Part shown: positions 1-64,000 of the stretch, piece after piece
How the letters are laid out: each line of letters begins with the position of its first letter
Position numbering within the stretch: the stretch's first letter is position 1
Origin: Bilabrum cf. latius
Lineage: Eukaryota
Length of the DNA: 64,000 nt
Assembly: GCA_965178125.1 (NCBI GenBank)
Contig: OZ237744.1
Coordinates: 124,001-188,000, forward strand
Direction of reading: 5' to 3'
Made by a program: the position numbers and the translations under genes
The notes under the pieces: generated by a model
What the model was told of the DNA's origin: nothing
What the model saw: only the letters and a program-made list of their open reading frames with translations
The model's database searches: none

Positions 1-3000
1 CCCACCGTTGCGTCGGGAGGAACACGAACCTCATGCCTGATGAATAGCGGCTTGCCTCTCTTTCCCGCCCTGCCGCCTTTGCTTGGCTCCATTCGCTCCA
101 TCTATATATTGACAGTGTACGCCTTGGTCTTCTATTTCCGATCATACACGTACCTGGTCCACTTGAGCTGACTGCTCTGCACTGGGTGCGATGACTTGCT
201 GCCTGGAGAGTTGGGCTTGGTGCCCATTGTGCTCAGGTCGGCACTGCCACTCCCAGACGACGAGGACTTCCCCGCAGACGAGCCAAGCGTTCCGTCCCTG
301 ATCGATCGCAGGGAAGGCACCTGTCCGTGACGTCGACCACCTGAGCCGCCACCGGTGAACTGGCTGGGGTGCTGCCTGGGGTCGAACCCGCCTCCGTGGC
401 GGCTGGCCGCGCTACGTCGAGCAGCAGCCGCGAGGCCGCCCTCCCCGCCCGCCGGAGCGCCTCCACCCGTCGCCCCGGAGCGATCTGCCATCGACAGGCG
501 ATTCATGATTGCCCGGCCAAACCGGATTAGGAGAGACAGAGCGGGGCCTGCCCTCCGCAAAACATCCCGGCACACCGTCTATACCCTGGATCTATCACAT
601 TCGCTACCCGAGCCAGCGCCACGGACAGTGAGGCCCGCCTTGTGCGATATCTCAACGCCGTAACTCAGCAGCACCGCGGTCACTCGCCTCAAGCACTCCA
701 TGGTAAAGTCGCGCCACGTGGCTCTGTAGCCGAACTTGTGCCTCTGGTTCCGCTTGATGTGCAGGTGGCACGCGAGAAGGAGAGCACGTGCGTGCTGTAC
801 GCTGCTGCACTTGGCACCGCCCGTGCCCCCAGTCTCCAAGGTCTCGAGGGGTTCGCCCGCCTCGTTCACGCCTAGAATGTCATCTCTGTGGAAACAAGAT
901 ACCCTCCCGCCGTCCCTGCCCCGCAGCACCGCCTGCACTAGGTCGTGCAAGGGAGAGGGTGCCACCGGCGAGCTCTCTGTCCCGTTCCCAAGCGGGACAA
1001 AGTCAGCAGGTTCCAATGCATCGGGGCGCAAGCTAAACGTCCACAGAGCGTCAACGCCGCTAATCTCAAGAAGGGGCCGGTTCGGCTGCAGGTCCAAGTC
1101 CTGTGGGAGCAGCCCGACGCCCCGCGCCCCCGCCGTGGGGTCAGCGTCTGTACCCCCACCGGCAGCCTTGAATGCCTGCAGCTCCCCATTCATCCTCCCA
1201 AACATCCTCCAGAGCGCTCGGAACAGCCTGAACGTCGACATCCGCAACGATCCCGCGAAGTATGCAGCATGAGGCTCAGGCTTACTGAGACAGTCTTGCA
1301 AATCAGCAATACCTCCACTACTGCCGTCACCAGCCCCGGAGGCAGCTGCGTCCGACAGTGTCGCGCCCTTGGACAAGACCAAGTCGATTGGCAGAGCGAC
1401 GCCCAGCGTTGCGTCTTGAGGCTCACTACCATCTCCTGTCTGACCAGGTGCAGTGCCTTGAATTGCGGGGAGAACCTTGCCAACATACAGCACCTGCGCT
1501 TCCTCAACGTCGATAAAGTCGTTGCACGTGGTCGACGAGGCCCCGACAGGCAGCGAGTACAGAGGCAGCCCGCTGCGTACGAAGTCCATGCAGGCCTTCG
1601 CCTCGCGCGGCTCGACAGCCTGCAGCACCATCACGGTCCACATCTTCTCCAGCTGCCCCGCGGGCACCTTGGCCTGGCTGGCCACTAGGACGTACTTGAG
1701 GAAGGACAGCCTGTCCTCGATGCCCGCCTGCAGCGCGCCGCAGCTGCGACCATTCGTGGCATCGCCCGGCACGTCCACGGACGATAAATCACCGAACTTC
1801 ATCAGGTCTCCAGAGCTGAGGCGCCCGTCGAGGAGCCGCTCCAGCGCCCACTCCCTTGCTTGTGCAAGCGAGGGCACCGGAGTGCCGGGACCTCCATGGC
1901 TCCCGTCCTCAGACTTGCGCATGGCAGACCAAGCCGACAGCTCGAAGAGTTTCCTGCGGTCAGGCAGGGCACCAACGCCACCCATCGCGTCTCTCTTCGC
2001 CTGCATGACCCCCAGCCATCGCGTCTTGAACGCGAGCAGCTCAGCAATCAGTCTCTTGGCCAGGGCTCCCTTGCCGCCCATGCTCACGTCCACGCTTCGA
2101 ATCGCGCTGGACTGAGTCACCAGGCCCATGCCGGTCTTGGGAAGCACTGCGAGCAGGCGCCTTGCGATGCCGACGGTCTGATCCGAAAGTCCAGCGGGTT
2201 CGACTTCAGAGCCCTTCAGATCGGTCTGGGATTTCATTGCCAACGCCCCCGATGATGCGGGAGGTTCTACCAGCCCGTCCACGTCGCCAGCACTTGGTGG
2301 CGGAGGCGGCGGTTTCTGCACGACCGAATCCAGAGCCTCAAGGCACTACGTGAGCAGAGCACCAGCCCTGTGACGATTGGAGTACACCTGCAGGAGCTCG
2401 AGCAGCCCCTGCTCCGCGGCGAGGCGCGCCTCCAGGCCGACACCGTTGGCCTCGGCTTGAGGGTTGCAGGCACGCCACAGTATCGGCATGGCAAACGGAT
2501 ACTCGTCTGTTCCCCGAGGGCGTGCCTTCGGGCTGCCTAAACGAAGGGCCTCCGGTGCGTCCCACTCGGCCACTGACAGGTTCGTGGCGAACGGCGGCCG
2601 CCGCTTGAACGGCCTGATCTCATTGCCAGCCTGCTTGGATGCCGCCATGAGGAACTAGGAGACATCTGGGTGCAGCCCGCGCGCCGAGGTGATTTCGGCT
2701 TGCTGGAAAATGGCCCACAGCGCCTTTTCGTCCATCGATTTCGCCATGGCCATCAGGACGGAGCTCGCTGCGAGCCGGAGGTAGGAGGGCACCCACTGCT
2801 CGCCATCCACAGGTCGCTCGTCCCTCGTGGCCAGCGTCCAGAGCCTCCTGAGGATCCAGGCAGGGCAGGTCTGCGCCTGCTGGCTGAACTCAAACAACGA
2901 AGCGCTCTCGCGAAGAAGGAACGCGGGCGGGCCCAGCACCCTGCCATCCTCTAGCGAGGGAAGGCACGGCTTCATGCCCGCGAGATCGTGGTGGCCCTCT

Positions 3001-6000
3001 GTACGGAGGCGCTGCCTCTCCTCCTCTGGCATGATGGGGTCGGTTTCTTCCTCCAGTCGGCGGGGCAGGGGAACCCATTCATCTGAATCACCTTCGGGTT
3101 CTCGTTCTTCCAAGGGCCGAGCACCACCGAGGGCGATCAGCAGCACGTCGTTGACGTCGAGGAACAGCTTCACGCCCTCTGCAGTCATGCCGCGTTTCAG
3201 GGCCAGCTTCCCGCCGTTCGTTGTTTTGGAAGACCCACCAGGATTGCCACCTGAGCCACTTCGTCGACCAGTACCAATTCCCAAGGCATGCAAAGGGTTA
3301 TACCCGGTCGATACACCGAGTCCACTTCCGACTGAGTAGGATGCGGCTGAGCTCCTGCCGTATCCAGTCGATTTCGGAGCAGTTGCTTTCGACAGCGACC
3401 CAGTCACATCGTGGAACACTGGGTCGTCTATTCTGTACGCGAACCGGGACACGTTGCGGCAGCAGAGGTTCAGTAGCCTCAACCCCTCGTGTGCCACCTC
3501 TCTCGGAGCCATCCAGCCGTGGGTATCGGTCTCCCCCGTGTCCCCGTCAGCAGAGCTGCCTTGACCGCCGGGTGACGAAGCATGCAAGCCCGCAAGACCC
3601 CACCGCAGCAGCGATAGCCCACAGCAAAGGGTCGCTTTGGCACGTACCTTGTCGGCATCGAAATCGTAACGAGACACGATGTCCATCGAAACCTCCGACA
3701 CGTCTTCCAACAGAGACAGGGCAGCGAATCGACGAGACACCCATCTCTGCAGCTCGCACGCGGCTGGGTACTGCACTCGCTTCGCCACCAACCGAAGAAA
3801 CACGGGACCGAACGCCTTGCCAAAATCGCCGATGATTATTTTTCGAGTGGGTGCCCCAACCGCCTTGCACAGCTCGCTGAGTGCCTCAAAGGAAGGCACC
3901 CACTGAGGGAACAAGTCTCCTGATGAGCTGGAGCTCGCGGCTGCTGCCTCTGGCTCATCAACAGCCCTACCATCAGACACCCACTCGTAGCTATGCGCCG
4001 CAATGGATCCTGCCAGCGGGGCGCTCATGTCTTCGGGGTCTTCTTTCTGCGCCGGAGCACGCCGTCGCTGCGCACCACCGAACCCGCGGGTCCCGCCCGC
4101 GTTCCCTCCCGCCGAGTGCAGCGGAGGCAGACCCCCCCTGGCGGCTTCCTCGCTCTCTTGCTTCTCTAGCGCCTTGTGGATGTCGGTCACGCGCTTGGCC
4201 CCGCCCGCAACGAGCGATGCGCCTCCTCGTCCCCTGCCCCGCCCACGGCCCCGTCCGCCACCTCTTCCCCATGCTGACCCGACGGCGTGCCTGCCTCGGC
4301 CACGACCACGAAGCAACGGGTTTCCGCCGACACCACCCCTGCTGCCGCCACCCCAGGCACTCGCATTGCCTCCCCCAGAGGCTTTCGCGCTGGCCTCCCG
4401 GGCAGCAGCCTCCTCTTCTTTCGCTTTCTTAGCGGCAGCAGCGGCCTCCGCCGCGGCTTCTTGCTCCGATGCCTGGCCGCAGGCGATCCTCATCAACCGT
4501 ATGAGGTGGACAAACCCGCCCGCTGCAGCGAAAGCGTTCAACACATGCACCTGCAGCATCGAAACCCTTGAATAGTGCATGGACAAGCGGTTATACACAG
4601 GTGGCAGCGCGACGATTCCGCAGAGTGCCTTGCATTCAGCCTCAGGCACCTCTTCTGACGCTAGCTCCCTTGCAGTTGCAGCGGCAGCTTCTCGATCCTC
4701 GGCAGTAACACGAAGCTATTCGCTGCCCGCTTTGCAGTGGTGGCCATACAAGGCCTTGCAGGAGCTATCGCCTCCAAGTAGCTGCTTGAGCATGGTGATG
4801 TGACTCATCGGCAGAGGTGCGACCGGCAGCTGTCGGCTGGCTACCTCCCACATGCGGCTGGCATGCACTGAATGCAATCCGCCAGCCTCACTACCTTCAT
4901 CATCTTTGCTCTCGCCCGCACCAGATGAATCACGTGCGGATGCACTGCCATCCAGCAATGCGGCTGGCGCGGGCGGCAGCTACTATCCCGCTGCGCAGTC
5001 GGTGGAGGCAGCAATCTGCACTTTGCCTGCCAGCTCCGCAGCGACCAGCGAGGCCACGAGGCAGAGCAAATCTCCCACGTTCAAAGCTGCAGCGTCTTCC
5101 GCTGGCGTGGGCTACTGTGATGATGACGAGTTGTAAAGAGAGCCGAGCAAGCTGGATGCCGAGGTCTTCTTCGGGCCGCCCTCCTTGGGCTAGCCGTCGC
5201 TGCTGCTGGCTCCGTCGGGCCCTTTTGGAAGCTCTGCCCTGACCTTGCACCGCAGCAGCTATCGAACAAAGTGAGGCAGGTGTTCCCTGAGGAACATGGC
5301 GGTACCGGCCTGGTTGGGAATGCCTTCAGCGGGCGCATCATCGCCCGCAGGATTGGCGGGTGCTCCGGAGCTACCCGCCTCCAGGCTCGCCTCAAGCTCG
5401 GGCAACAACCCGCTGATACGTCCGTTCCCCGATATAAGCTCCCCGCCTAAAATGGTCCTGATCTTCGCCTCGCAATCCTCGAGCGCCTTACCGGGCACCG
5501 CCCAACCGTCCCCTGCCGTCTCAGGGCCGTAGGCATCCAGGTCATCTGCTTTGGCCGAGCCGTCTCCGTCTCCGGACCCGGACCCGGAGCCTTCCTTCCC
5601 GCCAGCTTTGTCGCCCCCTTTGCTTCCAGCTCCCCTTCCCTTGCCCGCTCCTGAGGATGCCTTGCTCTTCTTGTCCTCTACCTTTGGTCGCTAGGGCAGC
5701 ACCGGGCCGGTGACCACCACGAGGTCCAGCCAAGGGGCCGTCCCGTCCTCTTCGGCCCGCTGCGACGGGTCTGCCGACTGGGTGCAGCGCACTGCAATGC
5801 GGTGGCACCGCTCGAGTGGTCTGACAGCAGGCAAGGGGTCACCTGATCTCACCGCGTGCATTGATACCACTGGCATCGGCTTGGTCGCGGCGGCGCTACT
5901 ACCGCTGCAATCGCTGGCTGACCCTGTTGTTGCCCCCGCAGTCGTCCCACCTTGCCTGCTATCAGGGTTCTTCCGCGATCCTCCAGCACCGGCTCCGGCT

Positions 6001-6668
6001 GCAGCTCCTGGATCCGACAGAGCGGGATCACCAGAGCCAACAGTAGCTGCAGCAGCTCGAATTGAGGCATCCATCGCAAGCAGGGCCTCCAAAGAGACCT
6101 AGTCAATTGGCCGGCGATCCATGGCGTGGTCTGTGCGCCTGCTGCCAACCAAAAGCAGCTGCTTGCCGCCCGGCGCACTCAGCCTGAGGTTGCGCCCGAG
6201 CTGCTCAAAGCCGTCTGGCACAGCAGGCGGGCCCGCACTACTCTAAATCACACGAAGCGCATACAAAGGTTCGGGTTCACCATCGCCTGGGTTCTCCACT
6301 CGCTCAGGTTCTGGCAGACGGTGAGCGCGCCGCGAGCTGCCCCCATAACGTGAGGTAGATGCATTCTTCGAGTTCTCTTTCTCAACCTAAACAAGATCTT
6401 GTGCGTACCAATGGTCACTCATTTCCTAACCAGCTACTTGTCCAATACCGTAGCGTGTCCAAAGGTTGGCCGCTGCTCCTTGAGGGTTGAAGTTGGCCGG
6501 AACAGGCGGCTCGCACGGACTTGAGGCTGTGCTTGACGGGCCGACCGGTGCAGAAAGCAAGAGCCTGTTAAAGCCTACTGGTGCCATTGCCTATCTATAT
6601 GTTGATTCGATTCCGACCAGTGCCTTTGGTGCAACCGGCAGTTTACCATGCTTGCTCTGGGCTGCCAT
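1..6668 (-). CDS. Large USP9X/USP24/USP34-like (ubiquitin hydrolase family) protein, N-terminal part, with MABP-like N-terminus; continues off the left edge
   Basis: ORFs 132-575, 579-2321, 2346-2648, 2655-4649, 4716-4958, 5259-5498 and 5691-6092 share one frame and are separated only by TAG (16 in-frame TAG, no TAA/TGA) from ATG 6668 to the window edge. Motifs LNAFAAAGGF, RLSFLKYVL..LEKMW..AVEPREAKACMDF and GVDALWTF resemble the USP9X/24 helical region. The catalytic domain is not in the window. Confidence 0.6.
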
Positions 6669-6789
6669 TATGTCGATTTCTATAATTAGGCTACAGCCAC
6701 GCAAACCGTCAGAGTTTAAAGCTAGACAATTAGCTCAGGTCCGCAATATGGCCTCTGTTGCTAGTATTGGGCCAGCGGTGCCCAAATAG

Positions 6790-7303
6790 ATCGCATTCTC
6801 GGAATAATACGATATTTGTTGGTGCACGCTATAATTGACAATCGTGCAACTGTTGCACTTGTTGAGATTTTTGATCATGAGGGATTGGTTGGGCTCATCG
6901 GCAACCACGACTCGTACTACAGCTTGTGCGGCTGCTGTGTTAAGCCTTCATGCGGCACTGGTACGCTATGCACGGGCGACTTCAGTCTCGTTCAAATGAT
7001 TGAGTCCAAAGTTTTAGTCGCCGCCCGGTGCTATGTGGAACTCGGTGCCAAAGATTCATTTCAACCTGGCGTTAAACCCTCGCTGGCTTCGGAATGCACC
7101 CGATCCATTCGTTTCACTGAGCAGATGGGCCTTCTGGGCGTATTGGCGTTGCGGCTGCTTGGTGGGTGGTCAACACAGATGACCTACAACGCATCGGGAG
7201 GACCAGGATCGTTCGTTGTGGTGTATGTGCAGTAGCAACACCTCGCTGTGTTATCGCTTGGACTTGCTGTGGGCTCGGTTGGATCCGCTCATCATAGAGA
7301 GCA
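6790..7303 (+). pseudogene. Decayed 5' fragment (upstream region plus N-terminus) of the GH39-like gene at 23914-26019
   Basis: Clear nucleotide similarity to ~23800-24362 (e.g. CGGCTGCTTGGTGGGTGGTCAACACAGATG; TATCGCTTGGACTTGCTGTGGGCTCGG), with indels and frameshifts and abrupt truncation after ATCATAGAGAGCA. Confidence 0.8.
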
Positions 7304-8122
7304 GTAGTCTATCGCACCTAGCACCTAGTATTGATGTCGCGTACGACCACATCTGCCCAGACTGGAAGGCTTGAGAAAATCTTGATTACCGACTAATCTA
7401 CTCCAGTTGCGTGCACTACGCTGTAGACTGGTAGGTTTGAGGAGTATTGGGGGGTAGGTTAGTGGACACTCCGTCAGTACCGTCTCTGACTGCCGGTGAC
7501 GGGGTCTTAATGGAGCTCTTTAATCCCTCATGTAACCTCATTGGCGCTCTGGAATGGCACCCCCTTCCACAAGGAACTGCCAGTGCTCGCCCTGGAAGTG
7601 GTGGTACTTGAAGCGCTGGAACGGGAGGCAGCTTCCAGCCAGACAGACAGGGCACAGGCCGGCAGATGCGGGGTTTTCTGGGACCGCGGCACGAGCGCTT
7701 ATTGTGGCATTTGAGGATTCTCTACAGACGGCACAATGCGATCGCAAGAAGGGCTGGTGCCTTAGGCAGCGACAGGGGTGCTGCCAGAGCTGAGCCCAGT
7801 GTGTAGCACCAGCACCAGGGACTGAAGGTCCTCCGGTGAAGGAGCCCCACGGCTACCCAGCATGGCTGATCAATGCTATGGGAAGGATTGTTTATTTGCG
7901 TTGTTGCGTTGCACCGAACCGGAGTTTGGCATCTTCTGGATTGTCCGTCCTTAGAGTGTTGCCTTCAACGGTGCGTAGGCGAGAGTCTGAGGCACGCGCG
8001 GTCGTGCTCAGCTCTCTCCGGAAAACCGCGCGTTACTAAGTAGTACTATGAGTCTATGCTCTCTCCACCATCCCCGATTTAGCCAGTGCGTCCTTTAATC
8101 GAGCGAGCAATATTCGTAAGGT

Positions 8123-11100
8123 ATGCACATTAAACATCCAATACTAGTACTGGGACTAGTAGTGCTAGCCGCCGCTGTAGTTTCGGGGGACGCTGTTGAC
8201 GCCCATGGCACGACCGGGCTTGGAATGATGTTGGCGGCAAGCTGGGACTCGTGTGCTTCATGTCCATCCTTTCGGCTACCAGTGGGTACAGATGTAAGTT
8301 GTGTATAAATCACAAAATTGGGTGAAGCCATTTCTATTTGGCTTTCCACTGCTCTCATGTGTTCTGTCGTCACCAGATAGAGCCGGATTTTCATGAACTG
8401 GAACTGGATTCAGTTCACTGGATGCTGTGACGATACTCTATAGGCATTTTCCAGCCAAGTAGTGCTCAGTTCCCAACGTGTTTCTTCGCGCTCGCATGTC
8501 GTGCAGGTAAGCCTCTCGGCAAGCAACGCCGCAAAGGAAACGGAGCCAGCACAAAAGGTTGCTACTGTCAACGTACAAATAGTTAAAGATAGGCACCATC
8601 CAGTAGGTAGGATTCTGCAAGCAACCGCGAGTGCGTCGCCCAGCGCGAACCCCACTGGCACCACCAGCATGACGTCGTCCGCGAGCTCCAGCATGACGCC
8701 CTCCGTGAGCCCCAGCTTCGGGACCAGCCGCAGCCCCAGCCCCAGTGCCAGCAACACTCCCAGCCCCAGTGCCAGCAACACAGCAACGCCGACCGCGACC
8801 GCCACCACCAGCATGACGTCGTCCGCGAGCTCCAGCATGACGCCCTCCGTGAGCCCCAGCTTCGGGACCAGCCGCAGCCCCAGCCCCAGTGCCAGCAACA
8901 CTCCCAGCAACACAGTAACGCCGACTGCGACCGCCACCACCAGCATGACGTCGTCCGCGAGCTCCAGCATGACGCCCTCCGTGAGCCCCAGCTTCGGGAC
9001 CAGCCGCAGCCCCAGCCCCAGTGCCAGCAACACTCCCAGCAACACAGTAACGCCGACTGCGACCGCCACCACCAGCATGACGTCGTCCGCGAGCTCCAGC
9101 ATGACGCCCTCCGTGAGCCCCAGCTTCGGGACCAGCCGCAGCCCCAGCCCCAGTGCCAGCAACACTCCCAGCCCCAGTGCCAGCAACACAGTAACGCCGA
9201 CTGCGACCGCCACCACCAGCATGACGTCGTCCGCGAGCTCCAGCATGACGCCCTCCGTGAGCCCCAGCTTCGGGACCAGCCGCAGCCCCAGCCCCAGTGC
9301 CAGCAACACTCCCAGCAACACAGTAACGCCGACCTCGACCGTCACCACCAGCTCGACTCCGTTGCCGAGCCCCAGCTCCAGCATGACGCCCTCCGTGAGC
9401 CCCAGCTTCGGGACCAGCCGCAGCCCCAGCCCCAGTGCCAGCAACACTCCCAGCCCCAGTGCCAGCAACACAGTAACGCCGACTGCGACCGCCACCACCA
9501 GCATGACGTCGTCCGCGAGCTCCAGCATGACGCCCTCCGTGAGCCCCAGCTTCGGGACCAGCCGCAGCCCCAGCCCCAGTGCCAGCAACACTCCCAGCAA
9601 CACAGTAACGCCGACTGCGACCGTCACCACCAGCTCGACTCCGTTGCCGAGCCCAAGCTCCAGCATGACGCCCTCCGCGAGCCCCAGCTTCGGGACCAGC
9701 CGCAGCCCCAGCCCCAGTGCCAGCAACACTCCCAGCCCCAGTGCCAGCAACACAGTAACGCCGACCGCGACCGCCACCACCAGCATGACGTCGTCCGCGA
9801 GCTCCAGCATGACGCCCTCCGTGAGCCCCAGCTTCGGGACCAGCCGCAGCCCCAGCCCCAGTGCCAGCAACACTCCCAGCAACACAGTAACGCCGACCTC
9901 GACCGTCACCACCAGCATGACGTCGTCCGCGAGCTCCAGCATGACGCCCTCCGCGAGCCCCAGCTTCGGGACCAGCCGCAGCCCCAGCCCCAGTGCCAGC
10001 AACACTCCCAGCAACACAGTAACGCCGACCTCGACCGTCACCACCACCATGACGCCCTCCGCGAGCCCCAGCTTCGGGACCAGCCGCAGCCCCAGCCCCA
10101 GTGCCAGCAACACAGCAACGCCGACCGCGACCGCCACCACCAGCATGACGTCGTCCGCGAGCTCCAGCATGACGCCCTCCGCGAGCCCCAGCTTCGGGAC
10201 CAGCCGCAGCCCCAGCCCCAGTGCCAGCAACACTCCCAGCAACACAGCAACGCCGACCTCGACCGTCACCACCACCATGACGCCCTCCGCGAGCCCCAGC
10301 TTCGGGACCAGCCGGAGCCCCAGTCCCAGTGCCAGCAACACTCCCAGCCCCAGTGCCAGCAACACAGTAACGCCGACTGCGACGTCGAGCTCCAGCATAA
10401 CGCCGACTACAAGCCCCGGGGATCCAGTTTTCAGCCCCAACACGGAACCGAGCATCAGCGCCAGCCCGAAGCTCATCTGCACCAGCAGTCTCTGCGTGCA
10501 AGGATCCTGCCTAGATCTGCCCGGGTAGTAGCCCTCGTTCATCTGTAAGTGCAACCAGGGCTACACGAGGGGAGCGCTTGGTTTGTGCACGCAGGCTATT
10601 CCTCAGGACCCGTGCGTGAGCAGCAGCTGTAGCAACGGCACGTGCATCGTCAATTCCAAGGCACCGGGTGCCTTCTATTGCGACTGCATGGATGGGTGGG
10701 GGCTGGATGCCAGTGGATCATGCACTGTACAGATGGGTCCCTGCGATCCTAACCCTTGCAGGCACGGCGGCGAATGCACCGAGCGTCAAGATGACGGCTT
10801 CGAGTGCACTTGTCCGGATGGCAAAGAGGGGCTTCGGTGCGAGAGAATCGTGGTGCGAGGTGTCTGCGCCTCTTAGCCGTGCGGCGAGAGGGGGCTGTGT
10901 CTGGAGGATAATGCGTCGAGCCGTGGGTTTACCTGCATGTGCGACCCTGGTTTTGGGACCGTCAGAGACTCAGGGTGTCAGGCTGTTGAGAGCACTGGGA
11001 CGCTTGCTTCCTGCAGTGATGGAATTCTGAACGGGGAGGAGACCGACGTTGACTGCGGCTTCGTATCAGCTGGAGATGATTCCTGCGCTCTTTGTGGGGC

Positions 11101-12079
11101 TGGATCAAGTTGCATCTCTACGGAGAATTGTGGCGCGGAGCTGGTCTGCAGGGAGTAGGGGAGTACCTGCGGGCCTGCTGAGCAGCCGGTCGGCATGTAT
11201 GTAGGGGCTTCGGGTCTCCAGCTGCTGGGAGTGTCTGTGTTTCAGTTCCGCGCGATGCTTGAAGAACACTTCAAGGCGACAATAATGGCGGGACTGGCTT
11301 GCGATGAGGTGATCATTGAGCGTGTTGGACAACCGGCCCAAGCAAGTGGCCGCCGCGCGATGGCACCTGCTGGTCCCTTCCGTATCCAAAGGTCCCTGCA
11401 GGGAATGAATAGCTCGTCTCTGGGCGTGGAGGTGGATTTTAGCATGCGCTTTGCTGCTGGAAAAGACGAGTTTGAGGCGCAGCTGGCTAGTGCAGCTTAT
11501 CTGCGGAGCGAGCCGCAGCAAGGCGGCAATGGGTTGTTGGAGGACCTGCAAGCAGCAGCACCTGCACTTGCAACGAGACTGCAGGTGTCTGCTGATGACG
11601 TTGAGGTGACGAGCGAGCTGGTCGTTGAGGCGAGGGTCGTGGTGAGTGTGCCATCTACTAGTAGCATCCAGCCTTCGCCTCCTGCAGAGTCGCCCAGCGA
11701 CGACGGCAGCAAGGGGGGAATCTCTACTGCAGCAATCGCTGGGATAGCAGTTGCCATCGTGGTCATGGTAGGAGTGGGAAGTGCTCTGTATTTCTATTAC
11801 TACCGGCAGCCCGCTCAACAAGCCGACCGCAGTGCAGCCATCAGAGTGGCGGACGAGCAGGCGGTGGCGAGGCCAGCCAGAGCTGAGCTAGACGTATCTG
11901 TATTAAACCCCATAAGCAGCGCTCCCTAGATCCAGAGGAGTGGGCCTAAGTCTGCTAAGCGATTATCGATCCAGTTGGGGTCCCGGGCTGGTGCAAAGAA
12001 CGTGCTTCGAATCGACTACGAGAGGAGCAGGGCAGGAGGCCGGAGCACAGTGCGGCGCTCCGGCGGCTAGGAAATCTGA
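8123..12079 (+). CDS. Single-pass surface glycoprotein: signal peptide, Ser/Thr/Pro mucin stalk, ~4 EGF-like domains, Cys-rich DGxxNGxETDVDCG motif, TM helix, short tail
   Basis: Hydrophobic N-terminus MHIKHPILVLGLVVLAAAVVSG; probable intron from GTAAGT at 8294 to ~8380. One frame through TAGs at 10526, 10529, 10874, 11156, 11927 and 12068 to TGA 12077-12079. EGF cysteine spacing continues across the TAGs. TM helix AAIAGIAVAIVVMVGVGSALYFYYY. Confidence 0.8.
8660..10400 (+). repeat. Coding tandem repeat, ~120-132 nt modular units (TTSMTSSASSSMTPSVSPSFGTSRSPSPSASNTPSNTVTPTAT)
   Basis: Near-identical modules visible directly in the sequence. Confidence 0.95.
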
Positions 12080-12599
12080 ACGCTTGCAGGCTGCTTTGCC
12101 TCTTTTTGGATCTAGGGATTACCGTGAAAACTGCCTCGATCGCACAAGCATCTCCGTCGTCTGTGCGGCTCTGCCGCAGGCTTGCGATCCAGCCGTCCCG
12201 ACACGACTTCGCAGCACGACGTGAGTCACTCGGTGTGTCCTTGCGTGCCCACCCGAGCTCCTTGCTCCGTGGAGGATGCGCCTGGGTGGTGCTCAGCTTC
12301 AGGCCGAGCATGTCGCGTCGCATGGCTATCAGCCCTCTTTCTGCTAACCTTGGCGGCCCTGCCTTCGAGGGCGTATGCTGGGCAGAAGGCCCCCTTCCAG
12401 GGTGGATGCATTGGCACTGGACAGCATCTCCCACAACTGACCTCGGTGCAGCCAAGTCTCGATTGCATTCGGATCAGCCGCCCACACCAACTTGGTACCT
12501 ACAACTGCCACGGAGGAGAGAGAATACAATATGTTTGAGTCAAAGCACACACTACCCAATTACAACGAGCACCGCAGGGGGTAATCGCACTGGGCAGGT

Positions 12600-12893
12600 C
12601 GAGTGGCGGCGGAGAGAGAGAGGGGGGTGACGGTTCACCAAGTGGGCAAGGGAGTGGAGGAAGAGAAGATGATTGGTGGGGTCATCAGGCTGATACGGCG
12701 GATTGGAAGGGGGAGGCACAGGCCGGGCAGGTGGTGGTACGGGCGTGTGTGTGACGAGTGACTCGGATCAGGTGGATCGGATCACCCGACCACATGTGGA
12801 TGAGGAACGGAGGTCACAATTAGGCCCCCTAGACTTGAGCGGCAATCAAGCCGCGTGCTATTCGGGCGCTGAGGGGCAGTGCTCGCCAGTTTT
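12600..12893 (-). repeat. ~300 nt dispersed non-coding repeat, inverted relative to the copy at 23016-23370
   Basis: GGCAATCAAGCCGCGTGCTATTCGGGCGCTGAGGGGCAG is the reverse complement of CTGCCCCTCAGCGCCCGAATAGCACGCGGCTTGATTGCC (~23030); similarity extends across the segment. Confidence 0.8.
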
Positions 12894-14163
12894 GGCCGGC
12901 ACTTGACAAGGAGCATACAGGCTTGGAGCCATAGCAGCACCTGGATGGCAACCAGTCCGTTGGTGCGTGCAAATTTCTGTCAAATCACCCCCGGTCACTC
13001 GCATCGGGTTGGAGCGCTGCAAGACGCTCCAAGGCATCTGTTTCAGACTTAACCACCCAAATACAACCAGACATGGCATCGAACACAGAGCCGTCGCCAT
13101 ATGCCTGAATCCACCGATGGATTTGTCCACCAGCGGAGACACACAACGAATTCTGGGAGAAGCCGACGCCTGGATTGGCATTGTCGGCTGCACCGGGTTC
13201 GGTGCCTGTGCTGGTTGAGCAGCACAGCCCTGTTCAGGCGTCCTGGAGTGTCGTCTGCGCAGCGGAAGAAGAGCTAAATAGCTCTCGATTCCACTCGAGA
13301 TCCCTGTGGGGGCTGCGAAGTGGTTATGGCCCGTTCGCCGATGTGCGCGGGAAGGTCTACGACCAAACGGTCGGGAAGGTGTTTACCGCCTCCGACGCCC
13401 GTACTGTCATTTCAGCACGGGATTTCTTCCCTTGTGGAGAAAATGGGTTCTTTGAAGCCCTAGTCTTAGCATCTAATGCTTTGGCGCCGGTCTGCCTGCC
13501 GGAGAGCAGGGCGATTGGCTTCTGCACCGTTGGTGCCACCTATATCAGCCGGGCCCGGGGACACCGAGCTCGGGAAGACTCCCAGGAGGGGGAGCCTCGG
13601 AACTATTCACATATTTACGCTGACAGTTCCAGAGACGAGCATGATTGTGTGCGTGCTCGACCCTCAGAGGGATCGCGAGTCCGGACGATCCTGGAAGTGA
13701 CGTCGGAGGCTGGAGGGGCACTCCGTGGTGGGTCTGGACCGCGCATAATGCCGGGTCCACGCAGTATGCCTGTGTGTCTACGGATATCCGAAATAAAGGC
13801 TCCGGGACTGCTGCGAAGGAGGGCTTGAAGGCGACAAAGGGAGGTCCCAACATCAGGGCCGGTACATGGGGGGCCTTTGGTCTGAAAGGGTCGGGGGTCT
13901 TGTAGTCCTCTTATGAGGGCTCCTACCGCTGCAGGTGATCACCTGAGATATGGTGCATCTGTGGCGGGTTCGGTAACTTAACCCAACAATGTATTTCTGT
14001 ATTTCTGTATTTACCTACGGACAAGACGTTGCCGCGTTCTTAGAGGAAGGCGCCAGGTACCAGGAGCGTGCAGTGATTGCGCTGATACAGCGCAGTTGGA
14101 CAATGACATGGTTTTTGCAGAGGTGCTTGTGAATGAAGGGGACACAGCATTCACAGCGCTGAG

Positions 14164-14826
14164 TCACGTAGGCAGAGATGCCACGTGGATGTATGAGGAG
14201 TCATTGAGGGCAGGGCAGTCGAGCGCATCCAGGCGATTCGCCCACTGACTGCCGTTGAGCGGAGAGAGCCTCTCCCAAAGTGGATTCTGCGCCAAATCCT
14301 AGCGCAGCGACCTGAAGGCTCGAACAGGCCCCCAAAGCCTCCATCCGCAGGCGCCAAACCCACGACATCCGGATCCACGGGCCTGTCGGCGGAAAGCTGC
14401 GTCCCTCTGACGGAGCCTCTGTTCCCTGTCGGCGCCCACCTCTGGGGACGCTACGTATTGCCGCGTTGGTCCCGTGGCCATCGTCTGCCTTCCTCGCACC
14501 GCCTTGCGGAACTGGATGCGCGGCGTGCTGTCCACGGTCAGCGACAGACCCACCCGCGGGAGTAGGTCCTCCGACCTTAGCCTAACAGAGGCCCCCACTG
14601 ACACGGAGGGGTCTTCCCTGTGGCAGAGCACGGCGGCCACGCCCGAGTCATGAGTACCTACCTTGGCCTTGAGCAGCACACTACGGTTCAGCTGGAAGGA
14701 ACCGCCCACCCGTAGCTCCGGAGTGCGTCCGCCCACGCCCACGTCGATTGGCTGTGTGTACGACAGTCCCATGTCTGCGTAGCTGTAGATGTCCTTGACA
14801 TGGCCCGGTTCCAAGTGGAGCACCAC
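14164..14826 (-). pseudogene. C-terminal fragment of a porin-like beta-barrel protein; possibly truncated or pseudogenic
   Basis: Amphipathic strands IYSYADMGLSY, LRVGGSFQLNRSVLLKAKVG and PSVSVGASV..RVGLSLTVD resemble eukaryotic beta-barrel C-termini. There is an in-frame TGA at 14830, no convincing 5' exons, and a probable frameshift near 14380. Confidence 0.35.
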
Positions 14827-15665
14827 CCATCATGCCAAGGGCGATGGAGAGGATCCGGGACTAAGGGACTCAGCACAGCGAATATTGTAGTATTTTTTGT
14901 TTGTTTGGTACTGATTGAATTGATACCTGCCGGTAGGGAGCTCGCGTTCCCTTCGACGACATGATGGGTGGAGGTGAGGGCGGGCCGAGGGCGGCCGCCC
15001 TGTGGTGGTGCTGGCGGAGGGCCACCCCACACCATCACTGTCGCCGTCTTTCTCAGCAACTGCACCCGGTAGGTTACATAACGATGAAGTATGCCACAGA
15101 TCCATCAACTCTGTACGGTCAGTGGCAATCACTTCTAGTTATACCTCATTCTAGCACACTAAAGTGCACTTAACTATACCGGGGAGCTCGGCCCACCGGC
15201 ACTCACAAATAATAACAAAGAAGCATACAATAGTACCAAGTGATAGCTTTCTAGCAAGACAGTAGGACCAGATCAGTTGATCTGATCCGAATCTCTTTTT
15301 GTCTCTCTCACCGGCTCCTTGCTGTGTAGTCTCCCTGCGGAAGGGGTTGCTGTGTAGTGTCCGTTCAGCCACCTGGCTGGCTTCCCAGCTCGTGCTGGGC
15401 CGTCCCGGTATGGAAAGCCCGGCCCTACCTCTTATGTATACCTTGTCGGGACTCCCTTCGTGTTGGTTTCCCCCTTGGGGCTTCGCTGTATGCACCCCAG
15501 GATGCCGTTCGGCTTCGCCGATGGGTGAGATCTCGAAGGTGATGATGATGATTGAATGTAACGATAGATCTACGACTTTTTCACATAAATTTATCGTCTT
15601 TCCGAGCCTATCCGTGCCTATCCTGGCACACAAACTATCTAGAAGGTCTTAATTTTCCAAGCAGT

Positions 15666-18600
15666 ATGCTTGGACGACTGTTGCGTCCCTCGAGCATCCA
15701 GCGCTGTTGCATGCTTGCAGGGATCGTGATATTGAGCACCGAATCGGCCAGGGCTGCACTACAACCAGGAGAAGGATCCACGCCGATGCGTATTGAGCTT
15801 GGACTGTAGCGAAACTCCAAACGATTGCGATCAGCGTCTGCTGGAATGCCCGTTCTCGACCAGGATGGCGAGTTTGGTTCGTCAGTGTGCGAACTGGGTG
15901 CGTCTCCCTACGGTGACGCTGACTTGATCGCCGTGGCTTCAAGTGAACAGGGCGAAGTGCACTTTCTGCATGTGTCTGCCAATGCCGACGCGGTGATTCT
16001 CGGTAGAAGCGTCTTTGTGGCAGGCACATCCAGCTTCACCCTGCGCGACACAAACTCATTCGGCTCCACCCTTGCCGGGTTACCGGACTTGGATGCGAAC
16101 GGCTGCCGTGACATGATCACAGGTATGCCAACAGGAAATGGGACCGTCGGCACGGCCGCAGTGCTGCGGCTAGGAGGGCCATACTGCGACGAGGTGCTAA
16201 ACGCTACACTTCTTGTTGCTGGCGAGAGCGAGCTAGAGGGCATTACGTAGCACAAGGAATTCGGCATATCTGTGGCAAGTCTGCTTACTGCGCCATTTCA
16301 TATCGATGGCGTCGCCCGGGTGGCCGTGAGCACAGTCAGCGGAGGAGGTGAAACAGGCCGCGGAGGAATTCACATCTTCGAGCTAGCCAGCAACGGCTCT
16401 GTCGTGGGCACCCCCACCCTCCTGGCGAACGGAACGACCAAGATCGGCGCCGGGGCAGGTGGATCAGGCGTGAAGCTCGACTTGGAAGAGGAAGACCTCA
16501 CCAGGGTGGGCACCGCCCTCGCCGTGCTCCCATACGAGGGTCCGTCAGGGCCGGGCACAAACCAGCGGGAGAGGCTGGTAGCGCAGGTATACAACGACGA
16601 CATTCAAGAGGTGGGCATCGCGGTTTTCGACATTGAGCACGTGCGAGGCATCGGGATTGCGCTCCACTCTTACACGGTAATCAACCCGTACAGCAGCAGC
16701 CAGCGCCCATTCGGCATGTGGACATACGACATGAGCTTCTTCGGCAACGCTATCGCAGGGGCCGGGGACGTGGATGGAGACGGCCACTGGGACCTGTTCG
16801 TGGGCGTGCCAGCGATCGGGAGCAACGAGGGCGGCGCTGCGGTGATCCGGCTGGACGGCTCAATCCATCCGATCGAGGCGCGGGTGCTGGCCGAGAGCTC
16901 CGCAGCGGTCTGGAACACTGACTTCGAGACAAATGAATACTTTGGAAGCTCTGCAGCCCTCGTGAACTCGTCGAGTTTCGGGAGGCGCATCCTGGTGGGC
17001 AGCACTGGCTTCGACTCGGACACTGGCGCGCTCCACGTTCTCAACCGTATCGAAAACTCCATGGTGGGTGGCTACAAGGGTGACGGGTATCTCCTATTGG
17101 CGCAGGAGACGGAGGAGCTGGGTCCGCAGCTGCAAAAGATCGGAGTCACGGAGCTGCGGGAGGACGGCGAGTTCGGGCTGGCCGTGGCCACGTGCGGGGA
17201 CTGGGACGGCGACGGGGTAGAGGACTTGTTCGTGGGGCAGCCGGACATCAGCAACGAAGACACTGGGGCGGTATACGGCCTGTACATGCACCCCAACGGA
17301 ACGGTCAAAGAGGCGTTTGTTATCCATGGTGAGGACAGCGAGTTGAGCGGGTTCGGAATTAACAAGGACTCCGAGTTCGGCATCGGCCTGGCCTGCTTCA
17401 TGGAGCCCGACGTGCCCGAGAATCCATCCCCGTACGCGGGTCTCCTGCGCCTGGCGGTCGGGGCCACCAAGCACGGGACGGATGGAGTCGTCTTCGAAAT
17501 GGCGCTGCATCCCTCCAACGGAAGCATTGCCCACGGAATGGTGGCGGTGATCGACACTGCTGATCCGGTCGTGAACGGTGCCTCGAACGACGACGACATG
17601 GGCAGCGGCCTGGCATACCTCAGGAACGCCACGATCATAGTCGTGGGCCAGGACGAGAGCAAGAACGTTCTCATCCTGCGGCGTGCTCGAAATGGGACTC
17701 TTGGGCAGGTAGACGAGCTCCATGAGCTTTCCCAATCGTTCGTGGGCGACAGCTCCGACGATTACTTTGGCAACGGAATCTCTGCTTACAGCGACTGGAA
17801 CGGCGACGGGCTGGAGGACTTGCTCGTCAGTTCGGAGAACGGCCACTCCAGCGAATCGGGGGAGGTCTTTCTCGTGGCTCTGGATGTCGACGGGGCGCCC
17901 ATCGCGTACAAGGCCGTGCGCGGGGACACAGAGGGAAGGGCGCTCGTTGGCGTGACGAAAGATGGCGATTTCGGAACCAGCGTCGAGCGGGCGGGCGACC
18001 TGGACGGAAACGGCGTGGAGGACATAATCGTGGGTGCGGACGAGGACCGTGCCCCTGGCGGCAACACCGGAAGCATGTATGTTATCTTCATGGGGGAGGG
18101 CGGAGAGGCCCTGGACTCTTTCAAGATCTTTGGGGCGAACTTTGGAGGTACTGTGATGGAGCAGGACGCCATCGGAGACTCGGTGGGAATACTCAGGGGC
18201 TGCAAAGTGCCTGTGCAGGACCCCGAGAGGGCAGCACTCGAGTACTGCTTCGTGATCGGAGCGAGCGACATGCACTCCCCCAGCGACGAGTCCGGTGGCG
18301 TGTGGCTCGTGGCTCCCTTTGGGTCGCAAGAGATGCGAGTTTCAGTCACTGACGTAGAGAGCGGGAATCTGACGCTTACTGCAGAGGCCATGAGCCCCAA
18401 CGTGACCTCACGATTGTATGGCCAGGCACAGGCCAGCTACGTGGGTGACTACGATGGCGACGGGGAGCAGGAGGCTGCAATGGCCGGCGTTGATGCAGAA
18501 TACACCAGCTAGGGCGGCAGCATCCTCCTGCGTCTGTCAAACGGTACAAGCAGTCCCATCACTGCCCGTATCGAGGCTCCCGCGGGCCAACCCGCGTCGC

Positions 18601-21600
18601 TAGCGATGAGCTTCTCTGGGGCTGTCTCATCCGCTGGGCTCGTGGACGGAGATGCCGCGGAGGACATCGTGACTGTGACAGTGAACGGCAGCACCTCCGG
18701 CACCGAGCCTGCGCTGACAATCGTGCTCATGGCTCCCAATGCGGCGGCGGGGGCTCCCGGATCGCCGGTCCGCGCCAGTGACATCGTGGTGACGTGTTCC
18801 ATCGTCGCGCGATCCGTGTGCGGCTTGGGCGATGTTGACGGCGACGGGACCCCGGACGTGGCTGCTGGTGATCCGCTGCATGACAAGCCAGCTGGCGAGG
18901 ACCGTGGCCTGGTGACCATCGCGTTCTTGCGTGAGAACGGAACCGTCAGGCACTCCGTTGAGCTGTCTCTGGGCCGCACCCCAGGTCTTGAGGAGTCGTA
19001 TGCGTACGATGGAGATGCCCTGGGCTTCAGTTTGGCTGGCCTGGGCGACATCAACGGAGATGGTGTGCCCGACCTCGCTGCAGGGGCTCCACGCGACGGG
19101 AGCTACCACAGCGACGAAGAGCCCGGGATGATTTGGTTGTTCATGCTGAATGCCGACGGCTCGGTGCTGCGCGCCCGCAAGATCTCCAAGGTCTTTGACC
19201 CCCTCGTGTTCGCGACGGAGAGCGACTCGAGACTCGGCCTCGTGATCGGACGGGCTAGCGATCTCGACAACGATGGGGTGCCAGACATCCTGGTGGGGCC
19301 GTTCAAAGACAACAGCACAGAGGTGCACGGCCTGCTGTTGCGGCGGTCGGGAGACGTCAAGGAGCAGTTCAAGGTGGTGATCGAGGCTCCGGCTGAGCTA
19401 GGATCAGGTGGTTCGGTGGATCGCGTGCTCTCAGTCGAAGCAGCGAGGGGTGCCCAGCTGCAGGGCAGGCGGCTCCAGTCCGGCCAGCCCCTCACTAGCA
19501 CGAGGATGCTGCGAGGAGGCCCTTCACAGACCTATGGCCGCAATCTCAGCGCAGTGAGCTTTGGATCTGGAATTCTGGCTCTCGGTGCGCTCACGGATGC
19601 GAACAGTGACACTCGGCATGGAGCTATGGAGATCTCATTCGTGTCGGAGCCTATCATTCCCAACCTGCCCTCGTCGTCGCCTACCACCAGCATGGCGCCC
19701 TCCGTGAGCCCCAGCCCCAGTGCCAGCAACACTCCCAGCCCCAGTGCCAGCAACACAGTGACGCCGACGTCGTCCGCAAGCTCCAGCATGACACCCTCCG
19801 TGAGCCCCAGCAACACAGTGACGCCGACGTCGTCCGCGAGCTCCAGCATGACGCCCTCCGTGAGCCCCAGCAACACAGTGACGCCGATGTCGTCCGCGAG
19901 CTCCAGCATGACACCCTCCGTGAGCCCCAGCTTCGGGACCAGCCGCAGCCCCAGTGCCAGTGCCAACCCCAGTGCCAGCAACACAGTGACGCCGACGTCG
20001 TCCGCGAGCTCCAGCATGACACCCTCCGTGAGCCCCAGCAACACAGTGACGCCGACGTCGTCCGCAAGCTCCAGCATGACACCCTCCGTGAGCCCCAGCT
20101 TCGGGACCAGCCGCAGCCCCAGTCCCAGTGCCAGCAACACTCCCAGTAACACAGTGACGCCGACGTCGTCCGCGAGCTCCAGCATGACACCCTCCGTGAG
20201 CCCCAGCTTCGGGACCAGCCGGAGCCCCAGTGCCAGTGCCAACCCCAGTGCCAGCAACACAGTGACGCCGACGTCATCCGCGAGCTCCAGCATGACACCC
20301 TCCGTGAGCCCCAGCTTCGGGACCAGCCGGAGCCCCAGCCCCAGTGCCAGCAACACTACCAGCCCCAGTGCCAGCAACACTACCAGCCCCAGTGCCAGCA
20401 ACACCACCAGCCCCAGTGCCAGCAACACTACCAGCCCCAGTGCCAGCAACACTACCAGCCCCAGTGCCAGCAACACTACCAGCCCCAGTGCCAGCAACAC
20501 TACCAGCCCCAGTGCCAGCAACACCACCAGCCCCAGTGCCAGCAACACTACCAGCCCCAGTGCCAGCAACACTACCAGCCCCAGTGCCAGCAACACTACC
20601 AGCCCCAGTGCCAGCAACACTACCAGCCCCAGTGCCAGCAACACTACCAGCCCCAGTGCCAGCAACACCACCAGCCCCAGTGCCAGCAACACTACCAGCC
20701 CCAGTGCCAGCAACACTACCAGCCCCAGTGCCAGCAACACTACCAGCCCCAGTGCCAGCAACACTACCAGCCCCAGTGCCAGCAACACCACCAGCCCCAG
20801 TGCCAGCAACACTACCAGCCCCAGTGCCAGCAACACTACCAGCCCCAGTGCCAGCAACACTACCAGCCCCAGTGCCAGCAACACTACCAGCCCCAGTGCC
20901 AGCAACACTACCAGCCCCAGTGCCAGCAACACTACCAGCCCCAGTGCCAGCAACACTACCAGCCCCAGTGCCAGCAACACTACCAGCCCCAGTGCCAGCC
21001 CCAGTGCCAGCCCCAGTGCCAGCAACACAGTGACGCCGACTGCGATGCCGAGCTCCAGCATAACGCCGACTACAAGCCCCGGGGATCCAGTTTTCAGCCC
21101 CAACACGGAACCAAGCATCAGCGCTAGCCCGAAGCTCACCTGCACCAGCAGTCTCTGCATGCAAGGATTCTGCCTAGATCTGCCCGGGTAGTAGCCCTCG
21201 TTCATCTGTAAGTGCAACCAGGGCTACACGAGGGGAGCGCTTGGTTTGTGCACGCAGGCTATTCCTCAAGACCCGTGTGTGAGCAGCAGCTGTAGCAACG
21301 GCACGTGCATCGTCAATTCCAAGGCACCGGGTGCCTTCTACTGCGATTGCATGGATGGGTGGGGGCTGGATGCCAGTGGATCGTGCACTGTACAGATGGG
21401 TCCCTGCGATCCTAACCCTTGCAGGCACGGCGGCGAATGCACCGAGCGTCAAGATGACGGCTTCGAGTGCACTTGTCCGGATGGCAAAGAGGGGCTTCGG
21501 TGCGAGAGAATCGTGGTGCGAGGTGTCTGCGCCTCTTAGCCGTGCGGCGAGAGGGGGCTGTGTCTGGAGGATAATGCGTCGAGCCGTGGGTTTACCTGCA

Positions 21601-22742
21601 TGTGCGACCCTGGTTTTGGGACCGTCAGAGACGCAGGATGTCTGGCTGTCGAGAGCACTGGGACGCTTGCCTCCTGCAGTGATGGAATTCTGAACGGGGA
21701 GGAGACCGACGTTGACTGCGGCTTCGTATCAGCTGGAGATGATTCCTGCGCTCTTTGCGGGGCTGGATCAAGTTGCATCTCTACGGAGAATTGTGGCGAG
21801 GAGCTGGTCTGCAGGGAGTAGGGGAGTACCTGCGGGCCTGCAGAGCAGCCGGTCGGCATGTATGTAGAGGCTTCGGGTCTCCAGCTGCTGGGACTGTCTG
21901 TATTTCAGTTCCGCGCGATGCTTGAAGAACCTTTCAAGCAGGCGATAATGGCGGGACTGGCTTGCGATGAGGTGATCATTGAGCGTGTTGAACAACCTTC
22001 CCAAGCGGGTGGCCGCCGCGCGATGGCACCTGCCAGTCCCTTCCGTATCCAAAGGTCCCTGCAGGGAATGAATAGCTCGTCTCTGGGCGTGGAGGTGGAT
22101 TTTAGCATGCGCTTTGCTGCTGGAAAAGACGAGTTTGAGGCGCAGCTGGCTAGTGCAGCATATCTGCGGAGCGAGCCGCAGCAAGGCGGCAATGGGTTGT
22201 TGGAGGACCTGCAAGCAGCAGCACCTGCACTTGCAACGAGACTGCAGGTGTCTGCTGATGACATTGAGGTGACGAGCGAGCTGGTCGTTGAGGCAAGGGT
22301 CGTGGTGAGCGTGCCATCTACTAGTAGCATCCAGCCTTCGCCTCCTGCAGAGTCGCCCAGCGACGACGGCAGCAAGGAGGGAATCTCTACTGCAGCAATC
22401 GCAGGGATGGCAGTTGCCATCGTGGTCATGGTAGGAGTGGGAAGTGCTCTGTATTTCTATTACTGTCGGCAGCCCGCTCAACAAGCCGACCGCAGTGCAG
22501 CCATTAGAGCCGCGGACGAGCAGGCGGTGGCGAAGCCAGCCAGAGCTGAGCTAGACGTATCTGTATTAAACCCCATAAGCAGCGCTCCCTAGATCCAGAG
22601 GAGTGGGCCTAAGCCTGCTAAGCGATTATCGATCCAGTTGGGGTCCCGGGCTGGTGCAAAGAACGTGCTTCGAATCGACTACGAGAGGAGCAGGGCAGGA
22701 GGCCGGAGCACAGTGCGGCGCTCCCGCGGATAGGAAATCTGA
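15666..22742 (+). CDS. ~2358 aa FG-GAP (integrin-alpha-like beta-propeller) repeat, mucin, EGF, TM surface protein
   Basis: One frame from ATG 15666 to TGA 22740-22742, interrupted only by 9 TAG (15807, 16248, 18510, 21189, 21192, 21537, 21819, 22590, 22731). Many FG..GDxDGDGxxDLxVGAP motifs. The C-terminal part is near-identical to 10350-12079. Confidence 0.9.
20337..20984 (+). repeat. 27 x 24-nt tandem repeat AGCCCCAGTGCCAGCAACACTACC (SPSASNTT) inside the mucin stalk (~19690-21060)
   Basis: Counted directly in the sequence; only a synonymous ACT/ACC variant differs between units. Confidence 0.95.
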
Positions 22743-23015
22743 ACGCTTGCAGGCTGTTTGGCCTCTTTTTGGATCTAAGGATTACCGTGAAAACTGCTGT
22801 CGAAGGCTTGCGATCCAGCCGTCCCGGCACGACCTCGTTGCACGACGTGAGAGTGTCCTTGATTGCCCACTCGAGCTCCTGGCTCTGAGATCACACATTG
22901 TACACAGCACCCTAATCTCGCACACAGTCACACATGGTTGCAGTTGGTTTCCTCCGAGAGCCCATCCTCAAAGTTACCAAAAAAGAAAAACTTAGAGCAA
23001 GAGGTTAATAAAGCG

Positions 23016-23370
23016 AAAACTGGCGAACGCTGCCCCTCAGCGCCCGAATAGCACGCGGCTTGATTGCCGCTCGAGTCTAATTGTGACCTCTCAACTTCCA
23101 CATCCGCATGTGGTCGGTGATCCGATCCCCCTGATCCGAGTCACTCGTCACACATGCCCAACCCACACCTGCCCGGCCTGTGCCTCCCCCTTCCTATCCG
23201 CCTCATCAACCCAATGACCCCACCGATCATCTTCTCCTCCACTACTTCCTCTCCCGTTCCGGTGAACCGTCGTCCCCCCCCTCCCTCTGCTCTACCCTCC
23301 CCAACCCCTCCATTCGCCCCGCCCCCCACCCCACCCCTGCGCTTCCCCCCCCTAGCTGCTCTCTCTCTCT
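23016..23370 (+). repeat. Second copy of the ~300 nt dispersed repeat (inverted vs 12600-12893)
   Basis: Reverse-complement similarity as described for the first copy; pyrimidine-rich end. Confidence 0.8.
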
Positions 23371-23913
23371 CACTCCTCCGCATCGCTACGTCGCATCCGA
23401 GCCTGCTCCTCGAGCGGGTCCTGCGCCCACCGAGCGATCTCAATCTCAGAGACCTTGCTGGCCTCACTAACCATGCTCCGTGGAGGATGCGCCGGGGTGT
23501 TGCTCAGCTTCAGGCCGGCCATGTCGCACGGCTATCAGCCCTCTGTATGCCAATCTTGGTGGCCCTGCCTCCGAGGGCGTATGCTGGGCAGAAGGCGCCC
23601 TCCAGGGCCGATGCATTGGCACGGGCCAGCATCTCCCTCAACTCAGTGAGTCAACTGACCTCGGTGCCGCCTCTTTGCAGCGACACCCAGGAGGCAGACC
23701 TCCAGAGGATATCGCTCTCTGGCGTGGCCATGCGGAGTCCGTTGCATTTCAATAGGACCGCGTAGTCAAGCCTCTTGGTTGTACTATTAATGCCAATATC
23801 GCATCGCCCTCGAAAGTCGCGTGTTGATTGAATCCGATATCATCTGGGTGCACGCTATAATTGACAGTACTGTTCGGATCACCAATAGTCGAATAGTTTG
23901 GTAAATAGTAACT

Positions 23914-26019
23914 ATGCCTCGTACTGTGGCTTTTGGGTTGGTCACCATGGGCGTCCATGTGGCAATAGTAGGCTGTGCATGGGCAACTTCATTCTCGCTC
24001 AAGTACATGCAGCAATACAGTCCAAAGTTTTAGTCGCCACCCGATGTCATGTGGAACTCGGCGCCCATGACTGACTACAACCTAGCGCACAACTCCCACT
24101 GGCTTCGGAACGTTTCCGATCCAATCGTTTCACTGAGCGGATGGGGCTGGCCGGCGAGCGAGGGGGCGTCCAGGACGTACCTTTTCACCAAGCAGCTGTC
24201 GACAGTTCGGCTTCTTGGTGGGTGGTCAACACAGATGGCTCACAACGCATCGGGAGGACCGGAATCGTTCGATGTGGTGTATCGATGCAGCGGCAACGCC
24301 TCGCTGTGCTATCGCTTGGACTTGCTGTGGGCTCGGCTGGACCCGCTCATCATAGAGAGCAAGATCACGCCGGTCTTGGTGCTGGACAACGTGCCGTACT
24401 GCTTTGTGCGAAACTCTAGCGTTGGGACCTACGGCCAGAACCAGGCGCCCGACGACCCGTCTGAGTACGCGTCAGCCATCGCGCACATCATTCGAGCCAT
24501 CGTGGCTCGCTACGGCGAGGCGGAGGTCCGCAAGTGGCTCTGGCGGGTCGCCACGGAGCCAAACACGTACCCGGGACACTGGGCCTCCGGCCCTCAAAAG
24601 TACAGCATCATGTATGACTGGGTGGTGCAAGCCATCTGGAGTGTCCTGCCCGGCGCGGCCATCGGTCCGGGGAACTTCTGCCCCTTCTACCTTCCACAGA
24701 TGGGCTGCACCAACACGCTCGTCCCCGTCGTGGAGCCCATCATCACGCACATTACAGAGGGCACAAACAACGCCACGGGCCGCAGCAACAAGGACTTCAA
24801 AGGCGGCAACATCGCCTTCCTGGCCATGTCCTTCTACGGGTCGTACGCTGGTGGGCGCAAGGGCAACGAGAACTCGGGGTATGACCCCACCATGGGGGCG
24901 CTTTCCGCCGCGGGGATGCAGCTGCTACAGAGAGACCACCCGGAGTAGCTTGGGAACAAGCCGACCTACTTTTTCGAGTACGGCAATCTGGGCGACGGAA
25001 ACGGCCGGAATCGAACCGGGGAGCCTGGCTCTTTCGGCGCCTCGTGGACTCTGGCCTCGTCGGTGCAAGCCATCCAGCGCAACGTGAGCCGCATCTTCCA
25101 CTGGGGCAACGCGGAGGGGCTGGGAGTACCCGGGGAGGAGGTGCACACGCTGCTGCAGAGCACGGCGTGGTTCTAGGCAGCCGTGAATGGGCTGGGGGGC
25201 ACGGCCGGCGCCGGCGTGCTGTTTACTCCCACCGACGGCAGGGACCAGCGAATGGAAGAGGCGGAAGAAGCCCACCTTCGTGCCGAGAGGATGCTCTCGG
25301 ATGGCGACAAGGGCGGCGCCCATGTCCTGGAGTCCCGCGTGCAGGTGGTGACCCAGCGAACAGGGGCGAAAGTTCGCTGCCCCGTGGCCTCGCTGGTTAC
25401 AACCGATGAGACGGACCGATCATCACCGCAGCGTCCCGCCATCGTGGGCTGCAGCCTACCAATACTCGCCGAGGAGAACGAAACCCAAGGAACGTTCGTT
25501 GGGAACACGGCGAACCTGAGCGCGTCTGGGTTCGGTGCGCGCCTGGGCGAGCAGGAGGGCAGCGGCATGGCGTTCGCCGTGTCGGTGTTCAACACGGACC
25601 GCACGCAGGGCGGCACGGCTGAGGTGAACCTCCTGTGGGAGTGCGGGTCTGGTCAGCCGACCGCCTGCAGCACGACGACTTCTTCATCTTCTTCATCTTC
25701 GTTTTCAGTGACGATGCAGCAGCTCAACTCGAGCAGCTCCCCCTACGATTCGGTCGCGATCGAAGGGGCGCCCAAGGGCTGGGTCTGGCCTTGGGTGAAG
25801 GACTATAGGTACGGTCTCGGCCAGATGCTCACACCGGCGGGGTAGGCTGCAATCCGAGACGGCGAGGGAAAGAAGCTTCTGGACATGCAGGCGAGGTCGC
25901 TGCAGCAGTACGCGGTGGACGGCGCTTCGCCGACTTGCGACCAATCCCATGCCGAGTGCTCGCTTCGGCTGGAGCTGCCAGTGCACTCGGTTTCGATCGT
26001 GCGGATCCGGCCGAACTGA
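23914..26019 (+). CDS. Secreted clan GH-A glycoside hydrolase, GH39-like (beta-xylosidase/iduronidase-like)
   Basis: Signal peptide MPRTVAFGLVTMGVHVAIVGCAWA. Motifs ARYGEAEVRKWLWRVATEPN (acid/base region), FFEYG (nucleophile-like) and C-terminal LELPVHSVSIVRI. Frame broken only by TAG at 24031, 24946, 25174 and 25843; ends TGA. Confidence 0.75.
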
Positions 26020-26269
26020 GAAAGAGGCTCCTTTCCCGCGGCTGCCGGGCCGACCGGTAGCAGACTTTTCTGGTGGCAGCGTGCATACGTATTATTTGGG
26101 TGTGGATGCGCGATGGAAAGCGCAGCTTGAGCTGACCAACACTACTAGGATTGCTTTTCGCGAGACAGGCGTGACGCTGTAGGCACACAAGCAGACTAGC
26201 GGGGTTATAACCATACCACTATTCAATTCAATACGCTCAGTCTCGCACCAAGGAGCAAACCGGCTCTCC

Positions 26270-29168
26270 TCACTTCTCCCCATTCTTGGGCTGGAATGGC
26301 CGGCTGCCTGCCTTCTTCATTGGGGTCGCTGCCGCCGCTGCTGCTTCAGCGAGCGTCCTCCGTTTCTCCTCCTTGTGCTTCACCTGCATGTAATGCTACC
26401 TGTTGGGCCCCACACACCCCATGAACACCTCGCCGGTGGCGGGCAAGAGCTTGGCCAGCTTGCTGAAGAGCGGCTGCACGATGAAATCGATGAATCCCAC
26501 CTGGCACTGCCCCGCGGTCGGTCTGGTGCGGTCGCAGAACGGGCTAATCGACAGCCCCAGCTCCTTTTCTCGGTCTCCCGTCCGGTAAAACTCTTCCAGC
26601 ACGCGATCCACCCACTTCTGGTACACCGGTAGGGGCTTCATCGGGTTCGAGATGTCGGCGGAGTGCAGGATCACCCGCATGATGAGGTCGGCTTGCTCGG
26701 CCAAACGTTCCAGCACCGCCCCGGGTAGCGGTCCGCTGCGACGGCCCCGTCCTGAGCCTCCATCCACGCCGCTCGCGCTGCTGCGCCTGCTCCCCCCTTC
26801 AAAATCGACGCCCTCGGTCGAGCCTGCGGCCACGAGGCTAAGGCCGGTCCTCGACACGATCCTGGGCCCGCTGGTTCTCTGCTATGGTGACCCGCGAGCG
26901 GACGCGTCGCCCACCTGCCTCGAGCCCCTTCTCTTGTGCTCGTGCAGCACCGACACCACCTTCCCCTCAAAACTAGCCACCGTCGCGAAGTGCTCCTGCA
27001 TGTCAGTCGCCAAAACTGCAGACACGATGTGGCCCCGCACCGCCGAGTACTCCACCGGGTCAAGCGTGTCGAGCGGATCCAGCGCCCTGTCGTTGTCTCT
27101 CATCAGTCGGAATGACTCGGCCAGGTGCATGTTCTCGTACACGCTCCTGTCGTTGTACTGGATGGCCAGGTCGGTCGTGAGCGCGATCTCCAGCTTGTTC
27201 GTGTACCCCGGGTGCTTGAAGTCGTGCAGGGCAGCACCTATCAGGAGGGCCAATCGCCGCGTCTGGCTGAGCAAGCCGACCAGAGTGCCCTCCTGCAGCA
27301 GGCAGTGGGTGGTGTACATGACGTCAGCGGCGTGGGTCCGGTTGTGGTACGGGTTCGTGTTGATGTATCCCTCACCAAGACCGGCGAAGAAGGGGCCAAT
27401 CTTCTCCGCGTTCACCAGAAGGATCGGATCGTCGTCGCTCAGGCCGCTCATCCTGCTGTTCCTGGTCTCAATGCGGTCATGCATGGATCCTCGGGATCCC
27501 AGGTGCTTGAGCGGGACTCCCCCCGTCCTGTTCTCGACCATACGATCGCCAGCAGCGGCGACGCCAGCCTCCTCGCCCCCTGCCTCCACGATGGCAGCCA
27601 GTGCCATGGCCTCACCCATCGGCTGACCCCCGTCTAGAAACCCGTTCCTACGCAGCACGATGTCTCCAAGCAGCGAGAGCGCGCCTCCGTCGAGAAGGTC
27701 GTCCAGCTCGACGGCATCCAGGTCCCACGCGCCCACGGACTCGACAATCGCCTTGACACGCCGCTGCTGCGCGTGAGACAAGGCTCGACCCACTCGCACG
27801 TCCGCCGGTCGGGCGGCCGCCTTGGATTCGGAGCCGAAATCGGCCGCCGCCGTCGCCGCGGCGTCGTCTGCGCTTGCCAGGCCGACTGCTTCGCTGGCGG
27901 GGTCTGCTGGGCTCGAGACGGCCGCAAGGCCAGACCCAGCCGCTGCATCGCTCCCGTTCGCCCCGTCCTGCGCCGCTTTCGTCTAGGCTGCCATCAATGC
28001 AATCTACGACAGCGGTGTGGACCCCGCCCCTGCACCTGCCCCTGCACCGGCACCGGCACCGGCTGGCTGCAGGGACCTCCTCCTCTCCATCTCCCATCCA
28101 CTCGCGCGGGACATCTCCGCCGCGCCGCTGTCGCGCCTCTTGGCGGAGCGGAAGAGCCGTCCCGCCATGACCATGCGGTCCATGGCCTGCACGCTGCTGC
28201 GGAACCTCGCCGCCGCGGCGCCGCCCTCCTTCCTGCCGTCCCTTCGTCGCCGCAGCCAGGCTGCATCGCCGACCATCTGCTGCGAGGCGAAGCGGCCCAT
28301 GATGAAGCCGGCCAGCTCGCGATCTCCCGACATGTCTGCATCATCTCCTGCGGAGCCTGGTTCTGCCGAGTCCATTCTCTCGAGCAGCCCGCGCATCGTC
28401 ACGTCAGTGGTGCGCTGCTGAGCCTGCAGGTCCTGGATGGCCGGGTCCTCGAGCAGCTGTCGCACGGCACCGAGTACGTGGTGCAGTGCACGAGCTTCTA
28501 CCTGAATCATGATTGGTTTCTGCCTCGTAGTGTCGCTCTTACTTGTTCCTTGCTTCGGCACGGAGCTCTTTTCTCCCGAGCCGGCCGTGGTATTGCGCGC
28601 CGTGAAGTCTTGGACCTGTACGGAGCCCTTCGCCCGAGATGGACCGCCCTACGCAGAGTTTATGGAAAGAACTTCACCTTCTTGGATGGCTGCTAAGCCG
28701 TCTGTACCTGCAGCAGGTGCCGTTTCGCACGATGGATCAGCCGCCAACAGCGCGGCCAGGGCCGTATCCAGCTTGTCCTTGTATGTAGGCACCACTGCGG
28801 TGCACAGTAAAAAGGAACTACAAAGTATGCATTATACATACATGTGCTTTCTGCGTGTCCATGCCAGTAAGCCTGGCACAGCCCTCACGTTCACCGATCG
28901 ACATCTGGTCTTCGTCGGAAGATCTCGGAAAGTCCCTCGGAAGCTGGATCATGGGCAGAACTGGCTACGCCTCGTTCTGTGATGGCTTCGATTTGTTTGC
29001 ATCCATTGAGCGCTGCATATCTAAGGCTGCTGCCGCTGCACTCTTCGCAGCGTCCTGCACCGGTTCGCCGCGCCCGTTCAGCGGGTGGTCCTCAGACACT
29101 CCTGGAACGTCACCCTCGGTCGGGTGGACTCGATTTGATGGAGCATTGCTCGACGCACAAAGGCCCAT
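26270..29168 (-). CDS. Class I 3',5'-cyclic nucleotide phosphodiesterase with MGLCAS N-terminus
   Basis: Motifs NPYHNRTHAADV, HDFKHPGYTN, YENMHLA, LATDMQEHF, LHSADISNP, EEFYRTGDREKELGL and QVGFIDFIVQPLF. Six in-frame TAG; ends TGA 26270-26272. One probable intron at ~28795-28890. Confidence 0.9.
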
Positions 29169-29394
29169 GAACACGGTTTGAAGCTCGCAGCTCGCAGTTC
29201 TGGACACAACCGTTGGCTCATTGGGTTGTGTTGTGGTCGCAACAGTGCACACACAACTCGGAGCCAGAGGTCGCAATTCGTCTAGAGCATCTGCCGCACT
29301 TTTTGTTACAGTATCGCCGTAGAAAGGCATGCGATTCTCAATACGACTACTTTTTACGGACCGTGGTCGAGGTTTGCTTGATTTCCCCCGTAGC

Positions 29395-31906
<2,512 letters not shown>

Positions 31907-32648
31907 GCTCGAACGGAAGACCCCTCGACGTACCCGTCGGAGTGAAGACGTGGTAATAGTTCATTCCGGTACTTTTTATCGTGCACTAGGCGTCAGCATA
32001 CACGCATGGCAGCCATGTCACTGGTGCACTCATCACATGGATCTTGGGAATTAGGAGTTTCAGATTATTTGGGTCTATTGGCGGCAAATACACATTGTCT
32101 AACAACAATAATGCAACCATACATCAGTGCAAGATTTGCGCTGCTATATCTGTCCCGGACTGGGCATGCCCTCGTTTCAACGGAGATCAGAGCTGCAGCA
32201 ACTGCAATCGTGGATGCCGTCTAGGCCTCAGACAAGCCATGGAGTGAGATATGTCCATGCAACGGTGCTGATACTCGTAAATGGATATCATGAGCGCGTT
32301 GCTGCCGGTTTGTAGCACCCATCCCCACTTGCAGCCAAACAGCAGTGCTTCGACTGGCTCAGGACACGTGGGCATCTCTTGCTTCGCCGTCAGCTTCCTG
32401 TGGTGTTTAATCTAGTCAAAAACCAGCTTCGATCAGATCATAATAGTGGCGCGATAGCACCATGGACAGCGGAGGGACTTCGAAAGTGTACCGTTGTGTG
32501 CGACAACCTCCCCAAGAGGCTCTGCAATCCCGCCGGATTGACATCTCTTTTTGCTCCTGTTGGTACCATAGTTTAGTTGCAAATTGCTCGAGGCCAAAAT
32601 TAGCGCGAAACTGGTAGTAGTGCAGTGGTGCGCTTGCAAACAGAAGCC

Positions 32649-33746
32649 ATGGCAGCAGAGGCGTGCAAGCGCTTGAGCGACTCCGAGAACTGGAGATCTG
32701 GCCTCCAGGTGAGGTTGTCTAGGAAACCACTGAGCCCAAGCACCTTCTGCAGTCAGGCCTAGCCCAGCGGCGGGACAGAGCAGGAGCGTGCTCCTGGTGA
32801 TGGGTCTCCGGCCTCGACCTTGCCAGCACCGAAAGCTGCAGGGGACACCGAGGGGGCTGCAGCAGCAGGCACTAGCAGCAGCAGCAGCAGCAAGGGCGGC
32901 TCGGGCGCTGCAAGACTCGAGGGAGTCAAGCGGTACGGCCTAGTCGGCCGTCTCATGGCAAGCTTCGGGAAGGTTCGCTTGCTAGGGCCCGAGGTGGACG
33001 ACGAGGCAGCCGCAATTGCCGTGCAGGAGGCCGAGGTAGAGTCCGCCGGGGCAGGTGGGTGGAACCAGTCCAAGAAGAAGAGGCAAAGGAACAAGAAAAA
33101 GGGGTCCAGCGGGGCCGGTGCAGGGCAGGAGCTGCAGTTCCGGTTTACGGAGGTGGACAAAGGGGCGCTTCTGGAGCTGGCGACAGCATCTGGGGCAGCG
33201 ATGGGCGAGCCTTCAAAATTCGGCCCCAATAAGCTCCGGGCCAACGACTTGGTGCATTGCACGCTGGTGCAAGACCCTGAGGACCACGCCGGGTCGCTTC
33301 AAGCGACGGATGTCAGAGTGGTCAGGCTGGCGCCGCGCGCAGGTTCCGCAGCCCATCGGAGCGGGAGGCGATGGGCCGGAGCTGCGGACGATCAGGCGAG
33401 TAGGAAACGCTTCAACTACGGTCCTGCTGTAAGCGGGGCAAAATCAGGTTGGGCAGGCAGCGGGGCGGCGGGTGCGGTACCCGAGTCGGCTGGTGCAGCT
33501 GAGCCAGTGCTTAGGCAAGTGCTCACGTCACAGCTCGGTCCAAAGCGAGGGGGCACGTCAAGGTCGTCCGTGGTGCGGTCCACGGTGGCGGGCAGGGAAG
33601 AGGCGGAACGGGCCAAGGCTCTTGGCGCTGCAGCCAGTAGTGACCGCTCGCAGGTGTTTTTTCGGGAAGCCAAGGGGCCGCCGTACGGAGGCGAGCGGGG
33701 GTTCCAGCGTGTAAGAACGTGTTCGATGCCCCCAGCAGCTCAGTAA
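32649..33746 (+). CDS. Cold-shock/OB-fold domain plus SUZ-C motif protein (CSDE1/UNR-like C-terminal module)
   Basis: CSD-like GLVGRLMASFGKV..FRFTEV..LRANDLVHCTL..ATDVRVVR; SUZ-C-like FREAKGP..RGF. One in-frame TAG at 32760; ends TAA. The 5' end is uncertain. Confidence 0.55.
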
Positions 33747-33858
33747 AGCAATGCTTAGAGATAGCTCCGCCAAAGGTAGCGTCAATAGGATGCATAGATT
33801 GAATCAAAAGAGTGTAGACGCAGCACACTCGACAACATCCGGGTGTTTCAACATACCA

Positions 33859-34407
33859 TCAAAGCAACAGCCACCGGGGCGAACCGGACTTAAAGGCCCT
33901 ATAATTGTCCTCAAAGCGCCGCTCCAGGTAAGCCTCTTCAGCGGGGATGACAACAGAATTGCAATATACGGCGAATGCCAGGCCTGCCCCTGCGAGCATG
34001 ATGCTGTCCGAATATAGCCCAAGTCCAACCGGAAGGCCCGTCATACCCAAATAAATAGGATTTCGGCTTATCCTTCGGTACAAAAATGTCTGCACCAGAA
34101 CATCTGCAGGCTTGTCCGTAGGAATCGGCTAGCCGTGGCGTCTGAGCTCGGCTTGACCCCAGACAAAGAGCGCGGCTGAAAGTGCCCCAACAATACCACC
34201 GATAATTTTCAAATTAGTGTTTGATGGTGCAGTCATCCCAAGGGTTCTGATCAAGCCAGACACAGACGTGCGCGGAAGCACCCAAGATGCTATGCTTCCA
34301 GCAGCCACGAGGCCTGCAAGGATAACTGGTGGCTTCGCGAGCCCACGGATCCCAGCCGAGTCTAGGTCTGGATTTTCCATCACTTGCTCTCGCACGCGCC
34401 CTGCCAT
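33859..34407 (-). CDS. ICMT/PEMT-family membrane methyltransferase
   Basis: Motifs LYRRISRNPIYLG and IPAEEAYLERRFEDNYRAFKSGSPRW; TM segments. ORFs 34129-34416 and 33859-34095 are joined by one TAG; ends TGA; no intron. Confidence 0.85.
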
Positions 34408-34559
34408 GCGAACCAACCGCTGAGTGGTGTACCGGATCGGGAACGACCAAACGAACTACAGTGCCGTGCAAAGATTTGTGATGGCCATTGGCCACAATGT
34501 TATGCATGCAATTGGCCTATCTATCGCGCACATGAATCAGTCGCATCGTCAACTACGTT

Positions 34560-36893
34560 TTACGCGTTGCCTTTGCACATCACCACCTGGGCTTCCACCA
34601 GCGAGGCACCGTCACCAGGCAGCACCCACCCCATCACATCACACTCGTCACATACACGACCCCAAAACACATCCACACCATCCGCCCCACCATCATCACG
34701 CTCCCATGCCCCGCCGCACCACTCGCCCAACGCCCGCAACACCCCCTCCGCGACCCCTTGCAGTCCACCCGAAGACCCAAGCGGCACCAGACAGCGGCCT
34801 GCCGAGCCAGACCGACTGCCCCCATAATCTGTAGAAGCACCAGCTCTATCCACTGCACTCTCGTGCGATGCGCCTGACCCCCGCCCCGCCAGAGCCACGC
34901 ACCCATCCCGCAGCCCACGCAGCCCACGCAACAGCCGGTCTGCCCGCTCCCCTGCCCGCGCACTCGTCACACGCGCCCTGGCCTCCGCTGCCTCGGCCCG
35001 CATCTTGTTCTGCCTGTACGTGTCCCAGTCCCACATTTTGCCCAGCTTGGGCGGCTTGTCCTTGCGCCAGAAGAACATGTCCATCCCCGCCTCGTGCAGC
35101 TCTGCAGCATGATCGTCCGCACCGCCCCTTTCGCCCGAGTCCGCTGCCCCGTCCTCGTCACCTTTCGCGCCATCCTGCATGACAACCGCCTCATCCACAT
35201 CACCATCACCACCACCATCACCATCCACATCCACATCACCATCACCATCACTCTTGCCTGCCTGCCCTTCATCACCCCCACTCAGCTCAGCCTCCAAGCC
35301 CGCATACCCAAGCCGCTTCCCGTACCGATCCAGCCACTCGTCACACCTCCCCTCTGCATGCACGCGCCACCACTCCCGACTCGCCTCGATCTGAGCCAGA
35401 CCCCCCTCGCCCCTCTCCCGCCACTCCAAGGCCTGCCCCCTCCAGTGCTCAGCCTGCTGCCGAGCATGACCCACACGCTCGCACGCCAGCTCACACGCCC
35501 GCACCTCCTCGCCAAGCCCATCCGCAGCCCGCCTTACCCACTCCCCGATGGCCTCCCTGCACCCGCTGCCACCGACACACTGCCTCACACACGCCTCCAA
35601 CCAGCACACACTGCCGCCCTCGCCCGCACCCTCGCCCGCATGCTCCCCGCACGGCCACAACCAGCCCAGCCTCGAGCTCTCCTGCAGCAACAGCCCCAGG
35701 CATTCCCCATGACCCCCGCCCAGAGCCCCGAACACAGGCCCGCCCAACCACCTCCCACGCCCGCAAGACACGCGCCCCTCCCGATCCAGGCCCCCTGCCA
35801 GTCGCCCCAGCCTCAGCCGCTTGCCCAGCTCCAGGGGCCTGCCCTGGCTTGCTGCCTGGAACACCATGCCCGCGTCTCTGCGCGCCTCTTGTGCCCTGCG
35901 CCACAGCAGCACACCCAGCCAGCGGGGGGCTGCATGGCGCTCCTAGTCGGCATGCGTGAATACAGGCGGCAGCAAGTCACCCGCTAGATGATGCAATTCG
36001 TAGTCATGCTGACCATCGCCCTCCCACTCGACGCAGATGGGCGTGTCAGGACGCAGCCAGGGCTTGAGTGCAAGCAAGCCATCAAAGGAAGTGATGGATT
36101 CTCTCATCGTCAGTCTGAGCGCTTCCGACTGGTTCCTCTGCTTCAACGCGCCGGCAAGGATTTTGCAAGCCTCCGATCCAAAGAGGCAGTCATCCACTTG
36201 CACCCATCGCAGCTTGCTGGGCCTTGGCGATGCAGCGGCTCTGGCAATGGCTCTGGCGGTCTCCAGTGCTGCCCCAGTGCTGTCGATGCAGATTCGCTCT
36301 AAGGCGCTGCATTTGATTCCAGCATCGATCAGACTGGCTGCATCCCGGTCGTCGATGTTACTTCCACGAACGTTCAAATATCGAACGGACTAGCCACGCT
36401 GCAGGGCACCAGACAGCAACTGGCAGCACCGCGGTCCGAGTCCTGCGCTGTGTAACGTTAACTCTCGTACACTGCTGAGCTTCTCACTGAGGGCGCAAAC
36501 GGCCGGAAAGGGCAGCCTCTAGCCGTCCCTCATGTCAATGCACTCCAGTCTACAGTCGCGTCTGATTGACCTTGCAATCGCATGCACGCCGCTTCCTTTC
36601 GCACTGCCTTCGAGATAGATAGTCTTTAGGCTAGTACACGTTGAGATGGCTCCGGCCACAGCAAGGACAGTTGCAGGTTCAAACAGTTGACGGTGTGAGT
36701 AGTCAAGACCAGTAATCGACCTCGATGATGTAAGAATAGAAACTGATACTTCTCGAATAATGTCGGCCGGGATTTTGTCTCTGAACCCAAGCATCCAAGG
36801 CCCCTCAATCCGCGTACATTCCTCAATGAACCGGCCGGTGCAACTCTGGTCCCATAGTTTCACAATCCCAGTTGGTATCATTCCACTGGCCAT
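34560..36893 (-). CDS. Array gene B copy 1: RI-like leucine-rich repeats plus ankyrin-like/coiled and acidic C-terminal region
   Basis: ORFs 36519-36893, 35943-36377 and 34560-35912 are in one frame joined by TAG. LRR pattern VRELTLHSAGLGPRCC, VRYLNVRGSNIDDRDA. Ends TAA. An upstream exon is possible. Confidence 0.7.
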
Positions 36894-37079
36894 AGGAGAT
36901 GTTGCTCAGAGTAGTTTTCTACACAGATCCGGGGATCGGCTCGGTGCACTCTTCAAACTTTAATTGTGGTGCCCCAATCAGGCCCTTGATGCAAGTTTGG
37001 CCGTTTGTCTCCGGGTCCTTCATGCACAGTCGGAATACGTTGGCACAAGTTGGAAGCAAGATACAGCCTGTAGGTCTCA

Positions 37080-39008
37080 TCATTTTCCAGCCTTAGAGCC
37101 ACTTGATCCACCGTCTCGGCGGCGATTCCTCCGCTATGGGTTGCGGCGCCCTGGCTACTGCTGCCCCCGAAACGCGCTGCTCGCACCTGTGCCATCAACA
37201 CCAGCAGCAGCACCATGGCCCGCTTGTTCTGACGAGTCTCCCAGACCCCCCACCATCGACTCGGACACCGCTGCACCTGACGAAACATGTCCAGCACCAG
37301 CGACAGCTCCGCCCGCCCCCACTGACCCTGCCTCTTTAGCTGATACCGATGATGCCCCCCAACCTCCACGAAGGCCATCCCCGCCAGCACCTTTACCTCC
37401 CCTCCCTGCCCTTGCACCCCCTGAGTCTTCAGCGCGGCCAGCTTCACCTGCACCTACACCTGCACCTGGACCTGCACCTGCACCTGCATCTGCATCTGCA
37501 TCTGCATCTGCACCTGCACCTGCACCTGCATCTGCTGCAGGCCTGATTGCCGCCAAGCACTGCCTAGCCCCTCCGCTGTCCCGAGCAATGGGGAACATCG
37601 CCACGGGGGAGGTGCACACGGGCTACTCAAACAGTCCCTTAAGATCCACATCGAAGAAGCACATGGATGACTTGCGTTTGCCTTCTCTACCTGCATCGCC
37701 GGACCCTGAGCACCCCGAGATCTTCAAGCACTACGCCACTACCGTCTAGATGTCCACAGCCGCTTTATTGAGCAGGGCCGGGTCTTCATCGACTGCTGGG
37801 TCAAGCCCGAACTGCTCGTGCATGCCTGCTTGCGAAGCGTCTACATCTACTGCACTGAACGGGATTCCAGCTCTCGCGCGATCCGGTTTGCGGCCCATCT
37901 TGAGGAGCGCAGAGCCGAGCTACTTCCACTTGACACCTATAACCATGCACTCCTCTATACGCGCAGCATGTCCCTGGCTGAGCCGCACCTTCTCTCTCCC
38001 AGATGCAGCGCCACCCGATGCCCCGCCCGATGCTTTTCCATCTTGCCCCCAAAGAGCTACAGCATGGTACGTCGATTCCACGTGCCTCATGTCCTTGGCC
38101 CCTCGCGAGCACTTGCCCTCGCGAGGCAGGAACACACGCACGGACAGAGGGTAGATGGCCGCCGCCGCCACGAAGCAGTCTCTAGCAGCATGACTGCCAT
38201 CATCTCCACTTCCTTTGTCTCCAGGACCGTCTCGCGGCAACTCGGACACGTCAAACACGCGAGGTACCGGTGTTCCCGGCAGTGCTCGGTTGAGCGAGTT
38301 CACAGAGTACGTGCCGATGGACAGGGCCCGCTGCGACATGCCTCCAATCGCCAGCTGGTCCACCGCCTGGCGGTTTCTAGGGCTGCCCTCGATCTCTTTC
38401 CACGAGTACACGAGTGCCTCGTTTCCGCTGTAGGTGGGCTCCTCCGGATCTCCGCGATCGCACATCGGGTTCGCGCTGGCAGCACCACCCGCTTTGGCTG
38501 CGCCGCCCTCCCCGCCTTCACCCGAACCTGATGAGGCAGCGCCAGAGCGTGCAGCAGGTGTGCTTGCCTTCGACTCTGCTTCTCGCTGTAGTTCGGCCTG
38601 AAGTCGAGTGTAGTACCGAGGCGCGAAAGCCGCCTGGTCGTTGGGCCCGTCGACCATGCACTCAATGTCCTCGACCATGGCGCCAATGCTTTCATCCTTG
38701 CCGATCTTCAAGGTCTAGTGCGACTTGGTGCAGTACTTGTTGCCGTCATTCTCCAGATATGTCCATCCATGTCCAGTGTTGCACGGCCGGCCCACCGCAT
38801 CAAAAGGTGAAGGGATCGGACACACCGTGACATGTTCCATGCGATACGAATAGATGGAGCCGGTGCAGGATGCGTTTGCGATTCCTAGCAGGCAAGTCAT
38901 GGCCCATCCGGATACGACGCTGGAAACTCCCGCGAGCCATCCGGTACTTCCCCACATTTGATCTCCTGGCCTGGACGCGCACAAACGAGCGACGGGGAGC
39001 GAGAACAT
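37080..39008 (-). CDS. Array gene A copy 1: hypothetical ~640 aa protein
   Basis: ORFs 38715-39008, 37920-38711 and 37155-37619 are in one frame joined by TAG; ends TGA; the frame is conserved across copies. Confidence 0.6.
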
Positions 39009-39302
39009 TCGTACAACCTGAATTGCCGGCCCTTAGCAGATCTTGTTATTTCAGTGTGCTCTTTGAACCAAACAATCTGATCCGGTATCGCCGCGCCAAG
39101 CGACGGAACCTCCCCGAAATAGAAGGTCGCAGTTGGTCGCAAAGAAGCTTGTCTAGTCGTCCAACTTGAAAGAGGGCGAACAGACGGCATCATCGCGCTG
39201 CTCTCACACCCTCTTGCCGTACAGCGATTGGCTTCAATATGCATCGCTACAAATCGTGCGCCGCCATGCTAAGACTGCAGCCAATTCGGATCTCAGCGCC
39301 CA

Positions 39303-41624
39303 TCAGTCCGCAACGAACACATGTCCGGAATCCGACTACTACACCTGGGCTTGCACCAGCGAGGCACCGTCACCAGGCAGCACCCACCCCATCACATCAC
39401 ACTCGTCACACAAACGACCCCAAAACTCATCCACACCATCCGCTCCACCATCATCACGCTCCCATGCCCCGCCGCACCACTCGCCCAACGCCCGCAACAC
39501 CCCCTCCGCGACCCCTTGCAGTCCACCCGAAGACACAAGCGGCACCAGACAGCGGCCTGCCGAGCCACAGTCATCATCTGTAGAAGCACCAGCTCTATCC
39601 ACTGCACTCTCGTGCGATGCGCCTGACCCCCGCCCCGCCAGAGCCACGCACCCATCCCGCAGCCCACGCAGCCCACGCAACAGCCGGTCTGCCCGCTCCC
39701 CTGCCCGCGCACTCGTCACACGCGCCCTGGCCTCCGCTGCCTCGGCCCGCATCTTGTTCTGCCTGTACGTGTCCCAGTCCCACATGTTGCCCAGCTTGGG
39801 CGGCTTGTCCTTGCGCCAGAAGAACATGTCCATCCCCGCCTCGTGCAGCTCTGCAGCATGATCGTCCTCACCGCCCCTTTCGCCCGAGTCCGCTGCCCCG
39901 TCCTCGTCACCTTTCGCGCCATCCTGCATGACGGCCGCCTCATCCACATCACCATCACCACCACCATCACCATCACCATCACTCTTGCCTGCCTGCTCGG
40001 CTTCACCCCCACTCAGCTCAGCCTCCAAGCCCGCATACCCAAGCCGCTTCCCGTACCGATCCAGCCACTCGTCACACCTCCCCTCTGCATGCACGCGCCA
40101 CCACTCCCGACTCGCCTCGATCTGAGCCAGACCCCCCTCGCCCCTCTCCCGCCACTCCAAGGCCTGCCCCCTCCAGTGCTCAGCCTGCTGCCGAGCATGA
40201 CCCACACGCTCGCACGCCACCTCGCACGCCCGCACCTCCTCGCCAAGCCCATCCGCAGCCCGCCTCGCCCACTCCCCGATGGCCTCCCTGCACCCGCTGC
40301 CACCGACACACTGCCTCACACACGCCTCCAACCAGCACACACTGCCACCCTCGCCCGCACCCTCGCCCACATGCTCCCCGCACGGCCACAGCCAGCCCAG
40401 CCTCGAGCTCTCCTGCAGCAACAGCCCCAGGCACTCCCCATGACCCCCGCCCAGAGCCCCGAACACAGGCCCGCCCAACCACCTCCCATGCCCGCAAGAC
40501 ACGCGCCCCTCCCGATCCAGGCCCCCTGCCAGTCGCCCCAGCCTCAGCCGCTTGCCCAGCTCCAGGGGCCTGCCCTGGCTTGCTGCCTGGAACACCATGC
40601 CCGCGTCTCTGCGCGCCTCTTGTGCCCTGCGCCATAGCAGCACACCCAGCCAGCGGGGGGCTGCATGGCGCTCCTAGTCGGCATGCGTGAATACAGGCGG
40701 CAGCAAGTCACCCGCTAGGTAGTGCACTTCGTAGTCACGATTATCCAAACCTGCCCACTCGACGCAGATGGGCGTGTCAGGACGCAGCCAGGGCTTGAGT
40801 GCGAGCAGGCCATCAAAGGAAGTGATGGATTCTCTCATCGTCAGTCTGAGCGCTTCCGACTGGTTCCTCTGCTTCAACGCGCCGGCAAGGATTTTGCAAG
40901 CCTCCGATCCAAAGAGGCAGTCTTCCACTTGCACCCATCGCAGCTTGCTGGGCCTTGGCGATGAAGCGGCTCTGGCAATGGCTCTGGCGGTCTCCAGTGC
41001 TGCCCCAGTGCTGTCGATGCAGATTCGCTCCAAGGCGCTGCATTTGACTCCTGCATCGATCAGACTGGCTGCATCCCGGTCGTCGATGTCACTTCCACGA
41101 ACGTCCAAGTGTTGAACGGACTAGCTACGCTGCAGGGCACCAGACAGCAACTGGCAGCACCGCGGTCCGAGTCCTGCGCTGTGTAACTTTAACTCTCGTA
41201 CACTGCTGAGCTTCTCACTGAGTGCGCAAACGGCCGGAAAGGGCAGCCTCTAGCCGTCCCTCATGTCAATTCGCTCCAGTCTACAGTCGCGTCTGATTGA
41301 CCTTGCGATCGCATGCACGCCGCTTCCTTTCGCACTGCCATAGAGATAGATAGTCTTTAGGCTAGTACACGTCGAGATGGCTCCGGCCACAGCAAGGACA
41401 GTTGCAGGTTCAAACAGTTGCCGGTGTGAATATCGAAGCCCTACAAGCGATGCTGATGACTTAATCATCTGGACAGAAACATCTTTGATAATGTCGGCCG
41501 GGATTTTGTCTCTGAACCCAAGCATCCAAGGCCCCTCAATCTGCGTGCATTCCTCAATGAACCGGCCGGTGCAACTCTGGTCCCATAGTTTCACAATCCT
41601 AGTTGGTATCATTCCACTGGCCAT
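39303..41624 (-). CDS. Array gene B copy 2 (LRR protein)
   Basis: Same structure as copy 1; ends ...QV(TAG)(TAG)SDSGHVFVAD TGA. Confidence 0.7.
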
Positions 41625-41810
41625 AGGAGATACTGTTCGAAATAGTTTTCTATACAGATCCGGGGATCGGCTCGGTGCACTCTTCAAACTTTAATTGTGG
41701 TGCCCCAATCAGGCCCTCGATGCAAGTTTGGCCGTTTGTCTCCGGGTCCTTCATGCACAGTCGGAATACGTTGGCACAAGTTGGAAGCAAGACACAGCCT
41801 GTAGGTCTCA

Positions 41811-43661
41811 TCATTTTCCAGCCTTAGAGCCACTTGATCCACCGTCTCGGCGGCGATTCCTCCGCTATGGGTTGCGGCGCCCTGGCTACTGCTGCCCCCG
41901 AAACGTGCTGCTCGCACCTGTGCCATCAACACCAGCAGCAGCACCATGCCCCGCTTGTTCTGACGAGTCTCCCAGACCTCCCACCTTCGATTCGGATACC
42001 CCTGCACCTGACGAAACATGTCCAGCACCAGCGACAGCTCCGCCCGCCCCCACTGACCCTGCCTCTTTAGCTGATACCGATGATGCCCCCCAACCTCCAC
42101 GAAGGCCATCCCCGCCAGCACCTTTACCTCCCCTCCCTGCCCTTGCACCCCCTGAGTCTTCAGCGCGGCCAGCTTCACCTGCACCTGCACCTGCATCTGC
42201 TGCAGGCTTGATTGCCGCCAAGCACTGCCTAGCCCCTCCGCTGTCCCGAGCAATGGGAAACATCGCCACGGGGGAGGTGCACACGGGCTACTCAAACAGT
42301 CCCTTTAGATCCACATCGAAGAAGCACATGGATGACTTGCGTTTGCCTTCTCTACCTGCATCGCCGGACCCTGAGCACCCCGAGATCTGCAGGCACTACG
42401 CCACTACCGTCTAGATGTCCACAGCCGCTTTATTGAGCAGGGCCGGGTCTTCAGCGACTGCTGGGTCAAGCCCGAACTGCTCGTGCATGCCTGCTTGCGA
42501 AGCGCCTACATCTACTGCACTGAACGGGATTCCAGCTCTCCCGCGATCCGGTTTGCGGCCCATCTTGAGGAGCGCAGAGCCGAGACCCTGCCAGTCGACA
42601 TCTCTAACCATGCAATCCTCTATGCGCTCCGTGTGTCCCTTGCTTAGCCGCACCTTCTCTCTCCCAGATGCAGCGCCACCCGATGCCCCGCCCGACGCTT
42701 TTCCATCTTGCCCCCAAAGAGCTACAGCATGGTACGTCGATTCCACGTGCCTCATGTCCTTGGCCCCTCGCGAGCACTTGCCCTAGCGAGGCAGGAACAC
42801 ACGCACGGACAGAGGGTAGATGGCTGCCGCCGCCACGAAGCAGTCTCTAGCAGCATGGTTGCCATCATCTCCACTTCCTTTGTCTCCAGGACCGTCTCGC
42901 GGCAACTCGGACACGTCAAACACGTGAGGTACCGGTGTTCCCGGCAGTGCTCGGTTGAGCGAGTTCACAGAGTACGTGCCAATGGACAGGGCCCGCTGCG
43001 ACATGCCTCCAATCGCCAGCTGGTCCACCGCCTGGCGGTTTCTAGGGCTGCCCTCGATCTCTTTCCACGAGTACACGAGTGCCTCGTCTCCGCTGTAGGT
43101 GGGCTCCTCCGGATCTCCGCGATCGCACATCGCGCTGGCAGCACCACCCGCTTTGGCTGCGCCGCCCTCCCCACCTTCACCCGAACCTGATGAGGCAGCG
43201 CCAGAGCGTGCAGCAGGTGTGCTTGCCTTCGACTCTGCTTCTCGCTGTAGTTCGGCCTGACGTCGAGTGTAGTACCGAGGCGCGAAAGCCGCCTGGTCGT
43301 TGGGCCCGTCGACCATGCACTCAATGTCCTCGACCATGGCGCCAATGCTTTCATCCTTGCCGATCTTCAAGGTCTAGTGCGACTTGGTGCAGTACTTGTT
43401 GCCGTCATTCTCCAGATATGTCCATCCATGTCCAGTGTTGCACGGCTCGCCCACCGCATCAAAAGGTGAAGGGATCGGACACACCGTGACATGTTCCATG
43501 CGATACGAATAGATGGAGCCGGTGCAGGATGCGTTTGCGATTCCTAGCAGGCAAGTCATGGCCCATACGACGCTGGAAACTCCCGCGAGCCATCCGGTAC
43601 TTCCCCACATTTGATCTCCTGGCCTGGACGCGCACACACGAGCGACGGGGAGCGAGAACAT
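41811..43661 (-). CDS. Array gene A copy 2
   Basis: In-frame paralog joined by TAGs; ends TGA. Confidence 0.6.
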
Positions 43662-43955
43662 TCGTACAACCTGAATTGCCGGCCCTTAGCAGATCTTGTT
43701 ATTTCAGTGTGCTCTTTGAACCAAACAATCTGATCCGGTATCGCCGCGCCAAGCGACGGAACCTCCCCGAAATAGAAGGTCGCAGTTGGTCGCAAAGAAG
43801 CTTGTCTAGTCGTCCAACTTGAAAGAGGGCGAACAGACGGCATCACCGCGCTGCTCTCACACCCTCTTACCGTACAGCGATTGGCTTCAATATGCATCGC
43901 TACAAATCGTGCGCCGCCATGCTAAGACTGCAGCCAATTCGGATCTCAGCGCCCA

Positions 43956-46519
43956 TCAGTCCGCAACGAACACATGTCCGGATTCCGACTACTACACCTG
44001 GGCTTGCACCAGCGAGGCACCGTCACCAGGCAGCACCCACCCCATCACATCACACTCGTCACACACACGACCCCAAAACACATCCACACCATCCGCCCCA
44101 CCATCATCACGCTCCCATGCCCCGCCGCACCACTCGCCCAACGCCCGCAATACCCCCTCCGCGACCCCTTGCAATCCACCCGAAGACACAAGCGGCACCA
44201 GACAGCGGCCTGCCGAGCCAGACCGACTGCCGCCATCATCTGTTGAAGCACCAGCTCTATCCACTGCACTCTCGTGCGATGCGCCTGACCCCCGCCCCGC
44301 CAGAGCCACGCACCCATCCCGCAGCCCACGCAGCCCACGCAACAGCCGGTCTGCCCGCTCCCCTGCCCGCGCACTCGTCACACGTGCCCTGGCTTCCGCT
44401 GCCTCGGCCCGCATCTTGTTCTGCCTGTACGTGTCCCAGTCCCACATTTTGCCCAGCTTGGGCGGCTTGTCCTTGCGCCAGAAGAACATGTCCATCCCGG
44501 CCTCGTGCAGCTCTGCAGCATGATCGTCCTCACCGCCCCTTTCGCCCGAGTCCGCTGCCCCGTCCTCGTCACCTTTCGCGCCATCCTGCATGACAGCCGC
44601 CTCATCCACATCACCATCACCACCACCATCACCATCACCATCACCACCACTCTTGCCTGCCTGCCCACCTTCACCCCCACTCAGCTCAGCCTCCAAGCCC
44701 GCATACCCAAGCCGCTTCCCGTACCGATCCAGCCACTCGTCACACCTCCCCTCTGCATGCACGCGGCACCACTCCCGACTCGCCTCGATCTGAGCCAGAC
44801 CCCCCTCGCCCCTCTCCCGCCACTCCAAGGCCTGCCCCCTCCAGTGCTCAGCCTGCTGCCGAGCATGACCCACACGCTCGCACGCCAGCTCACACGCCCG
44901 CACCTCCTCGCCAAGCCCATCCGCAGCCCGCCTTGCCCACTCCCCGATGGCCTCCCTGCATCCGCTGCCACCGACACACTGCCTCACACAGGCCTCCAAC
45001 CAGCACACACTGCCGCCCTCGCCCGCACCCTCGCCCACATGCTCCCCGCACGGCCATAGCCGGCCCAGCCTCGAGCTCTCCTGCAGCAACAGCCCCAGGC
45101 ATTCCCCATGACCCCCGCCCAGAGCCCCGAACACAGGCCCGCCCAACCACCTCCCACGCCCGCTAGACACGCGCCCCTCCCGATCCAGGCCCCCTGCCAG
45201 TCGCCCCAGCCTCAGCCGCTTGCCCAGCTCCAGGGGCCTGCCCTGGCTTGCTACCTGGAACACCATGCCCGCGTCTCTGCGCGCCTCTTGTGCCCTGCGC
45301 CACAGCAGCACACCCAGCCAGCGGGGGGCTGCATGGCGCTCCTAGTCGGCATGCGTGAATACAGGCGGCAGCAAGTCACCCGCTAGATGATGCACTTCGT
45401 AGTCACGATTATCCAAACCTGCCCACTCGACGCAGATGGGCGTGTCAGGACGCAGCCAGGGCTTGAGTGCGAGCAGGCCATCAAAGGAAGTGATGGAGTT
45501 GATCATCGTCAGTCTGAGCGCTTCTGACTGCTTCCTCTGCTTCAACGCATCGGCAAGGATTTTGCAAGCCTCCGATCTAAAGAGGCAGTCTTCCGCTTGC
45601 ACCCATCGCAGCTTGCTGGGCCTTGGCGATGCAGCGGCTCTGGCAATGGCTCTGGCGGTCTCCAGTGCTGCCCCAGTGTTGTCGATGCAGATTCGCTCTA
45701 AGGCGCTGCATTTGACTCCAGCATCGATCAGACTGGCTGCATCCCGGTCGTCGATGTCACTTCCACGAACGTTCAAATATCGAACGGACTAGCCACGCTG
45801 CAGGGCACCAGACAGCAACTGGCAGCACCGCGGTCCGAGTCCTGCGCTGTGTAACGGTATTAAGGAGACAGAGTCTGATTCGTTGTTGACGTCAAATGAG
45901 ATGATAAGCGTCTGTGCGATGAGGATGGCTCTGCGAAGAAGGAGAACGCCGCAACACCTTGTCCGTAGGTGGGAAGAGGAATTGTAGCGTTAGACATCGT
46001 AATCTGATTAACGATGCCATGTCTGGTTGTATTTGGGTGGTTGAGTCTGTAAAAGAAGCTTTCATGGAAGTCACGATGTCACGTTAACTCTCGTACACTG
46101 CTGAGCTTCTCACTGAGGGCGCAAACGGCCGGAAAGGGCAGCCTCTAGCCGTCCCTCATGTCAATGCACTCCAGTCTGCAATCGCGTCTGATTGACCTTG
46201 CAATCGCATGCACGCCGCTTCCTTTCGCACTGCCATAGAGATAGATAGCCTTTAGGCTAGTGCACGTCGAGATGGCTCCGGCCACAGCAAGGACAGTTGC
46301 AGGTTCAAACAGTTGCCGGTGTGAGTAGTCAAGCCCTGCAAGCGATGCTGATGACTTAATCATCTGGACAGAAACATCTTTGATAATTTCACTCGGGATT
46401 TTGTCTCTGAACCCAAGCTTCCAAGGCCCCTCAATCCGCGTGCATTCCTCAATGAACCGGCCGGTGCAACTCTGGTCCCATAGTACCACATACCTAGTTG
46501 GTATCATTCCACTGGCCAT
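43956..46519 (-). pseudogene. Array gene B copy 3, interrupted by a 227 nt insertion
   Basis: The insertion at 45857-46083 is absent from copies 1, 2 and 4, and its length is not a multiple of 3. Confidence 0.65.
45857..46083. mobile_element. 227 nt insertion with apparent 3-bp target-site duplication (ACG)
   Basis: The empty site is GTAACGTTAAC in copies 1 and 4; here it is GTAACG-[224 nt]-ACG-TTAAC. It shares a 31-nt exact match with 13051-13081 (inverted). Confidence 0.6.
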
Positions 46520-46706
46520 AGGAGATACTGCTCAGAATAATTTTCTATACAGATCCGGGGATCGGCTCGGTGCACTCTTCAAACTTTAATTGTGGTGCCC
46601 CAATTCAGGCCCTCGATGCAGCTTTGGCCGGTTGTCTCCGGGTCCTTCATGCACAGTCGGAATACGTTGGCACAAGTTGGAAGCAAGACACAGTCTGTAG
46701 GTCTCA

Positions 46707-48569
46707 TCATTTTCCAGCCTTAGAGCCACTTGATCCACCGTCTCGGCGGCGATTCCTCCGCTATGGGTTGCGGCGCCCTGGCTACTGCTGCCCCCGAAAC
46801 GCGCTGCTCGCACCTGTGCCATCTTTACCAGCAGCAGCACCATGCCCCGCTTGTTCTGACGAGTCTCCCAGACCTCCCACCTTCGATTCGGATACCCCTG
46901 CACCTGACGAAACATGTCCAGCACCAGCGACAGCTCCGCCCGCCCCCACTGACCCTGCCTCTTTAGCTGATACCGATGATGCCCCCCAACCTCCACGAAG
47001 GCCATCCCCGCCAGCACCTTTACCTCCCCTCCCTGCCCTTGCACCCCCTGAGTCTTCAGCGCGGCCAGCTTCACCTGCACCTGCACCTGCACCTGCATCT
47101 GCTGCAGGCTTGATTGCCGCCAAGCACTGCCTAGCCCCTCCGCTGTCCCGAGCAATGGGAAACATCGCCACGGGGGAGGTACACACGGGCTACTCAAACA
47201 GTCCCTTTAGATCCACATCGAAGAAGCACATGGATGACTTGTGTTTGCCTTCTCTACCTGCATCGCCGGACCCTGAGCAACCCGAGATCTGCAGGCACTA
47301 CGCCACTACCGTCTAGATGTCCACAGCCGCTTTATTGAGCAGGGCCGGGTCTTCAGCGACTGCTGGGTCAAGCCCGAACTGCTCGTGCATGCCTGCTTGC
47401 GAAGCGTCTACATCAACTGCACTGAACGGGATTCCAGCTCTCCCGCGATCCGGTTTGCGGCCCATCTTGAGGAGCGCAGAGCCGAGATCCTGCCAGTCGA
47501 CATCTCTAACCATGCAATCCTCTATGCGCTCCGTGTGTCCCTTGCTTAGCCGCACCTTCTCTCTCCCAGATGCAGCGCCACCCGATGCCCCGCCCGACGC
47601 TTTTCCATCTTGCCCCCAAAGAGCTACAGCATGGTACGTCGATTCCACGTGCCTCATGTCCTTGGCCCCTCGCGAGCACTTGCCCTAGCGAGGCAGGAAC
47701 ACACGCACGGACAGAGGGTAGATGGCTGCCGCCGCCACGAAGCAGTCTCTAGCAGCATGGTTGCCATCATCTCCACTTCCTTTGTCTCCAGGACCGTCTC
47801 GCGGCAACTCGGACACGTCAAACACGCGAGGTACCGGTGTTCCCGGCAGTGCTCGGTTGAGCGAGTTCACAGAGTACGTGCCAATGGACAGGGCCCGCTG
47901 CGACATGCCTCCAATCGCCAGCTGGTCCACCGCCTGGCGGTTTCTAGGGCTGCCCTCGATCTCTTTCCACGAGTACACGAGTGCCTCGTCTCCGCTGTAG
48001 GTGGGCTCCTCCGGATCTTTGCGATCGCACATCGCGCTGGCAGCACCACCCGCTTTGGCTGCGCCGCCCTCCCCACCTTCACCCGAACCTGATGAGGCAG
48101 CGCCAGAGCGTGCAGCAGGTGTGCTTGCCTTCGACTCTGCTTCTCGCTGTAGTTCGGCCTGAAGTCGAGTGTAGTACCGAGGCGCGGAAGCCGCCTGGTC
48201 GTTGGGCCCGTCGACCATGCACTCAATGTCCTCGACCATGGCGCCAATGCTTTCATCCTTGCCGATCTTCAAGGTCTAGTGCGACTTGGTGCAGTACTTG
48301 TTGCCGTCATTCTCCAGATATGTCCATCCATGTCCAGTGTTGCACGGCTCGCCCACCGCATCAAAAGGTGAAGGGATCGGACACACCGTGACATGTTCCA
48401 TGCGATACGAATAGATGGAGCCGGTGCAGGATGCGTTTGCGATTCCTAGCAGGCAAGTCATGGCCCATCCGGATACGACGCTGGAAACTCCCGCGAGCCA
48501 TCCGGTACTTCCCCACATTTGATCTCCTGGCCTGGACGCGCACACACGAGCGACGGGGAGCGAGAACAT
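46707..48569 (-). CDS. Array gene A copy 3
   Basis: In-frame paralog joined by TAGs; ends TGA. Confidence 0.6.
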
Positions 48570-48863
48570 TCGTACAATCTGAATTGCCGGCCCTTAGCAG
48601 ATCTTGTTATTTCAGTGTGCTCTTTGAACCAAACAATCTGATCCGGTATCGCCGCGCCAAGCGACGGAACCTCCCCGAAATAGAAGGTCGCAGTTGGTCG
48701 CACAGAAGCTTGTCTAGTCGTCCAACTTGAAAGAGGGCGAACAGACGGCATCACCGCGCTGCTCTCACACCCTCTTACCGTACAGCGATTGGCTTCAATA
48801 TGCATCGCTACAAATCGTGCGCCGCCATGCTAAGACTGCAGCCAATTCGGATCTCAGCGCCCA

Positions 48864-51206
48864 TCAGTCCGCAACGAACACATGTCCGGATTCCGACTAC
48901 TACACCTGGGCTTGCACCAGCGAGGCACCGTCACCAGGCAGCACCCACCCCATCACATCACACTCGTCACACACACGACCCCAAAACACATCCACACCAT
49001 CCGCCCCACCATCATCACGCTCCCATGCCCCGCCGCACCACTCGCCCAACGCCCGCAATACCCCCTCCGCGACCCCTTGCAATCCACCCGAAGACACAAG
49101 CGGCACCAGACAGCGGCCTGCCGAGCCAGACCGACTGCCGCCATCATCTGTTGAAGCACCAGCTCTATCCACTGCACTCTCGTGCGATGCGCCTGACCCC
49201 CGCCCCGCCAGAGCCACGCACCCATCCCGCAGCCCACGCAGCCCACGCAACAGCCGGTCTGCCCGCTCCCCTGCCCGCGCACTCGTCACACGTGCCCTGG
49301 CTTCCGCTGCCTCGGCCCGCATCTTGTTCTGCCTGTACGTGTCCCAGTCCCACATGTTGCCCAGCTTGGGCGGCTTGTCCTTGCGCCAGAAGAACATGTC
49401 CATCCCGGCCTCGTGCAGCTCTGCAGCATGATCGTCCTCACCGCCCCTTTCGCCCAAGTCCGCTGCCCCGTCCTCCTCACCTTTCGCGCCATTCTGCATG
49501 ACAACTGCCTCATCCACATCCACATCACCATCACCATCACCATCACCATCACCATCACCACCACTCTTGCCTGCCTGCCCACCTTCACCCCCACTCAGCT
49601 CAGCCTCCAAGCCCGCATACCCAAGCCGCTTCCCGTACCGATCCAGCCACTCGTCACACCTCCCCTCTGCATGCACGCGCCACCACTCCCGACTCGCCTC
49701 GATCTGAGCCAGACCCCCCTCGCCCCTCTCCCGCCACTCCAAGGCCTGCCCCCTCCAGTGCTCAGCCTGCTGCCGAGCATGACCCACACGCTCGCACGCC
49801 AGCTCACACGCCCGCACCTCCTCGCCAAGCCCATCCGCAGCCCGCCTCGCCCACTCCCCGATGGCCTCCCTGCATCCGCTGCCACCGATACACTGCCTCA
49901 CACACGCCTCCAACCAGCACACACTGCCGCCCTCGCCCGCACCCTCGCCCACATGCTCCCCGCACGGCCACAACCAGCCCAGCCTCGAGCTCTCCTTCAG
50001 CAACAGCCCCAGGCACTCCCCATGACCCCCGCCCAGAGCCCCGAACACAGGCCCGCCCAACCACCTCCCACGCCCGCTAGGCACGCGCCCCTCCCGATCC
50101 AGGCCCCCTGCCAGTCGCCCCAGCCTCAGCCGCTTGCCCAGCTCCAGGGGCCTGCCCTGGCTTGCTGCCTGGAACACCATGCCCGCGTCTCTGCGCGCCT
50201 CTTGTGCCCTGCGCCACAGCAGCACACCCAGCCAGCGGGGGGCTGCATGGCGCTCCTAGTCGGCATGCGTGAATACAGGCGGCAGCAAGTCACCCGCTAG
50301 ATGATGCACTTCGTAGTCACGATTATCCAAACCTGCCCACTCGACGCAGATGGGCGTGTCAGGACGCAGCCAGGGCTTGAGTGCGAGCAGGCCATCAAAG
50401 GAAGTGATGGAGTTGATCATCGTCAGTCTGAGCGCTTCTGACTGCTTCCTCTGCTTCAACGCATCGGCAAGGATTTTGCAAGCCTCCGATCCAAAGAGGC
50501 AGTCTTCCACTTGCACCCATCGCAGCTTGCTGGGCCTTGGCAATGCAGCGGCTCTGGCAATGGCTCTGGCGGTCTCCAGTGCTGCCCCAGTGCTGTCGAT
50601 GCAGATTCGCTCCAAGGCGCTGCATTTGATTCCTGCATCGATCAGACTGGCTGCATCCCGGTCGTCGATGTCACTTCCACGAACGTCCAAGCATCGAACG
50701 GACTAGCCACGCTGCAGGGCACCAGACAGCAACTGGCAGCACCGCGGTCCGAGTCCTGCGCTGTGTAACGTTAACTCTCGTACACTGCTGAGCTTCTCAC
50801 TGAGGGCGCAAACGGCCGGAAAGGGCAGCCTCTAGCCGCCCCTCATGTCAATGCACTCCAGTCTGCAGTCACGTCTGATTGACCTTGCAATCGCATGCAC
50901 GCCGCTTCCTTTCGCACTGCCATCGAGATAGATAGCCTTTAGGCTAGTACACGTCGAGATGGCTCCGGCCACAGCAAGGACAGTGGCAGGTTCAAACAGT
51001 TGCCGGTGTGAGTAGTCAAGACCTGTAATCGACCTCGATGATGTAAGAATAGAAACTGATACTTCCCGAATAATGTCGGCCGGGATTTTGTCTCTGAATC
51101 CAAGCATCCAAGGCCCCTCAATCTGCGTGCATTCCTCTTTGAACCGGCCGGTGCAACTCTGGTCCCATAGTTTCACAAACCTAGTTGGTATCATTCCACT
51201 AGCCAT
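48864..51206 (-). CDS. Array gene B copy 4 (LRR protein)
   Basis: Same structure as copy 2. Confidence 0.7.
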
Positions 51207-51393
51207 AGGAGATACTGCCCAGAATAGTTTTCTACACAGATCCGGGGATCGGCTCGGTGCACTCTTCAAACTTTAATTGTGGTGCCCCAATTCAGGCCCT
51301 CGATGCAAGTTTGGCCGTTTGTCTCCGGGTCCTTCATGCACAGTCGGAATACGTTGGCACAAGTTGGAAGCAAGACACAGTCTGTTGGTCTCA

Positions 51394-51973
51394 TCATTTC
51401 CCAGCCTAAGAACCACTTGATCCACCGTCTCGGCGGCGATTCCTCCGCTATGGGTTGCGGCGCCCTGGCTACTGCTGCCCCCGAAACGTGCTGCTCGCAC
51501 CTGTGCCATCAACACCAGCAGCAGCACCATGGCCCGCTTGTTCTGACGAGTCTCCCAGACCCCCCACCTTCAATTCGGACACCCCTGCACCTGACGAAAC
51601 ATGTCCAGCACCAGCGACAGCTCCGCCCGCCCCCACTGACCCTGCCTCCCCTGACCCTGCCTCTTCAGCTGATACCGATGCCGATGATGCCTCCCTGCCT
51701 CCACCAAGGCCATCCCCGCCACCACCTTCACCTCCCCTCCCTTCCCTTGCACCTCCTGAGTCTTCAGCGCGGCCAGCTTCACCTGCACCTGCGCCTGCAT
51801 CTGCTGCAGGCCTGATTGCCGCCAAGCACTGCCTAGCCCCTCCGCTGTCCCGAGCAATGGGGAACATCGCCACGGGGGAGGTACACACGGGCTACTCAAA
51901 CAGTCCCTTTAGATCCACATCGAAGAAGCACATGGATGACTTGTGTTTGCCTTCTCTATCTACATCGCCAGAC
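51394..51973 (-). pseudogene. 5'-truncated remnant of array gene A
   Basis: Similarity to gene A stops at ~51973, next to the B9D1 3' end. Confidence 0.7.
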
Positions 51974-52097
51974 ACTGTTCGTGCAGTGCCCTGCAGTTGC
52001 AGCGAGGCTCTACAGCATGGCTTCCAGTACCAGGTTCAATGCGCAGAAACACATGCTGACTACGACAGAAAGGCAACAGAACGTGACTGGCCAGCAC

Positions 52098-53863
52098 TCA
52101 TGGCCGGTCGATGGGGGGCAGCCGGCCGCCACTCCCCCCGCTCCCAGTTTGACCACCCCCCATCGCACCGGCCAGACCCCCCGTCCTCTGCCTGCGGCGC
52201 GAGGCCTTGCCCTCCCTCCGACCGCGGCCACCCCTAGAACCCCCAGAGGCCATGGAGGCCCCGTCCCCCCCGCCGCGCGCGTCACCGCCAGCGGAGGCGA
52301 GTGCGGCCGCTGCGCCCGACCCCCCACTCGCGCGCACTGGCTCCACTGCCTCTATCCTAGGACGGTCCCGGCTGTCCCGCACATCCCGGTCGCGATCTGT
52401 TCCCCGGGCGGAGTCCACCCTTTCTCGCTCCGAGTAGGTCGGCGAATCCGCCCTCCGCGGGGCCGGCACATCCCTGTCCCTGTCCTTGTCCAAGTCACCG
52501 CGGCGCCTGTCTCGCTCGGACCGACCCACACTCTCCCTGTCGTCGCCAGGCCTGCTTCCGGCGCCGCCCTTGCCAGCGTCCCTTTCTCGCTCCGAGTCCC
52601 GTCCCCTGTCCCGCTCCCTGCTGCGACTCCTGCTCTGCGACCTTCTGGCTCCGGGTGATTGGATCGCGTCGATCCTGCGGACGGAGCGCCGGTACGAGCC
52701 CAGGCCCGCCACGCCGTCCTGGGTCGCAGTGGGCGTGCGAGCGGCGAAGCCCACGCGGCCCCCCGCCAGCTTCATCAGCCCGCTCGGCGTCCGGCTGCCC
52801 ATCGGAGTTGCACTACCACCCCCTGCACCCGAGGGGTCATCAAACGCGCCAGACCTCCGCAGCGGGGACTCCGCACCCCCCACTCCCGGTCCCACAAACG
52901 ATGAAGATGAAGACCGAACAACGGTCGCCCCGGCGCCTGTGCCAGCCATGGACCCCGGAAGCACGGCCTGCGCTGCCGCGGCCCCCGACGGAGCCACATC
53001 AGTGGGAGCGGAATCAACCTCCGCCCCGTTGGAGAAACCGCAGGCGGACATGCCCCTGGTTGTGACGTTGATTCTGATCGAAATGCTGCCTGTGCTTTCG
53101 ACTCTGGTGACTGCGAGCGGAGCAAACTTTTTAAAAGTGAATTAGGACCATCGGGGGATGGGGCTCTTGCACAGGCAGAAGCGACTGCAGCTGCGCGCGA
53201 GATGGTTGGAGGACTCACCTTCCCGCCCTCGATTCTATGCCACAATTTTGTGGTCCCAGAATTCGGGGTGGTTGCCGGTCAGCCATGCGAACGCTTGCTG
53301 CAGCACCGTCGGGGACACTGGCCGAAACAAACGCACCGTCCGGACGTACGTTCCGGGTACTGTGGGTACCATTAACGATCCATATCCAACAAGGACATCT
53401 CTAGCAAACATGTCGATTGATGCCACAGTGATAACCAGTCGTGGCCATCCGAACACGTTTGTAGTCTTGTATATAATATCAAGAGGCAAGTTCCACACAA
53501 TTCCACCAGAGCCACCCCCCACACCCTTCTTGCTTATCTATGTGACCCCGCTATCTAGGCCCTGCGCAGTGCATGGATGGCAAACGAGCCAGTATAAATT
53601 CAAGTGCAACCGCGTCCATCCAACACGTATTTTTAGTCACAACTGGACTTGATGGAAGGCCCAAGAGGACTCACATCGATTTTGACCCAATCTGGACCTT
53701 TTGTGAAGCAAAAATCGGCATAAACATTGTCATATCCAGGAACTTGGGCTTGTTCAATTTGCCCAGTTACGACCACATAGAAACTCGAGGCTCCTTTTGC
53801 CTCTGCTGCCTTCTTCGGGACGATCCGCCCCGATCGAGCTTTATCAATTCGTCCAGTCGACAT
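52098..53863 (-). CDS. B9D1: B9 domain-containing protein 1 (ciliary transition zone, MKS module) with a long low-complexity C-terminal extension
   Basis: Exons 53863-53675, 53561-53219 and 53110-52098 (GTGAGT..CAG introns of 113 and 108 nt). Motifs VTGQIEQA, GPDW, GLDSGVT*IS, VWNLPLD..TNVFGWP, GYGS, HPEFWDHKIVA*NRGREVTRV; ends TGA. Confidence 0.93.
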
Positions 53864-54218
53864 TGTTTTTAAGAACTGCGAAGAAATCAGGAATGCTTTG
53901 ACTCGTAAACTGTCCCTCAAATTCCAACCGAAACTCTGCAAAACCAGAATTCAGCATTAGTATACTGTATAAACTACAATAGGATCGGATCACCACAAAC
54001 CATCCAGCAAACGTATATCTAGGGATTGAAGGTGAGGAACCCATCACCAGAGATTTGATTTCCATAATCATATTGCTTGCTTGTTTGTCTGACTGTTGTG
54101 ACCGTGTGAATGCGCCGAATTTTCTAGTAGGCATAACTGGTGGCTTTGCTGAGGACATGCATCGGCGATTCCTTAATGCGTTGGCCATAACTTACTATTT
54201 CTTCCGTACCGCAGAGTT

Positions 54219-55247
54219 ATGGTAAGATCATTAGAACCACTATATACTGATGCATTACCGAGGGGGTAGGCCAGCCGCGAACGATGAGCAAGGTAGAGTT
54301 TGCCGCAAGCCTGCTCTCTGCACCAGCTTGTGGCGGCTCGGTCCGGCGTGCCCCGATGCATGCAACAGATCAAACTATGACCGTTTAAAAAATGTGCATG
54401 TCTCCATCTCTTTGACGCCTCGTTCTGCTTTGGTCTTTGTCACTCGCAGCCGCGCGGACCGCGGAAGCACTTGAAGCGCCTCAATGCGCCCAGCGCATGG
54501 ATGCTGGACAAAATGGGCGGCGTGTGGGCCCCCAAGTGCTCGGCTGGACCCCACAAGGTGTCTGAGTCCATGCCTCTGGTGCTGGTGCTGCGAAACCGCC
54601 TCAAGTACGCGCTCACCCGCCAGGAGACCATCAAGGTCTGCATGAACAAGTCTGTGCGCGTGGACGGCAAGGTGCGCACCGATATCAACTTCCCCTGCGG
54701 CTTCCAGGATGTTGTTTCCGTGCCAGCGGCCGATGAGTCCTACCGCGTCATGTACGACGCGAAGGGCCGCTTCGTGCTGCACAAGGTCAAGGCCGACGAG
54801 AAGGACATCAAGCTGTGCAAGGTGGTGCGCCAGGCGTACACCACCAAGCGCATCCCTTTCATCGTGACCCACGACGGGCGCACCATCCGGTACCCCCACC
54901 CCGACATCAAGGTCAACGACAGCGTGGTGCTCAACACCAAGACCAACAAGATCGAGCAGATCGTCAAGTTCGACATCGGCAACTCGGTCATGATCGTGAA
55001 GGGAGGCAACACCGGCCGTGTCGGCGTGATCGTGGGCCGCGACAGGCACCCCGGTTCCTTCGACATCGTGCACGTGCGCGACGCGTCCGGCGTGCGCTTC
55101 GCCACCCGCATGAACAACGTGTTCATGATTGGCACCGCCGACGAGGAGGGCAAGCCCGTGAGCGTTGTGACCCTGCCCCGCGGCAAGGGCGTCAAGAAGA
55201 GCATCATGCAGGAGCGCGAGAGGCGCCTGGCCATCGGCGGCCACTAA
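54219..55247 (+). CDS. RPS4: 40S ribosomal protein S4 (eS4)
   Basis: ATG|GTAAGA exon 1 at 54219-54221, intron 54222-54449, then PRGPRKHLKRLNAP..RNRLKYALT..THDGRTIRYP..FATRMNNVF..LPRGKG; TAA at the expected C-terminus. Confidence 0.98.
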
Positions 55248-55370
55248 GCTCGGGTAGGGGAGCACGGGCTAGGAGAGGATGCATGGGGGAAGTCGCGGGG
55301 GCGCGTGTCGTCGCCGCGGCTGGGGTGATCCGAAGTAGGTTGTGTGGGGGGTTGATAGTTTTGGAGCGGT

Positions 55371-57534
55371 ATGTCGTGGATTGAACCGAGTGAGCTGCCT
55401 GGGCAGCTCGCTTCACAAGACGCAATCGAAGCTCTAATCGCCGGTGCACAGCGCACTCACCGTGACCTAGCCGCGACAGCGGAACCTTTGATAGGGTCTC
55501 CGAATCTTTCTGGTCAGGACATCGGATTCAGACGGTTCATTGATTTCGTGGGAAAAATACTGTGCACATGGTCAAGAAGCAGATTGTCTTGAAATTCCAC
55601 GCAACATGAGAGATTCGTTCCGCCGTTTAGGAGCCCCACAGCCAATTGCCGATCGGTGTATCTGAATGACGTGAACGCGTACTTGTGGTCGACTATGATA
55701 TATGATAGAATCAAATAGATCAAAGAGGTCGATAGCGACTTGGACGAATACCAATAGTTCGTTGAAGAATGCCTTAGAGAAGATCGGCCATGATGGGTGT
55801 TCTGTTTCGACAAGACAACACCGTAGCACCTTGTAGAGGACCTATCTATCAAATTAATCTCTACGCCGACCTCACTTGCCGGACTTCACTTCTCGGACGG
55901 GCAATTGCAGGACACTGAGACTGTCCTTAGGCTGCAATTTCGGGACAGAGGCTTGTCGTGTCTTTGGCACTGCCCTTCAGTCCGGTCCACGCAGCTTAGT
56001 ATTTGGGCTTCGGGATTCCATAACCTCATTTGATGGCCTGCTCGCACTCAAGCCCTGGCTGCGTCCTGACACGCCCATCTGCGTCGAGTGGGAAGGCGAT
56101 GACACGGTGCACGACCTCGCGGGCGACTTGCTACCGCGCCCACCTTCGATCGATGACTGCAATGTTGATAGCCGTAAGATGGGTGTGCTGCTGTGGCGCA
56201 GGGCACAAGAGGCGCGCAGAGACGCGGGCATGGTGTTCCAGGCAGCAAGCCAGGGCAGGCCCCTGGAGCTGGGCAAGCGGCTGAGGCTGGGGCGACTGGC
56301 AGGGGGCCTGGATCGGGAGGGGCGTGTGTCTTGCGGGCATGGGAGGTGGTTGGGCGGGCCTGTGTTCGGGGCTCTGGGCGGGGGTCATGGGGAGTGCCTG
56401 GGGCTGTTGCTGCAGGAGAGCTCGAGGCTGGGCTGGCTATGGCCGTGCGGGGAGTGGGTGGGTGAGGGTGCGGGCGAGGGCGGCAGTGTGTGCTGGTTGG
56501 AGGCGTGTGTGAGGCAGTGTGTCGGTGGCAGCGGGTGCAGGGAGGCCATCGGGGAGTGGGCAAGGCGGGCTGCGGATGGGCTTGGCGAGGAGGTGCGGGC
56601 GTGTGAGCTGGCGTGCGAGCGTGTGGGTCATGCTCGGCAGCAGGCTGAGCACTGGAGGGGGCAGGCCTTGGAGTGGCGGGAGAGGGGCGAGGGGGGTCTG
56701 GCTCAGATCGAGGCGAGTCGGGAGTGGTGGCGCGTGCATGCAGAGGGCAGGTGTGACGAGTGGATGGATCGGTACGGGAAGCGGCTTGGGTATGCGGGCT
56801 TGGAGGCTGAGCTGAGTGGGGGTGAAGGCGAGCAGGCAGGCAAGAGTGATGGGGATGGTGATGTGGATGATGATGTGGATTTGGATGAGGCGGCTGTCAT
56901 TCAGGATGGCGCGAAAGATGACGAAGACGGGGCAGCGGATTCGGGCGAAAGGGGCGGTGAGGACGATCATGCTGCAGAGCTGCACGAGGCCGGGATGGAC
57001 ATGTTCTTCTGGCGCGAGGACGAGCCGCCCAAGCTGGGCAACAGGTGGGACTGGCACACGTACAGACGGAATAAGATGCGGGCCGAGGCAGCGGAAGCCA
57101 GGGCGCGTGTGACGAGTGCGCGGGCAGGGGAGCGGGCAGACCGGCTGTTGCGTGGGCTGCGTGGGCTGCGGGATGGGTGCGTGGCTCTGGCGGGGCGGGG
57201 GTCAGGCGCATCGCACGAGAGTGCAGTGGATAGAGCTGGTGCTTCTACAGATGATGGGGGCAGTCTATCTGGCTCGGCAGGCCGCTGTCTGGTGCCGCTT
57301 GTGTCTTCGGGTGGACTGCAAGGGGTCGCGGAGGGGGTGTTGCGGGCGTTGGGCGAGTGGTGCGGCGGGGCATGGGAGCGTGATGATGGTGGGGCGGATG
57401 GTGTGGATGTGTTTTGGGGTCGTGTGTGTGACGAGTGTGATGGGATGGGGTGGGTGCTGCCTGGTGACGGTGCCTCGCTGGTGGAAGCCCAAAGGCTGAT
57501 GGGCGCTGAAATGGCTGCAGTCTTGATATAGTGA
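55371..57534 (+). pseudogene. Array gene B copy 5 (inverted arm), degenerate
   Basis: Divergent N-terminus with in-frame TGA (55590, 55791). Most LRRs are deleted, with a frameshift near 55900. The C-terminal region is near-identical to the other copies. Confidence 0.65.
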
Positions 57535-57743
57535 CACTTGAGCACTTATATGTCGCAGCTGGTTGCATTTCCGTAACGACTCAAAGACACTGGTGCTGCA
57601 ACATGTAGACTCTAGCTCTACGACCCCGGGCCGCCGATTTGCGACCAAGTGCGACCTCAGGCTCCAGGCTCCGTCGGTTTCGTCATTTGCATTGAAGAAA
57701 GAGCAAGTAGTTCTTTTGAAGTAAGGCTATTTGACATCTGTAC

Positions 57744-59405
57744 ATGCACTAGTGGTCAAGGCCAATAGCTTGCGTGGCGGGACGCTCCGGATCTATTGCA
57801 AGTCACATTGGGATTGCATGGGCGGTGTCGTGCCTGTTGGTGCTTGCAGATGCATCCTGCACTGGATCTATCTATTAGTATCGTATGGAGCATGTCACTT
57901 TATGTCCTGTGTCCACTGATTTGGTTGCGGCGGACGTCAAATGCCACACGAGACATGGATGGACCCATCTGCAACTCGACGGCAAAAATTACTGCACCAA
58001 GTCGCACTAGACCTTGAAGATCGGCAAGGATGAAAGCATTGGTGCCATGTTAGAGGATATCGAGTGCATGGTCGACGGGCCCTACGATCAGGCGGCTTTC
58101 GCGCCTCGCTACAACACGAGATTGCAAGAGAAGCTTCGACGGGAGGACGAGGCAAGTGGAACTGGAACGACGAAGAGAGCAGCAACAGGCTCTGGAAGCT
58201 CCGGAGCAGCTGCAATGGAGGCAGACGATGGAACTGCTAATTTGATGTGCGATCGCGGAGATCCGGAGGAGCCCACCTACAGCGGAGACGAGGCACTCGT
58301 GTACTCGTGGAAAGAGATCGAGGGCAGCCGTAGAAACCGCCAGGCAGTGGACCAGCTGGCGATTGGAGGCATGTCGCAGCGGGCCCTGTCCATCGGCACG
58401 TACTCTGTGAACTCGCTCAACCGAGCATTGGCTAGAAAAGCGATAGCTGATGTGTTTGAAGTGTCCAAATCGCCGAAGGGTGCTACCAGTGGTTCTAGTA
58501 GTTCAAGGCTTGCTGCTAGGGGCTGCTTCGTGGCAGCTGCGGCCATCTATCCACTGTCCGTGCGTGTGTTTCTGCCTCGTGAGGGCGAGTGCTCCGACGA
58601 TGCCAGGACGATGAGGCACGTGGAATCGACGTACCACGCAATCGCTCAACTCAACGGGGCAGCGCCATTCGTAGCAGGCAAGGGCGAGCGCAAAGTTCCG
58701 CAGGGGTGGAATGGAGCGCTTAGCAAATAATATGCGGCTCGTATCATAGAATGCAGGGTTGGACCAAGCGATCCGAGAAGTGTTGGACCCCCTCTCCTTA
58801 AGATGGGCAGGGAGAATGATCGCAGAAGCGCCGGTGTCCCGTTCAGCGCGGTGGGTGCAGGTGACCCGTAGGCAGGCATGCACGAGCAGTTCGGGCTTGA
58901 CCCTGAAAAGGTTGATGGGCGTGACAAGCTTGATGAGGCAGCACAATGCATCAACTCGGCTGCTGTAGCTTGCTTGGGCATTGGTTGGTGCTCCGCCTCC
59001 AGCGGGGCGAAGGCAATGGATGCCGATGATGATCTATCCACCTGCTTCTACGATGTAGACCTCGGTTTGTTGAGGCGTCAGCCGATATGCATCGCACCTA
59101 TGGCTGCATTTTCTGTCCCGAGGGAAACAACTGCTCGAGCCTGCCTTGCGGCGAGATTTAGCTCTAGAGCCGGAACCGGGTTGCTGGCGGAAGCCGACAG
59201 TGGCGTGGCACTGCATGCCGCGCAGGACCAAGGTCTCTTGCAAGAGGAGGGCTCTACAATCGCTTCAGAGGAAAAGAAAGGTGACGGTGCTGCTAGCAGG
59301 GCGCCTGAAGGGGGTCTGGACGGTCTGTAGGAGCTCTTGCCCAAGGGACACGGCTCAGTTCGTCGCAACCGGCATCGCTCACTGGCAGACGCGGAGTTGT
59401 GGTGA
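57744..59405 (+). pseudogene. Divergent array gene A copy with one in-frame TAA (58728)
   Basis: Homology to gene A continues in the same frame after TAA 58728-58730; ends TGA. Confidence 0.55.
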
Positions 59406-59492
59406 ACCACAAGTTCGGCACAATCGTTTATTACCACCAGAGAAGAGTTGTGCTTTTCGAATAGGCTATAAACCGACGTGACACTTCATCGA

Positions 59493-61835
59493 ATGAATGC
59501 GGAGATCTTGAGTTCAAGGTATACGGATGTCGTTGCCAGTGAATTGGTGCAATTAGGTTGCTCAGATGACGCAGATCAATACTTGCAAGGCAGCCTCTGC
59601 TAGGAAAGCCCTATTTAGCTCAGATTTAGTCGCTGGACCACGCAACGTATCCTGGATGCGGTATCCAGCAAGCTAATCAGAGACTCTACTAGTAGTAGTA
59701 CGTCTCTTGTTGGGCTCAGCTTTTCGGATGGGCAGCTGCAGGCAGCTCGGACTGTCAGCGTAGTAGTCCATTTTCTCTCAATCAACACAAGCTTACGAAT
59801 GCTCCACCTACACGATTGTGCGTCGAGGGATGGAATTCATGCGATCGCCAGGGCCATCCGAGACGACGCTACGCTTAAGGTCATAGGTTTTGACAGCTAG
59901 AAGCTACCGTTTCCGGCCGTTTGTGCTATTTCCTTAAAAATGGCGGCGATGCACAGTCTGAAAACACTACTCATGCGAGGCGCAGGGCTAGGGGCGAGAG
60001 GATGCAAGCTACTCTCTTCAGCAATCACGAGAAGCTCGTCGATTCGGTTGCTTGATCTGAGTCGGAACCTCATTGGTGATAGGGAGATCGCCAGTCTGAC
60101 CGAAGCTGTTGGCCGTTGCAGTTCCATGGAGCACCTGTGCATTTCCAGGACGGGCGCATCAGTTGCGACTGCAAGAGCGATCGCCAGGCTCCTCTAGCAG
60201 AAGACGCAGATGAGGTACTTGGAAGCCGATAGCTGCTTTTTCGGGGGGAAGGCATGCCGCATGCTGGCTGGCGCCTTCCAGTGCTATTCTGGCATCGTCG
60301 CAATGCGGCTGCAAAACTCCATCACTTCCTTTGATGGCCTGCTCGCACTCAAGCCCTGGCTGCGTCCTGACACGCCCATCTGCGTCGAGTGGGAAGGCGA
60401 TGACACGGTGCACGACCTCGCGGGCGACTTGCTACCGCGCCCACCTTCGATCGATGACTGCAATGTTGATTACCGTAAGATGGGTGTGCTGCTGTGGCGC
60501 AGGGCACAAGAGGCGCGCAGAGACGCGGGCATGGTGTTCCAGGCAGCAAGCCAGGGCAGGCCCCTGGAGCTGGGCAAGCGGCTGAGGCTGGGGCGACTGG
60601 CAGGGGGCCTGGATCGGGAGGGGCGCGTGTCTTGCGGGCATGGGAGGTGGTTGGGCGGGCCTGTGTTCGGGGCTCTGGGCGGGGGTCATGGGGAATGCCT
60701 GGGGCTGTTGCTGCAGGAGAGCTCGAGGCTGGGCCGGCTATGGCCGTGCGGGGAGTGGGTGGGTGAGGGTGCGGGCGAGGGCGGCAGTGTGTGCTGGTTG
60801 GAGGCGTGTGTGAGGCAGTGTGTCGGTGGCAGCGGGTGCAGGGAGGCCATCGGGGAGTGGGCAAGGCGGGCTGCGGATGGGCTTGGCGAGGAGGTGCGGG
60901 CGTGCGAGGTGGCGTGCGAGCGTGTGGGTCATGCTCGGCAGCAGGCTGAGCACTGGAGGGGGCAGGCCTTGGAGTGGCGGGAGAGGGGCGAGGGGGGTCT
61001 GGCTCAGATCGAGGCGAGTCGGGAGTGGTGGCGCGTGCATGCAGAGGGCAGGTGTGACGAGTGGATGGATCGGTACGGGAAGCGGCTTGGGTATGCGGGC
61101 TTGGAGGCTGAGCTGAGTGGGGGTGATGAAGGGCAGGCAGGCAAGAGTGATGGGGATGGTGATGTGGATGATGATGTGGATTTGGATGAGGCGGCTGTCA
61201 TTCAGGATGGCGCGAAAGATGACGAAGACGGGGCAGCGGATTCGGGCGAAAGGGGCGGTGAGGACGATCATGCTGCAGAGCTGCACGAGGCCGGGATGGA
61301 CATGTTCTTCTGGCGCGAGGACGAGCCGCCCAAGCTGGGCAACAGGTGGGACTGGCACACGTACAGACGGAATAAGATGCGGGCCGAGGCAGCGGAAGCC
61401 AGGGCGCGTGTGACGAGTGCGCGGGCAGGGGAGCGGGCAGACCGGCTGTTGCGTGGGCTGCGTGGGCTGCGGGATGGGTGCGTGGCTTTGGCGGGGCGGG
61501 GATCAGGCGCATCGCACGAGAGTGCAGTGGATAGAGCTGGTGCTTCTACAGATGATGGGGGCAGTCTATCTGGCTCGGCAGGCCGCTGTCTGGTGCCGCT
61601 TGTGTCTTCGGGTGGACTGCAAGGGGTTGCACAGGGGGTGTTGCGGGCGTTGGGCGAGTGGTGCGGCGGGGCATGGGAGCGTGATGATGGTGGAGCGGAT
61701 GGTGTGGATGTGTTTTGGGGTCGTGTGTGTGACGAGTGTGATGTGATGGGGTGGGTACTGCCTGGTGACGGTGCCTCGCTGGTGGAAGCCCAGGTGCAGT
61801 AGTCGGAATCCGGACATGTGTACGTTGCGGACTGA
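59493..61835 (+). CDS. Array gene B copy 6: divergent LRR region, conserved C-terminal region
   Basis: One frame broken only by TAG. LRRs LKTLLMRGAGLGARGC and IRLLDLSRNLIGDREI; ends TGA. Confidence 0.75.
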
Positions 61836-62129
61836 TGGGCGCTGAGATCCCAATTGGCTGCAGTCTTAGCATGGCGGCGCATGATTTGTAGCGATGCATA
61901 TTGAAGCCAATCGCTGTACGGTGAGAGAGTGTGAGAGCAGCGCGGTGATGCCGTCTGTACGCCCTCTTTCAAGTTGGACGACTAGACAAGCTTCTGTGCG
62001 ACCAACTGCGACCTTCTATTTCGGGGAGGTTCCGTCGCTTGGCGCGGCGATACCGGATCAGATTGTTTGGTTCAAAGAGCACACTGAAATAACAAGATCT
62101 GTTAAGGGCCGGCAATTCAGATTGTACGA

Positions 62130-63917
62130 ATGTTCTCGCTCCCCGTCGCTCGTGTGTGTGCGTTCAGGCCAGGAGATCAAAAGTGGGGAAGTACCGGATG
62201 GCTCGCGGGAGTTTCCAGCGTCGTATGGGCCATGACTTGCCTGCTAGGAATCGCAAACGCATCCTGCACCGGCTCCATCTATTAGTATCGCATGGAACAT
62301 GTCACGGTGTGTCCGATCCCTTCACCTTTTGATGCGGTGGGCCAGCCGTGCAACACTGGACATGGATGGACCCATCTGCAACTCGACGGCAAAAATTACT
62401 GCACCAAGTCGCACTAGACCTTGAAGATCGGCAAGGATGAAAGCATTGGCGCCATGGTCGAGGATATCGAGTGCATGGTCGACGGGCCCAACGACCAGGC
62501 GGCTTTCGCGCCTCGGTACTACACTCGACTTCAGGCCGAACTACAGCGAGAAGCAGAGTTGAAGGCAAGCACACCCGCTGCACGCTCTGGCGCTGCCTCA
62601 TCAGGTTCGGGTGAAGGCGGGGAGGGCGGCGCAGCCAAAGCGGGTGGTGCTGCCAGCGCGAACCCGATGTGCGATCGCGGAGATCCGGAGGAGCCCACCT
62701 ACAGCGGAGACGAGGCACTCGTGTACTCGTGGAAAGAGATCGAGGGCAGCCCTAGAAACCGCCAGGCAGTGGACCAGCTGGCGATTGGAGGCATGTCGCA
62801 GCGGGCCCTGTCCATCGGCACGTACTCTGTGAACTCGCTCAACCGAGCCCTGCCGGGAACACCGGTACCTCACGTGTTTGACGTGTCCAAGTTGCCGCGA
62901 GACGGTCCTGGAGACGAAGGAAGTGGAGATGATGGCAGTCATGCTGCTAGAGACTGCTTCGTGGCAGCTGCGGCCATCTACCCTCTGTCCGTGCGTGTGT
63001 TCCTGCCTCGCGAGGGCAAGTGCTCGCGAGGGGCCAAGGACATGAGGCACGTGGAATCGACGTACCATGCTGTAGCTCTTTGGGGGCAAGATGGAGAAGC
63101 GTCGGGCGGGGCATCGGGTGGCGCTGCATCTGGCAGAGAGAAGGTGCGGCTCAGCCTGGGACATGCTGCGCGCATAAAGGATTGCATGGAGACAGATGTC
63201 GACTGGCAGGATCTCGGCTCTGCGCTCATCAAGATGGGCCGCAAACCGGATCGCGCGAGAGCTGGGATCCCGTTCAGTGCAGTGGATGTAGGCGCTTCGC
63301 AAGCAGGCATGCACGAGCAGTTCGGGCTTGACCCAGCAGTCGATGAAAACCCGGCCCTGCTCAATGAAGCGGCAGTGGCCATCTAGACGGTAGTGGCGTA
63401 GTGCTTGAAGATCTCGGGGTGCTCAGGGTCCGGCGATGCAGATGGTGAAGGCAAACACAAGTCATCCATGTGCTTCTTCGATGTGGATCTAAAGGGGCTG
63501 CTTGAGTAGCCCGTGTGCACCTCCCCCGTGGCGATGTTCCCCATTGCTCGGGACAAGGGAGGGGCTAGTCAGTGCTTGGCGGCAACCAGGCCTGCAGCAG
63601 ATGCAGATGCAGATGCAGGTACAGGTGCAGGTGCAGGTGCAGGTGCAGGTGCAGGTGCAGGTGCAGGTGCAGGTGCAGGTGCAGGTGCAGGTGCAGGTGC
63701 AGGTGCAGGTGCAGGTGCAGGTGCAGGGATGTCCGAATCGAAGGTGGGGGGTCTGGGAGACTCGTCAGAACAAGCGGGGCATGGTGCTGCTACTGGTGGT
63801 GATGGCACACCTGCAAGCAGCGCGTTTCGGGGGCAGCAGTAGCCAGGGCGCCGCAACCCATTGCGGAGGAATCGCCGCCGAGACGGTGGATCAAGTGGCT
63901 CTAAGGCTGGGAAATGA
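62130..63917 (+). CDS. Array gene A copy (inverted arm)
   Basis: In-frame paralog joined by TAGs; ends TGA; the array continues off the right edge. Confidence 0.6.
63598..63726 (+). repeat. (GCAGGT)n hexamer microsatellite encoding poly(Ala-Gly)
   Basis: About 20 tandem hexamers; much shorter in the other gene A copies. Confidence 0.9.
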
Positions 63918-64000
63918 TGAGACCAACAGACTGTGCCTTGCTTCCAACTTGTGCCAACGTATTCCGACTGTGCATGAAGGACCCGGAGACAAACGGCCAA

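Follow-up and report, generated by a model that had tools for sequence, protein, structure and literature searches.

Results

Gene content of the window

The window (the whole 64-kb stretch of DNA that was analysed) has a GC content of 58-63%, and reading frames were defined using a code in which only TAA and TGA are stops. The minus strand at 3-6668 carries the N-terminal 2,222 codons of a USP9X/FAF-X-like deubiquitinase (G1), the 3' end of which lies beyond the window. The corresponding open frame (3-6734, minus strand; 2,244 codons) contains 17 TAG codons (first bases at 6593, 6428, 6389, 6245, 6101, 5693, 5261, 5192, 5114, 4985, 4982, 4718, 2657, 2348, 581, 134 and 104) and no internal TAA or TGA. 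A membrane protein with FG-GAP repeats, EGF and Ser-Thr-Pro repeats (G3; 15666-22742, plus strand) is encoded by 2,358 codons followed by TGA, within a frame of 2,396 codons (15552-22742) that includes nine TAG codons (15807, 16248, 18510, 21189, 21192, 21537, 21819, 22590 and 22731). G1 and G3 are the frames that the first-pass annotation had reported as exceeding 2200 codons and as having 2358 codons. A shorter paralogue of G3 (G2; 8309-12079, plus strand, putative start) has Ser/Thr/Pro tandem repeats, an EGF-like region and a transmembrane tail, and ends in TGA; its frame includes eight TAG codons, six of them at positions matching G3.

A GH39-like glycosyl hydrolase identified by Pfam (23914-26019, plus strand; 701 codons and TGA) has TAG at 24031, 24946, 25174 and 25843. 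It is followed on the minus strand by a cyclic-nucleotide phosphodiesterase (Pfam PDEase_I; 26270-29215), which consists of two exons separated by an intron at 28795-28888, begins with the protein sequence MGLCASS, contains six TAG codons (28967, 28651, 28006, 27985, 26884 and 26398) and ends in TGA. An RsmH/METTL15-type rRNA m4C methyltransferase (29367-31906, plus strand; intron 29608-29722) has four TAG codons, at 30506, 30704, 31019 and 31712, and also ends in TGA. The next plus-strand gene (32089-33746; intron 32244-32334) has four TAG codons (32222, 32574, 32601 and 32760) and ends in TAA; for exon 1 the start is a putative one, deduced from the 155 letters that precede the exon joint. 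This gene had been labelled a CSD protein, a label that was dropped as Pfam gave no cold-shock domain and its sole match, to RRM_1, was weak (E 0.0031) and failed the cut-off of the family; the gene is referred to here as the RRM gene. A PEMT/ICMT-like methyltransferase (33859-34407, minus strand; 182 codons and TGA) has a single TAG at 34131.

Two alternating, lineage-specific ORF families (~800 and ~625 codons) form a tandem array on the minus strand at 34560-51272, and the same two families occur on the plus strand at 55858-63917, beyond a strand switch that holds the gene for ribosomal protein eS4 (RPS4). The array ORFs end in TGA or TAA, and each copy has three to seven in-frame TAG codons, most of them at positions shared by the whole set. 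The second exon of RPS4 (54450-55247, plus strand) follows a 3' splice site (...tcgcag) and ends with TAA at 55245-55247; it has no TAG, and all five of its Gln codons are CAG. No tRNA genes were found by ARAGORN in the window or in two metagenome contigs (L001 and L002), a search of Rfam gave no matches, and the eRF1 gene is not within the 64-kb window. The organism had earlier been described as a flagellate, for which none of the results provided support.

TAG lies inside genes that end in TAA or TGA

In seven non-array gene models (G1, G3, the GH39-like gene, and the second exons of the phosphodiesterase, RsmH, RRM and RPS4 genes) there were 42 in-frame TAG codons in 7,588 codons, whereas TAA (two) and TGA (four) were solely terminal, with no internal occurrence of either. 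The +1 and +2 frames contain 35 and 49 TGA codons for G1, and 60 and 40 for G3. Adding one TAG each from exon 1 of the phosphodiesterase gene, exon 1 of the RRM gene and the PEMT-like gene, together with the six that G2 has in common with G3 and a further two in its doubtful 5' part, gives 51-53 TAG codons over nine non-array genes, in agreement with the earlier manual count of about 50 in nine genes. TGA ends six of the eight complete non-array genes (G2, G3, and the GH39-like, phosphodiesterase, RsmH and PEMT-like genes), and the previously reported TAA ends of RPS4 and the RRM gene were confirmed. The accompanying claim that no gene ends in TAG stands insofar as no gene in the window needs such an end, but it follows in part from having delimited the frames by TAA and TGA.

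The same pattern was seen in the independent metagenome contigs L001 and L002. L001, from a relative with ~54% protein identity to G1, contains a frame of 3,489 codons that ends in TGA and has 28 TAG codons, reaching as far as codon 3391, with no internal TAA or TGA; it carries a UCH domain downstream of the part matching G1. UGA is not a sense codon in the window models or in L001, and nor is UAA. Codes in which all three stops are reassigned or ambiguous (the Condylostoma, Blastocrithidia and Amoebophrya types) were rejected, given that neither TGA nor TAA is internal in any of these frames.

TAG codons are retained in spliced contigs

Contigs from three sequencing runs (X5, X6 and X7), belonging to two studies different from that of the DNA run X1, join across the introns at 28795-28888, 29608-29722 and 32244-32334, whereas an X1 contig reads through them. 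All three introns are GT..AG and 91-115 nt long, and none of the counted TAG codons is removed by them. X5 was flagged as probably DNA by the tool used, and the reading of X5-X7 as RNA comes from these intron-skipping joints. The listed X5 pieces cover 17 of the 18 TAG codons of four genes with no other letters and no gaps, including a contig over the GH39-like gene (23907-26132) that has no joint and no other letter at any position.

TAG corresponds to glutamine in homologues and relatives

The TAG at 30704 of the RsmH gene encodes the Q of a F-Q-A-[LIV]-R-I motif (FQALRI), which is Q in all six of the solved RsmH/METTL15 sequences compared (7pnv, 8ipi, 7pnx, 1wg8, 1m6y and 3tka). The TAG at 30506 lies opposite E, A or T in the solved homologues, and the TAG columns of the GH39-like protein are variable (R 10, Q 9, A 8; L 14, Q 4; and L 14, R 9, Q 7).

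Fragments P0281-P0284, predicted with TAG as a stop, represent a close relative that is 86-95% identical to G1 over the aligned parts. This relative has Q at all five of the window TAG sites that are spanned (G1 residues 326, 1338, 2030, 2179 and 2189). Two of the fragments end exactly ahead of window TAG codons 470 and 1441, and the window codon next after the end of P0283 is AAG (Lys), neither Gln nor TAG. A further fragment from ENA (P0127, 72% identical to the GH39-like protein) stops just before window Q342, the codon of which is CAG.

Comparison of G1 and P0282 with L001 (1,495 residue pairs) gave 18 TAG sites, counted reciprocally, with Q at seven, R, P, E and T at two each, and Y, V and A at one each. 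Glutamine was the likeliest residue for TAG, by 16.5 ln units over E as the next best; in the same comparison standard Gln codons were opposite Q at 26 of 79 sites (33%), the background frequency of Q was 2.6%, and a resampling control returned the correct residue in 97-100% of draws. The non-Q partners at 11 of the 18 sites are expected because identity is only 54%, although the signal is still not clean. In a separate alignment with USP9X, TAG 2203 of L001 lies opposite H. A relative diverged to ~54% protein identity has the same UAG trait.

Taken with the frames and the spliced contigs, these comparisons uphold the first-pass proposal that UAG is a regular glutamine codon in the nuclear genes and that UAA and UGA are the terminators, to which we assign a probability of roughly 0.93. 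UAG makes up ~15% of Gln-type codons in the ordinary genes of the window but is absent from RPS4, a highly expressed gene.

Alternative readings of the TAG codons

If the code were unchanged, the TAG codons would have to be intronic, edited to CAG, sequencing errors or parts of pseudogenes. Nothing was found in favour of this, apart from the fact that Logan contigs lose rare variants, which leaves room for partial editing. In the spliced contigs of X5, X6 and X7, which come from two studies additional to that of X1, the TAG codons persist without a single other letter, and they are therefore not spliced out, edited or read errors, outcomes that the first-pass annotation had named as refuting its proposal. 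The thousands of codons without TAA or TGA in frame, and the repetition of the pattern in L001 and L002, also speak against an unchanged code, which is refuted for positions 23000-34500 and barely credible overall. A code in which both UAA and UAG are Gln, with UAA made rare by high GC, would fit the base composition, which would lower TAA use, and the fact that TAA ends just two genes in the window. However, CAA accounts for 23% of standard Gln codons in the window and 33% in L001, and from the CAA:CAG ratios ~12.3 internal TAA codons would be expected in the 7,588 codons of the window (P(0) ~5e-6) and ~14.0 in the 3,489 codons of L001 (P(0) ~8e-7); none was found in either. The frame of RPS4 moreover terminates at TAA, and this code is thus considered highly improbable.

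Should UAG be sense with another meaning, the candidate residues are Glu, Leu, Ser, Tyr and Lys. Some TAG sites do lie opposite E, R, Y, T or L-rich columns, and among array copies TAG swaps with GAG, TCG and TTG, CAG being only one of 22 partner codons at TAG sites in family A and none of 14 in family B. The likelihood advantage of Q, the five of five Q sites in the close relative and the invariant Q of FQALRI nevertheless make any other residue very unlikely. An ambiguous code, with UAG as Gln within genes and also as a context-dependent end of some genes, as in codes without dedicated stops, would go unseen with frames defined by TAA and TGA. The conserved domain of RsmH ends ~110 codons before the TAG at 31712 and 170 before the TGA, and the protein may thus end at either codon; one array ORF finishes with ...TAG TGA. 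In contrast, homologues of the GH39-like protein align past the last TAG of the gene, the TAG codons of L001 extend almost to its TGA, and for three genes the listed X5 pieces run on past the TGA or TAA by 113, 48 and 66 bases, a contig end not being proof of an mRNA end. With no window gene requiring a TAG end, termination at some UAG codons is judged unlikely, and UAG as a regular Gln codon is the reading retained below.

Discussion

NCBI table 15, the 'Blepharisma nuclear code', keeps TAA and TGA as stops, and the code of the window is of this rare but already known type. UAG=Gln is equated with table 15 or 'code 15' by the first-pass annotation and by PMC9523058, the latter also describing this code as predicted for crAss-like phages. 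These phages share the reading of TAG as Q, but their translation is bacterial and uses RF2 rather than eRF1.

The window encodes a homologue of the mitochondrial 12S rRNA methyltransferase METTL15/RsmH. Such a homologue fits an organelle having its own ribosomes, and fornicates are not known to have one. The window differs in this respect from the fornicate Iotanema spirale, in which, as described in PMC5304391 and PMC11687900, UAG is Gln, UAA is still a stop and a tRNA-Gln(CUA) is predicted. The two are alike in that UAG alone is reassigned, to Gln, with UAA as a stop, a likeness in the codes as described.

Ciliates in which only UAG is Gln include, according to PMC11687900, Protocruzia tuzeti, Hartmannula sinica and Trochilia petrani, where the same codon has gained the same residue and UAA is fixed as a stop. 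The same account gives UAA as the preferred stop of these ciliates and UGA as the least used, whereas TGA is the predominant end of the complete non-array genes here. The window is also a multi-gene stretch of 64 kb, GC-rich and with short GT..AG introns, and no ciliate affinity is shown because RPS4 had no match in the search, itself excepted, above 62% identity. UAR=Gln codes (table 6 type) are described for Amoeboaphelidium protococcarum, ulvophycean green algae, Hexamita and Streblomastix (PMC11687900, PMC5304391). These lineages, some of them algal or alga-associated, likewise turned stops including UAG into Gln, but their UAA is also sense, unlike in the window and L001. UAG alone has been reassigned to other residues, according to PMC11687900, in the rhizarian exLh and some phyllopharyngeans (Leu), Scotinosphaera (Ser) and Oligohymenophorea sp. 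PL0344 (Glu, with UAA=Lys). There, as here, the meaning of UAG is separate from that of UAA, but the residue in the window is Gln, with Leu, Ser and Glu at least 16.5 ln units worse.

By analogy with other UAG-only codes, as described in PMC5304391 and PMC11687900, UAG would be read by a tRNA-Gln with anticodon CUA that does not read UAA, and this tRNA would be charged by glutaminyl-tRNA synthetase, while an eRF1 with weakened or lost recognition of UAG would retain UAA and UGA. We tentatively propose, at a little short of even odds, that an undescribed eukaryotic clade, GC-rich, intron-bearing and probably mitochondriate, gained UAG=Gln in an event separate from those in ciliates and fornicates, with at least two members (~54% identical in the USP9X-like protein) and occurrence in several environmental data sets. 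If so, the reassignment would be of sufficient age to be common to the whole clade, and, as genome and transcript data are already in public runs, changes in the tRNA(CUA), GlnRS and eRF1 would become directly readable for the first time in a UAG=Gln system outside the ciliates.

Separate meanings of UAG and UAA are rare, PMC11687900 describing a handful of nuclear cases. Any case of independent origin puts to the test why these codons tend to be reassigned jointly, and in what way an eRF1 can lose UAG but retain UAA. The present case is distinct from those of ciliates by two traits, a GC-rich genome and TGA as a common terminator. As public genomic DNA, spliced contigs and a distant relative sharing the trait are all available, the tRNA(CUA), the changes in eRF1 domain 1 and the age of the reassignment could be read from the whole assembly. 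Under the standard code, gene calls for this organism break off at each TAG, as in P0127 and P0281-P0284, and its annotation needs table 15.

Reading frames in the window

The window, with a GC content of 58-63%, is eukaryotic nuclear DNA. Pfam matches identified a PDEase_I phosphodiesterase (PDE; 26270..29215, minus strand), an RsmH/METTL15-type methyltransferase (29367..31906, plus strand), a GH39-like hydrolase (23914..26019, plus strand) and an FG-GAP/EGF membrane protein (G3; 15666..22742, plus strand), and when 10 further ORFs were scanned against Pfam, a PEMT-like gene (33859..34407, minus strand) was the sole match. The window also contains the gene for ribosomal protein eS4 (RPS4), whose exon 2 (54450..55247, plus strand) is preceded by a 3′ splice site, the first 2,222 codons of a gene for a USP9X-like deubiquitinase (G1; 3..6668, minus strand) that runs off the window edge, an RRM gene (32089..33746, plus strand), a paralogue of G3 (G2; 8309..12079, plus strand), and two lineage-specific ORF families that alternate in tandem arrays on both strands. 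G1 had no meaningful match in the PDB and no relatives in a search of proteins of 3,890-5,000 aa, and an Rfam scan of the window at gathering thresholds gave 0 matches.

Frames were defined with TAA and TGA as the sole stops; very long frames appear once TAG is read through, and the standard code splits these into pieces. Seven gene models (7,588 codons) contain 42 in-frame TAG codons, with TAA (2) and TGA (4) present as the last codon only. Both off-frames of the same models hold up to 60 TGA each, indicating that the frames have been kept free of TAA and TGA and not of TAG, which occurs at about the same frequency in frame and out of frame. With G2, the PEMT-like gene and two first exons included, the total rises to 51-53 TAG in nine non-array genes, close to the count of about 50 in the first-pass annotation, and neither TAA nor TGA interrupts any frame, as it had stated.

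The same annotation had assigned UAA and UGA as stops, and this holds, with both codons at gene ends and neither inside a frame. If TAA encoded Gln and were used in keeping with the CAA:CAG ratio (window, 52:178; L001, a metagenome contig carrying the USP9X-like gene of a distant relative, 31:62), ~12 in-frame TAA would be expected in the window and ~14 in L001; 0 were observed. TAA ends RPS4 and the RRM gene, TGA ends six other non-array genes and the L001 gene, and among the array ORFs 9 terminate with TGA and 2 with TAA, all of these ends being taken from frames bounded by TAA or TGA, a definition under which UAG ends are invisible.

UAG encodes glutamine

UAG means glutamine here and is used as a Gln codon, an assignment proposed in the first-pass annotation and now supported by a conserved RsmH motif, a close relative, a distant relative and a fragment of a GH39-like protein. 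In the RsmH gene, the TAG at 30704 specifies the residue between F and A in the motif F-Q-A-[LIV]-R-I, a position occupied by Q in 6/6 solved homologues, which range from bacterial to mouse and human proteins; at the second RsmH TAG the homologues have E, A or T.

Four protein fragments (P0281-P0284) were recovered as short relatives of G1 and are 86-95% identical to it over the aligned parts by BLASTP (P0284 is listed at 82% elsewhere). Two end exactly before window TAGs, at G1 residues 470 and 1441, indicating that the set was predicted with TAG as a stop; a third ends before a window Lys codon and fits less neatly. The fragments have Q at 5/5 of the window TAG sites that they span. A single Logan contig (20,233 nt) carries P0281-P0283, and P0284 lies on another of 3,086 nt. 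The fragments represent a second version of the USP9X-like gene, in which TAG is exchanged with CAA or CAG at 5 sites and kept at 2; it may come from a diverged haplotype, from a paralogue or from a sister strain.

A metagenome scan recovered L001 and a second contig, L002, which are mutually 99.975% identical. In L001, one frame spans 3,489 codons with 28 TAG, no internal TAA or TGA and a TGA end; it encodes an orthologous USP9X-like protein with 54% identity to G1 over ~1,090 residues. Reciprocal alignment placed the following residues opposite 18 TAG sites: Q 7, R 2, P 2, E 2, T 2, Y 1, V 1 and A 1. With residue likelihoods based on substitution frequencies from this alignment itself, Q was the most likely UAG residue, 16.5 ln units over E, and control draws recovered the correct residue in 97-100%. 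TAG was paired with Q in 39% of cases, compared with 33% (26/79) for the standard Gln codons and a Q background of 2.6%, and thus behaves as any other Gln codon. The L001 TAG at 2203 corresponds to H in USP9X.

A fragment of a GH39-like relative from an ENA assembly, 72% identical, ends just before window Q342 (CAG). The TAG columns of the GH39-like protein are variable and left the residue unsettled (73 of the 150 listed matches aligned, P0127-P0199), and TAG is mostly kept between copies of the array ORFs and between G2 and G3, where the few partner codons are uninformative. Scans of viral contigs with the RPS4 and L001 proteins found no relative.

TAG codons are retained in intron-skipping contigs

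Contigs of four public runs were mapped onto window positions 23000-34500. A contig of X1, a run with the window's DNA, is unbroken throughout, whereas in X5, X6 and X7, which belong to two studies other than that of X1, contigs skip 28795-28888 (minus strand), 29608-29722 and 32244-32334. The three skipped stretches are GT..AG introns that start with GTGAG and end with CAG. The X5 pieces listed at 23907-26132, 26222-29215 and 32335-33812 have both ends near ORF limits, and on the strength of these ends and the intron joints the X5-X7 contigs were read as cDNA, the run types themselves being guesses (X5 is flagged 'probably DNA' by the tool, and no RNA run is on record).

The first-pass annotation had named splicing, editing and systematic read errors as alternative sources of the TAGs, and these were looked for in the X5-X7 contigs. 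The listed contig pieces contain 0 other letters and 0 gaps, and the X5 pieces that are listed cover 17 of the 18 TAGs in the GH39-like, PDE, RsmH and RRM genes; that at 32222 falls within the 155 letters ahead of the joint in X5 record 13 and is explicit in X6 record 20. The 18th (31712) is outside the listed X5 pieces, at a position where depth is above zero. Since these TAGs are unchanged in contigs that skip introns and recur in several runs, splicing, editing of the dominant RNA form and errors of a single data set are excluded as their source. The GH39-like contig (X5 record 9) shows no spliced leader at its 5′ end. X1 and the intron-skipping runs carry identical sequence under three organism codes (A, B and C) in three studies, and the organism behind the window may be present in these samples as a shared companion, as a contaminant or as a differently named strain.

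A known code type in a dissimilar lineage

The code is of the known UAG=Gln type, which passages of PMC11687900 record in Iotanema spirale, Protocruzia tuzeti, Hartmannula sinica and Trochilia petrani. With 64 kb of multi-gene DNA at roughly 60% GC, introns of ~100 nt, TGA at most gene ends and a METTL15-type gene, the lineage does not look like the UAG=Gln ciliates or a fornicate, judging from these genome traits and in part from the general biology of those groups. RPS4 matched one cluster at ~99% identity and all other sequences at ≤62%, and an Atlas search with RPS4 returned generic eS4 clusters only. Among the openly accessible article texts searched, none described a UAG=Gln nuclear code beyond ciliates and Iotanema. 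This is therefore a new case of a known code, with a fair chance that it represents an independent, undescribed origin, although a description of the source assembly may already exist.

In UAG-only codes, as far as passages of PMC5304391 and PMC11687900 describe them, UAG is read by a tRNA-Gln(CUA) unable to read UAA. By analogy, a tRNA-Gln(CUA) accepted by GlnRS would decode UAG and not UAA in this lineage, and eRF1 would no longer compete at UAG. ARAGORN detected no tRNA gene in the window, L001 or L002. All five Gln codons of RPS4 are CAG, which in this one gene would fit a less abundant tRNA(CUA).

Repeats, arrays and minor features

The arrays (34560-51272, minus strand, and 55858-63917, plus strand) alternate two unrelated ORF families of ~800 and ~625 codons that match no Pfam family. 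Both point away from the strand-switch region containing RPS4, and GC skew flips along with them. The C-terminal half of the larger family resembles low-complexity or wrong-frame sequence, making its gene model doubtful. The first exon of RPS4, with start codon and 5′ splice site, was not located in 54300-54449, ahead of the 3′ splice site (54449).

G2 and G3 contain Ser/Thr/Pro-rich tandem repeats (8659-10404 and 19747-21028), which are mucin-like stalks ahead of the EGF-like region. The repeat periods are 132/282 bases, and 60/108/168 and 24 bases; the shortest unit, of 24 bases, is present in 28.9 copies with 97% match. Immediately 5′ of the GH39-like gene, summed X1 contig depth over 23000-23770 is 645-1,137 compared with ~11 in adjacent genes; depth is also raised in X5-X7, and this stretch, which includes a CT microsatellite and has no Pfam or Rfam match, looks like a high-copy repeat that is probably transcribed. 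A frame at 14164-14829 (minus strand; 221 codons, third-position GC 0.73, one TAG), whose sole Pfam match is sub-threshold (NtrZ, E 0.0011), may be an unrecognised gene. An ORF fragment at ~7100-7330 (plus strand) reads LLGGWSTQMTYNASGGPGSF and is near-identical to part of the GH39-like protein (23905-26019), of whose gene it is probably a pseudogene piece.

Follow-up and report, generated by a model that had tools for sequence, protein, structure and literature searches.

Nuclear codes in which UAG specifies glutamine while UAA and UGA remain stops (translation table 15 type) have been described in Iotanema spirale (PMC5304391) and in the ciliates Hartmannula sinica, Trochilia petrani, and Protocruzia tuzeti (PMC11687900, PMC10089648). 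UAG is read as leucine in the rhizarian exLh and in TARA phyllopharyngean MAGs (PMC5304391, PMC11687900). In Escherichia coli, CUA tRNAs of other origin become substrates of GlnRS via U35 when used as amber suppressors, and G73 moves a Lys amber suppressor toward Gln (PMC9976931). For stramenopiles, a full-text literature search, which covered few subscription papers and no supplements and is compatible with a prior mention, found no nuclear recoding. Nor did any turn up when PMC11412368, PMC10120064, and three 2026 preprints were searched by term, as far as their available text goes, and the accessible portion of PMC11687900 includes no stramenopile case.

The window analysed here is a stretch of 64 kb (C10:124001-188000) in a near chromosome-scale assembly (48.6 Mb, 111 contigs), which carries an rDNA array on contig C12 and spliceosomal introns with GT..AG joints. 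TAG was probably reassigned to Gln in this nuclear genome, while TAA and TGA remained stops; judging from the sequence data, we assign to this table 15-type code a probability of about 0.88. The reassignment is likely to be genome-wide, because TAG is found at Gln positions in intact genes and at none of the gene ends that were checked.

Nineteen dynein heavy-chain frames of 2,420-3,332 codons contained 270 TAG, 2,268 CAG, and 391 CAA codons but no TAA or TGA within their 62,107 codons, and TAG accounted for 9% of the Gln codons. Since these frames were bounded by TAA or TGA in the first place, most of them filling a whole 10-kb stretch, the telling point is that such long frames exist. ORF counts with different stop sets were indecisive, because dropping TGA as a stop also lengthens the frames. 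When one dynein, DHC2 (48 TAG codons), was compared with 120 homologs, TAG coincided with Gln at all seven of its columns conserved at 90% or more. At columns conserved at 70% or more, Gln was found at 8/15 TAG, 7/14 CAG, and 9/19 CAA codons; the other seven TAG columns (E, H, R, L, and S) have their like in the spread of CAG and CAA. The log-likelihood over 41 DHC2 TAG sites ranked Gln first (+23) and Glu second (-30), with Tyr (-111) 17th of the 20 amino acids. A profile of dynein paralogs gave the same order at 135 TAG sites (Gln +81.6, then Glu -71.2), with per-site values like those of CAG and CAA, and 15 of the 18 TAG columns conserved at 70% were Gln. The share of TAG among the Gln codons climbed from less than 1% to 25% with falling GC3, as would that of a synonymous codon. 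Leu, Glu, Tyr, Trp, and pyrrolysine were rejected by likelihood as meanings of TAG. The "Pyl" label given by ARAGORN derives from the anticodon alone; the cloverleaf is canonical, and TAG aligns to Gln.

In-frame TAG was also found in essential genes, including those of Prp8, eRF1, GluRS, and proteasome subunits. Prp8 allowed a comparison between orthologs. In a metagenome scan, 80 of the 405 confirmed Prp8 loci were compared, and two contigs (L162 and L190) proved to come from a close relative, giving 2,613 aligned codons. All ten TAG codons of the relative are opposite CAG in the present genome, whereas the three TAG codons of the present genome face CAA, GAC, and GAG; the relative thus has TAGs of its own at different Gln sites. 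Many TAG codons without TAA were seen only in these two contigs among the 80 of 405 loci, and six other Prp8 loci carried many TAG plus TAA. An earlier note on this DNA had proposed, from gene copies in the window, that TAG behaves as a synonymous Gln codon, and had named random substitution of TAG as what would speak against it. Random substitution is contradicted by the Prp8 orthologs, in which 11 of the 13 TAG-bearing columns pair with CAG or CAA, and the proposal is borne out genome-wide by the conserved columns, the ortholog swaps of the relative, a CUA-anticodon tRNA, and the absence of TAG from 53 gene ends.

The candidate decoder is a single-copy tRNA gene with a CUA anticodon (G000:C23:907607-907679, 69.8 bits), with a canonical cloverleaf and a downstream T-run. 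No tRNA with a UUA anticodon was found by an Rfam search, in which 63 of 780 candidates were scored, or by a pattern search; this coverage, together with the blindness of the pattern search to intron-containing genes, means that other decoders are possible. UAG would be translated via the CUA tRNA, presumably expressed and charged by GlnRS, and TAA remains a stop because the CUA anticodon cannot pair with UAA. Comparison of GlnRS with the human enzyme revealed no interpretable change at the anticodon site. The tRNA differs from a straightforward copy of tRNA-Gln(CUG): its whole-sequence identity is 68% to tRNA-Tyr(GUA), 65% to tRNA-Gln(UUG), and 60% to tRNA-Gln(CUG). It has 10 of the 12 acceptor- and anticodon-stem pairs in common with tRNA-Tyr(GUA), compared with a maximum of eight in 204 non-isoacceptor pairs. 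These two stems were picked post hoc; with all 20 pairs, tRNA-Tyr(GUA) is still the best match, at a score of 13 that is reached by 5 of the 204 null pairs. In contrast, the D-stem and G73 match tRNA-Gln(UUG). Listed determinants of eukaryotic Tyr identity are A73, C1-G72, G34, and U35, and those of bacterial Gln identity include G73 and U35 (both from the available part of PMC9976931); the CUA tRNA keeps C1-G72 and U35 but has lost G34 and A73. A tRNA of Tyr origin that switched to Gln identity is plausible, at about even odds, in view of these mixed features and of the determinants and Gln-inserting suppressors described in the same source.

The Tyr-like features also raise the possibility that TAG is ambiguous, the tRNA being partly charged by TyrRS through C1-G72 and U35. 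One TAG in the GluRS gene, facing Trp or Tyr in solved homologs and hence speaking against Gln, would fit such ambiguity, as would the stem pairs held in common with tRNA-Tyr(GUA). We consider it unlikely, although it fares best among the alternatives: Tyr ranks low by likelihood at the DHC2 sites, none of 42 conserved paralog columns is Tyr and Tyr makes up 1% of the residues facing TAG, TAC or TAT is opposite none of the 13 TAG-bearing Prp8 columns, and two of the four Tyr determinants are lost.

The sequence of eRF1 (C35, L005) is compatible with a loss of UAG recognition. In human numbering, it has N30D, I35V, S60V, A27T, and K130H, each found in none of 110-118 homologs; N30D adjoins the GTS motif and S60V lies within TASNIKS, while GTS, NIKS, S70, and the YxCxxxF motif are kept. 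Within the gene itself, codons 44 and 69 are TAG, both in the stop-recognition domain. Position 44 is Gln in 116 of 118 homologs. Position 69 is Leu in 117 of 118, and reading TAG as Gln here hence gives L69Q; Gln69 is also present in a solved eRF1 (PDB 8ip8) and therefore is not specific to recoders. N30D, I35V, S60V, and L69Q would be expected to weaken the reading of UAG by eRF1, which is predicted to have lost UAG recognition, leaving TGA and TAA to end genes. An eRF1 still reading UAG would truncate itself at the two UAG codons of its own mRNA, and the reassignment may thereby have been locked in. A fuller scenario, which we offer tentatively and hold to be somewhat less likely than not, would be the first stramenopile nuclear code change via an identity switch. 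A duplicated tRNA-Tyr would have changed its anticodon from GUA to CUA, dropped G34 and A73, and gained G73 and a Gln-like D-stem, so that an amber suppressor on a Tyr scaffold would deliver Gln genome-wide, the two UAG codons of eRF1 locking the change in.

Gene ends bear on whether TAG has also kept a role as a stop. Among 53 diagnosable ends, 44 were TGA, 9 were TAA, and none was TAG; the upper 95% bound of about 6% is still compatible with rare TAG termination. For Rab/Ras proteins, the Cys motif was found in 20 of 27 ends (16 TGA and 4 TAA), and 15 of the 19 dyneins were followed to their end (12 TGA and 3 TAA). TGA ends all 12 proteasome/HslV subunits, whose tails are free of TAG, as well as three ER proteins and Prp8, and eRF1 and eS4 end with TAA. 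In nine genes, TAA comes immediately after the conserved C-terminus. An xDEL-stop pattern was no commoner than its reversed control (45 versus 92 matches); reading 30 of the 45 matches identified three clear ER-protein ends. A dual meaning of the Condylostoma type, with TAG as Gln inside genes and as a stop near the transcript end, might be suspected from several genes of the window with a TAG 1-13 codons from the terminal TGA (gene B copies, including the B copy at 55858, and two EGF-domain genes). We regard it as slightly less probable still than the Gln/Tyr ambiguity, given that TAG occurs at none of the 53 ends, that the eight xDEL-TAG matches examined out of ten are not ER-protein ends, and that a Markov coding-segment test on a 254-kb sample (30 segments; small and strict) placed 16 ends at TGA or TAA and one near TAG, the level of control codons.

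The window itself contains two genes, A and B, repeated in an inverted tandem cluster (Table 1). Gene A is confined to this locus in the genome, and its copy at 62130 has no Pfam match and only one marginal match (E 6e-4) among 1.84 billion representatives. Elsewhere in the window, reading through TAG yields long genes for a PDE, a GH39 protein, a methylase of the MraW family, and two proteins with EGF domains, of which one also has FG-GAP repeats. The gene at 54449..55247 is presumably eS4-like, judging from its sequence.

Table 1. Positions of the features discussed, numbered from the first letter of the 64-kb window.
Feature	Position	Strand	Remarks
MraW/RsmH methyltransferase domain, in-frame TAG	30506..30508	+	second TAG in domain at 30704
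RRM-like gene, last exon	32335..33746	+	in-frame TAG at 32574, 32601, 32760; frame ends TAA
A/B array, minus-strand arm	34560..51992	-	4 B copies (1 partial), 3 full A copies, 1 A fragment; each full copy with 3-7 in-frame TAG
TAG TAG in gene B copy	39336..39341	-	likewise 43989-43994 and 48897-48902; TAG codons at 39339/39336, 43992/43989, 48900/48897
Ribosomal protein eS4-like gene (presumed)	54449..55247	+	TAG-free, TAA at end; run X3 shows poly(A) tail at 55437
Divergent gene A copy	57744..59405	+	62% identity to 62130 copy; broken by TAA
In-frame TAA in divergent gene A copy	58728..58730	+	GGA-type sense codons in other copies
TAG in divergent gene A copy	58869..58871	+	CAA in four other copies; downstream of in-frame TAA 58728
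CAG in divergent gene A copy	59079..59081	+	opposite TAG in four other copies
Gene B copy	59493..61835	+	780 codons, 5 in-frame TAG, terminal TGA; no Pfam match
CAG TAG near gene B C-terminus	61797..61802	+	opposite TAG TAG in 3 minus-arm copies; TGA at 61833
Gene A copy	62130..63917	+	595 codons, 6 in-frame TAG, ends TGA TGA

The swaps between array copies that had led to the proposal are real. GTG CAG TAG TCG at 61794-61805 in gene B corresponds to GTG TAG TAG TCG in the minus-arm copies, and the TAG at 58869 in gene A is opposite CAA at 63300, with CAA also at 37830, 42495, and 47397. The further exchanges reported with them (GAG/TAG at 42783 and 47685, TCG/TAG, and TTG/TAG) are likewise present. 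When the array copies were aligned by codon, with one mis-framed partial copy left out, a third Gln swap emerged that the earlier note had missed (CAG at 59079 versus TAG at 63507, 37623, 42288, and 47190). The alignment confirmed all three swaps but yielded no clear excess of CAG/CAA, which appeared in 3 of the 11 variable TAG columns that aligned well, or in 3 of 14 when three columns from the divergent gene B N-terminus were added. The other eight columns had TCG (twice), GAG, TTG, GAT/GGT/AGT, AAC, GCT, and TGC. The array genes are under weak constraint (dN/dS 0.27-1.1), and the swaps would represent ordinary synonymous drift under a code in which TAG is Gln. By themselves, the array swaps are too weak to settle the meaning of TAG. 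The swap at 58869 is weakened by its position behind the in-frame TAA. The codons at 61797 and 61800 are 11-12 codons before the terminal TGA, and TAG as a stop would look identical there.

An array that evolves fast and has one copy with a true premature TAA, which recurs at 58728 in a public-run contig with zero differences, is where nonsense mutations in decaying paralogs would be looked for. That the TAGs in general are such mutations, or arise from assembly errors, leaky readthrough, or RNA editing, is nevertheless very improbable. TAG occurs in the essential genes named above and 48 times in one dynein stretch, the TAGs of the relative occupy other Gln sites, and TAGs recur in independent public runs, although two of these (X4 and X5) may be the source of the assembled DNA. 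Four in-frame TAGs, at 30506 in the MraW/RsmH gene and at 32574, 32601, and 32760 in the RRM-like gene, persist unaltered in spliced contigs from run X1, which argues against RNA editing; the RNA status of runs X1-X3 is deduced from GT..AG joints, none being recorded as RNA. Hardly credible is a table 6 code, in which TAA too would mean Gln and would be scarce only because the genome is GC-rich: most nuclear codes known so far couple TAA with TAG (PMC11687900, in its available part), but no TAA accompanies the 391 CAA codons of the dyneins, TAA terminates nine genes right after the conserved C-terminus, the scored tRNA candidates and the pattern search gave no UUA anticodon, and table 6-like environmental Prp8 loci carry both TAG and TAA, unlike the present lineage.

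The organism is likely to be a bicosoecid stramenopile related to Cafeteria, a call made from one gene tree. The best named DHC2 match was Cafeteria roenbergensis, and in a DHC2 tree of 36 rows, which included 35 of the 120 homologs, our sequence grouped with C. roenbergensis and two unnamed sequences (support 100/98), on a long branch and with composition bias flagged. The three neighbours are recorded as proteins of 4,196-4,414 residues; if these were called with the standard code, the code change would be confined to the present branch. A search with cox1 gave no lineage signal, almost all of its matches being unnamed. The AT-rich mitochondrial contig reads under table 4 and has a UCA tRNA, as do Cafileria and Cafeteria mitochondria (PMC6723347, as far as available), a trait that is not unique to the group.

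The code, the candidate tRNA, GlnRS, and eRF1 are thus available in one near chromosome-scale assembly, complemented by spliced data in public runs and by a relative that is also recoded. This combination brings two questions within reach of a test: how eRF1 can lose UAG yet still read UAA and UGA, and what the origin of the decoding tRNA is. Annotation with the standard code would truncate many genes of this lineage, and an eRF1 blind to UAG alone would be useful for amber-suppression work.

In comparison with known systems, this is likely to be a rare code of known type, with an unusual candidate tRNA, in a lineage for which we found none reported. According to the available text of the sources cited above, Iotanema and the three ciliates have in common with the present genome UAG aligned to Gln, UAA and UGA as stops, and no sign of dual meaning. 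The present lineage, likely Bicosoecida, is unrelated to them. Its main stop is TGA (44/53), in contrast to the recoded phyllopharyngeans, in which UAA ends 86.9-98.3% of genes, and an explanation in the literature, under which near-universal use keeps UAA locked in, is therefore not applicable here as such. A candidate tRNA(CUA) is present here, whereas such a tRNA was undetected in H. sinica and T. petrani (PMC11687900) and only predicted for Iotanema (PMC5304391), according to the portions available. Thr32 of eRF1 is kept here but replaced (T32G) in Iotanema (PMC5304391, likewise in part). In exLh and the TARA MAGs, as described in the accessible text, UAG is also uncoupled from UAA and Leu69 of eRF1 is also changed (L69A in exLh, L69Q here); there, however, the suppressor tRNAs derive from an isoacceptor of the new amino acid, whereas here two stems resemble tRNA-Tyr and the residue is Gln. 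Organisms reading UAR as Gln (table 6: Tetrahymena, hexamitins, ulvophytes, Streblomastix, and Amoeboaphelidium) likewise use a CUA tRNA to read UAG as Gln, but here TAA still functions as a stop and the searches described gave no UUA tRNA. The tRNA has U35 and G73 like the Gln-inserting suppressors of E. coli, which are bacterial laboratory mutants; because the eukaryotic Gln identity elements are blank in the table of PMC9976931, as far as that source is available, the parallel is one that we infer.

The eRF1 gene of the source genome (L005, on contig C35) itself carries two in-frame TAG codons within the region encoding the N-domain, one of which is the final codon of an exon. If UAG were still a stop codon, the eRF1 gene would be expected to truncate its own product. 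In the Prp8 gene of a metagenome contig (L228), 17 in-frame TGA codons were found opposite serine, alanine, arginine, valine, and threonine, but not tryptophan, and UGA may possibly be reassigned in the organism from which this contig derives.

Locations of additional features in the window and the source genome (G000)
Feature	Location	Loci	Remark
Duplicated large membrane-protein-like genes	window 8357-12079 and 15666-22742		
Inverted tandem array of orphan genes A and B	window 34560-63917		
Second rDNA unit	G000:C95:6099-11430	L066, L263	contig of 17.9 kb
Three clustered Rab-like genes	G000:C32:477838-485759	L106, L108, L095	
Nuclear tRNA-Ile, GAT anticodon	G000:C32:91173; G000:C4:952092	L015; L075	two genes
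AT-rich tRNA-Met(CAT)-like genes, near-identical		L029, L070, L073, L078-L080	at least six genes

The membrane-protein-like genes in the window encode EGF domains and repeats rich in Ser/Thr/Pro, and the longer one additionally encodes FG-GAP repeats. Gene A is restricted to the array locus. The N-terminus of gene B appears leucine-rich-repeat-like by eye, and a Pfam search with gene B gave no match; between the array arms, this N-terminus is strongly divergent, while the C-terminal part is almost the same.

The 18S sequence of the second rDNA unit, presumably alveolate-like in appearance, shows only 77–83% identity to that of the rDNA array on contig C12, and the unit likely originates from a contaminant or a co-cultured eukaryote. 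In the Rab-like cluster, two of the three genes encode acidic tails and lack a prenylation motif.

The tRNA-Met(CAT)-like genes share a common scaffold with tRNA-Pro(TGG) and possibly represent a repeat family or a mobile-element tRNA. The GAT anticodon of the two tRNA-Ile genes contrasts with the ANN anticodons of the Ala and Thr tRNAs in the same genome, and is unusual for nuclear tRNA-Ile among eukaryotes.
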